Shown here: positions 1 to 64,000 of the stretch, one piece after another
Layout of the letters: each line of letters opens with the position of its first letter
Position numbering within the stretch: position 1 is the stretch's first letter
Assembly (NCBI RefSeq): GCF_001194135.2
Contig: NC_068986.1
Coordinates: 6,760,397 to 6,824,396 of the forward strand
Direction: 5' to 3'
Source: Octopus bimaculoides
Lineage: Eukaryota
Length of the DNA stretch: 64,000 nt
Translations under genes and position numbers: made by a program
Notes under the pieces: generated by a model
The model's input: only the letters and a program-made list of their open reading frames with translations
Told to the model about the DNA's origin: nothing
Database searches by the model: none

Positions 1-1200
1 CAGAGAGATATCCATAAGGTGATTTAGTAGCAGTACAGTAAGCTGTGTTGCAATGGGAGCCAGCAACGAATCAAATCACTTCTCAAAGGGACGATTAACA
101 TGTTTTCCACTATCCGCATTCGTAAGTGAATGTGAATTATCAACAGATAATGTCTAGCAGCTGTACCGTGAAGCCTGAGATAATGTTGCTTATCGATTTG
201 TGAGGTAGAGGCGTTTGTTGAAAGTCCCTCTACCTATTTTTGTCAATGAGAGGTTGTACTTGATGAATGTGTTCCAACAGCGTGAGGTGAAATGGCAAGG
301 AGCAACAGTAGATGTAATAACAATTTTGTGACTTACCAACTGCAGCTGGATTAAAGGAGGAAGGGGTAGCTTTGAGAGGAGAGGTTGCAGTGAAAACGTT
401 GGAACAAGACCGTGACTGGTGTTAGTGAAAACAAAAGGGGTTTTTAAGTAAGATGCAGTCATCGCTCGCAAAAACACAAGAATAAACCAATGATGCAACC
501 CTACCCCATTGTAAGAGGATAAAAGCATGAAGGGGTAAGCAGAACTGTTGGTGTGTTAGTAAGGGATGGCACCTAGTTGCTGTTTTGTGAGTAATGGTCA
601 AATACTTACCGAGTATCCGAACAATATGGAGAAGTGTTGCCTTGAGCTGAGGCAAAAGAACAGGTGGTCCCACTTGGGCNNNNNNNNNNNNNNNNNAGAC
701 AATGCGTGGAAGTAATTCAGGATGTCTGATAGCAATTTGAAGCATGATTACAGAACGTGCGTCAGTGCGGAAAATCGGCATGGGCTATTGTGTGAAAGTC
801 GGAGGGGATGGGTTAAATTTAGGTATCAACGTGAGGGGTAAAAAGGCACGGTTACAAACGGCAGCAGGAAGCAGGGTGCGGGGGTGTTGGAGCACAAATG
901 AGGGGCGACAAACTGTAAAAATGAAGGGTTTCCGGGGCTGGGGAGAATTGGAACCTGTGTTGAGTGCAAATAGAGCAGGGCGTTTACGGCTGCAGATGAT
1001 GGTTTGATGGCTGTTTCAATCCATCTAAGAGACCTACAAAAGGATACAACCGATTGTAAGACCACGTCGGCAGGAAGTGAGTTTATGTATGAAAGTAAGG
1101 ACTTTTCAAGCAAACAGTATGAGGTCATAATAGCATGTTTACAATAACAGAGTGGCAAATGGAAAAGTCACAAAAACAATGTGAGGCTGTAGGTAGGTAC
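1..1200 (-). mobile_element. Degenerate Penelope-like retroelement remnant (RT / GIY-YIG region)
   Basis: Frameshifted minus-strand fragments (LLEKSLLS...LRWIETAI, YYIYCCSL, AARHY..HIHLRMRI) loosely resemble Penelope RT and endonuclease segments. Confidence 0.4.
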
Positions 1201-1249
1201 TGACAAAGTATGAGAATAAGAAATGGTGAGCATAACAAAGTCAAGTGTC

Positions 1250-2611
1250 CGTCATTGTGTGCGTGAGCAGGCGATATGAGTATGAGTAAAGAAATAGCTG
1301 TTATAGTGGATCCCTAGCGTAAATAAATCTGAATAATCTGGTGTCACATCAAATGCTGGACCAATAAACACATTGATTAAGTGGTACGCAGCTTCATTGT
1401 GCTTCTGTAGTTCAGGTTCAGTCTTCCGGTCATCTGCTGAGTACCGCGACGCCATGGAACTCTTTGGGTCAAACTGGAAATGCGGACCAAGTTTGGTTGA
1501 AATCGGATGACTTTTTGAAAAAAATCGATAATTATTGACCGAGTTTTTGTGAAAACTGAACATTGATCAAAGCAGTTGTTATGACTAAAACATGCCTCAG
1601 AACATACCTAATGCATATCTGAAATTTCAATCGAATCGGTCTGGTGGTTCAGCGGTTTGGCCTTGCTTCACCCAAAAGCACTTGTACATAGAAATTGTAA
1701 ACAGCACAAAAATATAACTTTTTGAAAGGCAGCTTGGTATTGATTTGATTCAAAAGGTTACCAAGGTTATTGCTTTAACAATGTCACACTGCCCCCAAAC
1801 TGTCTTTTCTCAAGTGTAAGGCCTCATGTTTCTGCAGTTTCATGGTAATTTATTAAGACTTGGGCAACACTGGTTACTACTGCTAGTGAAATGGATGAAG
1901 GAAGTAGTAAGTACTTACCAGTAGCTTGTGCAGTGCAGAGGCTGTTATTGCTTTAACTATCTCATGTTACACATAGAAATTGCTTTTGTTTATTGCAATG
2001 GAAAGCCTCAGTGCCAGATGTTTACTGTTATTGGCAGTGGCTATTTTGAGGTCACGTGGGGTCAAAATGTGTGTGCACACCATGGTGGAGATTAATTGTT
2101 TATGCATCAGAGAAGGAATGGGGTCAGTGTTCTGAGAAAAACAAATCAGGAGCTACCTCAACAAAGGCATTTTGTTCAAATGTGTGTTTGTTGAATTGTG
2201 CTCAAACATAGCGCAATTTAATGAAATAAATCATGGCATAAGACTTGTTGGTTGAAAATGCATTCATTTACCGCAGTTTGGTTTAAATCAGTTCAATGGT
2301 TCCAGCGTTATGGCCTGCCTTAAAGGCATTTTTTGAGTCAGTTTTTCCCATGCTGTGCTCAAATGAAATGAAATTTGAAAAAAATAACGAAACGAAAAAC
2401 CTTGGGTAACAATGCATAGGTATATCAAGTTTGATCAAAATCAGACGACTTTTTGAAAAAAATCGATAATTATTGATTGAGTTTTTGCGAAAACTGAACA
2501 TTGATGGAAGCAGTTGTTATGACTAAAACATGCCTCAGAACATACCAAATTAATGTCTGAAATTTCAGTTGAATCGGTTAGGTGGAACTCGAGATATAAA
2601 ACTTCGAACTT

Positions 2612-2662
<51 letters not shown>

Positions 2663-2680
2663 CTGTTTTATATATATAGA
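1250..2680 (-). mobile_element. Non-autonomous Helitron-like element, 5' end at 2680, with duplicated core and (CA)n
   Basis: Minus strand begins A|TCTATATATATAAAAC, a Helitron A/TC 5' end; about 170-bp module at ~1487-1655 repeated at ~2425-2600; left boundary approximate. Confidence 0.55.
2612..2658. repeat. (CA)n microsatellite; others at 5971 (AT), 14880 (AC), 20905-20960 compound, 33526 (CA), 42866 (GA), 60802 (AT)
   Basis: Direct reading. Confidence 0.95.
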
Positions 2681-3329
2681 TAGTCTATGCAAAGAGCAGC
2701 TATGTCAGGAGTCTGACATTCTCCACTGCCAAATACCTCTTAAAACTTGTTCACAACTTCAATTCCTTAAGGCTACTCTCTCTTTTATTTTATTGTCTGT
2801 GATTTTCTGATCTATGACACAGTTTCCACTGCCACATGCCAGTTTTACTAATTTCCTTTTCTGCTATTATTTTTGTATGGTTTCTGGAAAAACACATTTT
2901 TGTTTCCCAGTCAATTTTTTCTCTCTTCTCTTTCTCTGGAGAAAAGGCAAATCACCTGAAACGTTATCTCTTTTTCTCCAGTATAACACATTTGATTTCA
3001 TACTTGTGCTTTTTCATTTTTTTTTTTTTAATATTCTTCAATTTTTTTCACTCTTAATTTTCTTCTAAAATTCTGAAAGTCTATATTTATACTATTATGG
3101 AGAAAGCTGCTTTTTAAGTAGTTGGAATTATGCGTCTTTTACTAAAAGAATGCTATTATTTAAGCCTAGACTGTCTGAAAACCTTTTACAAATTCCAATT
3201 TTAATATTAGGGTATTTGGAAAGTAATTGCATTTTTTCACCACTATGAAATATGAATCAATCAGTCATGTCAGAGTAAAGGTTGAATGAGCAGGAAGTGT
3301 CTTTCATAGTTATTTTGGTAATTAACCTC

Positions 3330-4060
3330 ATGGAGGATAAGCACTTTATAAAACCACATAGTTGTCATTGCTTACTATATGAGTTATGAAAGAAAAGTAT
3401 TGCTACAGAAGCAGGGAGAAACATTTGTGAAGTGTATTTGGATGCCGTGAAAGTTCATACATATCAGATGTAGTTTAAAGATGGCAATTGTGACATTCCT
3501 GACAAACCTTGCTCTTGAAGACAACCCACTGTGAATGATGAGACTTGTATCAGATTTACATCAAAGTATCTGAGATTTGGTGCAAAAATTTAATGTATCA
3601 TGTTCAACTATTGACAAAACATATCAAGCAAATTGGGAAAACATGCAAGGGGGAATTTGGGTTCCACATAAGCTTATACTGAACATTATATATATTCCAC
3701 CATCTGCAGCAGTCTTTTAACCAGGAATAACAACCTGTCATTTTTTTATGGGTTTTGCATCACAACAGAAAATGAAAAAGACAATGATTATCATGTAATG
3801 AGAAGCCAGTGCCAGTAACAAAACCAGAACTCCATCCACAAAAATCCTTGCTTTATATTTGGTGGAGCATGAAGGGTATTGTCCATTATGAGCTACTAGA
3901 AGATGGAAAGAACAACAATTGCCAACAACTTGATTGTGTAAATGAAAAATTATGTCATAAGTGGCCAGAAAAGGTGTCAATGCATGGCCTCACTCTTCAA
4001 AACAAACTAAAGGAAAATAAATTCACATCCTCCATACTCACCTGGCTATCCTATACATAG
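3330..4060 (+). mobile_element. Mariner transposase pseudogene
   Basis: HCLLYE..ATEAGRNICEVY (HTH region) and KPELHPQKSLLYIWWSMKGIVHYELL, with stops and frameshifts. Confidence 0.85.
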
Positions 4061-4329
4061 TCATTTACTATGCTAGAAATAACAGGGATCACATGGGTTT
4101 CAAAAGTAATTTCTTTTCAGTATAATTGTAATTGAATCATAAAAACAACGAGGAGACAAAATCAAGATGCATGAAATATGTTTCCCACCATATTTCTTAT
4201 ACATTAAATTCCTATTTAAATAGGAACCTGAAAATTATATCTAGAAAATTTCAATAAAAAATATTCGTTTTTCTGAAAGCCATGAGGAAACAAAATTGAG
4301 ATGTGTAAATTATCTGAAATTTCTGGCTG

Positions 4330-4870
4330 CTGGGGGTGTGTACTCCATATCAAAGCCCTTCTGGCATCACTGCATCTACAATGCATTGGTCCTCTGCATT
4401 CTCCCCTATGGTGCAGAAGACCCTGGCAAAGAGGATTGAATGCTTCAATAGGGGCAGGGTGGGGACTGAGAACCATCAAAAACATCATATGGTACCACCA
4501 TATTTCCAATAAAGAACTGCATGTGCGCACACATCATCCTGCAGCCCCCCACCTCATAGTTGTCCATTGCATGTTCCAGTATGGATATGTTCTTTATCTC
4601 CTGGTAGATCATCCTACCAGGACTTTATAATTGCAGGCAGGAAGAGGCCTCATAGCAGACCCTGCCCCAGATGGCTGGATGCGATTGGGGAAGATATCCA
4701 GAGGCTCAAAGTTACCTTGGAGGATGCACAAGGCTTCTAGCAATGGAGAGCATTGGATCTGGTTGGCTCTACATATGATGACACCTCTGGAACCACTAAC
4801 TTGGAATGACCCCAGCCTCATCAAGCAAGAGCATAAAGCCAGCCAAGCCAGTCTCTCCCAAGATGTTTTC
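4330..4870 (+). mobile_element. LINE (RTE/L2-like) RT C-terminal remnant
   Basis: LRTIKNIIWYHHISNKEL..RT....FQYGYVL.L..DHPTRTL resembles the post-RT region of non-LTR elements. Confidence 0.65.
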
Positions 4871-4994
4871 ACCGCATATTCTCATATAATAGTAATCTAC
4901 ATCATCTGAAATATATTTGTACAAACTATCATAAATACATATCTATTTTTCAGAAAGTTATGAGGAAAGAAATTTTGGCGGGGCACAATTCTGT

Positions 4995-5165
4995 AGTTAT
5001 GCCCTAAATTTACTGAGCAAGTGAGCACTATTAGACAAATAAAGGATTCAAAGGAAAATTAGATGTAACATACTGAAAAATGACACACATTAGGAATTAA
5101 ATGTGTAAATATGATAAAATTAGCAACCAGCAGAAAACTACCTGGTGGGCAGTTTTTTCTGCTGG
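4995..5165 (+). mobile_element. Helitron 3' terminal fragment ending CTGG|T
   Basis: Homologous to the reverse complement of 20656-20790 (gcaagtgagcactatt; aaatgtg..aatat; terminal hairpin). Confidence 0.65.
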
Positions 5166-5290
5166 TTTTATGTAAATTAATGTATTAAAAAAAAAAATCA
5201 TATGAGATTTCACAAACTTCTTGTAAGACCAAGTTAAAACAAAAAATTATTTTAATATCATTACATGTAAGTTGTTTTCTTCTTTCATAG

Positions 5291-5361
5291 TTCCGTGCAT
5301 TAGGAGAATATGGTGTTGCCGTCCTTCACGTTTCACAAATTCAAAAGAAAGAACAACAAGG
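5291..5361 (+). CDS. Exon of unidentified plus-strand gene: FRALGEYGVAVLHVSQIQKKEQQ(G)
   Basis: Acceptor ttctttcatag, donor gtaata, phase 0 to 2; joins the exon at 7279 in frame. Confidence 0.7.
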
Positions 5362-5921
5362 GTAATATTCTTTTCAATTTATGGAAAATGTGTATCAATA
5401 GATGAAAAGATAAATGAAAAGTTGAAGAAAGAATAACTTGATTGTTGAGATTTTCTTTTGCTAGAAAGAAAATTTGCTGAGGCATAGAATGCTTATTATT
5501 TTGAACTTTAGAAACAAAAAAGAGATGTTTTTATTCTTGGGAAAATGAGGTGGTAACATTAACAAAAATTATATTGATTCTGGCACCTCTTCATGCAAAT
5601 GTTAATTATTCTTCCCTCTAACATTTTTTTTATTATGCCTTAGAAAACAAAAACTCGTTAAAAACTGGTTTTTGGATTTTTNNNNNNNNNNNNNNNNNNN
5701 NNNNNNNNNNNNNNNNNNNNNNNNNNNNNNNNNNNNNNNNNNNNNNNNNNNNNNNNNNNNNNNNNNNNNNNNNNNNNNNNNNNNNNNNNNNNNNNNNNNN
5801 NNNNNNNNNNNNNNNNNNNNNATTCACTTTCAAGATAAAGAAAGTAATTTGTATTCAGGAGTCAAAGCTGTACTTTCACAAAAGGAAAATTTCAAATACT
5901 CTTGGGTTAGTTTATTAAGGA

Positions 5922-5969
5922 CTAGCAGAGATACCCAGCATTGCTCGGGGTTAAAATGGTATAGTTTGA

Positions 5970-6001
<32 letters not shown>

Positions 6002-6330
6002 TATGTTGAAACATGTGATATGGGAAAGTGCAGCATTGATGACAAAACATTTGTGGAGTAAATGATGGGCTAATTCGACTAAGTTTGAAAGAAGACTACA
6101 ATATGAGTCAAAAGAGGAGAGATAGCATGTCTGTAGGTCAGATGGTTAAAGTATGTTGCCTGTCAGTTAGATAGTCTTACTTTAGTGGTGGTCTTGGCTG
6201 TTAAGAGTGTACAATATGGTTTTCTTGATATACATTGTAATTTGTGTGTTTATGCTGTTGAAGGCAACTAGAGTTGCATGACATCATGGAAGAATGCTTT
6301 TCAGCCACTCTTTGTTCATAGAACTAAGTA
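5922..6330 (-). mobile_element. Helitron-like non-autonomous element, 3' end (hairpin + CTAG|T)
   Basis: cccagca/tgctcggg hairpin near the terminal CTAG; about 160 bp nearly identical to 50414-50560; right boundary approximate. Confidence 0.65.
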
Positions 6331-7278
6331 TATCTAGGACTACATGATTCAGTGTATCTTCTCTTATATTTAAGACAATAGTTTGTGACTTGACAATATT
6401 TGGTTGCATTGTCTTTCAGGTTGAGCAACTTTATAAAGGCTCTTTTGCAAACTTGGGTTTATTAGTGCAACCTTATGGTGCACTTTGTGGTTTAAAAATT
6501 CAGAATTAATAAGGGCTGAAGTATTATCTTGCTTTGATGAGGAAGTCTTTGTGCTCCAGTTTTGGTTTCGTTCATGAAACAACAAGAAATTGTGGGGTCT
6601 AGGATTTCACAGGGGTTAGCTAGAAGGTGTATTGAAAGAAAGCTTCCTTAATGTATAGTGACTTGTAATAACTGTTAACTTGGTCACCATTTTTTTTTTC
6701 CATTGAAGGATATTTTCAAGATCTCTGTAATGGAGGCAGTACAAGTCTTGTGTTATATACCTGTTGCATATAGAGAATGCATGTGTGCAGAAGATTGAGG
6801 AGTGAAGAGGTTATTGGTATAAGAGTGTAAGTGATTAGAAATGCCATTAGAAAGCTTTCTTTAGTGTACAGCAGGAATATGAACAGCAGTATAGAACTCT
6901 TGGTTCCCACAATGCTCTCTGCAAAGGAACTGTCTGGCTGGAAATTTTTGATCAAGAGATTAGATAAATGAAGTCCATAAGCAAATAATTAGATATATAA
7001 AAGGGGGCCCTATACTCAGAAACCACTTCAGTTTAGGATGATTGTTCTTAGAGGTTACAGATCTGTAATATAGTTAGATGTGCATCGCACATAGGTTAAA
7101 CTTTTTTTTACCTGAAATATCTGTCTCTCTAGACTGGAAGGGTTTGAAAAGGTTATTGCTGTCTCTCCTATCTAGACTAAAATGTAAACATAAAAAATCT
7201 CCAGTGATTCATAAAACTGAGATGTAATTCTCTTTTACATAATGACTTTGTCTTATTAAATAATTTATTCTTTTTCAG

Positions 7279-7336
7279 ACATGATCTAAAATCAGGCCAC
7301 CTGCAGCATGTTGTTTCTCCAACTCCTCGTGGAACG
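7279..7336 (+). CDS. Exon of unidentified plus-strand gene: (G)HDLKSGHLQHVVSPTPRGT
   Basis: Acceptor ttctttttcag, donor gtttgt, phase 2 to 0, 58 nt. Confidence 0.72.
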
Positions 7337-10003
7337 GTTTGTATAATTCATTGTCTCATTAAAATGTTTTTTGAAATATAATTTTATGCTTATTTTCAAA
7401 TTACTCAAACATCAGTATATACAATTTTTATTTGTTTCTAATAGGTCTTTTTCTTGCGATAGTTTGTTTATGCAAGGTCAAACAAAGTTCAGGCTATTAT
7501 CATTTCACTTTTTTTTTTTCTTGTCATATTTTGGAAAGTAGGATGAAGTTTGAGGGAGATACAGTTGCGAAATAGCAGCCAACACACTGGTCCACAGACT
7601 CGTCTCTTTCTACCACTACAATGTTGTCTGCTCTCTGATCCAATGTCACCTCCACTTAGAGACATAGATTTCTGACTCACTTGTCTCTCTTTGTCATTAA
7701 TATTGTGTTCACCATCCTAGGCACTACATTAACTACTGCTTCCTTCCCTGAACATTGGTCCTCTGGAATTCCTTTCCTGTTGCTACCAACTTCTGACTGC
7801 TCACGAGGAACATTGTGTTCATCTCATTAAACCCACTAAAAAGCCAATGCAGAGAGGTCTGCCCTGTTTATCTAGTCGGTGTTTCTAATTTTGGGATGAG
7901 GAATTGGAAACTGTTTTCTTTCTACTATCTTATTAGCTTACTGAAAGTCTCAAACCTGCAGAGTGCCATTTTTTTTTTGGTGTTGTATCTATTGGTAAAA
8001 TTAAAATTGTTGGAACCCGTTACTACCTCACATCTAGCAACAGTAAATTATTCATTTACTCTTTACATGCTCAAAGGGCAGTTTTCTGTAGTCTTAACCT
8101 CTCTCTTCTACACAAACTCAAAAGTAGCCCATGTGGTAGTTTAATTTGCTAGAAATAGCAGGGATCACAATATATTCTAAGGCCTGTGGCATACCAATCA
8201 GCCATGCTAACAAATTGGCCCTTGATAGTTTCTTTTTTTTTGTATATCAGGGAAATTTAATTTTATTAAAAAAATTTTCATTTCACAAATTTCTGAAGAG
8301 TGAATTACAGCTAAATGTTATTTACACATTTGATTCTTAATTTGTGTACTTTTTCTGATATGTTACAAATTTTCGTGTGAATCCTTCATTCGTCCAATAG
8401 CATGCACTCACTCAATAAATAAATTTAGAATAGCAAGCACTAACAGACAGTGTTTGAATTTATGAAGAATTACATTGGCATTATGTTGACCTAACTTATC
8501 CACATAAAGGTCTTCAGTTTATTGTATAGGTACATATCAGAAGATTTTGTAACTTTATATGACTGAATTGGGAATGCACTAGTATGAACTGGAAAAAATC
8601 ATATTGAAAAATTACTGGGGTTTCTTTTCCATTGACATATATTTGTATATTTTAGTATTAATAATTGTATACACAGTTGAACAAAGGCAGGGGAGAGAGA
8701 GAGATAGTATCTACAAAAGAAAATGAAAATTATATGCTGAATTGAAAAAAGATATATTTTGATTAAAATGGAACAAAATTTGAATTTTTAAGAATTTTGT
8801 AGACAACGGAAACTTTTAGTAATTGCTTTCTTTTAGTTACACAATTCCAATCCAAATAATTAAAAGCAGTTTTTTTCTATTGTAGTATAAATGCCTAGTA
8901 TAAAATGACATCTAGTTTAAAGTTTACCATATTGGGATAGCATTCTTGATTTTGTTCACTTTTAGATGAAAATTTTTCAGCTTCTCATGCTCAGAGAATA
9001 TTTCTTAAGGTATCGTTTATGACATCCTTTCAACTGCTACATTGCAATTATTTGATGATATATTTCTGGCTGGCCGATTTTTCTAGTATACCTCATATTT
9101 AAATTTTGTTACAAAATATTCAGTTTCTTGCCCAAATCAGCATGTCATGGTTGAATGTAAAATAGCTAATAATTCAATGTTACATGAAGTCATAACTATA
9201 GATTTTTGTTTGTAATCATTAAATTTTGAATTTGAATTTTTCATTTTGTTAAGTATGTCCATCAGTAATGTTAAGTTATTCCCCAAGTCTACTTTAAAGC
9301 AGATTTTGAGCCTCCATACACAGAAGTACTTTCCATTGAATCTTAGAATAGAAAATTTCTTGTCATTATTTTCACCAATCATGTTGATATTAATGTAGCT
9401 ATATAAAAAAATGAAAAAAAAAAAAGAAAAAAAAATTTCATGCACTCAGAATCAAAATTCCCTGTATTGAAGCCTACATTATGATTATTTTCTTCATAGG
9501 GCAATTTTGCTCTCTTATATGACTTATTTCCAGCTCTATGTAGTCTATTATTCTTAATGGATTTGTTGCTTTTAAAATTAGCGTTTTCCTTGAATGTTTT
9601 ATGTATTGGTCTTACAAGCTGTCAAATATTACTTTTTATTGGTCCTCTTTTGTGACGTTTATTGCTTAAAATGTTTTCCCTATCTTGTATTGTTGTGTTT
9701 AAGGAAAGGCATTGTTAGTTATTTGGAGTTGTAGGAGTTCTAGGAGTTCTAAACCTGGCATTTATATATTTTAGAACAATATGATATTGATAAGTACTTG
9801 TTGCTTACTGGTATTCTGTTGTGCTCTGACAACATTAATTTCAGAATAGTAATCTTTTACACTAATCCATGAGAAATAGTTGAACATGAGGTAAACCAAT
9901 TAACAAGTAATGCCTGGACCTAGATATATAAAATGAGTTCAATTTAAATTTATGTAATATTCAATTAATTTCTAATATATTCTTTATTCTTGTTCTAATC
10001 CAG

Positions 10004-10539
10004 TCAAGACACAACCTTGGATCTCTGGGGGATGTTAGTAGACATAGTTATAGATCTGAAAAGTCCCGAGCATCTTCCCAAGATTCTATTGACAAACCAA
10101 CTGGCAGAACCGTGAGAGGCCGAAGGGATCCACATTTTCAAGCCAGAGTCCAAGATTCTGACTTTGATGACAAAAGTGACAGTTCCAGGAGTCGAGATAC
10201 CAGAGATGGACATAGTCTCCCTGGTGAAAGGTTTCAAAGTGCACCTAGAGGCGCACCTAGGGGAATGCCTAGAGGCATGCCTAGGGGTATGCCTAGGGGT
10301 ATGCCAAGGGGTATGCCAAGAGGTATGCCTAGGGGCATGCCTAGAGGAGCACCTAGAGGGGCACCAAGGGGTATGCATCCTCATGGTTCAGCTCCACCAT
10401 TTGATCATAGTTATCAACCTCAAGGAAATAGAGGTGGTCAAATGCGATTTCATTCTCAGCCTGGAAATCAATCTCATCATAGAGAAAGAATTGAATACGA
10501 CCCTCGAGGACGCCATGTTGAAACACATCAGGGTTCAAG
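10004..10539 (+). CDS. Exon of unidentified plus-strand gene; low-complexity R/S/D-rich region with (PRG[M/A])11
   Basis: Acceptor ttgttctaatccag, donor gtttgt, phase 0 to 2, 536 nt open; repeat units differ almost only at synonymous positions. Confidence 0.85.
10244..10375 (+). repeat. Coding minisatellite, 11 x 12 bp (CCW AGR GGN ATG/GCA)
   Basis: Read directly: PRGA, PRGM x7, PRGA x2, PRGM. Confidence 0.95.
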
Positions 10540-11234
10540 GTTTGTAAAATGCTTTTTAATTTTTTCATTTGAACAAATTAACAATGTAAATTAAGTTTAG
10601 ATATACTGAATTAGAATTATGTAACCCAAGATAAAGTTATTTTTAATAATAAATCAGGACTCAAATTCATTTACATTTACAAACTTTCAATGTTTTGAAG
10701 GCTACTCTGTTGAAAGTATTTCTTGTGAATATCTTAGTCTGTATTTTTATTTCATCATCATAATCATGTAACATCTGTTTCTCATACTGGCCTGGATCGG
10801 ATGGCTTGACAGGATCTGATGGGTCAGAAGACTGCATTGTGTTCCAGTGTCTGCTTTGGTATGATTTCTATGGCTGGATTCATTTCTGATGCCAACGGCT
10901 TTACAGAATGTGCTTTTTTTTTTTATGGCACCAGCACTAGTGATGTTGCCATGTAACTCACAAAATTATTTTCTCCTTCAACTGCAATAGGGAAGGAGGC
11001 AGCTTTATGCTAGGAGAAAAATGTTAAAGTATAGAAGGGGTCAGAACAGAGTTCATGTTGTAGAGGAGATATATGGCTACACATTATATAAGAGTGGGAG
11101 GAATTGGTGGGGGACTGGAAAGAAGAAATTGTTGGTTATGAGGTGTTATGGTGGATGTTCAAAGTATGATGATGATGAATAGAAGTGTGTGTGGGTAGAA
11201 GAGGGTGTATGGGTAGGTAGATTGGTGGGAGGGG

Positions 11235-11395
11235 ACGAGTTGATTACATTGACCCAAGTGTTTCACTGGTACTTAGTTTAACAACTCTGAAAGGATGAAA
11301 GCAAAGTTGACCCCAGCAGAATCTGAACTCAGAATGTGAAGACAGACAAAATGCTTAGCTGCATTTTGTCCAGCATGCTAACGACCCTGCCAGCT
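11235..11395 (-). mobile_element. tRNA-derived SINE
   Basis: Reverse-complement homolog of the SINE at 33118-33340. Confidence 0.65.
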
Positions 11396-12719
11396 GATGA
11401 TGATAATACAGTAGTGATGAGAATAAAGGAGATGATGTCTGGGTGGGTGCGAGTGCAGAGTCAGACATAATGAGAGATATGTGGTGATAGGTTTTTGTTT
11501 CTTCTCCAAGGCCCCTAAGTAAATAGTCTTGTATAAATATATCTGGTTTTTGTTAAAAAATATTTGAAGATTAAAATTTCTTAGAAGGAAGGTCATCTTC
11601 ATTTAACATCTTTTTTTCCATGCTGGCATGTTGGGCCAATATGTCAAAATCGTAAAATAAAATATAATTTGTAAAACAAAGTATTAGAATTTTAAAATGG
11701 TTTTTGTTGATCCACACATAGATTCAAGAGATTGCGTAAATCCATGATTAATAATTGACAAACATTTGACGTGTATGTTTTATCCATTCTGCATTAAATA
11801 AAATATATTGTGATCTGAAAAGCAAATGTCTTGATTACAACCTGCCTACTGTACATTCAACCTTTAACCTTCTAATTATTCTGTCAAATGTAATGCTTAT
11901 TTATTCAGATAGCTTTGAGATCTTGATGGTGTGACTATTTTGAAAATGATGTTGGATAGGTGTGAGAGGCTGGTTCTGGCCAATTTGGACATAAAATGGG
12001 TAGGATGTGGAAAGTGTAAATGTTAAAGGTGATTAAATCTAATGAACTTCTTTCTAGGGAGTTTTAAAGCCAAAACTATTTTAGAGTCTAATTAATGATA
12101 ACTAACTTTCAATAATTCTACTTTTTATTTATAGTCTTCATCTCATGCAAGACTGAATCTTTCCCCATCTTAAGTGATAACAAGCTAAAGATAGACAATA
12201 AATATTTGTATTAATACAGCAGTCCTCTTTCTTAAGGATATCCTCCATACCAAATTATTTAGGAGTGCAAAGAAAAGACAGTACAGACCAATGTTGAGGG
12301 AAGGGAACTTGGATCTTAGTATATCTAATCTAAAGAGACCCACACTGTCACAAATGCCAGCACTGTCTTATGATCCCATCAGACCATGAAACAATTTGTC
12401 TGGTCCACTTGTTTTGATCCTTTACTAAAGAGAAAGGTTTTTCATACATGCCTGATAAAGTCAAGGTTCACTTGTTTAATATTGACATTTCCTGGCAAAC
12501 TCAATTAGCTTATCCAGTAGGGGTCTCACTAGTAAGGGATAAAAGTCTATATCAAATTGTGTATATCTAGCTTTATACCTGTCATTTATATTCTTAAACA
12601 AGTTTATAACAGTGTTGCTATTGACTCAGTACCATAGTTTAGTAGTTTCCATAATTCTATTAAGAGAGAAGACTATGCTGATATAGTAATGAAATGGGTA
12701 TGAATGAGGACAGCCACTA

Positions 12720-13285
12720 AAAGAAAGTTAAAGGCTGAATGTACAGTAGTCAGGTTGTAATCAAGACACTTGATTTTCAGATCACAAAATATTTAATGTG
12801 GAGGGAAGCTGTGAAAGGGGTAGACCCAGGAAGACATGGCATGAAGTGGTGAGAAAAGGTCTTTAGATGCTGGGCCTCACGGAAGAGATGACAAGGGACC
12901 AGGACTGATGGCAATTTGTTGTAATTGGAAAGACACATCAAGCTAATTAAAATTGAGGCCATCCATACATACAGGCATGTCCCTTTTTAGCCATGGCTTC
13001 CACTCCCTCTCCCAGCTGAAAGTTCGTCTTGCAGGTACCAGTGCCATGTAAAATGCACTTGTGCTGACGGCACATAAAATGTACCAGCACACTGAAGTGG
13101 TTGGCATTTCGTCCAACCCATGCTAGCATGGAAAGCGGACGTTAAACGATGATGATGATGATGATGATCTAGCAGTAAAGATGCCAAAACAGACAATTGG
13201 AGTCTGGACAGCTCTTCAGCTAACCAGCTCCTGTCAAACCATCCAATGCACGCCAGCAAAGAAAACAGATGTTAAATGATGATGA
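12720..13285. mobile_element. Cluster of RTE LINE 3' fragments with (GAT)n tails, mixed orientation
   Basis: aacccatgctagcatggaaagcggacgttaaacgatgatg tail plus end-of-ORF2 sequence. Confidence 0.8.
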
Positions 13286-13329
13286 GTAATTTTTTTTTTG
13301 GGGGGGGGGCTATTAAACTTATTTCAGTT

Positions 13330-13620
13330 CTTGCTGGGTTTGCAGGTGGGCTTCTTGCTAAAATTAGGTTTGTGATCTTTTTAAAGTTATAAAAGCTTTC
13401 CTTTTAGGTAAGCACTCTAACCTATCTTCAATTTTACTTCTTTTAGCAAAGAATTTAGTGTCATCATTAATGCTTTTATAGCTATCTATATTGGCTTTCT
13501 TACATTTAGTGGAGGTACTATTATGTAGATCATTATTGATTTCATACAAGTTATTAGTTTTAGAGTTTTTTTTAAAGTTTCTAATATCAGATTTTTTAGT
13601 TAGACATTAAATTTCGTAAG
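13330..13620 (-). mobile_element. Penelope-like RT fragment
   Basis: KKANIDSYKSIN...IEDRLECLPKRKAFITLK, followed by a region resembling RLINP. Confidence 0.65.
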
Positions 13621-13804
13621 TACTATAACCCTTTCAAGTTTAAGATTGCTTTCAAAAGGGGGCTAAATATTTCCCTGTATGTGGGTATTTATAGGTCTTT
13701 AAGCCATGGGTTTTTTTTTTTGCTAGTGGGTGATACAAGCTTGCCCATCTGTTGTACTACCAGAAGCAAAAAAAAACTTATAGTAGTTTATATTTTAAAT
13801 TTTG

Positions 13805-13960
13805 TCAGAGTGGTTGGCGTTAGGAAGGGCATCCAGCTGTAGAAACTCTGCCAAATCAGATTGGGGCCTGGTATAGCCATCCGGTTTCACCAGTCCTCGG
13901 TCAAATCGTCCAATCCCATGCTAGCATGGTAAGCAGACGTTAAACGATGATGATGATGAT
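13805..13960 (+). mobile_element. RTE 3' tail fragment
   Basis: gagtggttggcgttaggaagggcatccagctgtag...gttaaacgatgatgatg. Confidence 0.85.
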
Positions 13961-14465
13961 TAAATATTTATTTCTCACTGGATGGAGAAGGACTTTTGTT
14001 GTTCTCACTAATAATGGAACAGTACACTACACACAGTTATAATACATTAGTTTAACTGCCAATGAAAGCATTCAAACTAGTTATTAAATGGTTCTATTTA
14101 AGGTGGAGTAGTATATTATCAGTTATCAGTTTCTACCATGGTTTTAAACAGCTCACATAGATTCTATTGTTTCCATTTTTTTGTAATTCTAGTATTAGGA
14201 TGTTGGACACCTGTTTTAGCTATTAGAAAATTGCTGTGTAAATGAATTAGCAAGATGGTTCATGAATAAGATTGATTAAAAATTATTGGAAAGTCCTTTT
14301 TCTTTAGTATTGGGATGTTTGTTTCCACTCTTTAGCTCTGCTAAACAAATTCAAATAAATGGTTACTAAATAACATTTTCAAACTAACAGACATTATTAC
14401 AAGCCTGTTGCATTATGATTCGAGTGATTTTATTTCTGAAAACTTCTTTTTTCTTTAATTTGCAG

Positions 14466-14532
14466 GCAACCTACTTCTTCAGATGATTCCAGAGATATAA
14501 AAGTTGATACATCCTCTGAGTCAGAAATTTAA
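14466..14532 (+). CDS. Terminal coding exon of plus-strand gene: (R)QPTSSDDSRDIKVDTSSESEI*
   Basis: Acceptor tttaatttgcag, phase 2 start matches the preceding exon, TAA at 14530-14532. Confidence 0.75.
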
Positions 14533-15381
14533 AAGAATCACAAGACAATGTTTTTATTAAATTTTATTTAGTTTCATACTTTTTAATGGGAATTTAAATA
14601 CATTACCCACCACCATATTATACACCCCCCTCCAAAAAACAATATATATTGACCATTGTGTAATGCAGATATTTTATATAATCAAATATAAAAGCAGTGT
14701 AAATATTTTTTTTACTCTCTCAATATTTTAAGCAACTTTTCTTTCAAACACTTTCCTAAAACCTGAAAAATATTATATTCAAGGATATTTGGAAGTTTTT
14801 GCTGTGAATTTATATAATTTGAGAACATTTAAAAAAAAAAAATTAAGTCTTCAAACAAAAACATTGAAGTGTGTGTGTATATACACACACACACACACAC
14901 ACAGTTTTTCATGCAATCATATATTACATAACAATGTGAACATTTTTTGATCACATGACACTTGAATTTATTAAATTCTGTGAAACAGTATGTAGACATA
15001 TCTTTATATTTTCATGACAATTTATATTTTTATAACTTCATCTGAAAATAATCATCAAATTCAAAATGCATTAAATTTTCTTTCTAAATATCGGTCCTGG
15101 TTATATTTCCTTTGAAAATACTTGAATGCAATTTTAAAGAATTATAAATTGAAATTTGAATTTCCAGAATCTTAGCTGCAATGTCAATAGATAAAAATGA
15201 TTTTACTACAAAACTCAGTGTTATGTATACTATTTTTCCTCCACCTTCTACCAAATCAAGATAAAAATTAGGGGTGTGTATAAAACAAAGTTGTAAAGTT
15301 TTCCCCCCCACTTTTATTAGGAAAACAATGTACTAAATCTATTTTATTTAATGTTCGTTGTCCATGGTTGAACAAACTATC

Positions 15382-15387
15382 AATAAA
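15382..15387 (+). promoter_or_regulatory. Candidate polyadenylation signal (AATAAA) for the plus-strand gene
   Basis: AATAAA about 850 nt after the stop; the hexamer is common in AT-rich DNA. Confidence 0.3.
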
Positions 15388-15864
15388 TTAAACACTTAAA
15401 AATGGCAACATTCTAGGCTGTGGGTGTATGAAACAATTTTGCTGTGGGTTGCACTTGAGTTTTGTAAGAGAATGTGACATTATCTTGTGACGCTTAAGTA
15501 TTGTAACACCCTTGCATTAACTTTGTTTCGCATTGGACTATTAATGTGACAGAAAAAAAATACATCTATTTTAATGGTCTTTAAATTAATTTGAGCTTCA
15601 TGAAAAACATTAATAGTCTAAAAAATTTTATGCTAGAAAAACAGAACATAGGATTTTGAACAGAGAATTGTAAAAAATAGGACTATTAATTGTAACAGGA
15701 AAAGGATAGTTAAATTCTTGAAATTAGTTTGGTGTATTCTAATAACTTATAATTATAAGACACTGCCTTGTTCAGAACTGGGTGATGTGAGAAATTTCTC
15801 ATGATGGACCTGGTTAAAGGTTTTGCTAATATCAAAGAAAGCAACATTGCTATCAACAACACGT

Positions 15865-16190
15865 AGTACTCCGTCGGTTATGACGACGTGGGTTCCAGTT
15901 GGTGAGATCAATGGAACAGCTTGCTCATGAAATTAACATGCGAGTGGCTGAGCACACCACAGACATGTGTACCTTTAACTTAGTTCTCCGGGAGATTCAG
16001 TGTATGACAAGGCTGATCCTTCGAAATACAAGTACGAGAGAAAGTTGTGAAAGAGTACAAGCAGGGTTCACCACCACCCTCTGCTGGAGTGTCATGGAGA
16101 TTTAGGTGTTTTCACTCAATAAACAAAGCCCAGTCTGGAAATCGAAACTGCGATCCTGCTGCCTTAACCACTGGACCATTGCACCTCCAC
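15865..16190 (-). mobile_element. tRNA-derived SINE in the intergenic gap
   Basis: Minus strand begins gtggaggtgcaatggtccagtggttaagg (A box), followed by a degenerate B box. Confidence 0.6.
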
Positions 16191-16801
16191 TTTTCAACAA
16201 CAACATGAAACATTAAGAGAGCAAGTCTCTGTTGGTCTTTGGGAAGAGACTTAAAGTAATTAGTCATTTCCCCCCATACCTTGGGGCTGATTCATGTAGA
16301 AAGGAAAACATTGAAATGGTAAGAACAAACTAGAAATGGTGATCAGAATCTGTTGTTTTGTTGGGTTGGAGTGATGTTTCTATACCTTATATGTTGACAT
16401 TTGAGACAAGTTTGTAGAGGAGTTGGCGTTGTATATGGCCAGCATAATAAATACCGAAAAATTTAACGACTCAGTAATTAAATTTTAAAAGCAGCTACAA
16501 TACTTAGGGCCAGCCCATTACCATGCTTTTGCTATTCATTTAGTCACAAGCAACTATTAACTCTCTCAAGGCTCCCGTTTTTTGACCCAGAGGAACATCC
16601 AGGAGGTGGCAGCCAAAAAAGGAGAACCATACCAGTATGAAACTGATACTTCATTTCCAGTTGTAATATACTGGAGCAACGTGAAGTGCCTTGTTCAAGG
16701 ATACACTGCCTAGTTGAGCAACTGAACCCACATCATTATGATCATGAGCCAAAGAGCTTAATCACTAGGCCATATGCCTTCGACTAAAATACTACCCCAT
16801 G

Positions 16802-16807
16802 TTTATT
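16802..16807 (-). promoter_or_regulatory. Candidate polyadenylation signal (AATAAA) for the TCTN2-like gene
   Basis: AATAAA on the minus strand 40 nt after the stop. Confidence 0.35.
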
Positions 16808-16847
16808 AGTGTCAACAAAAAAGTCTTTTACTGAGCTTTTATGAATT

Positions 16848-17028
16848 TTAGAAGTCTAATAGAAACCAAGATTGTGTTATGGTAATGAGTGAAATGAAGA
16901 GAAACGTAAGATATGTGACCAAATTATAAGCATACTCATCAAATGTTTTTTGAATCGTTAAAGGATAGAGGATTTCTTGCCAACAGCTGTTCATCCAGCA
17001 CTGTTTTATTTTGTAGAAATCATAATTC
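16848..17028 (-). CDS. TCTN2: TCTN2-like terminal coding exon: (R)NYDFYKIKQCWMNSCWQEILYPLTIQKTFDEYAYNLVTYLTFLFISLITITQSWFLLDF*
   Basis: Acceptor tatactttcag, phase 2 start, TAA at 16850-16848; C-terminal hydrophobic (TM/GPI-like) stretch. Confidence 0.88.
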
Positions 17029-17753
17029 CTGAAAGTATAAAGAAAGACTTTGGAACACACAAACATATATATATATTTGTAATATATGAAAAAATAAGTT
17101 TTTTGTTAGCAAATACAAATCATCATTGTCATTTAATGTCTGTTCTCAATGCTGGCATGTGTTGGGCAGTTTGACAGATCACCAGGATATCATTGTTACA
17201 CCAACAATTCAACTCTAAACATACAAAATTCACTATGCATTTACAATGTAAGAAAGGCTGTAATTATATGAAAAAATATATGTAAGATAGAGTTACCACA
17301 AAAAAATTTATTGTTTGGATTTTTATTATATTTCTCTTGATTACTTACAGAGAATAGAGTAATAATCCAGACAGGTGTGTTGTCTGTGGTTCAATATACT
17401 TCTCTCGTTTACTCACAAAGAAGAAAACACAGTGGTACTCCAGATAGGTATGAAGTCGGTTTATTCCAACTGTAATACTCAAGACTGTAATAATAACATA
17501 AACAAAAATTGAGACGCCTTGTGAATGTTCTTGCAAGTTCCAGAACTTTGAATTATATTGGTTAACTATCTCCACAATAATTTCCTACACAGTACCTGGC
17601 TGTGATGTAAAGTGATAGTCAATGCCAGATGGGGAGCTTATTGTGAAAGCTGCAAGATTCTCTGAATCCATATTTCATTTTATTCTTTCACACACACATA
17701 CATATTAAATAAAAATGCAAGGCACCTTCCTTAGCAAGTTGTTACTGGCTTAC

Positions 17754-17921
17754 CTTATTGTTGGTTTAGGTGGTACCGGTGGAACATGAATAAAATTAAC
17801 TGCAACAGACAGGGTAAACAGTTGGGAATCTTCTTTGGTTTCTGCTTTGATATTTGGTTTGATAAAACAGGACACTAAATGCAAGTCATTGCAATGAAAT
17901 GTCCAGTTGTTATAAGAATAA
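17754..17921 (-). CDS. TCTN2: TCTN2-like exon: (S)YSYNNWTFHCNDLHLVSCFIKPNIKAETKEDSQLFTLSVAVNFIHVPPVPPKPTI(R)
   Basis: Acceptor tttttctcctag, donor gtaagc, phase 2 to 2, 168 nt; resembles the tectonic SxSVxF motif. Confidence 0.88.
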
Positions 17922-18550
17922 CTAGGAGAAAAATGAGAAAACGTTTATATCAATTTACATTTATTGTTAATTGATGATGTTTAATAATGCAGATACATCT
18001 TTATACAAGCCACTCTAAAAGTGGTTTTAAAATATGAATTGGAAGCCAATAAGTTTAGTAATGAATTTAGTGTGATCAAAGTTCAGGCCTCAGTTCCCAC
18101 CTATAGGGCATCAAAAAGGAGTTCAAGGCCAGCTGTCCATCAGAACTGTGATTATCTAGCTCTGAATAGATGAATCTACAGTAGAATTAAAGATGTGCAA
18201 ACAGAACCTAGAATTGCGAGGCCCCAAACTAAAATTTAGTGAAGATAAAGTTGTAAGGAAGTAGAAAAGAAGACAGGACTGTGGCGCTGTCAAGAAAATG
18301 GCCTTGTTTGGTATCCAGAAAAAGAGTAGCTAGGAACTTAATGTATGCGTAGAAACACACAAGAGATGTGGAATCACAGACAAATTAAAAGAAATCAGGC
18401 TTCTCACGTGGCAGATGCCTTGGGGCAGTATGCACTAAGAGCATACTGGAAATAGACTCTTAAACGTCTGGCTAACTCACTTGAAGTAGTCATAAACTTT
18501 TGTTACCTAAGGTGGCATAATAAGCAGAGGTGGTGGTTCTACTGAAAATA

Positions 18551-19430
18551 TTAGGTTGTTTCACATGAAATGCCATATTTGAAAGGTAACAATAAAATGT
18601 TTTAGAAGTGTTAGAGAACTGATTTATTTAATCAAAGTATGATCCGTGTTCATTTATGACTTTTACCCAACGTTTCTGTAAGTCATATATTCCATCTTTA
18701 AAAAAACAAATTAATCTTTCGCTGTGATAAACTGTCTGAATGCTTCAGTTACCTATTCTCTATTTAAAAATGTTTTATTGCCTATGTAAAGCTCAAAATG
18801 CTTAAATAAGTGATGATCAAAATGAGAGATATCAGGGGAATAGTGAGGATGTTGCAAAATCTCATCATTCAGGCTTTGCTACTTTTGGACCATAGCTTGA
18901 AGTGTGTGAGGATGTGCATTGTCGTGGAGTACAATTGGACCATCTCTATTCACTAGTCTGGGTTGCTTCTTTTTCAAATTCTCATGAAAAAAATATATTT
19001 CCTGGCAATACGATGTTGCTGTTACTGTTTTTCCTTGTTGCAAAAATGAATAATGAATAGTTCCCTTCGCCAATCACCATACAGTGACCACTAACTTTTT
19101 GGGGTGCAATGGTGGGTTTGGGTAGTGTTTAGGTGATTCTCACTGTCCTGTTCTCCTGCTGTTGTCAGAGAGTATCCATTTCTCCTCACAAGTAACGGTT
19201 TGATGCAAAAATGGTCTTTTTCCAGTTGAGAAAGCAATAAGGAGCACACTTCGAGGCGTCTGTTTTTTTGAATCTCGTTCAGTTGATGTGGATCAAACCT
19301 ATCCGTTTTCTTGACTTTTCCAATTTTTCACAGGTGTCCAAAAACAGTTGTGCAATGTGTTTGGAGTTTTGATGAAAGTTTTTGAACCTTTGTTCTCGGA
19401 TTTTGTTCATTTTGTTCATGGAAAATGGAC
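18551..19430 (-). mobile_element. Mariner element remnant with 3' TIR
   Basis: TA|TTAGGTTG at 18549; GIYDLQKRWVKVINEHGSYFD C-terminus; KGTIHYSFL..GKTVTATSYCQ...IVLHDNAHPH. Confidence 0.85.
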
Positions 19431-20117
19431 ATTAAACGGTGATGATGATGATAATGAATTCTAGGTCTCAGACTTCAATGGTTCATAAACTTTGAAAGAA
19501 ATTTCAATGAATATGATTTTTGATCATAAAGATTCAACAGCTAACTTCACTGTATTTACATTGAATCTCCTTATCAGGTTTCTGCCTGTGTAGTTGACAG
19601 AATACTAAACCATAAAGAAGCAGGCATTGAAATAATACTCGACCCTTTAAGAACTATTGTAGCAGCATTTAGGACAACTATTCAACACAAAGTTCCCAAA
19701 AGATAAATCTGCCATCAAAGTTATTTTTAATAATATTTCATTTCTTATGGCTACAGGAAACATTTTCCCCAAGATTCTCCCATTTTAGTCTCACCACATT
19801 GATAATAAACTCATTATTTATCTTTTATTGGATATATTTTTTTTTTTATTAACTCATTATTTTTCTTCTTTTATTGGATATATTTAGATTTTTCTATATA
19901 TTTAGATTTTTGCTCTAATGTTAAACATTAGAGCAAGAGAACAAAGAAATATCTAGTTTTAAATGAAGTTGAAGTAGTAAGGGATATCCTACCTAGGTAG
20001 TGGGACTTATCTATATTTAACAGCAAACAACAATTCTAGTACATTTAAAGTTTTGTGTAATTCACTGAACTGTAAAAGTTGAATTGATTAAATATAATGG
20101 AAAAATTTGACCTTTAC

Positions 20118-20363
20118 CTAATTTTTGCTCCAATAATTTCGTTGATCACTATGCCATGAACATAACCAGTATGAGCATACATTATGCTCAGTTTAATACC
20201 AACTGGCATTAAATCACAAGAACTAGCTTGAATCTTTGATGCAGCATTTAATGTTACTGGCATTAAAATGTGGTGAAAAATATTGGTTTGGTTAGAATTA
20301 TTATTGATATTTCTAGAATTACTACTGTTTGATGTATCAGGAAATATTTCAGAGATATTTGGC
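20118..20363 (-). CDS. TCTN2: TCTN2-like exon: (R)PNISEIFPD...CDLMPVGIKLSIMYAHTGYVHGIVINEIIGAKI(S)
   Basis: Acceptor ttctgttgcag, donor gtaaag, phase 2 to 2, 246 nt; lies within ORF 20114..20428. Confidence 0.87.
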
Positions 20364-20655
20364 CTGCAACAGAAAAAAATACTCTTATTGGTCATATATA
20401 GAAAGAAATTAGAATGTTTCCTCAGCAAGATAAAATTACAGCAATTTTCTGTTACAATTTTATAGCTATTGTTTCCAAAGTGTTATAGTAACTTAGATAT
20501 AAGCCTGTTAAATAAAATTGAACTTGCTTAACCAAAGGTCCACATGTACAAGTTTTAGAGTCACAACATAGAGAATTGTCACAAAGATGTTCCGTATTAT
20601 TAAAAATCATACATAAATATTATTAAGAAATAGATGCACACAAGCATTATTATTA

Positions 20656-21700
20656 CTAGCAGAAAGACTGACCTCCGGGTGGTTTTCTGCTAGCCACTCA
20701 ATATTTTCACATTTGATTCCCAATTCTAATAATTTTTATGATATTTTACGCCTAATTATTTCTTTGTATAATAGTGCTCACTTGCTTAGTAAATAACGCT
20801 TTTATTATTTTATCAGTCATAATCTCTCTTTTTTAAAGAGTCAGTCTGTTATATATATATATATTTACCATTAATAATTGGTAGAACTTAAATAGCTAGC
20901 TAGATAGATAAATAGATGGATGGATGGATGGATAGATACACACACACACACACACACACAAAAGTCTGGTGCTATGAGAATACATGGGAATGAGGTTTCC
21001 TTACTTTTTCAAATATACCCAAATTTAAAATCATCTAATATAATGATATTCATTCGGCATGTGTTGAAATATGCCAAAACAATTTAATCCCACACAAATA
21101 TATATTACTTTACACATAGTTTATCTGTTAATTTTATTTACTGAAACTTGCTTAAAAGCATATTTTGCTTTAAAGTAGTATCTCCTTGTAGGAACAATTG
21201 TCAGTTGTTCCATACTGTTTCCATTTCTCTCAGCCAATATTTTTACATTAGCCTTTTTTTCGAACTCTAGATAATGCAACATACAGCTGACCCTGTGAGA
21301 AGAATTGTGTCAGAAGATCTATTCCAATTTGTTCAAATGTCAGTCCCTGTGCCTTGTTGCATGCACGTCAAGGCAAAAGCTGGCTTGACAGGAAATTGTT
21401 TGCATGTAAATGTAAATGGAAATTCCATTTCTTGAGATACATGTGGTATTCTTGGGATTAGCAGAGTTGATCCTGCATAAGGACCAGAAGCAACCTCAGC
21501 TTTAATAACATGATCATGTAAACTGACAAAGATGTAGTGTGTGCTACTGCAATGTCCATTAGTAGCATCTAAATTTCTCAGAAGCATTATGCATCATTTT
21601 TTCTTCATTTTGAGAATGTAGTGGAAACCCTGATGGTGTAAGTTTGTTGATGAACTTGATTGTTCTAAAGTAAAAATATCTGTTCATTGAAAGGAAACTA
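20656..21700 (-). mobile_element. Helitron 3' remnant: PIF1-like helicase C-terminal fragment plus terminal hairpin/CTAG
   Basis: FINKLTPSGFP (frameshift) IMLLRNLDATNG...LLIPRIP...FPFTF..KQFPVKPAFALT; CTAG|T terminus at 20656. Confidence 0.88.
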
Positions 21701-21738
21701 ATGACAGCCCTGAACAAAATATTGTAAACAGAACTTAC

Positions 21739-21843
21739 CTAAGTATTTTAATCCAGTGGGATTCAATACTTCCATCGTTATGTTGAAAACGTCCAATTCT
21801 ATCAGCTGGTATCAGCCGGTTCAGCAAATATAAAACTTCTTTT
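21739..21843 (-). CDS. TCTN2: TCTN2-like exon: (R)KEVLYLLNRLIPADRIGRFQHNDGSIESHWIKIL(R)
   Basis: Acceptor tttattag, donor gtaagt, phase 2 to 2, 105 nt; tectonic WxxI motif. Confidence 0.87.
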
Positions 21844-22119
21844 CTAATAAATAGAATATGTAAAATGAGAACCTGTGCAATTATTTTTCAGGAAGTAAAA
21901 TTCCTCAATGTCTGTTGTCTTAATATTCATTCCAGCAGGAAATTAAGAAACAAAAAAAAAAACTATTTTTATTCTGTGGAAACTGACATATTCCATCATC
22001 ATCATTGTTTGGGAGATAAAACATTTGTGGGTAATGGAAAAGTTTGAAGTGGTCCCAGTTATTATTGGGGTGCTTCGTACTGTGAGCACTAGAACTGAAA
22101 ACTATTAAAAAAACTTGGG

Positions 22120-23450
22120 AACAACATCAGGATGAGGCATTAGAATGGATGGTTTGACTGAGGAATGGAAAGCCAGAAGGCTGCACCAGGCTCCAATCTG
22201 ATCTGGCAAGATTTCTACAGCTAGATGCCCTTCCTAAAGCCAACCACTCCAAGAGTGTAGTGGGTGCTTTTTACATGCTGCTGGCACGGAAGCCAGTCAA
22301 GCATTGACCATGCTTGAATGGTGCTTTTTTTAGGTGCCAGTCGGGCAGCACTAGCACGAGCCATGACTATGATTGGTGCTTTTTATGTGCCACCGACATG
22401 GGAGCCAGTCAGACGGCACTAGCACAGGTCATGCTCGAATGGTTCTTTTTACATGCCACTGGTATGGATGCCAGTCAGGCGGTACCAGCATTCGCCATAA
22501 TTACGATTTCACTTGACTCAACAGGTCTTCTCAAGCACAGCATATTGCCTGATGATTGAAGGGTACTTTTAAATGGGCCAGTTATGTGACCCTGCCATTG
22601 GCCACAGCTGTGATCTTGACTTGCCAGGTTTTCTCAATCACAGCATATCTCCAAAGGTCTCGGTTGCTTGTCATTGCCTCCCTGAGGCCCAACATTTGAA
22701 GGTTATGCTTCACCACCTCATCCCAGGTCTTCCTGGGTCTACCTCTTCAACAGGTTCCCTCCACTGTTAGGGTTTGACACTTCTTCATATAGCTGTCCTC
22801 ATCCATATGCAACACATGACCATACCAGCACAGCCATCTTACTTGCACACCACATCTGATGCTTCTTAGGGCCAACTTTTCTCTCAGGTCGTTTACACTC
22901 TGTCGAGTCAGCAGAGTGAATTTAGTGCTTTTTATGTGGCACAAGCACAAGTGAGGTCAGTTTTGGCAAGGCTTTTACAGCTGGATGCCCTTCCGAAAAC
23001 ACCAACCACTTTACAGTGTGGACTGAATGCTTTTTAAGTGGCACCTGCACTGACAAGGTCATCAAGTAACTTGCAAGACAAATATCTTTTGAGAGGGGAT
23101 GGGGCCTTGGTGGAGGTGATCTTGTGTCAGATGGTGAGAGGTTATAGTAAGACAAAAACAGGTGTCATCGTGTAGGAGAGGTACAAGGTTACCTGGTCAG
23201 AGAGAGAGAGAGAGAGAGATCAGGAATGAGGACAGGTGTGCTGCTGTAAAGAAGATACATGGTTGCCCAATCAGAAGGAAGTGCAGGAGAGAGAGAGAGA
23301 GAGAGAGTGGGATACAGCAGGATAGAGATGATGCTGGACACACTCACAAGGGACAGGGATCAGAACATAAATAGGTTGATCAAGTAAAGGCAGAGAGAGA
23401 GAGATAAATGGTGGCAAGTGTCAGGGTAGACTCTTGAGGTTTGAATGTTA
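22120..23450 (-). mobile_element. RTE LINE 3' fragments
   Basis: LREKLALRSIRCGVQ..LCWYGHVLHMDEDS plus the family 3' UTR. Confidence 0.8.
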
Positions 23451-23613
23451 TATGAAAACCAAGTACATTTCATTATGAAATTAGCTACGTTAAGTTATTT
23501 CTTCCTTTATATTTTTAATCATTTATGAATGCAAATAATAAAACAAATGAGGTGTTCAATTATTTTGAACAAAAAATAAAAATGAATTTCATATGGTTTT
23601 GTTTACTTCTCAC

Positions 23614-23725
23614 CTTAATGTTTCACAATTATCAACTTGTTTCAAAGGAATAAAACAACTGGAATAAATATCTTCACCAAACATAATCTGTCTCTTGCCG
23701 GCAAGAGCACAAAAGCCAGAAGGAT
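23614..23725 (-). CDS. TCTN2: TCTN2-like exon: (D)PSGFCALAGKRQIMFGEDIYSSCFIPLKQVDNCETL(R)
   Basis: Acceptor ttattctag, donor gtgaga, phase 1 to 2, 112 nt; matches the tectonic C..I.FGE...SGC motif. Confidence 0.9.
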
Positions 23726-23909
23726 CTAGAATAATCAAAACAAAGGTTCAGGTATCATTAAAAGTTAAATTTATAATCTTTTAACAATGAAATAAAATAT
23801 CTCTGGAAATTATAAATGAATACAGAAAACAAAATAAACAATTAGAGGGGAACATTTCATACAATTTGGATTAAACCAGTCATCAATGAGTTTTCTATTT
23901 ACATCACAA

Positions 23910-25555
23910 ACCATCATTATTGTTTAATGTCCATTTTCCATGCTGTCATGGGTTGCATGGTTTGACAGGAGCTGGTCAGCTGTCCAGACTCCAATTGTCT
24001 GTTTTGGCATGGTTTCTATGGCTCAAATGGCCACCCATTTCACAGTGTGTGTGTGCTGGGGTGCCTTTTATGTGCCACTGGTGCAGGTGTGAACACCAGC
24101 ATGAGTGCACTTTACCTGGCACTGCCACCTGCAAAGGACAAGCAGGTCTGTCTGTGTGTCTGGATGGCTGCAATTTTACTTAGCTTGGTGTGTCTTCGCA
24201 AGCACAGCTAATTTCCACAACACCTGGTCCCTTGTCATCTCCCCATGAGGCCCAGCATCTAAAGATCCTTTCTCACCACTTTGTCCTACATCTTCCTGAG
24301 TCTACCCCTTCCACAGGTTCCCTCTACAATTAGAGTTTGGCACTTCATTAAGCAACTGTCTTCACCCATAAACATCACATGACCATACCAGCTTACTTTT
24401 ACACAAGTCTAAACTGACATATCTGACATAGATCACTCTGTATTATCATCACCATCGTTTAACATCCGTTTTCCATGCTGGTATGGAACAGTTTGATTGA
24501 GGTTTGGAGAGCCAGCGGCTGCACCGGGCTCCAATCTGATCTGGCAATGTTTCTACAGCTGGATGACCTTCGTAACACCAACCACGAGAGTGTAGTGGGT
24601 ACTTTTTATGTGCCATCAGCACAGGAGCCAGTCAGGCGACCCTGGTATCAGTCACGTTCGGATAGTGCTTTTTTTAGTGCCACCGGCATGGGAGCCAGTC
24701 GGGGGTACTGGCATCAGTCACATTCAGATGGTGCTTTTTACATACCACCGGGATGGGAGCCAATCAGTGGGTACTGGCATTGACCACGTTCTGTATGTAT
24801 AAATTATATCGATTTGTGAAGCTAGCATGCTCTGCTGGATGTTTAATGTCAGTGTGCATACACAGGGTGTAAGCGCCCTGAGAGAAAAGTTGGACATTAG
24901 AAGCATCAGATGTGGTGTGCAAGAGAGACGACTGTACTGGTATGGTCATGTGCTGCATATGGATGAGGACAGCAGTGTGAAGGAGTTACACCCTAACAGT
25001 GGAGGGAACCTGCAAAAGAGGTTGACACAGGAAGACATGAGATGAGGTGGTGAAGCATGACCTTTGAATGTTGGGCCTCACAGAGGCAATGACAAGTGAC
25101 CAAGACCTTTAGAGATACGATGTCATTGAGAAAATTCGGCAAGCCAAGTGAGATCGTAGCCATAGCTGATGCCAGTGTTGCATAACTGGTCCATTTAAAA
25201 TACCCTTCAATCATCAGGCAATATGCCATGCGTGAGAAAACCTCTTGCGGCCAGTGAAATCGTAGTTGTGGCTGATGCCAGTGCTACCTGACTGGCATCC
25301 ATACTAGTGGCACATAAAAAGTACCATTCGAGTGTGGTTGATGCCAGTGCCACCTGACTGGCCCCTGTACTAGCGGCCCATAAAAAGCACCCACTACACT
25401 CTCAGAGTGGTTGGCATTAGGAAGGGCATCCAGCTGTAGAAACCTTGCCAGATAAGATTGGAACGTGGTGCAGCCTCCTAGCTTGCCAGTCCTCAGTCAA
25501 ACAATCCAACCCATGCCAGCATGGAAAGTAGACGTTAAATGATGATGATGATCCC
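23910..25555. mobile_element. RTE LINE 3' fragments in opposite orientations
   Basis: Minus-strand tails at ~23910 and ~24445; plus-strand ORF2 end at 24830-25130 with tail ending at 25553. Confidence 0.8.
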
Positions 25556-26349
25556 AATCTATTAAGTTCTGCAAGAGAGACTACTTATAAAATTCTGTAG
25601 TACAATGGTACATTTATGAATGAAGTTAGTAATTTTATGTGAAAGATGTTTTCTATATTAAAAACCAAGACAGTATTATCAAACAAAATTAAACATTCTT
25701 AAGCATAACACTAAGGTTAACTTTAATAAAATATTACCAATCAATATGAAATAAGTTTAATTTTCTGTCAGATATTGAAATAAATAAAATTTGTCCTAAT
25801 TTTGTGGTTGTGTAGCTTTGGTGTGTTCTGACAGATCCCTGATTTTGGTAATTAGTATTGACTTGAAGTTCCAATGTTTATGCTACTTGAAAATGACGCT
25901 ATAGATATTGCACTCTCTTTATTCTATAGCGTGTTCCTGCTAGAATTGGCAGCCAAATATCCCTTAAACTATTCCCCACCAAAAGAGAAACATACATTGG
26001 AAAATAAAGTTGCAGTTTGATAATTTGGGATCTGGGGAAAATAGTTTTGGATGATAGCTTTGGTACATATTCTAGGAATTGTTGAGAACTGTTCTAAATG
26101 ATTTGATATTATTAAGTATTACATATCACACATGCAAAATATTACAGTTTTAAAGCGAGTTAAAATAAATTTTTCAATGAAATATAATGAAATAATAAAT
26201 TTGTGATAAAACTTTATGTATAAAAAATTAATAACTTTGCTAATTATATATTAATAAGTCAAAATAAAATGAGGTGCTCCACCATGACCACAGCTGCATG
26301 GCTGAAATGAGTAAAAGAATAAATAAAAGAATAAAAGAATAAAAGATAC

Positions 26350-26460
26350 CTGGATTCCAAACAAATATTTGTTGAGTTCTGTTTTGGTCAATAAAAAGGA
26401 AGGATTTTGTGTTGTTAAGAATAGTAATTCCACTCTGAACGGGTCTGCCAGGAAGATAAC
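26350..26460 (-). CDS. TCTN2: TCTN2-like exon: (G)YLPGRPVQSGITILNNTKSFLFIDQNRTQQIFVWNP(D)
   Basis: Acceptor atatatcag, donor gtatct, phase 1 to 1, 111 nt; completes the NPGY..G.PV hallmark. Confidence 0.9.
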
Positions 26461-26950
26461 CTGATATATGGAACATTAAATGTTTTTATTTCTCTCATTG
26501 ATTCTAGTGAAATGAATGAGTAGAGACAATCAAAAGAAGAAACTTACAAAACAACTGGTGATGGTATATTTTTAAAGAATGATGAAAACTTTAGGAGAAA
26601 AGACAATGTTAGTCAAGTGAATTCAACCAAACTTGTCCACAAATATAAAGTCTACTGCAAAATGTAACAAAAGATATCAATGGGAATTTGATGGAATGCA
26701 TTTTAGAAGGAATGTTTTCAAGTGTTTAATTTAAATGGGTTTCCTCATTACCACAATATGGAACCTGATGCAGCTTCTGTCAAGGCATCCAACCCATGCC
26801 AGCATAGAAAACAGACGTTAAATGATGACGCCTCATTAAACTGTACAACTAAGAGGGGAAGTGTGTCTTGGTTTAGTTGAATTTATTGATACTACAAGTT
26901 AATAATATAAGCATATATAGTACTGGAAATATAAACAACATATTACAACA

Positions 26951-27350
26951 GAGGTGCAGGAGTGGCTGTGTGGTAAGAAGCTTGCTTCCCAACCACATGG
27001 TTCCGGGTTCAGTCCCACTGCATGGCACCTTGGGCAAGTGTCTTCTATTATAGCCTTGGGCTGACAAAAGCCTTGTGAGTGGATTTGGTAGACGGAAACT
27101 GAAAGAAGCCCGTCGTATAAATATATATGTATGTATGTGTTTGTTGTTTCTGTCTGTATTTGTCCCCCCACCATTGCTCGACAACCGATGTTGGTGTGTT
27201 TATGTCCCTGGTACCTAGCGGTTCAGCAAAAAGAGACTAACAGAATAAGTACTAGGCTTACAAAGAATAAGTCCTGGGGTCGATTTATTCGACTAAAGGT
27301 GGTGCTCCAGCATGACCGCAGTCAAATGACTGAGACAAGTAAAAGAAAAC
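26951..27350 (+). mobile_element. tRNA-derived SINE (Octopus-type), near full length
   Basis: ggagtggctgtgtggtaagaagcttgcttcccaaccacatggttccgggttcagtccc head; copies at 31265, 38615, 39925-40450 (minus) and 49361. Confidence 0.85.
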
Positions 27351-27609
27351 ATAGGTAAAATATGTTAACTAGATACAAAATTATAGAAAGTCCTGTAAAT
27401 GTCATATTTTTGTAATCTTTTAGTCATACAGTAACTATGGACACGTTTGCAAAATATGGTGAACAGGAAAGTGGATATAGTGATCCAATTACGTGTAAAA
27501 AAAAATCAGATGTAAACTTAATAATAATGCTGATGGTGGTTATAATTATTAAAACAATTAAGAGAAATGGAAAGTCAGAATAAAATGAAATTCCTGCACA
27601 AGGAGCATT

Positions 27610-28840
27610 TTAAACAAAGCATCATCATTTAACACCCACTCTCCATGCTGGCATGGATCAGACGGTTTGGCTGGAGCTGATAAGGAAGAGAGCTGCATTA
27701 GGTTCCAGTCATATGTGGCATGATTTCTATGGCTGCCCTTCCTAACACCAACCACTCCAGGAGTGTAATGGGTGCTTTTATGTGCCATTTACAAGACACC
27801 AGTAACAACCATGAGGATTCATGCCATCAATATAGCACCAGTAACAAGCATGACTACGATGCACGGGTGCCATTTATATGGTACTCTGACAGTGACCATG
27901 ATTACGATTAATGAGTGGTGCCATTAACGGTCACAACTACGATTCATGAGTGGTGCCATTTACATGACATTGGCACAGCCACAACTACAATTTCATTTGG
28001 TCTGATGAGTCTTCTCATGCATAGCATATTACCATAGTTCTCAGTCATCACCTCTGTGAGGTCCAACAGCCAAAGATCATATTTCACCACTTTGTCCCAG
28101 TTCCCTCCACAGTTAAAGGTTAGCATTTCTTTACACCGCTGTCTTCATCCACACATGGCCATACCAGTGCAGTTGTCTCTCTTGCACATCACATTTGATG
28201 TTTCTTATGCCCAACTTTTCTCTCAAGACACTAACACTGTTGTACATGCACACTGACATTGCACATTCAGTGAAGCATACCAGTTTCATTTCTTTCAAGC
28301 CTACGCATGTCATATAATCACACCTGATGGGTTATATCAATAATGGTATAAATAAATAATATATATACAAATTATGGGACAACCCAGCAACACAATAGCT
28401 CAAACAGCTGTCTTGTTTATGCTTATTAGCCATGGAGCTAATAGAGGGAAATCTACAACCATAAAGAGGCTTCTCATATTTGATTATATTTTTTATGATA
28501 ATTTTTGAAAATCCACTCAAATTAATGAATGTAAGACTAGCATATTAAATATTTTGTCAGCCCCATAATCACCATTATTAGAAATATGGCTAGTTTCCAT
28601 CAACAACAAAAAAAAGCACCATTCAAGCATGGCCGATGCCAGTACCATCTGACTAGCCCTCATACTGGTGGCACATAAAAAGCACCCACTACACTCTTGG
28701 AGTGGTTGGCGTTAGGAAGGGCATCCAGCTGTAGAAACATTGCCAGATCAAATTGGAGCCTGGTGCAGCCTTCAGTCAAACGGTCTGACTCATGCCAGCA
28801 TGGAAAATGAATGTTAAATGATGATGACGATGATGATGAA
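27610..28840. mobile_element. RTE LINE 3' fragments
   Basis: Minus-strand ORF2 end and UTR at 27610-28330; plus-strand tail at 28610-28840. Confidence 0.75.
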
Positions 28841-29372
28841 TAGGTATGAAATGTTTTGGCATCACTGAGCTGATGCAGACTTATCTGACATCAGGCATTT
28901 TACAGTTTCTTTCGTTCTCTTCTGTATGTGTAATGCTTTTCTATTTGTATGTTTGACTCCAGGACCAAAACAAGTTAAATGTCCAGTCAGCCAAATCCTC
29001 CACATCCAAACAATTGCACCTACTTAACTCTTGTTGTTTACAACCTTATTATAGATTATATGCCTTTGCCTTTACTTTCCAAAGTATTAAAGTTTTACTT
29101 TTAATTCATAATCAAAATCCGATGCAAAATTCCTACATCCAGCAATTCATACCCTACGATCCAAGGTACTTTTGAATGGGCTGGGGCTGGTTATGTGAAA
29201 CTGGTGTAGGATACAGCCGTGAACTCACTTTATTTGCTGGGTCTTCGCAGTCACAGCATATCTCCAGAGGTCTCTGTCTTTCGTCATTGCTTCTGTGAGG
29301 CCCAACAGAGGCGATAACGAAAGACAGAGAATATGGATGTTAAAATGCTTTAATGAATTAAATCTAACTTAC

Positions 29373-30115
29373 CTGGATTTTCTGATTGGCCATTTGGAAG
29401 TTTACTTCCAGATTGGTTATAATTGATGTAATATACTTGAAAATGTTGTGTTAAATGAGTGATGCTTTCATTTTGACAGGTGTTATTATCATTTGATCCT
29501 GTTTTAGATACATTTCTTTCTTCCATACTTTGATTAATTTTGGATATAGAAACATTTCCCAGAATAATTGATACATTTAAGAAAGTAATTCCTGTTTTGT
29601 TCCATGTATACTGATAATTAACTTGAAGAACAACATTATCACAAAATACTTCATTTTGCCTTTTTTTAACAGTAGGAACAGGTGGTTTTGTATAACTGTC
29701 ATCCCAAGAACAACGTGTTTCAAAAAGTTTGTTTCCATTTACAGATTTATTAAACTCTTCTTTCCAATCATAGACTGCAGTGTTATAGGTTTTTACATAG
29801 GAATTTACATTTTTAGCACAGAAGTAATTAACATCAGTAAGAATATTATTAGAAGGTGCAACACAATTTGAGTCAATTAGTGAGGTTGGCAGAACATAAG
29901 ACATAGCACTTAATACAGAACTTCTTGAACAGATGTCATTGTCTATGTTAGAAGTGCAATCAGAAGTTATATTTACAAGGTAAGGGAGAGGAGCTGATGT
30001 AATGCATTGACCAGTGAATATCTTTTGAGGTAAATAATTAGTTGCTGATGAACGACCATTATTTATCAGATTTTCATTTCCTTCATCCAAAGAACTTTGA
30101 GGAGTATTTTTTTCT
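29373..30115 (-). CDS. TCTN2: TCTN2-like large exon: (R)EKNTPQ...GQCITSAPLPYL...YQYTWNKTGITFLNVSIILGNVS...LTQHFQVYYINYN...ENP(G)
   Basis: 743 nt within ORF 29350..30147; acceptor gtttccag, donor gtaagt, phase 2 to 1; DUF1619/tectonic domain motifs. Confidence 0.92.
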
Positions 30116-31264
30116 CTGGAAACAGACGAAGGAAGACAATTATACAATCCAGTAAAAATGCAATAGTTTATAAGTCAGTTTTTGTTTAATGCATATTTCC
30201 AAAAAATAAACTTGGTTTATAAGTCAGTAGTGTAAAAATATGAGAGAGAGAGAAAGAGAGAAAACCATAAGGAAAAATTTGTTCAACATGTTAAAGGTTG
30301 CATCAAAATGCCTCAGCTAGACAAATTGTGTTTTCACTCCATTAAAATTTAGAGTTTCAGTCTCAGTAATGCTCCAACATGTAAGAATTGAGATTGTCCA
30401 TCAATTTCCAAATGTAAGGAAGTGAATTCTACCTTTACATAAAAGAATGAAGGAACTGTATGTGTTTAGTTCTCAATGTCCTCCAGCAGATATTAATTTA
30501 GTTCTGTATGTAAGTACATTTCTGAGAGAGTTACCATTAAGTGAGCAAAACATTTTGTGACTGAAATAACATTCTGCCAGTTGGGTTGATGGAATGTTTC
30601 CATTTCTATAATACGGATTAAATTGAAGTTAACTCTAACATTATTCTTATTGCAAAGTTTATGATATTTGTGTTGCAAGAGATTTTTGTCATGAAGGATG
30701 GGAAATTTTTTTAGCTAGCCACATTGCATGCTATTCTCATGCTGTATGTGTGGCAAGTGTTAAACTAGACGAAATATGTTTTCCTAGTTCTCTTGTACTG
30801 AGATTTGGGCTTGTTTCATGTATCTTAGTTTTTCTTTGAAACCACATATCATGCATCAATATGGGTTAGATACTTTCCTCCTGTTAAGTACTAAATATTT
30901 TATGATTGTGGAAAGATAGTTGGACCTTTAGTTTACAATTATACTGTCTTTTAGTATTTTATAGCTGTAGTGCTTGCCCATAAGTTATGACACGGTTCTT
31001 AGGTTGATGGTCATCTTTGATCCCTTAATATTGTGTATGACAAATTTGCATGACACTGTATTTGTCAGTCCTGTACTACCTGGCCATATATGAACCATTC
31101 TTCTTCACAATCATTTTAAAAGAAGTTATAAGCTCTCCATCCTAAGGGAGAATTTTTACTCTCTTTGTCTTATTTACTTATACCCTGTGACATACATTGT
31201 TAACATCAACCCATGTCTCTGGATTTATGTTGATTTTTCCTGGAGTTGTCTTTATTGAAACTTT

Positions 31265-31630
31265 CAAGTGTAGCTGTGTGAGTAAGAAGCTTGCTTCCCA
31301 ATCATGTGGTTTTGGGTTCAATCCCACAGCACAGCATCTTGGGCAAATCACTCCTACTACAACTCTGGGCTGACCAAAGCCTTGTCGGTGGATCCAGTGG
31401 ATGGAAAGTGAAAGAAGCCTGTCATATGTATGTATCTGTGTATGTGTCTGTGCTTGTCCCCCATCAGGACCACTTGACAACCAATGTTGGTTTGTTCGTG
31501 TCCCCATAACTTAGAAGTTCAGCAAAAGAGACCAATAGAATAAATACCAGGCTTAAAAATCAGTACCAGAAGTGAGTTGTTAAACTAAACTCTTTACAAT
31601 ATGGCTGAAGTCCAATGACTGAAACAAGTA
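31265..31630 (+). mobile_element. tRNA-derived SINE
   Basis: Same family as 26951-27350. Confidence 0.8.
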
Positions 31631-32329
31631 TAAAAATATATCGTTCTTTGAGCAACAACATATGCAATGATTCCATTGATAAATTAATGGCAGATATGGC
31701 TTTTGGGATAATAACCAAAGTAATATAACTATTTCTTCTGTGCAAACTTTGATGTCTGATATATATCTGTCTGATTATTCATCAAGTGACTGGGATGAAA
31801 TAATACTTGAAGAATGGTCAGACACTGCTGTCGGTCCAAAAATACCTTTTGGATTTGTCAAGGTATTTTTTTTCCCATTTCCTACTGAGTTTTAATCAAT
31901 GCAATTGCTCAACAAATTAATTTGTATATAGAACAACAAGAAGCAGACATCTTTGTTTTGACATGCATTAAAATTCGTGTATACCTGCAAATGTTATTTT
32001 GGAATGAAGTAACTCAACTTGCTTATAACAAGCTGTAAAAAGTTCAGAAAAAAACTTTTTTTGTGATGTTTAGTTCTTACTAATTACATTTATTACCAAC
32101 ATATTTTAATCTTTTTTTTAGTGTAGCTGCTTTTAATTATTATGTAATTAACAAACACACATGCACAACATTATTTTTGGCACAAATGACTATCTACATT
32201 TAAAAAACAAAGCAAAAACAACTAAAACTGTCAATTTTCACAATAATCTGACCCCACAAGTAAATACACTATCAGCAAATTGAATAAACAATTTTTCAGC
32301 TATTTTCTGCTCTGTCAATACAGAACTGA

Positions 32330-32800
32330 GCTTTTCACCTAAATTTTCAACACGAAGCTAGAAGTTAATGCTTTCCTAAACTTGTCCATGCCAAAACCAT
32401 TCAGGCAGTGGAAGATTGCCAGTTCATCATTCCTATATAATCCTCTGCTGGGAGCAACTTTTGGTTTCTTTTAAGATTATCTCAAATATATGAATCATCT
32501 AATTTAAAGACTTTAGCACCTTAAAGCTACCAATAGAAAAGTTAAAAAGTTTCTCACCTTTTTTTTCCACCTAGGAAGAGATGTTATAAACCAAGAGCAA
32601 CTTACTGTAGTTCATTATTATGCTGGTGTCATTAATAATAGAAAACACTTTAGCAAATTCCAAGATTTTTTTAAGGAAGAGATATAGAAATTTTTGAGTA
32701 AAATTCCACTATATTGAACTTGCCTACTTTTCTATGCCATCAAATTGCTTTATTATAAAGCTGTGACAATTTTGTGTAAGCCTAGTTCATTTTTGACCCT
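32330..32800 (-). mobile_element. Penelope-like RT fragment
   Basis: GLYRNDELAIFHCLNGFGMDKFRK resembles the LYRDDGL catalytic motif. Confidence 0.6.
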
Positions 32801-33117
32801 TTAAGGTAATATATGGCTTATGTATTGCTAGGCATTCTACCCTAATACATATATATTTAAGAGGCTGGAAATTATGCCTTGTTGTTAATTATATTGTAAG
32901 AATTGGACTTGTATTTTTGGAAGTTTTAGTAGTTGTCTGACAGGAATTTGGAGTGGGTTGTATTATATAGTTCATGTAGATTTATTATTTTGTTGACAAA
33001 TATGTGGTTTCTGTGGGTGTCGTAAATGGATATCTGATCATTTAAAAGGTTTTCAAAGCTACTGGTGTGATAGCTAAATGAATCAACTTGTTTTGTGTTT
33101 AATCTTTCTGAATGCCC

Positions 33118-33340
33118 AAGGTGGTGAGCTGGCAGAATCGGTAGCACGCCAGGCAAAATACTCAGCAGTATTTCGTCTGCCATTACGTTCTGAGTTCAAA
33201 TTCCACCAAGGTTGACTTTGCCTTTCATCCTTTTGGAGTCGATAAATTATGTACCAGTCGCATACTGAGGTCGATGCAACTGACTAGCCCCATCCCAGAA
33301 ATTTCGGTCCTTGTGCCTAGAGCAGAAAAGAATATTTCTG
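33118..33340 (+). mobile_element. tRNA-derived SINE, second family
   Basis: ggtggtgagctggcagaatcggtagc (A box) ... gttctgagttcaaattcc (B box). Confidence 0.75.
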
Positions 33341-33525
33341 AATGCCCTAACCAAATTATTCCATTCAGCTTCTTGTTGGCTGAAAGATTGCACACATTGA
33401 GAGGGGGAGTAGCAAGAGAGTGAATCACCAAATTCAACTGAATTAAACTCTACTAATATGATTTAATAATCAGAGACCCTTGCAGTAGTGGAAAAAGGGT
33501 AAATAGAAGAGGTAGCATGTGCTCA

Positions 33526-33560
<35 letters not shown>

Positions 33561-33759
33561 GGAGTAAGAAGTTGATCTTGCTCTAGGTCAATCCTGATGA
33601 GGAGAATCATATCTGATGTGTCCTTTCCTTTTTTTTTTAATTAGAATTTTATGTAACACAATGTTACAGCTTAGCTTAGCAAGAATGAGGCATTGTAAAA
33701 TTTAGTGGATATCAAAAATATCAAAATTTACATGAATTATTTCCCTCACTTGAAGTGAA

Positions 33760-34175
33760 GGGAAGATGGAGACCGAGGAAGACATGGGATGAAGTTTTGA
33801 AGACCAATCTCAAAACACTGAACCTTATGAAAGAGGTGACAGAGAACTGAGACATGTGATGCATTGCTGCACTTGTACTTTGTCAGCAAAATAATAAAGA
33901 CCCATCCACCACAACAGAATTGAGGTCCTAAAACCAAGATGCCATGTAAAAAGCATAGATGTAGGTGCTGGTGCCACTTAAAAAGCACCTGTGATGGTGC
34001 CATATAAAAGGTACCCAGTACACTGTGGAGTGGTTGGCATTAGGAAGGGCATCCAGCTGTAAAAACTAAGCCAAAACAAACTGTGGAATCTGGTATGGGC
34101 CCAGGCCTTACCAGTTCCTGTCAAGCCAACTAACCCATGCTAGTATGGAAAATGGATGTTAAATGATGATGATGT
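33760..34175 (+). mobile_element. RTE 3' fragment ending about 20 nt from a TCTN2 donor site
   Basis: End of ORF2, UTR and gatgatgatg tail. Confidence 0.75.
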
Positions 34176-34195
34176 GACAATGAAGGAATAGGTAC

Positions 34196-34434
34196 CTGTA
34201 AGAATAAGTTTCAGACCATATTTCTCTGAAAGATGTGGGATCAAGATTAAACAGATGGTTGTTGTAGTATATACCAAGGAAAGCATTATCTTTCTTAACA
34301 ACACAGAACCAAGAATTTAAATCAGAAACTATGCTCGAGGACATTTGTGTTTCACATAAGTGAGTCGAGAGAATTTGCTCTGTATCTTCTTTAGGACACT
34401 GATTCAAGTTTAATTCTTGGAAATCTTGGCAATC
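34196..34434 (-). CDS. TCTN2: TCTN2-like exon: DCQDFQELNLNQC...WFCVVKKDNAFLGIYY...TYSY(R)
   Basis: Acceptor ttttgtgaag after a poly-T tract, donor gtacct, phase 0 to 2, 239 nt; within ORF 34159..34440. Confidence 0.88.
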
Positions 34435-35559
34435 CTTCACAAAAACAAAAACAAAAAAAATTACATTAAAATATTCATATTGTTTGTTGTTAATGAAAAA
34501 AGTTACATTTTCAATACATATTTTATATCAATAAGTCAAATCTATATCAATAAGATCAATAAATTTTCCATGTATCCTTAGCTTCCCTGCCTGTTGTTTC
34601 TACTAATCATCTCTTTCCTGTGCCTTCAGCCATTGTTCTCTCTTCTCTACTGTACTCCATCTTTAATACCATTTATCAGCTATCACTCTCAATGCCTTTT
34701 ACCATAATCTACCCTCCACGGCCACACCTATTTCTCTCACCATCTATCTTGTCCTCATACTCTTATGAAACTTCCCCCTCTATCACCCCGGCCCACTCAC
34801 CCAAACCAATCCTCTAAGGCATGACTAACACCTCAGATGTAGGAAAACACTCCTAAATTGAAGATGCTCTCACTCAGCAGGAATAAAACCCAGGCAAACC
34901 AAATCAAATTTCCACATTATCTATTCATGACTTAATTATAAATTCAAAATGACTGACAAACTATCCATCAAACTATCAAAGATAGTATGCTCTAACTTGG
35001 AATGCTAACGGATTGGGATATAGACTAGATGCTGAATCAAAGACATTGATGAAGTTGGCCTAGATTTCATTGTGGAATTGCTCATAGCCATATGCAGCAG
35101 TTCAAGTATCTCTGGAAGATGAACAAATAAAGTGTATCTAATCACACTGGAACAGCATCTAGGCACATATCAAAGTAATACACATGCAAAATTTCAGCCT
35201 ATTACATCAATTATTCTTGGAGATATTGTGACCTAAAGATTGCTACCCAGTCAAAAATGTCATTTCGAGGAAAACACAAAAATGCTGGAAACAGTTGATT
35301 TTACAACAATGCCCAACTACACAAAGATAATATCCACATTTTGGTGAAATATTTGCAGTTTTGCACAGTCTAATAATGCCCAGAAGCATATCTTTTGCTA
35401 TTTTTCTGAGATTTTGCTATCTGAAATCTGAGGTATTAGTCTTGCCTTAAAATGGTAAAATAAGTTTTAATGAAAAGTAAATAAAAGATTAATTTCAAAA
35501 TTAAATAAAAAGAATTGAATTTCTGGATTAGATCATTACAGAAAATCCCAAAAACTTAC

Positions 35560-35672
35560 AGAATCACAGCAACAATTGATGTCACACATCATCCCTTTCA
35601 GATCACAAGAACATGGCACAAACTTCTTACTTAGAGGGTCGATATTATTTAACGTATGTGCTTCTAGTTGTA
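35560..35672 (-). CDS. TCTN2: TCTN2-like exon: (L)QLEAHTLNNIDPLSKKFVPCSCDLKGMMCDINCCCDS
   Basis: Acceptor tattttag, donor gtaagt, phase 1 to 0, 113 nt; diagnostic tectonic cysteine cluster. Confidence 0.93.
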
Positions 35673-35864
35673 CTAAAATATAAAACAAACACATTGAAAG
35701 AAAGCAAAAGGCAAACTTTGTTTCAGCATCCTTGAGGTCACTATTTCAAGATGTTGTAAAATTAGTATTAAAAGTAATGATAAAAAAGACTTAAAAAAAA
35801 AAGATTATTAAAAATATTGCATTATAATGACTTCAAATGAAATTTTGTTAACACATCATCATCA

Positions 35865-37550
35865 TCATCATCGTTTAACGTCCGCTTTCCATGCTAGCAT
35901 GGGTTGGACGATTTGACTGAGGACTGGTGGAACCAGATGGCGACACCAGGCTCCATGAAGGAGAGAAACATATCTGTATGGGTGATGGTTCACTTGCACT
36001 TAACAAGGCTGCAAAGGGAGAGGTTTGGAGACGCCACTATGAAAGGTTGCTCAATAAAGAGAATGAATAGGAGAAAGAGTCTGCCAAATGTCGTCCCAAC
36101 AGAGAGGCCAGTTATCCGAATTGACAATACCTTGGTAGATAAAGCAATTAAGAGTATAAAGACAGGGAAAGCCCCCGGCCCATCAGAAATCACCACAGAG
36201 ATGCTTAAAATATCTGGCGGTGTCGGCTATAGCCTAGTCACCCATATAGTTAACCAGGTGATACACGAAGGAGTCATACCCAATGACTGGTGTAGCAGCA
36301 CCATAGTTAACTGCTACAAAGGTAAAGGTGATGCTTTAGATACAAATAATTACAGAGGTATCAAGTTGATGGATCAGGTAATGAAAGTCACGGAGAGCTT
36401 CCGTTACCTTGGTGACCAAGTCAGTAGCGGGGGAGGGTGCGCTGAAAGTGTAGCTGCTGGAATAAGAATAGGCTGTTGCAAAGTTCAGAGAGCTCCTACC
36501 TCTGCTGGTGACAAAGGGCCTCATGCTCAGAGTAAAAGGCAGACTGTATGAACAGCCAGGCTACATGGCAGTGAAACATGGGCCGTGACTGCTGAGGACA
36601 TGCGTAAGCTAGTATGATCCGCTGGATGTGAAATGTCAGTGTGCATACACAACAGGGTTAAGCGCCCTGAGAGAAATGTTGGACATAAGAAGCATCAGAT
36701 GTGGTGTGCAAGAGAGATGACTGCACTGGTATGGTCATGTGTTGTGTATTGATAAGGACAGCAGTGTGAAGAAGTGCCACACTCTAACAGTAGAGGGAAC
36801 CTGTGGAAGAGGTAGACCCAGGAAGTCCTGGGATGAGGTGGTGAAGCATGAACTCCAAACATTGGACCTCATGGAGGCAATGGCAAGTGACTGAGACGTT
36901 TGGAGATATGCTGTGCTTGAGAAGACCCAGCAAGCCAAGTGAGACTGTAACAGTGGCCTATGTCAGAGTAGCATAACCAACCCATTTAAGAGTACCCTTC
37001 AATCATTGGGCAATAAACTGTGCTTGCGAAGAGCTGTTGAGTCAAGTGAAGTTACTGTTGTGGCCGATGACAGTACCGCCTGATTGGCACCCACGCCAGT
37101 GTTGCCTGACTGGTCCTGTGCTGGTGGCATGTAAAAAGCACCATTCAAGCGTGGCTGATGCAGTTCTCGCCAGCTGGTCTGGTGCCGGAGGAATGTAAAA
37201 AGCATCATTCATCATCATCATCATCATCATCATCGTTTAACGTCCGCTTTCCATGCTAGCATGGGTTGGACGATTTGACTGAGGACTGGTGAAACCGGAT
37301 GGCAACACCAGGCTCCAGTCTGATTCGAATGTGATTATTACCAGTATCGCCTGACTGGCTTTTTACATGCCAGTGGCATGCAAAAAGCACCCACTACACT
37401 CTCAGAGTGGTTGGCATTACAAAGAGCATCTAGCTGTAGAAACTTTGCCAGATCAGACTGGCGCCTGGTGCAGCCTTCTAGCTTGCCAGCCCTCAGTCAA
37501 ACTGTTCAGCCCATACCAGCATGGAAAGTGGACATTAAATGATGATGATG
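35865..37550 (+). mobile_element. RTE LINE composite with internally deleted RT
   Basis: KAIKSIKTGKAPGPSEIT.EMLK...IPNDW....YKGKGDALD.NNYRGIKL fused to SFRYLGD; LHGSETWAV; short inverted tails nested at 35865 and 37205. Confidence 0.88.
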
Positions 37551-37679
37551 AACCCTTCAGCCTTCTATAGTTTAAGACACTTGCTTAAAGGGCAGTGCAG
37601 CGGGACTGAATCCAAGACTATGTGGTTGAGAAATTTGTTAACTGCACAGCGACACTTGTGCCATTAAGAAGCTTGCTTC

Positions 37680-38400
37680 TGTTATGGGAGAATCCTGAAC
37701 ACCCCAACATGACTGAAGATGGACTAACTGGTTACAATAAGAACAGAATGTTGCTGATGGAGTTAATTTGATGTGTGTTGGTTTAACAGTCGGTAGTTAA
37801 ACAGTGAATATTGAGTGTCGTACCTACAATCGAATAATACAGAGTGCATTCAGTGTTAACATATATGTCTGCGATAGGTTATTTTCAGATAACCACAACC
37901 AACTATTTGTGTAATAGCATTTTAAACCAGTTGTGTATACCCATGTCTTAACATTTTTGGTGAGGAGATTATTCGAAGCTCATGCTGGACCAATTTTTGC
38001 TTGAACACGGAAGGTTTACTAGCTTTGGTAATTGAATTACAGAAACAACAACAGCAACAGCAGTTGTTGGAATTTCAGATGCAACAGCAACTGTTAGTAC
38101 AACTGATATAAAAGAAAACAGAAAATACATCTAGTTCACCCCTGACACTGTTGCAAACAAAGCAGAGGAGTGTAGTACCTTCTCTGCTTACTTTAGAAGG
38201 TCTAAGGAAATTTTTAGAGAAGAATGCCGTGATTGGTATGATGAGAAAAAACTTGACTTTTGTTGAGAAAGTTGGCAGAAACCGAGCATGAAAAATATTG
38301 CAATTATATATTACCAAACAAACTGGGTGAAGTCTGTTTTGAAGAAACAGCGAATATTCTACCAAAGATTTTCAGTGAGAAAAGTCCTTTATTTAGCGTT
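37680..38400 (+). mobile_element. Gypsy-type LTR retrotransposon 5' stub: LTR 37680-37953, PBS-like site, gag remnant
   Basis: TGTTA...TAACA termini, then tttt TGGTGAGG; frameshifted STFSAYFRRSKEIFREEC.DWYDEKK / LRKL...EHEKYCNYILP...FEET..IL.KIF. Confidence 0.75.
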
Positions 38401-38614
38401 AATCAATGATGATGATGATGATGATGAATTTAGTACACAGCACAATGATGTACCAAACAGATGTAACGGTAGTTCATGGTGGCTGTGTGGTAAGAAGCTT
38501 GTCTATGATGATCGTACACTGCCATGAAAGTAATGATTATTACACACATGCACTACCGACTGAGACAAAAAAAAAAAAAAAAAAAAAAAAAATTAGCCCC
38601 TTGTGGGCAATGAA

Positions 38615-38975
38615 GAAATAAGAAGCTTGCTTCCTAACCACATGGTTCCAGGTTCAGTCCCACTGCATGGCACCTTGGGCAAGTGTCTTCTACTACAGCC
38701 TCAGGCCAACCAAAGCATTGTGAGTGGATTTGGTAGACGGAAACTGAAAGAAGCCCATCGTATATATAGGTATATGTATGTATTTGCATGTCTGTGTTTG
38801 TCCCCACCTCCCATCACTTGACAACCGATGTTGGTGTGCTTACATCCCCAAAACTCAGCAGTTTGGCAGACAGAATAAGTACCAGGCTTACAAAGAATAA
38901 CATCTGAGGCTGATTTTTCAACTAAAAGGTGGTGCTCCAGCATGGCTGCAGTCAAAACAAAAGAATAAAAGAAAT
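38615..38975 (+). mobile_element. tRNA-derived SINE ending at a TCTN2 donor site
   Basis: Same family as 26951-27350; its tail runs up to the intron start at 38981. Confidence 0.8.
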
Positions 38976-38981
38976 ACTTAC

Positions 38982-39162
38982 AACTGATACTTGATATATT
39001 ATATTCAACAGAAGGTTTTAAAGAGACAAATGCACTGAAGGTTGCATTTATGTTTGGTACTGAGACCACAAAGCAGTTTATTTTCACTGTTTCTTTTATG
39101 TCAGCCTCCACAATACTTGTTCTTTTTAGTTGTAATAATTTATAAAATGGTCCATTGTTAAC
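38982..39162 (-). CDS. TCTN2: TCTN2-like N-terminal exon: VNNGPFYKLLQLKRTSIVEADIKETVKINCFVVSVPNINATFSAFVSLKPSVEYNISSIS(L)
   Basis: Acceptor ttttttccttag, donor gtaagt, phase 0 to 1, 181 nt; fits the next exon. Confidence 0.8.
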
Positions 39163-39924
39163 CTAAGGAAAAAAATGAGAATCTTTAAATGAAAAATATT
39201 TTGTAAACTGAAATGTAACACAGATATAAAATAATACATGAAGTTTGTATTGGTGTTGGAGATAAATCCCAGGGTGATTTGAATGTAAAACTCATTTTAT
39301 TCTTATACCAATTTCTGCTCAATTCCTAGATCAACATCATCATCATTTAATGTCCGTTTTCTATGCTGGCATGGGTTGGATGGTTTGTTAGGAGCTGGAC
39401 AGCTGGAGGGCTAAGTTTTGGCATGGCTTCTATGGTCAGATACCCTTCCTAATGCCAACCACTTTACAGAGTATGATAGGCACTTTTTACATGCTACCAA
39501 CGTGGGTTCGTTTACGTAGCACTGGCATGAGTGAATTTACATTGCACTGGCACCTGCAAGAGAAAGAATACTCAGCTGGGAGGGGGGGAGCATGACTATA
39601 ACACACATGTCTGTATGTATGGATGGCCACAATTTTACTAAGCTTGACATGTCTTCTCAGGTACAGCCAATCACCACAAGTCCTGTTCCTTGTCATAAGC
39701 CAGGAAAAACACACAGCAACTCAGAGAAAAGTTTCACATACTGAGATACTACAATTTATTGATACAAATTTCCAATTAAAAAGTCATCTGAATTAAAATC
39801 TTCAGTCAAAATTTCATGATAATTTATGTTCCAAACATTAATTTCATAATGACAAAGTTATTTAAAACCTTCTTTGTTATTTTCAACAGTAATTGAAACA
39901 AAGTGTATTTCACTAGAAATATTC

Positions 39925-40450
39925 TTTTATTCGTTTCAGTCAATTGACTGCGTCCATGCTGGAGCACTGCCTTTAGTCGAGCAAATCGACCCCAGGACAT
40001 TCTTTGTAAGCCTAGTACTTATTCTATCAGTCTCTCTTGCTGAACTGTTAGATGACGGGGACATAAACAAACCAGCATCAATTGTCGAGTGATGTTGGGG
40101 GGACAAACACAAACACACCGAAGCTTTGTGATTGAATTTGGTAGGGGGAAGTTACTGCTGTGTGTGTGTATATGTCTGTGTATGTGCTTGTGCCTCTCTC
40201 CCAGTGAGTGAGAAAGGGAATATGACAGGCTTCTTTCAGTTTTCGTCTACCAAATCCACTCATAAGGCTTTGGTCGGCCCGAGGCTATAGTAGAAGACAC
40301 TTGCCCAAGGTGCCACGCAGTGGGACTGAACCNNNNNNNNNNGAGGCTATAGTAGAAGACACTTGCCCAAGGTGCCACGCAGTGGGACTGAACCTGGAAC
40401 CGTGTGGTTGGTAAGCAAGCTACTTACCACACAGCCACTCCTGTGCCTAT
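39925..40450 (-). mobile_element. tRNA-derived SINE containing an assembly gap
   Basis: Reverse complement of the 26951 family. Confidence 0.8.
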
Positions 40451-40469
40451 GAGAAAGATTCGACCCTTG

Positions 40470-41020
40470 CGCCATAGCTCTCGACTTCTGGCACGGACGA
40501 CAAGATTTGGCATTGGGCTTCTCCCGGTTCACTCGTCGTTACATAGGGAATCCTGGTTGGTTTCTTTTCCTCCGCTTAGCGATATGCTTAAGTTTGGCAG
40601 GTAGTCTCGCCTGAGTTGAGGGCAGCGTGTGAGAGTGTGCTACATTCATGAGCTGGCAACTGCTGCTGCCGCCACAGCTCCATTGGCTGGCACGAACACT
40701 CGCAATGAGATCCACAGAGTGAATGCCGACCGATGGCAGCGGCCATGGAAGGGAGGCAACAAGAGCGGTGTTGGGTGGGCAGGAAGGAAGGAAAAGCGAG
40801 GATGCGTATGAGACCAGCGAGCAAGTGGCAGATAAGAACAGACCGGGCGTCTGTCTGCTTCGTTTGTAGTCATCGTTGTCCACACGCATGCAGCCTTGCT
40901 GTTCCTCTACTACTGATGCTGCGGATGTCGGACTCTGTTACGTGTTGGCCACATGCTTCGCGGCAGGTGGTATGGTCGTTGCAGCGTTTTGCAATGATGG
41001 TCTGGCATGGCGGGTAACAA
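40470..41020 (-). mobile_element. GC-rich RTE-like LINE 3' region
   Basis: RLHACG/MRVDNDDYKR..Q...LIASVRASQWS resembles the C-terminal part of RTE ORF2. Confidence 0.45.
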
Positions 41021-41114
41021 AAAAGTTAATACATTTCTTTTATATCTCTTATAATTTTATTAGAGCAAAATTAATATAGAACTTGAGAGATAATCTGTGT
41101 CAATGGCTTCTAAC

Positions 41115-41194
41115 CTTAAAAATTCTTTCATCAAGTTCCCAAACATTGTCAGAAATTTCCTTTTGAATTCCACTGCTATCATTAAATGTGTTGT
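41115..41194 (-). CDS. TCTN2: TCTN2-like N-terminal exon: (N)NTFNDSSGIQKEISDNVWELDERIFK
   Basis: Acceptor atattttacag, donor gttaga, phase 1 to 0, 80 nt. Confidence 0.72.
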
Positions 41195-41586
41195 CTGTAA
41201 AATATAAAGTATAATGAAAATTAAGTAGAATACATACAACCAAGCCTATAGTATGTTGAGAAAACAAAAACAGTCATAAATCTCAGATAATGAAATGAAC
41301 TTAATGCGAAGAAAAAAATAACTAAAAATTTTATTATTTAATAAGTCAACAAAATTTTGTGGGGAGGGGCATCTATCTTTTAAAATACATATCATTGTAG
41401 AACAAATTTTTAACTTAGAGGTTCAGCAAAAGGGACTGGTAGAATAAGTATCAGGCTGGGGTCATGTCATTTGACTAAAATTCTTCAAAGGCCCCAGCAT
41501 AGCTGATGTATAATGACGGAAACAAAAGAAAAGATAACTTTTCTTTCAACTGCTACTTCAAAACAGTATTTGCTTTATCAACTTAC

Positions 41587-41719
41587 TTGCCACAGATGGA
41601 ACTGGAAAACATTTTGAGACTGCTGCAATGCTTTGAGAGCAATCTACTGTCACCACATTACATTGGATAATAGAGTTCATAATATCTTCAATAATAAGAG
41701 TTGTGTAACTTAAATACAC
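41587..41719 (-). CDS. TCTN2: TCTN2-like N-terminal exon: VYLSYTTLIIEDIMNSIIQCNVVTVDCSQSIAAVSKCFPVPSVA(N)
   Basis: Acceptor cctttatttag, donor gtaagt, phase 0 to 1, 133 nt, open frame. Confidence 0.75.
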
Positions 41720-41999
41720 CTAAATAAAGGAAGAGTGAAATAAATAGAGTAAAATATATAACAAAGAAAATACTGTATTGGAGAAAATACTTGAAAAACT
41801 TCCTAAAATTGAAATTCTAGGTCCATATCAAACAAAGGATATTGGAATAATTTAATCAGAATGAATATAGAGATCACAGATTCAAATGGTTAGCACTCTC
41901 AAATATAGATAAATCAGACGCCATCAAATACCTTACCAAAACATCGACACTAATTGCCTTAACTTCTTTGGTGATGAGAAGAGATAGGAGTCTTTGTCA

Positions 42000-42860
42000 A
42001 ATCTGCCTACTTACAGGCCTCATTCATTTTTCATCTCCAGGCTTCTCTAAGGAACAGAGACCATGCTTGTAGAAAAAGACAGAGAAATAAGACAGCATGT
42101 CTGTGAGTCACAGGCTAGAATATGTCTGTTTGAGGTTTTGTGCCAATCAGACAATTGGCATTCCTCTGGATGTGCTCTGAAAATGTATGAGTGAGTAGCA
42201 ACAGCTCCATCCAGATGTGAAAACAACATTCCATTGTGTGCTTCACCTGAAATTCGTAGAATATTAGTAATTGCATGGGAATGAAGTATTTTCTAGCCTT
42301 GAAAAGAAGGGATTGTCTTGAAGTTCTAGCTATGTTAAGGATTGTGTTTTCACCAGAAGAGATCCTGTGTAATAGTAAGGCCTAACGATAAGAGCAACTG
42401 TGAGGGCTCTAGCTGTATAGTGTTTAAGTGGGGTTGTTACAATGTTTACTTGATATGTAAAGGGCTTTTACTCTCTTATTACCGAGACGATGACACTTTT
42501 GAAGTCTCCGTTCATGGAATCATTGAGGCTCTGGGATGTAGTCTCAAGGTTGCATGTGGATGATGCATGGTTGCAAGTGAGGTCCAAAATATAGTTGGGC
42601 ATATCGAATATGGAACTAAAAAGAGCTCTGTCAACATATGGTTTGATAGTACCTTCTGATAGGAAGCTAGTGATCCAGGAAATAAGAGATGAATGGAATC
42701 AATAGGAGGCATTTTTGTGATGAGATCTGTTTGCCAGGCATGGTTGAAAGCTTTGCTGATATTAAAAGGTGATGAGATTACTTTGATCAAATTTCTTGAA
42801 GTTAAGAACCAGCTGGTGGGTGACATAAAATCCAGCTCTCTTCAGAAACAATAGTGGTAA

Positions 42861-42905
<45 letters not shown>

Positions 42906-43480
42906 GAAAGACTGAAGACTTTGGTGCATATTGGGACGAACTGTAGAGTGCAATATTTGAAGGCAATGGAAAGGACATTGTTAGAAATAAGTGTTGTTGA
43001 TTTGAAGTGATCACAGGTATTTGTGTACTTGAGAGGTGTACAAGGTGGTGAACTTCATGAGGTGGGAGGGGAGATAGACATGGAGTAGCTCAACCAATTA
43101 TATGCAGCATGGAGTTGGATGCAAAGCAAATAACAAAGGTGGATGCTTTCTCCATAGAGGTACTACTCACAGAGCCATTGTTGTTGATAAATGGAAGAGG
43201 ATTCTGCAAAGTGGTAGAGGTCCTTTTGACAAGAGACCAGACGGATTGGATACAGTTTGGGAGGCAACAAAACTTGCGAGATGTGTAAGACATGGAGAAC
43301 ATTTCTTATGGTTTGGATAGAAGATAAGGATTGAAAAGATTGTGTTGTAAAGATGAAAAGGATGTGGTGTTTGTATGTGAATAAGGAGTGATGATTGAGA
43401 TACAGGATTGGAATGCAGTGAGTTTAGTCCTGGTTTTTGGCATCATAAAGAAGTATGAAAGTGTGATGTTACATGGACAG
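42000..43480 (-). mobile_element. CR1/Jockey-like LINE RT remnant
   Basis: WSLVK...PLPFINNNGSVSSTSMEKASTFVICFASNS; ISKAFNHAWQTDLITKMP (SKAFD motif). Confidence 0.7.
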
Positions 43481-44232
43481 GTCATAGTAATCTTCTGCTA
43501 GAAGCCTTATGTAAATGTTTACAACAGAACAAACTGCTGTAAAGGCAACCCTGGTGGTATTACACAAGGTGGTGGTATAACAGGCAATATGTTTCTACCA
43601 TAAATGAAGAAAGGAAACCAATACATTAAAACAATATTAGAAGAATAAAGTGTCTAAAAGAGTGATATAGCTTTTGCAACAGCAGATGATGATGATGGTA
43701 AAATACAGGATTACAAAGTGTGTAATGTGGTAATGGTAACAATGGAGATGCAATGTATAAGTAGTCGCCAGTCACTTATGATGTCAGTGCAATGATGTTG
43801 CTATCATATTGTATGAGAAAAGAATATTAAATGGAATTTTTTTTCTTTGAACCAACCAATGTCCAGAGAGTAATCAATGTAAAATGAACTTTTGTTGCAT
43901 TTTTATAAAAAGAGTAAGACTACGTTGAGTATGTAAAGGAGTATTTATACAATCTACCAAAATTAGAATGTATGTCACTCGGCTATATTAGGCCTGAACA
44001 GAATCTATACACTTAAAACTGCAATAATTCAATTGCTGATCCCATCTGCTTATTAATTAGGGCTTTAAGATGAAATAAGCTTCTCAACAAATTAAGGTTT
44101 CAAGCACACAATAGTTTGTCATAAGCCATGTCACATAACAAAATATTTTTTATGCCCAAAACAAAATCTCAAAAATTCTAATTCCCCCAACACTTAACTC
44201 ATTTGATAATGCAAAAAAAAAAAAAAAATTAC

Positions 44233-44315
44233 CTGAAATGATAGAGTTTTCACTTTAAGGGTTGAAGGATGAAAATTTAGAAATACTTGATTTTGTTGAA
44301 AACGTGTTGGATATC
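44233..44315 (-). CDS. TCTN2: TCTN2-like N-terminal exon: (G)YPTRFQQNQVFLNFHPSTLKVKTLSFQ
   Basis: Acceptor ttttcattccag, donor gtaatt, phase 1 to 0, 83 nt; the only open frame. Confidence 0.7.
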
Positions 44316-44676
44316 CTGGAATGAAAAATCAAGAAAATCTTTAATATGAAGAATAGTAATAGAAGATATGAAGGACAAAATAAGCTTCCTACTAAGATAA
44401 CAAGTATAAAGGGAGTGAAAATTAAAAGGAGCAGAACCCTTACACACAAAATTCAACTGTTATAAAGACTCTAATCAATACACCCAGCAGCCCTTCTTTT
44501 ACCATGTGCTATCATCATAACTTCTGCTTTTATACACAGACTTTTAACCTGCCATAATATTTCCTAAACCTTCCTCTCTTTCAAATTATGTTAAACATCT
44601 TTGTAATTATTTGGTCAGAAACTCATTTACCTCCAACCATACCCAGCCTGGAACCTTCAAATGCTTCAAGTCATAC

Positions 44677-44704
44677 CTGTAGTTTTACTAGCCAAAAACA
44701 CTAG
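44677..44704 (-). CDS. TCTN2: Tentative 28-nt micro-exon: LVFLASKTT(G)
   Basis: Acceptor gattttcag, donor gtatga; phase 0 to 1 bridges exons 46419 and 44315; polypyrimidine tract is weak. Confidence 0.45.
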
Positions 44705-44719
44705 CTGAAAATCCCATCT

Positions 44720-46135
44720 TTTCATCATCATCATCATTTAACAACTGTAGTCCGTGCTGGCATGGGTTGGACGGTTTGACTGGGCTGGCATGAAGGAAGG
44801 CTACACCAGACTCCAATCTGATTTGGCATGGTTTTCTACCAGTACAGGTGCCAATTTGCATGACACCACCATCTACCATGACTGCGATTTTGGTTGGCTT
44901 GATGGGTCTTCTCAAGCACAACATAATGCCAGAGGTCTTGGTCATTGCTTCCGTGAGGTCCAACAATCGAAAGGAACTCAGCCACTTTACCTCTGTGAAG
45001 CCCAAGGCTCGAAAGGAACTCATCCACCTTGCCTCCATGAGGCCCAAGGCTTGAAAGGGACTCAGCCACTTTGCCTCCATGAGGCAAGACGTTCAAAGGT
45101 TGATTTTTTTCTTTACGTGCCACCAGTATGGGTGCACTTGGCTTGACAGGTTCTCTTAAGTAGAGCACATCGCCAAAGATTTCAGTCACTAGTCATTGCC
45201 TCTGTGAGGTTCAAAGTTCAAAGTTTATGCTTCACAGTCTCATCCCATGTCTTCCTGGGTCTACCTCTACCACAGGTCCCCTCCAATTAAAGATCAGCAC
45301 TTCTTTACACAGCTGTCCTCGTCCAAACACATCACATGACCATACCAGTGCAATCATCTCTCATGCACACCACATCTGATTCCTCTTATGCCTAACTTTG
45401 CTCTCAAGATATTTACACTGTGCTGAACATGCACACTGACATTGCCCATCCAGTGAAGCATACTAGCTTCATTGCTTTCAAGCCTACACGTTTCCTTGAC
45501 TGTCATAGCCCATGTTTCACTGTCATGCAGCATAGCTGTTTGCACACAGGCATCAAACAATCTGCCTTTCACGCTGAGAGAGAGGCCCTTTGTTGCCAGG
45601 AGGGGTAGGAGCTCTCTAAACTTTGTCCAGCCTAATCTTATTTTCACAGCCATGCCCTCGGAGCATCCACCTCCATTACTAACTTGATCACCTAAATAAC
45701 AGAAGCTGTCTACTACCTCTAGCTTGCCCCCCGCTTCCAGCAGTGGATGGAGTCTATTTTCTGCACATTTTCAGCATTTATTGTACTTGTGCACCTTCCA
45801 TATACAAAAGCTATTTTCCCTGTTAACCTTCCTCTGATGTTGCTGCACCTTTTTACCAAAGCTTACACTGGATGCATCTTATGAAGTTTTTACCAATGCC
45901 TTTTCTACAGATCGTGCAGGGCCATGTACCTGAAGGGATTTGTGATTTGTCTGCATTCCTACTTACTAAGACTTTGGTTTTTACTAGGTTAACTCTAAGG
46001 CCCTTTGATTCTCGACCTTGCTTCCATACCTGGAACTTCTCTAGTTCAGGTAGTGATTCAGCTATAAGAGCAAGGTCATCAACATAGAGGAGCCCTCAGG
46101 GGCAGCCTGCCTCAAATTCCTCTGTTTGAATTCTT
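44720..46135 (-). mobile_element. 5'-truncated RTE LINE
   Basis: LLYVDDLALIAESLPEL; RLGWTKFRELLPLLATKGLSL.VKGRLFDACVQTAMLH.SETWA; (CAT)n tail at 44722. Confidence 0.88.
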
Positions 46136-46418
46136 CTTTTGTTACTGACAAATTCCTCTGTTCTTGGACCAAACTCACTACATTGTTTCCATGCTCTGCA
46201 AGGTGCAAAACAACATGCTAGTTATGTGATTATTACTCAAAACATCTTAATGTGTCTAATATCAAGGGTTTTCCTCAGAATATCAATTAGCCTGGTCACA
46301 CTTCAGAGTATCTTTTGCTCTCTGAAAATCATTTTCTGAGATTTCAATGTCCACAACTCTTCTTGGGTCTCTATATCCTTCTAACAGCAATACTCCTGAT
46401 GCAAAAACTAAATCTTAC

Positions 46419-46468
46419 CTTTCTGACTGGTGTACAACAGTTATTGGTATTCTTGATCATAGACACAT
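46419..46468 (-). CDS. TCTN2: TCTN2-like N-terminal exon: (D)VSMIKNTNNCCTPVRK
   Basis: Acceptor ttatgttttag, donor gtaaga, phase 1 to 0, 50 nt; the only open frame. Confidence 0.65.
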
Positions 46469-47345
46469 CTAAAACATAATTGGTCTCTTTCTTACATCCA
46501 AACCCAGCCTTTACCAAACTACTATTGTTTCCTACACATCAAAATGTCTGAGCAATGAATAACCAAAGTCAGTTACGACACATTCACATACATTTAAATC
46601 TTATGCTACTTTAAGTAAGGTGACAGGGTGAGTTGATAATTTGTTATATAGGTGACTGACTAAAGAAGAGACGAGGGAAGTTGTACTGAAAGCATAGAGA
46701 CCAGATTGAAAATGTTCAGGGTGCTACTACCTCTAGTGACAAGAGAATTTTCTTTCTAAGAAGTTAGAGTATTGAGTGGTGAAGAACTCAGTGTGTGTGT
46801 ACATAAAATATGATTGGTATATGAGACATAAAATGAAGATCATTATCTTCATTGATGGTTAATAGATAAAGTTTCTATTAGAAAAGAAAGGAGTTCAATA
46901 GTTGCTACCACTGTTGGCAACGAAAGACTTCATTCCTCATAGATTAATATCGGTCATTTATAAATAGTGTTAAGTTGCAATGGTAACAAAAATGATTCAG
47001 AACTTCAAAAGCTGAACTTATGGACATTTAAATGTGACATGTTCAGAGAAGATGTACATATGTAAAAAGTGTTAGGTGCTTGATGAAAATGTGCATTGTG
47101 CTGAGAGTAGAAAATGCCCAGAGCAGAGAAGACTAAGGAAAACATGGAAGGTGGTAGTGAAAACAGATATTGGGATGTTGGGCCTCATCGATGAAATGAG
47201 TGGGTGGTAATATGCTGGACATATGCTTGGGGAAGATAGATATCAAATCAATGAAGATAATGATGATACTATAATCAGACAGTCTGACAATAGTTAAATA
47301 ACTGTTTTATTTCATTAATATTTTAGAAAATATATTGATCATTAC

Positions 47346-47442
47346 CCCTTGATGTTGAAAGAAGATACTGGTTTCCTTCACTACTGTTAGCTTCACAGTA
47401 AACTTGCACTGGAGAACCAAGTTCTTTAACTGTGTATGAAAT
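47346..47442 (-). CDS. TCTN2: TCTN2-like N-terminal exon: ISYTVKELGSPVQVYCEANSSEGNQYLLSTSR(D)
   Basis: Acceptor ttttttaactcaacag, donor gtaatg, phase 0 to 1, 97 nt. Confidence 0.72.
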
Positions 47443-49360
47443 CTGTTGAGTTAAAAAAAAACATCTAAATATAAATTATATTGGGAATAACTCACACCAT
47501 TAAAAAAACCCATCTTAATTACAATAATGATACTATGATTTTTAGTTTTTTACACAGATTTTCTACAGTTTTTTTTAAGGTGTTGACATAAATCGAAGCT
47601 TCCATGATCCTCACCCGAATAAGTGGATGGATGGTATGTGTCTAAGTCCTGTCTAGGTTTATAAGAATCTGAGAAGACACCAATCCATTTAGTGTCCATT
47701 TTCCCATGCAAGCATGAATTGAATAAGAATTTGAGGTAGTATTTTGTAACTGGATGTCTTTCCTGTCATCAAGTCTTACCTCTTTTCCTGGGCTACAGTG
47801 GAAGACTCTCACCCAAGGTGTCAGCAGTGAGACTGAATCTGAAACCTTGTTGTATATAAGCCATACTTCTGTCTAATGCATTTTATATATTACAAGTAAT
47901 AAGAGCTTCTTTTTTTTTGTTAGACTCATAATGACTTGGAACATTTAGTGGAACCCTTTATGCATATTATCTAAGCAACATAAGTAGATTGTGAGAGTAT
48001 TTCTAAGAGCCAACAACATCACCCATTGGTCCACCCCCAAGTAGCATACCATTGTTTGGTTCAAGATTGCTTCTTCATCCAGCAGGTGTCAATATCAACT
48101 AACCACTCTCTGATGGCCATATTTCTGTCTACCACTAATGACTCCTTATCTAGTAAAAGAGCTTGCTTTCTGAATCGTGAAAAGGCATATAACTGCATGC
48201 CATGAGACATACAGTGAAGTATGGGATTGATGGGCATCTTCTAGTTGCTTGAAGTCCTTGTACAAACGCCCAAGCATTTGTGTTCTGGTAAAAGCTTCTA
48301 AGTTGAAACCCTTTCAACGTGGGTCTCTCTCTAGGGTGCATAGTCATCTCTATTTCATAACTTTTATGAACTAGATTGACATGCACGGTGGGAATAGGAT
48401 CAGTCAACTCATATTTGCGATGGAAAGCAAAAGGCCGAACTGGATGCAAGAATTGTTGAGAATTAGTGCAATAATATGCCAACTTCAGTGCTCAATCATC
48501 AAAATGGGAGGTATGTGAAGAGCTAAACCCACAATCTTCAATTTGTTTTTTCTGCTTACCCTAAACTCTGGTTTTGGATTTTAGTTAGTGACTGAAAGAG
48601 TATCATTGCTAATAAAAGCAGCTAAAATGGTATTCCTTCAAAGGGTCACTATTGGAGTAATGTTATTTGATGGGATGAGTAAAGCAGAGATTTGGGACTT
48701 ATTCCAGGTCAAGCCACTACATCTCTACATTGAGAGATCTTAGTTCTGGTTTAGTGGACATGCAGTTAAAATGTTAGGCATCCTGGGGAAAGACTCATGG
48801 GACAGATTTTTATGGGCAAAGCCAAACAATAAGACATCTTACAAGTATACCACAAGAGAATAGTTGAATCATAACCACAGCCTTTGTTGGTCTCACTTGG
48901 AGGACCAGCCAGAGCATTTGCAGAGGGTTGCTTCTGATAGGATCATCCTGCTTTCATGACGCTGACAGGAATAAGGAGGAATGAAGATGGGAATGAATTG
49001 GTCTAGATTTACAAGAATCTGAAAAGACACATCAATCCATTGCAGGAACATTACACCTCACAAGATACAGGTTCACATCCCAACTACTACTGTTGTTGGA
49101 AGCAGATGTTAAGAAGCCCACTGATATATCAACTATCCATGTTATCAGACAAAATATGAAACTACAAACTAATACTATAGGATCTATTTCAAGTACAATG
49201 GTCAATTCTCCATAAACAATAATTAAATTGCTCCTGTATTGAGGGTAAAACTAAAGAACTCTAGAGATATATGGTGTGACTAAAGCAGGACCAAAACACT
49301 AGTTGAGTTTCTTAACATTTGGCATCTTAAAAAAAATTTTTTCACCATAAACATGTGGTA

Positions 49361-49766
49361 CAGGTGTAAGAGTGGCTGTGTGGTAAGTAGCTTGCTTACG
49401 AACCACATGGTTCCGGGTTCAGTCCCACTGCATGGCACCTTGGGCAAGTGTCTTCTACTATAGCCTCGGGCCAACCAAAGCCTTGTGAGTGGATTTGATA
49501 GACGGAAACTGAAAGAAGCCCGTCATATATATATGTAAATGTGTCTGTATATATATATGTTTGTGTGTCTGTGTTTTCCCCCCAGCATCACTTGACAACC
49601 GATGCTGGTGTGTTTACATCCCCGTAACTTAGCGGTTCGGCCAAGAGACCGATAGAATAAGTACTAGGCTTACACAGAATAAGTCCTGGAGTCGATTTGC
49701 TCGACTAAAGGCGGTGCTCCAGCATGGCCACAGTCAACTGACTGAAACAAGTAAAGAGTAAAGAGC
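49361..49766 (+). mobile_element. tRNA-derived SINE, full length
   Basis: Same family as 26951-27350. Confidence 0.85.
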
Positions 49767-50125
49767 TAAATTTAAATCTATTTTAACTGAAAAAAAAAAC
49801 TGTGAGACTTGTATATAAATTCAAATTACTATCTCACTCATGGATTTTATTTTATTAAGTTAAATGGTAAAACTAAATGAAAATATAACTATTCAATATA
49901 ATGTCTGGCTAAATTTTTAGAAACTTTTGAAAAGTAGACAAGTTTATACGTTCCAGGTTTAATAAACATGGTGCTGGAACACTGACCAAGTTTAACTTCA
50001 CAACCAGTTACTCTGAGCAAGAAACACACAGACACACACAAATTTATTTAAAAAAGAAATATATAATTCAATCATAAAAATACTTATTAAATCTTAAATT
50101 ACCATTTATTGTAAGAAATACTTAC

Positions 50126-50190
50126 TTCAAATGACTTGGAATTGTTAGGGACAGTCAAATTTTCTAACATTATCTGCATGGTATTCCAAT
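50126..50190 (-). CDS. TCTN2: TCTN2-like N-terminal exon: (D)WNTMQIMLENLTVPNNSKSFE
   Basis: Acceptor tagtttcag, donor gtaagt, phase 1 to 0, 65 nt. Confidence 0.68.
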
Positions 50191-50413
50191 CTGAAACTAT
50201 TCAATGTAAACATAATTCTTATAAGAAGCCTGAAATCTTAAATCAATAGAATTAAACTATTTTGTCGGAGGATGATGCAACAAATGATGGATACACACGC
50301 AAAGCCTCTCAACCCAATAAGATGCCTTCAACAAATTTAGATACCAACTTTTTTAAATACTGTGCTGGACAATAGGAAATTTCAGTCCATTTATGAAGAG
50401 GCATTATATAATA

Positions 50414-51421
50414 CTAGCAGATATACCTGGCGTTGCTAAGGATTTAAATGGCATAGTCTGTATATATAGTACAGTTAAGTTGAAACATGTGATATGGGGA
50501 AGTGCAGCACTTGACGACAAAACATTTGTGGAGTAAATGAAGGGCTAATTCGACTAAGCAACATGTCATGCGTCTCTTTGGAAGATTCCAGGCCTTAACC
50601 TTGTCATGGAAAAGTGGGTGGTGGGTATGTGATTTCTGAATGCACCAAAAACCTCTCAGTGGATATACTTTGTGTGGCTGTTGGCGCTGCTCTACCATGC
50701 TGAATAGTCAGCAGACATAAGAACGACATCCATGTGATAAATTAAGCCTGTGGGCGTGCTCAACAACACTACATGAGAGAAATCTACATGAAAGAAATGT
50801 GGTGGAGGAGTGGCTAAAGCTGTTAATGCAGCATTCCTGGTCAGGTGAATGCTACACTGCTCATCACTTTCTATTGCTCTTGCACCATTTTTTGATTGTC
50901 TAGTTGAAGTCTCATGTGATGATTCATTTGTTCTCCTTCTTTCCTACTTCTCTGCTACCGCTGTTTTTCGACCAATTGAGGATCTTTTCTTTGGAGACAT
51001 TACGTCAAGAAATATGATGTAATAAACTAAGGTGACAATAGTATGTTAATAATGAAATGTCAAAAGAAAAGGTAAATAATATAGATATCTTAGCAAATTT
51101 TAAGAAATATATACAATGAACTGAGATATTAATTGATATCAATGGATAAGTTTTATATAGTAACATGTGTAAGCGAATTGTGCTGGCTGTGAAGGAGACA
51201 ATTTCTGAGTTACCTCCTTTGTCCACAATAATCGTTTGTAACCTAGGAAAAGGTGTTTTCTTACTCCCATAGGCCCCATTATGCATTATGTGAAAAAATT
51301 TAAGTATCTAAAACCATTTCTGGAACATACATAATGTATGTTCCCAGTTTGGAGAAAATCAGTTGTTAACTTCAGAAGTTATGCAGGTTTACACACACAG
51401 TCTGAGTTTTATATATATAGA
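50414..51421 (-). mobile_element. Non-autonomous Helitron-like element with both ends
   Basis: 3' hairpin + CTAG|T at 50414 (homologous to 5922); 5' TCTATATATATAAAACTC at 51421 (like 2680); internal continuity assumed. Confidence 0.6.
51214..51242 (-). CDS. Tentative 29-nt micro-exon: (R)LQTIIVDKG(D), inside a Helitron-like repeat
   Basis: Acceptor ttttcctag, donor gtaact; the only phase 2 to 1 bridge I found between 56680 and 50190, but it lies in repeat sequence. Confidence 0.3.
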
Positions 51422-53108
51422 CAATGAGCAGAAGAATTCTTATGGCATTTCAGTTGAAAAGAAAACAACATAAGATCTCAAGGATCTCTGACAAAAAGAC
51501 TTGTCACAACTCTTTAAATGAGTTTTTTTAGAGACTATAAAATGGTAAAAATAGCAATTATTTCAAAACAGTTATTTTTCATATGTAGTCCAGGTAAGAA
51601 GGTTGAAAAATAGAATTGGTGTTGGTTTTACATTCAATTTCCCAAAAAGAATTTGCAACAGCAGTTTTCTACAAATTTCAACTTTAAATTCACAACATTA
51701 AGTTAGTTGATTTATTCTGTTTAAACTTCAACTGGATTTTATACAACTTGATATAACTAGGGTCAACAGTAATAAATGTGAAACCCAAGTTATTGTAACA
51801 CCACTACTAGAGAAGTCTTCTTTGTAAGTTAGTGTCTTCTGTATTAGATGTCAGCTTGAGGTTCTCTAAACAAAAGCATGTGAAATGAATCAAGTGGATG
51901 TTTTTGTGAATGCCAGCACTAAACAGTTTTTTCCCCCCTATTTGTGCTTGGTGGAGCCTTTTCTACTCCATAAAAACGTAAGCTTCTTGAGGTAAACTTA
52001 AACATATCAGCAATGAACTGGAACTTCTATCACACCTGAGTTACTCATCTAGGTGAGCTGCCTTTAAACAACTTTATAAACAGTTACACTGTCCAACATG
52101 AGAAACAAGAAGGTCAAGCTGAGAATCTTAGGCTAACACAGGATGTAATTTGGCTCAATTGAAATAAACGGAAAGTGGTTTGACCTTTGAGGAGCAGGAA
52201 GTTGAGAGGAATTTTTTTTTTGTTTTTGTTACTATTCTCAAAGAAGATAAAACATGCCTTGATTTAAGCCTTGCTTAACAATGAGACTAATGTTTACTTT
52301 GAGATTCAGGTTTGTAGGATAAACATTATCCTAAAATCCATCAATAAATATTATTTCATAAAAATACAATTATTATTCAAAGAAATAACACTATCAACCC
52401 ATTCCATGAAAATAACTTAAAATCTCATTTGCTACATATATTGGGGTTCTTATCCAGAAACAGCACAGCTTAAAAGTTGACCAAAACTACATTATGAGGA
52501 ATTACTTAGTCTTAAACAGTTTATAACAAATGTAAACAAAAGTCTAACACACCTGGATTTAGTGGTGGTGGTCCCTTTTGGGACGAGCATATTACTTGAA
52601 TAGTTTAATATGGATTTAAATTATAGGAAGTATGTTATTGAAAAAGATTGATCAGCTTGGATCAATGACACACTTAAGAATAGGATATCAAAATACTTAT
52701 ATTACACATTTGAATTTTTGACCACTTATACTCCATTATTATTTAAAAGAATCCACAACTTGAAATCAAAACAATCAAAAACTGATCTCAATCCGACACA
52801 ACATCACTGAACAGTTATTCAGTCAACCAATAAAAAAAACCCTGAAGTAGTTATTACATTGTAGAAACAGTAGAATAGCTTGATATTATTTAATACGTTT
52901 TTTTAAAAATTTTTTTAAATAAATAACTTCTGAATTTTCTTACCATTCTGTTCTTGTTGACAAACTACTTGTTCAGAAACCACTTCTTGTTGACAAACCA
53001 CAGTTACTGAAGAAATAGTTGATTCACTGAAAATAGACAAAGCATAAACTACATTGGAATGAACTATCCTAACTTTTTGAATAATAACAACAACGGTAAC
53101 CACATAAC

Positions 53109-53455
53109 TATAGTAACGCCGTGCGCATGCGTAGTCTCACGCACGCGTGGAATTCAACATCCAAGCTTTCCCGCTTTATTCTGTCTCTTTCTTGACTGGC
53201 CAGCGATTGAGCAAGGACGTGTCTAGCTGTCTCTCTCCATCTTTCGAACTCACGCTAGACAGCTCACATCAACATACCAACAACCATGTTCTCACAAACA
53301 GAAGGCGTCTCAACAACCAAGAGTAAAGCTGTATATTTTCCACCATAAATAAATATTGTTTGTGTTAATAGTTTGGAGTTCTGCATTCCGTTCAATTTTA
53401 ATTTAATATAGGAAAGCAGGTGTACATCTAATGATGTATAACCCACTTTCCTATA
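53109..53455 (+). mobile_element. Solo LTR, copy 1 (347 bp)
   Basis: TATAGTAACGCC...CTTTCCTATA flanked by 4-bp TSD TAAC; internal AATAAA; homologous to 57779-58098. Confidence 0.75.
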
Positions 53456-54129
53456 TAACCATTGGCATTTTTTAGATTGATACAAACATAATGCAGTATA
53501 TTTTCAAATTTTTCAGGCATGACTAAAACAATACAAAGATCTTTGATAATTTAGTTGTAAAATTTCTGAGCTTTAAGTGATGTTAAAAAAACAGAAAGCA
53601 AGAAAAAAGTAAAAAGATTTAAGTATTGCTGATTTGTATTGAATCTGCTCTGCAAATATTGAACGAGGGAAAGAATGACTTCAGCTGAGTCAATGTGAGG
53701 AGTTGTAATGTTGCTTATAAAAATCTCCACTGGTGGCAGTTGTCATCAATCCCATATTGGATGAAAGCATCAGTATACTGAAATCGCTTGATGTTGCTAG
53801 TTGAGAGTGGTCTCGTATTTGTTGAAGATGCCTTATTAACAGCTATGAAGGTTGAGAGGGGGGGGGGAGAGAAAGCCCAAACTATGTATGGGGGTTAATT
53901 AAGTATGATTTATTATCTTTATATATAATATTTAGACATAACAGAATAAGACAGCAGGTTTCAGGAATATGGTGATGAAGATGGTCTTATCAGGTTTTTA
54001 AAAATCTATTTTCCTATAAGGATATGGACAGATTAGCAATAGAGCAGCTGTTCACCTACTTTAGTTTTTAATACTTTCAACACATAGAGACTTTTACTGG
54101 ATCAGATGACTTTTGAATTAATTCACATT

Positions 54130-56190
54130 TCATCATCATCATCATTTAACGTCCACTTTCCCTGCTGGCATGGGTTGTTAGATGGTTTGACTGGAACTGT
54201 AAGCAAGAGAGCTGCATCAGGTTTCAGTCTGATTTGGCATGGTTTCTATAGTTGGATGCCCTTCCTAATGCCAACCACTCCAAGAATGTAAAGGATAGTT
54301 TTTATGTACCACTTACATGACACCGGTAATGGCTATGACTAAGATTTTCATGGATACCATTTACATGACATTGGCAATGACCACGACTATGGTTTCACTT
54401 GACTCGATGAGTCTTCTCAAGCACTGCATATTGCCAAGGTCTTGGTCATCTCTCATCACCTCCATAAGGTTCAACATTCAAAGATAAGGCTTCACCACCT
54501 TGTCCCTCACCTCCATGAGGCCCAACATTCAAAGATCATGCTACCAGCAACAGCCATGGTTACAACTTCACAGGTACCATTTACATGACACCAGCAAGTC
54601 TTCTCAAGCACAGCATATTGTCAAAGGTCTCAGTCACTAGTCATTGCACTGTGATGCTCAATATTTAAAGATCGTACTTTCACCACCTCGTCCCATATCT
54701 TCCTGGGTCTACCGCTTCCATAGGTTACCTCCAGTTAGAGATCAGCACTTCTTTACACAGCTGTTCTCATCCATATGCATCACATGACCACACCAGTGCA
54801 GTTGTCTCTCTTGTACACCACATCTAATGATTTTTATGCTCAAGTTTCCTCTCAAGACACTTATGCTCTGTTGCTCATGCACATTGACATTACACATCTA
54901 GTGAAACATGCTAGCTTTATTTCTTTTCAACATTCACATGTCTTGTGGTAACAGCCCACATTACACTGCTGTGGAAAATGGTTGATTCCACACAAGCAAC
55001 ATACAGTCTGCCTTTCATTTTGCAGGAGAAGCCCTTTAAATACCGAAGTATTTTATTTGTTAAATGTTAACATCTTTCACACACATTTGTCACATCATTT
55101 AGTGCCCATCTTCCATGCTGGAGTGGATTTAATGCAGGACCAGTTTAGGCACTTGCCTCCATATATGAAAATAGTGTATGATGAATTTAGTGTTCAGGTA
55201 GGTGTCCACTTAGGATCTGTCCTCAGTCCCTTCCTATTCATCATCATCCTCCTCTAAGCCATAACAGAGGAATTTCAGATTGGAAACCCATGGGAACTAC
55301 TATATGCTGAGGATCTTGCATACTCTGTAACAGAATTAGAAAAACTCCAGGTGTAGAAACAGAACCTGGAATCAAAGGGTCTTAAAGTAACCAAGGTTTT
55401 TGTAAGCAGAAAATTAGACAGGACCCTTCATCCTTTCAGTAAATGGTCCTGCTCAATATGTAGGAAGGGTAAAGGCAGAATTTCTATTTGGTGTACTTAG
55501 TGCAAGCTATGGACACATGAGAAATGCAGTGGAATAGTAGGAAGGTTAACAGAGGAAGCAGAGTTTGTATGTGAAAGATGAACAGGAGTTTCAAAGACCA
55601 CTGATACACAGGAAACTAATTTACTCAAAAGCCCTGATGACTCTCTGGAAGTTGTAAATAATTTTTGCTACCTAGATGACCTAATTAGCAGTGGAGGAGG
55701 ATGTACAGAAAGTGTGATTGCTAGAATAAGAGAAGGGCAGAGAATGTTTAGAGAGCTTTTACTTCTATTGGCAACCAAAATTTCTTTCTCTGAGTGAAGG
55801 GACGATTGTATAATGCATATATATGAACTGTGATACTGCATGGTAGTGAGATGTGTACCTCAATGCGGAAGAGATGCAAAAGCTGATATGCTGGATGTGT
55901 GATGTTAGTGTGCTTGTGCAACAGAGCATTTAGAGAGAAGTCTGGCAAAAGAGGAATTAGATGCAGTGTGCCAGAGATGATACTGCATTGGTATGGTCAC
56001 ATGATGGATGAAGACAGTTATATTTAGAAGTGCCAATCACTGAAAGTGGAGAGAAGTTGTGGAAGAAGGAGACCCAGAAAGGCATGGAACAAAGTACTGA
56101 AGGCTGATTTTTAAATGCTGAGCTTTACAAAGGAAATGACAGAGGACTGAGATATGTGGCACATTGCTATACCTACAAAGGCAGGTAACA
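54130..56190. mobile_element. RTE LINE fragments: minus 54130-54990, plus 55140-56190
   Basis: VGVHLGSVLSPFLFII...PWELLYAEDL; FCYLDDLISSGGGC. Confidence 0.85.
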
Positions 56191-56679
56191 TAGTCTGAGA
56201 TTGTGTTACCCAAGGACTTACAAAAATACATGGGAAAGAAAAAAATTATTATTTCTAAAATAAACCTCAGAGTAAGAGGTGTCATCAACTTAATGGAACA
56301 AATAATTAGTTTTGTAATCAATTTTTGCCTTCTCAGACTTATTCCTAAAAACAACAGGATGAAAGGATGTGAGCAAGCAGTTAAGAGATGCTGAGAAATA
56401 TCAGTAAAATGGAAAACAAAATAAGCATTTGAATCTTACACATACTGACAGCAGTTGACTATTTTCATTACAAAGATTGAATGTCTGACAATACTATCGT
56501 TTAACTCTACATCTACACATCATCAATGAACACAAGTTAAAGCTGAACATCAAACATACTGACCTGAGGCTGTGGGAAGGAGCAGAAGTCAGCAAAGATA
56601 CCCTTCAGTTTCAGGGTGAGGATTAAAGATAAATAACTAAATAAGTTTCTTTTTTTGAAAATGAACTATCATTGTTTAC

Positions 56680-56790
56680 CTGAACATGGCACTAATAACA
56701 CCAGTTATATTTCTGGATTGGTTTCTTAAAGGAATAATGATGCTAGAGTTGCAAATATTTACAACTGGTGACTTCTTAATAACCAGCAAC
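56680..56790 (-). CDS. TCTN2: TCTN2-like N-terminal exon: (R)LLVIKKSPVVNICNSSIIIPLRNQSRNITGVISAMF(R)
   Basis: Acceptor tttatttgtag, donor gtaaac, phase 2 to 2, 111 nt. Confidence 0.65.
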
Positions 56791-57489
56791 CTACAAATAA
56801 AATTAAAAAGAACATAAATGAACATTTTCTCATGTGTGTGTGTGTGTGTGTATAATTTAATGTAAACAATATAAAGAAACAAGCTACTAATATTTTCTTG
56901 CTTTGGATACATGGGGCTAGGCAGGTTTCATGTTCCTAGCTCTGCCTCCTGCCAAGTAGGTCTCCTTCCCCTATTCCTACCCATGCAACTTTTGTTTCTT
57001 TCAATCTGACCCTTCCATTTGCCAAATATCCTCTCTTCTCCTTTAGATGTGACTACAACTTGTAAATCTTCTCGTCCACAGCTCTTTTACTTGTTGCCAA
57101 ATCCAGCCTGCATCATTTTCCTTTTTTTTTTTAGTATTCCCATTGCAACACATTTCTCTCTTCATCCAAAAAACTACCAGACCCACTATCCATTGTTATT
57201 CATCACCTCATTTACTCTGTTAAAAATGTAATTTATTGCATTAAATGTTGAGTCTGGAGCTCAATAAATATTGAAGAATCTTCTCAAAGATTAACTAATT
57301 TAGAGAACCATTTCCGAGTGTCTAATGGAACTTCCCGTTTCCAGGTCACTCCCAGTACTATCTTGCTTTTGGAAGTTTCCAACAAGCAAATGGTTTACTT
57401 TTTGCTTAGGGACATCCACAACAAAGTGTCAGTAGCTGATTGGTTTCCTTTATTTCATACCTCCCCCACACTGATAAATGTCCACACAT

Positions 57490-57766
57490 AGACACTGGAC
57501 TAGCTCCCGTGCAGGTGGCATGTAAAAAACACCTTTTTGAGAGTGGCCATTGCCAGTACTGTGTGACTGGCCCTCATGCCGGTGGTACGTAAAAGCACCC
57601 ACTACACTCTCGGAGTGGTTGGCATTAGGAAGGGCATCCAGCTGTAGTAACTCTGCCAGATCAGATTGGAGCCTGGTGCAGCCTTCTGGCTTGCCAGTCC
57701 TCAGTCAAATCGTCCAACCAATGCCAGCATGGAAAGCAGACGTTAAACGATGATGATGATGATGAT
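57490..57766 (+). mobile_element. RTE 3' tail fragment
   Basis: Family UTR and (GAT)n tail. Confidence 0.85.
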
Positions 57767-57778
57767 ACATCATACATC

Positions 57779-58098
57779 TGTAGTAACGCCTTGTCTCATG
57801 CGCATGCGTAGTCATCAATATCCAAGTTTGGTGCCCTTATTCATTCTCTTTTCTCGCCGGCCAGCGAAGAGGTCAGACACACAAGCAGTCTGTCTCCAAC
57901 ATTCCAACTCTGGAGCTAGACAAATAACCACTCAACATCAATGACGGTGTCTCAGCAACCAAAGGGCGAAGTGCTGCCTATTTCCTCTGTAAATAAATAT
58001 TGTTGTGTTGATGGTTCAGAATCTGCGTTACGTTGTTTCTTCAGAATTTAATGTACGGAAGCGGTGTACACCTAATGGTGTATAACCACTTTCCTATA
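57779..58098 (+). mobile_element. Solo LTR, copy 2 (320 bp)
   Basis: TGTAGTAACGCC...CTTTCCTATA flanked by 4-bp TSD CATC. Confidence 0.78.
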
Positions 58099-58575
58099 CA
58101 TCTCTCCAAGCCCAACATAATATCTTGCCAATACAAATAAATATTTTTATCATAACAATCTACATTCCTATTCATCTATTATGCCAATTATTTGTACTCC
58201 ACTCACCCTCTCAAACTGTTCTTTCAATGCATCATCTATATTCACTTACCACTCATAATACACTGTTAGAAACAAACCTAACTTACTCCATTTCTATTCC
58301 TCAACTGCTTTTTATGCTAGATGCTTAATACACTTATATCTTTCTGCAACAAATTTTTCTCTTTTCTATCTTTACAAAGAACAAACTGTCTGAAATACCA
58401 CTCTCTTCCCTTTCTTCACAGCAAAATTAATTTATTTCGTTTCTGTAGACTGTTTGTTTTTGGTTCCATATATAAATATTCATAAACACAACACCCCCAC
58501 CCCCACTTCTGTTAGCATTAAAAGTGGATATAAAACAATTTATCATCATCTAAATTTAAAAGCAATAAAGAATAC

Positions 58576-58698
58576 CTGGGTTTGCTGAGAGATGTATCAT
58601 TTAAGAACTGCGGATTAAGGCTTAAATTCCTTGATGCACCAATAGGATCAGATGTACCGAAGCATTGAACATTAACAGGCCGACCAGGACGTAGAAAT
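58576..58698 (-). CDS. TCTN2: TCTN2-like N-terminal exon: FLRPGRPVNVQCFGTSDPIGASRNLSLNPQFLNDTSLSKP(R)
   Basis: Acceptor atatttgtag, donor gtattc, phase 2 to 2, 123 nt; within ORF 58518..58727. Confidence 0.68.
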
Positions 58699-59389
58699 CT
58701 ACAAATATATTTTTTAAATATTTTCATAAAAGAGTAACTGCATTGATATATGACAACAGAAGCAACATTTCTAGATATAAACCATACTATTCACAACAAT
58801 TTAGTCAAGGTTTTACATTAAAACTGATTTGTATCTTTTGCAAAATGGGTTTCTATTTTTAGTAATATTTTGTCAAACTAAATCCTTTTCTTGCAAAATA
58901 TATATTACTCAAGTTTATTTTCTGTATTTTCAATAACATTTTGGATATGAAAGAAACTTATCAATGAGAAGTGAAGGCATCTTTATTGAATGCACCTTTA
59001 TTCAAAATAGCATATTGTTTAGAAAAGAAAAACATTAAAAGATCTGCTCAAGTACATCCCCAACATCTCCATTACTCCACACTCAGGAGTTGATTAACAA
59101 AATATCAATGTTATTCTTTCTCTCATTTTTTGTTTTTTTAATTTTAATTAACCTTCAACTCTGCTTGCACAAAGTATTGTATCGAGGGTTCTATAGGGAA
59201 AAAAACAAAGTACCACATGAAAAAGGAGTTGATATGTTTACCATAATATCTACAAGTTTTTATAGACATATTTATTTTGTTTAGGCTGTCAAAAAAGAAC
59301 CAGCTTAAAAACATAATTAACAGGTTAAAAGAAAGGATAATCTGTGAGACTGAATATGCTTTTTAAGTTAATAAACTGGATTTTGGCAC

Positions 59390-59448
59390 CTTTTCTCTCT
59401 AGGTACAAAACAGCCATACAGAGCTGTTCTGTAATTATTGCAGGTCAA
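59390..59448 (-). CDS. Tentative exon: LTCNNYRTALYGCFVPREK(R)
   Basis: Acceptor gctttttag, weak donor gtgcca, phase 0 to 2; fits 58698 but has no identified upstream partner. Confidence 0.3.
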
Positions 59449-59814
59449 CTAAAAAGCACAAGAGAATGAATATTTTATCTTTTGAAGTAAACTATAAAGA
59501 ACAGATTTAAAACATGAGGCTGTAAAAGGAGAAAAGAAATTAGAAAAAACTTTAAAGTTTGTGTAACAATGCTTTCTTAAATTCCCAGTGTTCCAAGACT
59601 GTAATTTGTCTGCATCAACAAAATTTTTGCAGATATTTATTTACAATTCTTGTCTATTTTCTAAGATCAATTAATATTAGATAAATGACTTTTTGAGAAA
59701 AAAAATATTCACAGGCAACCATAGTCCAACCAGTGAATTCTATTCACATAATTTGAATTGTGTATTTTTGGAGTTAATATTTTGTTTTTCTTTCAAGTAT
59801 ACTGAAATCAATAT

Positions 59815-60800
59815 CATCATCATTTAACGTCAGCTTTCCATGCTAGCATGGGTTGGCCAATTTGACTGAGGACTGGCGAACCAGATGGCTGCACCAGGCT
59901 CCAATCTGATCTGGCAGAGTTTCTACAGCTGGATGCCCTTCCTAATGCCAACCACTCAGAGTGTAGTGGGTGCTTTTACGTGTCACCGGCACGAGGTCCA
60001 GTCAGGTGGTACTGGCAATGGTTGAGTACAGGAAAAGCATCCAGCCATAAAACTCCTACCTCCATTTCCTTCCATCTAAGACAAGCTGGCATGGGAAAAC
60101 ATGTTAAATGAAACAAAAGTTTAGTTATTAGAAAATTCTGTTAATATATTAATTTTGTTTTTTATTTGAAATGCTAAATATTAGATACATCTTTAAATAT
60201 AGATCAATATTTTCAACTACTAAAAATTATATACAAGTACATTTAAATTTTGTATTTTTAGAAGGAAAACACCACTTACTCTACTGAGACATAGCCTTCT
60301 GTGATAGGAGGGATCAAGTATAAAGGTGAGAACTGAACCAAACTAAACCCATTGGTGCTTGGATCTTGTTGACAGTAAACAGTTACCTGCAAGAGAATGA
60401 TAGAACTGAAATCTAATGAATTTTAAAATATATCTTAATTTTGGTTGTTTCATTAGCATAATGAAAATGAAAAAAATTAAGCTGCTATATTAATATTTGA
60501 TGAAATCATCATCATCATCGTTTAACGTCCGCTTTCCATGCTAGCATGGGTTGGACGATTTGACTGAGAACTGGTGAAACCGGACGGCTACACCAGGCTC
60601 CAATCTGATTTGGCAGTTTCTACAGCTGGATGCCCTTCCTAACGCCAACCACTCAGAGAGTGTAGTGGGTGCTTTTATGTGTCACCCACACGAAAACGGC
60701 CACGCTCGAAATGGTGTCTTTTACGTGCCACCCGCACAAGAGCCAGTCCAGGGGCACTGGCAACGATCTCGCTCGAAAACCCTACAAGGCCAGTCAGGCA

Positions 60801-60837
<37 letters not shown>

Positions 60838-60990
60838 TGTACGTATTGTCGTCGTCGTTAACGTCCACTTTCCATGCTAGCATGGGTTGGACAATTTGAC
60901 TGAGGACTGGTGAAACCGGACAGCTACACCAGGCTCCAATCTGATTTGGCAGAGTTTCTACAGCTGGATGCCCTTCCTAACACCAACCAC
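59815..60990 (-). mobile_element. Three RTE 3' tails (~59815, ~60505, ~60845) flanking exon 60280-60386
   Basis: Near-identical catcgtttaacgtccgctttccatgctagcatgggttgg copies. Confidence 0.85.
60280..60386 (-). CDS. TCTN2: Probable upstream exon of the same gene: VTVYCQQDPSTNGFSLVQFSPLYLIPPITEGYVSV(E)
   Basis: Strong acceptor cattctcttgcag and donor gtaagt, phase 0 to 2, 107 nt; carries the VxVxC motif; link to downstream exons unresolved. Confidence 0.55.
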
Positions 60991-61039
60991 TCTGTAAAAT
61001 ATACTTGTTTACTGGGTTTAGTTACTGGAGCCAAGCTGG

Positions 61040-61480
61040 AGAACTGGCTTTTCAGAGTTTTAGCTGATCACAACTCCAGCTGTCTATTTAAGGCTCTATA
61101 TGGCCATGGTGCAGCCACACTTGGAATTTGCATCACCAGTCTGGAACCCCTATCTTGCTCAGAACATTGACCTCCTGGAAACTGTTCAGAGACGGGCAAC
61201 CAAGCAAATACCCTCCATCAGGCATCTACCATACTCTGAAAGCCTTGCTTCCCTTCCCTGGGCATTGATACATTAAAGCTCTGACATCTGGCAACTGATT
61301 TGGTAAACAGAATTATTAACCATTGTGCCAACAACAACCTTCAACACCTTTTTGAATTCCATGTATCTAATACACGCAAGCATGCCTACAAAGTCAGAAA
61401 ACAGTATAACTCCCATGACTTTCAGGAACATTTTTCACACCCAGAGATGCTGAAGAATGTAACAAATTACCTGCCTCAGT
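61040..61480 (+). mobile_element. CR1-type LINE RT C-terminal remnant
   Basis: LYMAMVQPHLEFASPVWNPYLAQNIDLLETVQRRATKQIPSIRHLPYSE. Confidence 0.8.
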
Positions 61481-62379
61481 TGTAAGCTGCTGAGACATTG
61501 CAGCCAATTACACCTGATACCCCTCCTCCATGTATATGCACACCTGTATATCATGACTCATACATTGTTCACTTTCCTGACTTTTGTACATAATTCTATG
61601 TATTATACATGCACTCTTAATAATTAGTGCACCTGAGCACTATACACAATTTCATTATTATTATTTCATATTAGCAATGAAAGTAGCATTAACGTCGAGA
61701 GATAATATTTATCCCGACTTAAATGTGGATATTTTGTTAGAACAAATCTTACTGTTGATGCTTGACTGCTAGAAACAGCAGTGAGTCATCTTTGTGCCAG
61801 TGATATATAGAAAATCAGTGTCAGAACAGGTGCCGGTATTGCGATTAGCCAGTGAGAGAGTTAAATATCTATTAGTGACAGGGGCAGTATTAATGACGAT
61901 AGGTAATATTCATCCCCACTTAAACATGGATGTTCTGTTAGATAACATGAGCGCCCATCATTGACGAAACCAAACGAAGGTCAAAATCGTGATCTAGCGG
62001 TTTTGGTGCTAGAGATGGCAGGGATTAATCTCCCTGCTAGCGACATAAACAAGTGTGCATTTTGCACCAAAAACCAATACGAGAGTTTCTCATATCTATC
62101 TCAGTAAAGTTTGTTAAGTGGGGATAAATAGCGTTAACCAAGTTACCAGTCTGTTTTTAGCAAATGACTGAGTTATCCAAATGCTGCTGTTCTTGGTGGA
62201 GAAGGGCTATAGACCAAAGAGATTCTCAGGAAGCTTTAGCCCATTCAGCAAATGCTTTGACAGTATATGAATTGCCTTCTGATCATTATAGAACTTGAAT
62301 CAGGTATTCTCAAGCACCATACTTGAGACAGTTGACACAACTAACTCCACTTATCTAGTTGCAAGGTATTGTTGTTCCT

Positions 62380-63200
62380 CAGGTTTTAGATCTACTTGAT
62401 GAAGATGCTCAGAATATTTCTTTCTCTTGGTCATGGATGATTGGGCCTCATGCTGACAACTTGGACAGAAACTGGCAAGCCTGAGGACTGCACCAAGCAC
62501 TGCAGTCCTACAATTGGCATGGTTCCTACAATCAGATGCTCTTCCTACGGCCAACCACTTTACAGAGTGGACTGAGTGATTTTTATGTGGCACCAACAGT
62601 GAGATCAGCAGGAACCTTGCAAGACAAAACCTCTCAACTGAGGAGAGAATAGTATTGAAAGAAGTGACCTTGTGCCAGATGATTAGAGGTCCAAGTATGG
62701 CAGAGGGACAGAAACAGGTGTCTTGCTGTAGAGAAGATACATGGTTGCAGCAGTTGGAGAAAAAGAGAAAGAAAAGAGGAAGATGCATTGGAGAAGGTCA
62801 TGGATGAAGGCAGAATGTTCTTAGGAAGATGAGTTGTGGCAGAAAGATTCATCAGGGACATTGTGTGCAGGTTAATTCACAAGAGTGCTAAAGGATAATG
62901 GAGATAGAGCAGAGAAGAGGCTTAAACATAAACATGCCTTTAGGGCCTTCTCAAACACAGCAAGTCATCAATCATTTCAGTCCTTTGTCATTGCTGTGAG
63001 GTTCAACATCTGAAAGTCATTTTTCACCACTTTGTCCCATGTCTTCCTGGGTCCCCCTCTTCTACAGGTTCTATCAACATTTAGCAGTTAACACTTCTTT
63101 ATGTAGCTGTCCCCGTCCACATGACCACACTAGCCCAGTCTTCTCTCTTGAACACTACATCTGATGCCTCTTCAGCTCAATCTTTCCCTCAGCAACTCTA
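62380..63200 (-). mobile_element. RTE 3' fragments
   Basis: Family UTR and end-of-ORF2 sequence, degenerate. Confidence 0.6.
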
Positions 63201-64000
63201 TGATCAAAGGCATTCCTGCCATGACCATCCCATCTTTTTCTTGAATGTAAGGAACCCTGGACCACATTATCTGAAGCACTTTTTTTGTAGAGAGGTATGA
63301 TCTGAAGGACATTTGGTGGTTATATCAAGCGGGTTGAGCAACCATGCAGAGCGTTTTTATTTTTTGTATGAATAGTAAAATTCAACAAAAAGTTTTTGTA
63401 AAATTTTAGAAAAGTTTTTGAAGCCAAAAATGAAAAAGTTACACAATAAAGAGAGAGACAAATGACTGTTTTATTCAATTGTTTATGAGTACAAATTATG
63501 AACAGAGCAGTCTTAACAGCATTATAGCCCCTCCACCCACACTCCAAGCAATGCCCTGTACACACAACCACTGCATGATTAATATTGAACCCTGCAGACT
63601 GGTAGACAAAAAAAAAAAAAAATCCATAATATTTTTAGAAGTAAATTCTCCACTTTCTCACCCAATAATTTCTACCGCCTCTATCAACAATATTTATGTA
63701 AAATAAACTTTAATGCCATCACCACACACAATGACAGAAATACCATTTTTTGTTATCTCATCAGATATTCTCTAGAAAATAGACCCAGCACTGATTTTTG
63801 TTACATTTCATATCCGAGACGTCAGAGTCGAAGGAGTAATGGGCATATATGCCATGTTTCAGCGGGTTTTGCCCCTTCATCAGCATGCATTTAATCCTTT
63901 AACCATCCTAGAACACATTGCTTAATAAAAGTTGTATATAATGGTGTGGAAGGCAAAGATCATGGACTGCACCCCCTTTGCGTTTTTTTTTTTTTTTTTT

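Follow-up and report, generated by a model that had tools for sequence, protein, structure and literature searches.

The window, a 64,000-nt stretch of Octopus bimaculoides DNA, carries a tectonic-2-type gene on its minus strand, with 19 exons running from 60386 down to 16848 and every intron bounded by GT-AG. Translated, these exons were identical from residue 79 to residue 1106 to the O. bimaculoides RefSeq protein XP_014767820.1 (1106 aa; "uncharacterized protein LOC106867455"), which represents the present locus. Residues 1-78, putative signal peptide included, are encoded by coding exon(s) past the window end at position 64000; they had no match anywhere in the 64,000-nt window, in agreement with an initial annotation that had found neither an ATG nor a signal peptide. 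The N-terminal region is predicted to comprise modules D1 (residues ~27-160), D2 (~161-285), and D3 (~286-330), a short linker, and D4 (~365-450). The features are as follows.

60280..60386, minus strand: exon 1 of the window, residues 79-114, VTVYC, mid-D1; AG and GT splice sites, phase-0 start, exact RefSeq match
58576..58698, minus strand: exon 2, residues 114-155, GRPVNVQC, end of D1
56680..56790, minus strand: exon 3, residues 155-192, VVNIC, start of D2
52944..53026, minus strand: exon 4, residues 192-220, VTVVC and the insertion QQEVVSEQVVCQQEQN
50126..50196, minus strand: exon 5, residues 220-243, ending in SFE, phase 0
47346..47442, minus strand: exon 6, residues 244-276, GSPVQVYC, in D2
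44233..44315, minus strand: exon 7, residues 276-303, ending in SFQ at phase 0, D2/D3 transition
41587..41719, minus strand: exon 8, residues 304-348, SIIQC, D3 and beginning of the short linker
41115..41194, minus strand: exon 9, residues 348-374, ending in IFK at phase 0, linker and first D4 strands
40333..40342, no strand: assembly gap of 10 N, noncoding, within the intron between exons 9 and 10 (41115/39162)
38982..39162, minus strand: exon 10, residues 375-435, VKINC, in D4
35560..35672, minus strand: exon 11, residues 435-472, tectonic Cys cluster CSCDLKGMMCDINCCCD, Pfam DUF1619_N
34196..34434, minus strand: exon 12, residues 473-552, remainder of DUF1619_N
29373..30115, minus strand: exon 13, residues 552-800, large core exon, TCTN_DUF1619 match
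26350..26460, minus strand: exon 14, residues 800-837
23614..23725, minus strand: exon 15, residues 837-874
21739..21843, minus strand: exon 16, residues 874-909
20118..20363, minus strand: exon 17, residues 909-991, donor AG/GTAAAG
17754..17921, minus strand: exon 18, residues 991-1047
16848..17028, minus strand: exon 19, residues 1047-1106 and stop TAA, conserved CW..CWQEILYPLT, hydrophobic LVTYLTFLFISLITITQSWFLL from residue 1083

The exon junctions are indicated by the RefSeq model and by collinearity with orthologues. The exon that the initial annotation had placed at 60280-60386 was exact, including its AG acceptor, GT donor, and phase-0 start; the next exon starts at 58698, and the exon ending at 38982 is spliced to 35672, both as it had proposed. 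The distance from the exon at 58698 (residue 114) to the first cluster cysteine (C455) is ~340 residues, close to the ~345 given there, but the exon chain between 58698 and the stop is 2980 nt long rather than 2998. Exon 5 has two acceptors 6 nt apart; 50196 is used in the RefSeq O. bimaculoides model and the equivalent of 50190 in the O. vulgaris and O. sinensis models, and with 50190 the chain is 2974 nt. An in-frame TAA directly after exon 17 is intronic. The orthologues of O. vulgaris and O. sinensis read ERIFK/VNNEPFYK with no residues between ERIFK and VNN. As the exons flanking the gap at 40333-40342 are in frame in RefSeq and in these orthologues without extra residues, the gap hides no exon, and no coding sequence is lost there.

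The O. vulgaris orthologue (CAI9725061.1; UniProt A0AA36F466, "Tectonic-2," 987 aa) shares the exon order, with 80 to 97% identity per exon (tblastn). The O. vulgaris models end at the intron after exon 17 and hence do not have the hydrophobic C-terminus. The O. sinensis model XP_036359361.1 is without exons 1 to 3 and begins inside exon 4.

Two Pfam tectonic domains were detected above their curated cut-offs: DUF1619_N (PF25752; 35.6 bits, cut-off 22; E = 1.4e-8) at residues 447-521, and TCTN_DUF1619 (PF07773; 64 bits, cut-off 22; E = 3e-17) in two stretches, the best at 800-1000. The Cys cluster C-x-C-D/N-x(5-6)-C-x(3)-C-C-C-D is present as CSCDLKGMMCDINCCCD at residues 455-471, encoded by 35672-35560. 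Together, these features indicate membership in the tectonic family, and with the hydrophobic C-terminus they bear out the initial identification of a minus-strand TCTN2-like gene. XP_014767820.1 starts with the hydrophobic, signal-like MALQLTFFHFTLLLTVSVITHVSTGG, whose exon lies outside the window. Its C-terminus consists of CWMNSCWQEILYPLT, which carries the conserved C..CW..L.YP motif, the hydrophobic LVTYLTFLFISLITITQSWFLL, and then DF-stop; the hydrophobic stretch is probably a single membrane helix with four residues after it. The protein has 33 N-x-S/T sequons, and the predicted layout is that of a type I membrane glycoprotein. The TCTN2 assignment, as against TCTN1 or TCTN3, is putative. 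It draws on source names ("Tectonic-2," "tectonic-2-like"), which are automated, on the hydrophobic C-terminus, and on a best-hit test in which the top non-vertebrate matches of Bombina TCTN2 were long forms, within a set made only of octopus-protein matches and thus biased. TCTN3 also has a transmembrane helix, so the helix does not single out TCTN2.

The ~450 residues ahead of the Cys cluster are predicted to adopt an all-beta, tandem Ig-like sandwich fold. The AlphaFold2 model of the N-terminus contained strands only (mean pLDDT, 76.6), while confidence was low for the core of the full-length model (pLDDT, 62). Foldseek matched the predicted N-terminus to tandem Ig-like arrays (E = 8e-13 to 1e-8) over ~390 to 540 aligned columns. 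Solved Ig-like and PapD-like arrays are likewise strings of beta-sandwiches, and the fold analogues included the central-apparatus chains 7sqc_F0 and 9ijj_O, integrin alpha legs, cadherin ectodomains, and the MG domains of alpha-2-macroglobulin. With identities of ≤12%, TM-scores of 0.2 to 0.4, and no sequence-level kinship, this likeness is one of fold class and not of family membership. D3 and D4 may each form a sandwich or may together make up a single one.

The V-x-V-x-C motif occurs seven times in the octopus protein. The five copies listed initially (VTVYC, VNVQC, VQVYC, SIIQC, and VKINC) are all present; VVNIC at 164 and VTVVC at 199 had been overlooked, and the last four listed motifs (VNVQC onward) are spaced by 133, 64, and 81 residues, not by 113, 90, and 81. 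GSPVQVYC in exon 6 (D2) is the counterpart of GRPVNVQC in exon 2 (D1), and VKINC in exon 10 (D4) corresponds to the family motif E.VVVTCC, the CC doublet of which is a single Cys in octopus. When family profiles were compared with hhalign, D1 and D2 were homologous (probability, 98%; E = 5.6e-13), against ≤0.3% for column-shuffled controls. This indicates a genuine, ancient tandem duplication of one beta-sandwich of ~125 residues per module. Significance was reached only with family profiles; compared alone, the octopus modules were marginal (best z, 4.6; most pairs, z < 2.5). D3 and D4 showed no detectable similarity to D1 or D2 in the same comparison.

These results modify the proposal of tandem beta-sandwich modules arising by exon-level duplication. 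The long all-beta N-terminus and one real duplication (D1/D2) stood, but no wider repeat was detected, and a division into five equal repeats failed because the modules carrying SIIQC (D3) and VKINC (D4) are unlike D1 and D2. The introns at SFE/ISY, SFQ/VYLSY, and IFK/VNN are all phase 0 as described, but their positions are not equivalent: D1 and D2 introns lie 3 to 4 residues apart in the alignment and their phases are unlike. Descent of all four modules from one ancestral beta-sandwich unit, with D3 and D4 diverged past profile detection, is rather unlikely. All four are predicted to be all-beta, each has a conserved Cys on a V-x-V-x-C-like strand, and Foldseek aligned almost the entire N-terminus to repeated Ig-like arrays. 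Against it, the hhalign probabilities of D3 and D4 with D1 and D2 were just 0.1 to 15%, and the strands of D3 (~45 residues) and D4 (~60 residues) are far shorter than D1 and D2 (~125 each).

A full HMMER scan recovered 311 relatives, many of them 1030 to 1370 residues long and collinear with the octopus protein from about residue 10 past the Cys cluster. The four-module N-terminus was collinear in gastropods, a bivalve, a brachiopod, an annelid, a nemertean, echinoderms, a hemichordate, and amphioxus. At least seven phyla are represented among the more than 14 named species in which a single protein carries the array and the core collinearly. Named sources of the relatives included Ylistrum, Haliotis, Patella, Elysia, Aplysia, Babylonia, Lingula, Owenia, and Tubulanus, as well as Branchiostoma and Anneissia (both "tectonic-2-like"), Ptychodera, Patiria, and Symsagittifera. 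Profiles of D1 to D4 matched the named long forms in order, with one module missing in some, except for the acoel protein (1080 residues), which matched D2 only. The Cys cluster lay at residues 392 to 580 in 23 long forms (455 in octopus).

Examples of long forms are Branchiostoma belcheri XP_019643538.1 (1122 aa), Anneissia japonica XP_033123189.1 (1069 aa), Lingula anatina XP_013382566.1 (1342 aa, named "mucin-17"), Haliotis asinina XP_067680364.1 (1151 aa), and Ylistrum balloti XP_060064682.1 (1077 aa). Like the octopus protein, long forms have a putative signal peptide, modules in matching order, the Cys cluster, the tectonic core, and a hydrophobic C-terminus, and most read D1-D2-D3-linker-D4, although the crinoid protein had no D3 match. 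Identity to octopus was only 22 to 35%; conserved positions included C83, G91, G119, C126, C203, C259, and C404 (octopus numbering). The D3-D4 linker is 60 to 170 residues, Thr/Pro-rich, and mucin-like in most long forms but ~32 residues in octopus, and its composition may explain the mucin-like automated names of several long forms. The insertion QQEVVSEQVVCQQEQN in exon 4 was absent from the other phyla shown in the family alignment and had low AlphaFold confidence. The initial annotation had presented the N-terminus as greatly extended. The same four-module N-terminus is annotated in at least seven phyla, amphioxus included, and for this locus in RefSeq, so the long form is already standard in invertebrates, which the initial annotation had listed as a refutation of its proposal. 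The comparisons indicate that it is the usual form in most non-vertebrate bilaterians and not an octopus peculiarity.

A fusion of gene models, in which the exons from 60386 to 44233 would encode a small secreted protein of their own and the tectonic gene proper would start near 41719 or 35672, is very improbable. A previous annotation of O. bimaculoides does have a 316-aa "ZP domain-containing protein" (UniProt A0A0L8I0I6) made of residues 1-303 and another last exon at ~42066-42027, and the O. sinensis RefSeq model starts within exon 4. However, every junction here is canonical and in frame, and array and core are collinear across the species and phyla counted above. Single ORFs of 1129 to 1201 residues were found on contigs of just 3.9 to 4.5 kb, so extension and core are in one uninterrupted frame there. 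Pfam gave no match to the Zona_pellucida profile at E up to 10 in either A0A0L8I0I6 or the full protein, and the ZP domain was absent from 18 of 18 N-termini (Pfam) and from the best 50 Foldseek matches. Even less credible is a recent cephalopod- or mollusc-specific expansion in which repeated exon duplications gave at least five equivalent modules. The sevenfold motif, the three phase-0 introns, and the internal VVCQQE repeat of the exon 4 insertion might speak for such an expansion, but it is contradicted by deuterostome long forms (amphioxus, starfish, crinoid, and acorn worm have the same modules, with the same Cys, Gly, and Arg positions conserved), by detectable kinship limited to D1-D2, by the differing D1 and D2 intron positions and phases, and by octopus modules hardly alike among themselves.

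Human TCTN2 has ~697 aa. In Bombina bombina tectonic-2 (XP_053557793.1, 694 aa), the cluster lies at residue 175, with ~174 residues ahead of it. Vertebrate TCTN2 shares with octopus the Cys cluster, the tectonic core, the C-terminal motif C..CWQ.L.YP, and the hydrophobic C-terminus, but D1, D2, and D3 were undetectable and D4 similarity was weak (hhalign E = 1e-3; probability, 19%). Vertebrate TCTN2 thus appears as a short outlier with a D4 remnant at most. Short forms without the array also occur in other lineages, e.g., the lobster "tectonic-3-like" protein, a putative orthologue only. On balance, we lean slightly toward a bilaterian ancestor whose tectonic-2 had the ~430-residue beta-sandwich array (D1/D2, D3, and D4), kept by most non-vertebrates and lost in vertebrates.

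The most probable reading by a wide measure is that 16848-60386 (minus strand) holds 19 coding exons of the tectonic-2-type gene LOC106867455, with the standard long N-terminal array and a transition-zone role by homology. The protein would consist of a signal peptide, an all-beta array of ~430 residues, the Cys cluster, the DUF1619_N and TCTN_DUF1619 core, and a C-terminal helix. The tectonic complex is membrane-bound and largely extracellular and contributes to a diffusion barrier (PMC10500017). From vertebrate, nematode, and algal tectonics, we infer the localisation and function of the octopus protein; transition-zone location and binding to TCTN1/3, TMEM67, B9D1, CC2D2A, and MKS1 would follow by analogy with vertebrate work (PMC10500017). 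By homology, it would be located alongside the MKS/tectonic complex of the ciliary transition zone, where this mostly extracellular complex would retard lateral diffusion of membrane proteins into or out of the cilium; the additional sandwiches would just provide a taller ectodomain.

The D1-D4 modules are mildly new in having no family, solved relative, or description among the sources searched. Pfam searches of 18 orthologous N-termini found no family shared by two or more of them (best E = 0.017), profiles of the N-terminal modules matched no PDB sequence at E up to 1, and no account of the array was found in the literature searched. If the ancestral reading is true, work on tectonics in model organisms used an ectodomain that had been shortened, and the modules lost from it may touch extracellular or ciliary-necklace partners. 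The vertebrate TCTN2 studied in ciliopathies has ~300 conserved ectodomain residues (D1-D3) fewer than that of most other bilaterians. The impact on genome annotation is small, as the RefSeq model is already correct and named only "uncharacterized protein"; a tectonic-2-like label is safe for LOC106867455. A D1/D2 domain family, if defined, would provide a testable protein piece for work on the extracellular face of the transition zone. Automated pipelines often misname the long forms as mucin-, adhesin-, or flocculin-like, which such a family would mend.

The minus-strand exons of the window, which has a G+C content of 36.6% (AT-rich animal DNA) and three assembly gaps, encode a protein of the tectonic-2 type (TCTN2-like). 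All five motifs listed as repeats in the initial annotation were present in open segments of this strand, and the tectonic Cys cluster and a large exon lay further downstream, with matches to the Pfam families DUF1619_N and TCTN_DUF1619. The one relative found by a low-recall word-indexed search was a 979-amino-acid (aa) protein of Octopus vulgaris, named Tectonic-2 in UniProt. A tblastn search of the window with this protein recovered 17 exons at 80 to 97% identity, and a canonical AG/GT in-frame pair could be placed at every exon boundary of this layout. The O. vulgaris model implies a gene end at the TAA after 20117. This end was rejected because the O. sinensis model, which runs beyond the apparent stop and ends in a hydrophobic stretch, and tblastn showed two further exons:

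17921-17754, minus strand, first of the two last exons
17028-16848, minus strand, second of the two last exons, holding the hydrophobic C-terminus

The true end of exon 17 is the donor AG/GTAAAG at 20118.

A full HMMER scan found a 316-aa protein that, over its aligned exons (residues 79-303), equals the window except for a two-residue acceptor difference. The full-length RefSeq model of the locus is XP_014767820.1 (1106 aa, "uncharacterized protein LOC106867455"). The 19-exon translation with acceptor 50196 reproduced residues 79-1106 of this model exactly. Residues 1-78 had no match anywhere in the window, indicating that the first coding exon or exons lie beyond position 64000. A search of 60387-64000, by a scan for ATG, hydrophobic stretch and phase-0 donor and by tblastn with the real N-terminus, gave nothing convincing. 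A signal-like peptide begins one O. vulgaris isoform among the members of the same protein cluster. A repeat origin of the first O. vulgaris exon, whose residues FYSWPFYQK resemble a window-wide repeat, was rejected since the O. bimaculoides protein contains these residues too; they are kept in other phyla as Y.F..N...G..PVY.

The initial annotation was largely right in what it observed, with some arithmetic errors. The identification of a TCTN2-type gene whose ectodomain is long and rich in beta structure held, and the exon at 60280-60386 was present with exact coordinates. The exon chain from 58698 to the stop exists at 2980 nt (2974 nt with acceptor 50190), not the 2998 nt claimed, and about 340 residues instead of about 345 lead from 58698 to the Cys cluster.

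Three local features of the gene model were recorded:

50190-50196, minus strand, start of exon 5: two acceptor AGs, 6 nt apart
52944-53026, minus strand, exon 4: insertion QQEVVSEQVVCQQEQN at aa 204-219, with an internal VVCQQE repeat and an extra Cys
42027-42066, minus strand: alternative terminal exon HGLCSLEKPGDEK, replacing exon 8 in an older 316-aa annotation for O. bimaculoides (UniProt A0A0L8I0I6)

Acceptor 50196 is used in the O. bimaculoides RefSeq model and adds Val-Ser, and the equivalent of 50190 is used in the O. vulgaris and O. sinensis models; the difference may be alternative splicing or model choice. O. vulgaris and O. sinensis also have the exon-4 insertion, which is missing from the sequences of other phyla displayed in the family alignment and which AlphaFold models with low confidence. 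Near this site the gastropod Babylonia carries another insertion, different from this one but also with a Cys. A ZP-module reading, taken from the UniProt name of A0A0L8I0I6 ("ZP domain-containing protein"), was rejected, as it had no support from Pfam.

The N run at 40333-40342 lies within a 1952-nt intron between 41115 and 39162. The flanking exons join in frame, and the O. vulgaris and O. sinensis proteins are continuous across this junction with zero extra residues. The coding sequence is unaffected by the gap.

Within the octopus sequence alone, evidence for repeats among the four predicted beta modules preceding the Cys cluster (D1-D4) was weak; the best pair reached a z of 4.6 in Smith-Waterman comparison against shuffles, and most stayed below 2.5. 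The modules were cut at 27-160 (D1), 161-285 (D2), 286-345 (D3) and 372-452 (D4) and compared as profiles from a 23-sequence family alignment. D1 matched D2 with an hhalign probability of 97.9% (E 5.6e-13, 88 columns), pairing NVTVYC with SVTVVC and GRPVNVQC with GSPVQVYC, and the highest probability in 30 column-shuffled controls was 0.3%. In most long family members each of the two profiles also matched the region of the other, and this held for sequences outside the profile-building set too. No significant similarity of D3 or D4 to D1, D2 or each other was found with these profiles. Taken together, the profile comparisons argue for one real, ancient tandem duplication, D1/D2, rather than five equal repeats. 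The five motif copies exist within a total of seven, adding VVNIC at 164 and VTVVC at 199, and the last four of the five are spaced by 133, 64 and 81 residues (113, 90 and 81 claimed). The three phase-0 introns were confirmed at residues 243/244, 303/304 and 374/375. The D2 intron at 243/244 aligns to D1 position 110/111, whereas the actual D1 intron splits codon 114. These different aligned positions give no intron support for the exon-level duplication that had been suggested.

Structure prediction supported tandem beta-sandwich-like modules, as earlier proposed, at the level of fold class. The AlphaFold2 model from the full-length alignment of 20 sequences was of middling quality (pLDDT 62), but its N-terminal part was confident and all-beta. 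When the N-terminus of O. bimaculoides was modelled separately (451 residues, 18 sequences), the pLDDT was 76.6, with most of D1 and D2 in blocks scoring 85-96, about nine strands in each, and further predicted strands at 288-329 and 366-422. Low confidence was confined to the D1 loop at 135-137, the exon-4 insertion (211-221), the linker at 331-362 and the model tail at 436-451. In Foldseek searches of the PDB, nearly the whole N-terminal model aligned to strings of Ig-like sandwiches (E down to 8e-13, identity at most 12%), such as those of ciliary central-apparatus chains, integrin alpha legs, alpha-2-macroglobulin and cadherins. Neither Pfam families nor PDB sequences matched the D1-D4 region, and Pfam searches with single exons gave V-set/Ig-like hints only, all sub-threshold.

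The full HMMER scan, which was exhaustive, returned 311 relatives. Many of them have 1030-1370 residues and align collinearly to the octopus protein, starting at about its residue 10 and continuing across the core.

Long forms by animal group (source names)
Gastropods: Haliotis, Patella, Elysia, Aplysia, Babylonia
Bivalve: Ylistrum
Brachiopod: Lingula
Annelid: Owenia
Nemertean: Tubulanus
Cephalochordate: Branchiostoma ("tectonic-2-like")
Hemichordate: Ptychodera
Echinoderms: Patiria; Anneissia ("tectonic-2-like")
Acoel: Symsagittifera (profiles detect D2 only)

The Cys cluster is located at residue 392-580 in 23 long forms, with octopus (455) in mid-range, and lies beyond residue 350 in 15 of 52 apparently complete representatives. 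A gene-fusion artefact was considered as the source of the long form; however, several long open reading frames on contigs of just 3.9-4.5 kb carry extension and core in one uninterrupted frame. The long form is not unusual, and its architecture is standard outside vertebrates. The novelty implied by the initial annotation was lost on this ground and on the existing RefSeq model.

The octopus protein is compact compared with many orthologues, lacking their Thr/Pro-rich linker. This D3-D4 linker may be the cause of the mucin-like names of many orthologues. Automated names among the long tectonic-2-type proteins of Lingula (P0008), Haliotis (P0007), Ylistrum (P0006) and Patiria (P0023) are mucin-17, mucin-3A-like, serine-rich adhesin for platelets-like and flocculation protein FLO11-like. 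Such mucin-, adhesin- and flocculation-type names are misleading.

The vertebrate protein differs. In the 694-aa tectonic-2 of Bombina the Cys cluster is at residue 175, D1-D3 were undetectable and the resemblance to D4 was weak and collinear; no significant relationship was found between the vertebrate N-terminus and D1-D4. The best non-vertebrate matches of the Bombina protein within the set were long forms. Across Bilateria the D1-D4 array is conserved, the D1/D2 duplication with it; vertebrate TCTN2 lacks it. Literature searches turned up no account of long tectonics in invertebrates or of the N-terminal domains of these proteins. The remaining point is modest and comparative: the array has no curated domain family and is, as far as found, undescribed.

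XP_014767820.1 combines a hydrophobic, signal-like N-terminus, 33 N-glycosylation sequons, the Cys-rich tectonic core and a hydrophobic C-terminal stretch followed by four residues; from these sequence features we infer a type I membrane glycoprotein. By family membership, it would belong to the tectonic/MKS complex of the ciliary transition zone. Most of this membrane-bound complex is extracellular, and it slows membrane proteins as they diffuse passively across the transition zone (PMC10500017). With its four additional beta modules, the ectodomain would reach further outward. Regions outside DUF1619 in Chlamydomonas TCTN1 have been suggested to aid targeting and stability (PMC12723291), a comparison that does not imply kinship of these flanks to octopus D1-D4.

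Other elements in the window were as follows:

10112-10594, plus strand, downstream of the tectonic gene and opposite to it: Arg/Gly-rich open frame with about 10 tandem PRGM/PRGA tetrapeptides
35904-36551, plus strand, intron between exons 10 and 11: 215-aa open frame containing GKAPGPSEITTEMLK
18756-19327, minus strand, intron between exons 17 and 18: fragment of a mariner-type transposase, frame-shifted (Pfam Transposase_1, E 1.3e-7)
13806-13844, 25403-25441, 28704-28736, 34032-34064, 54244-54276, 59921-59953, 60618-60650 and 60956-60994, both strands: example copies of a dispersed repeat with the translation FYSWMPFL(M/T)PTT

The open frame at 10112-10594 had no Pfam match and may represent an exon from an adjacent gene. 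The 215-aa frame resembles part of a retroelement; a Pfam search of it gave no match up to an E of 0.01. The dispersed repeat, present in at least eight copies, mostly in introns of the tectonic gene, is probably a SINE-like element.
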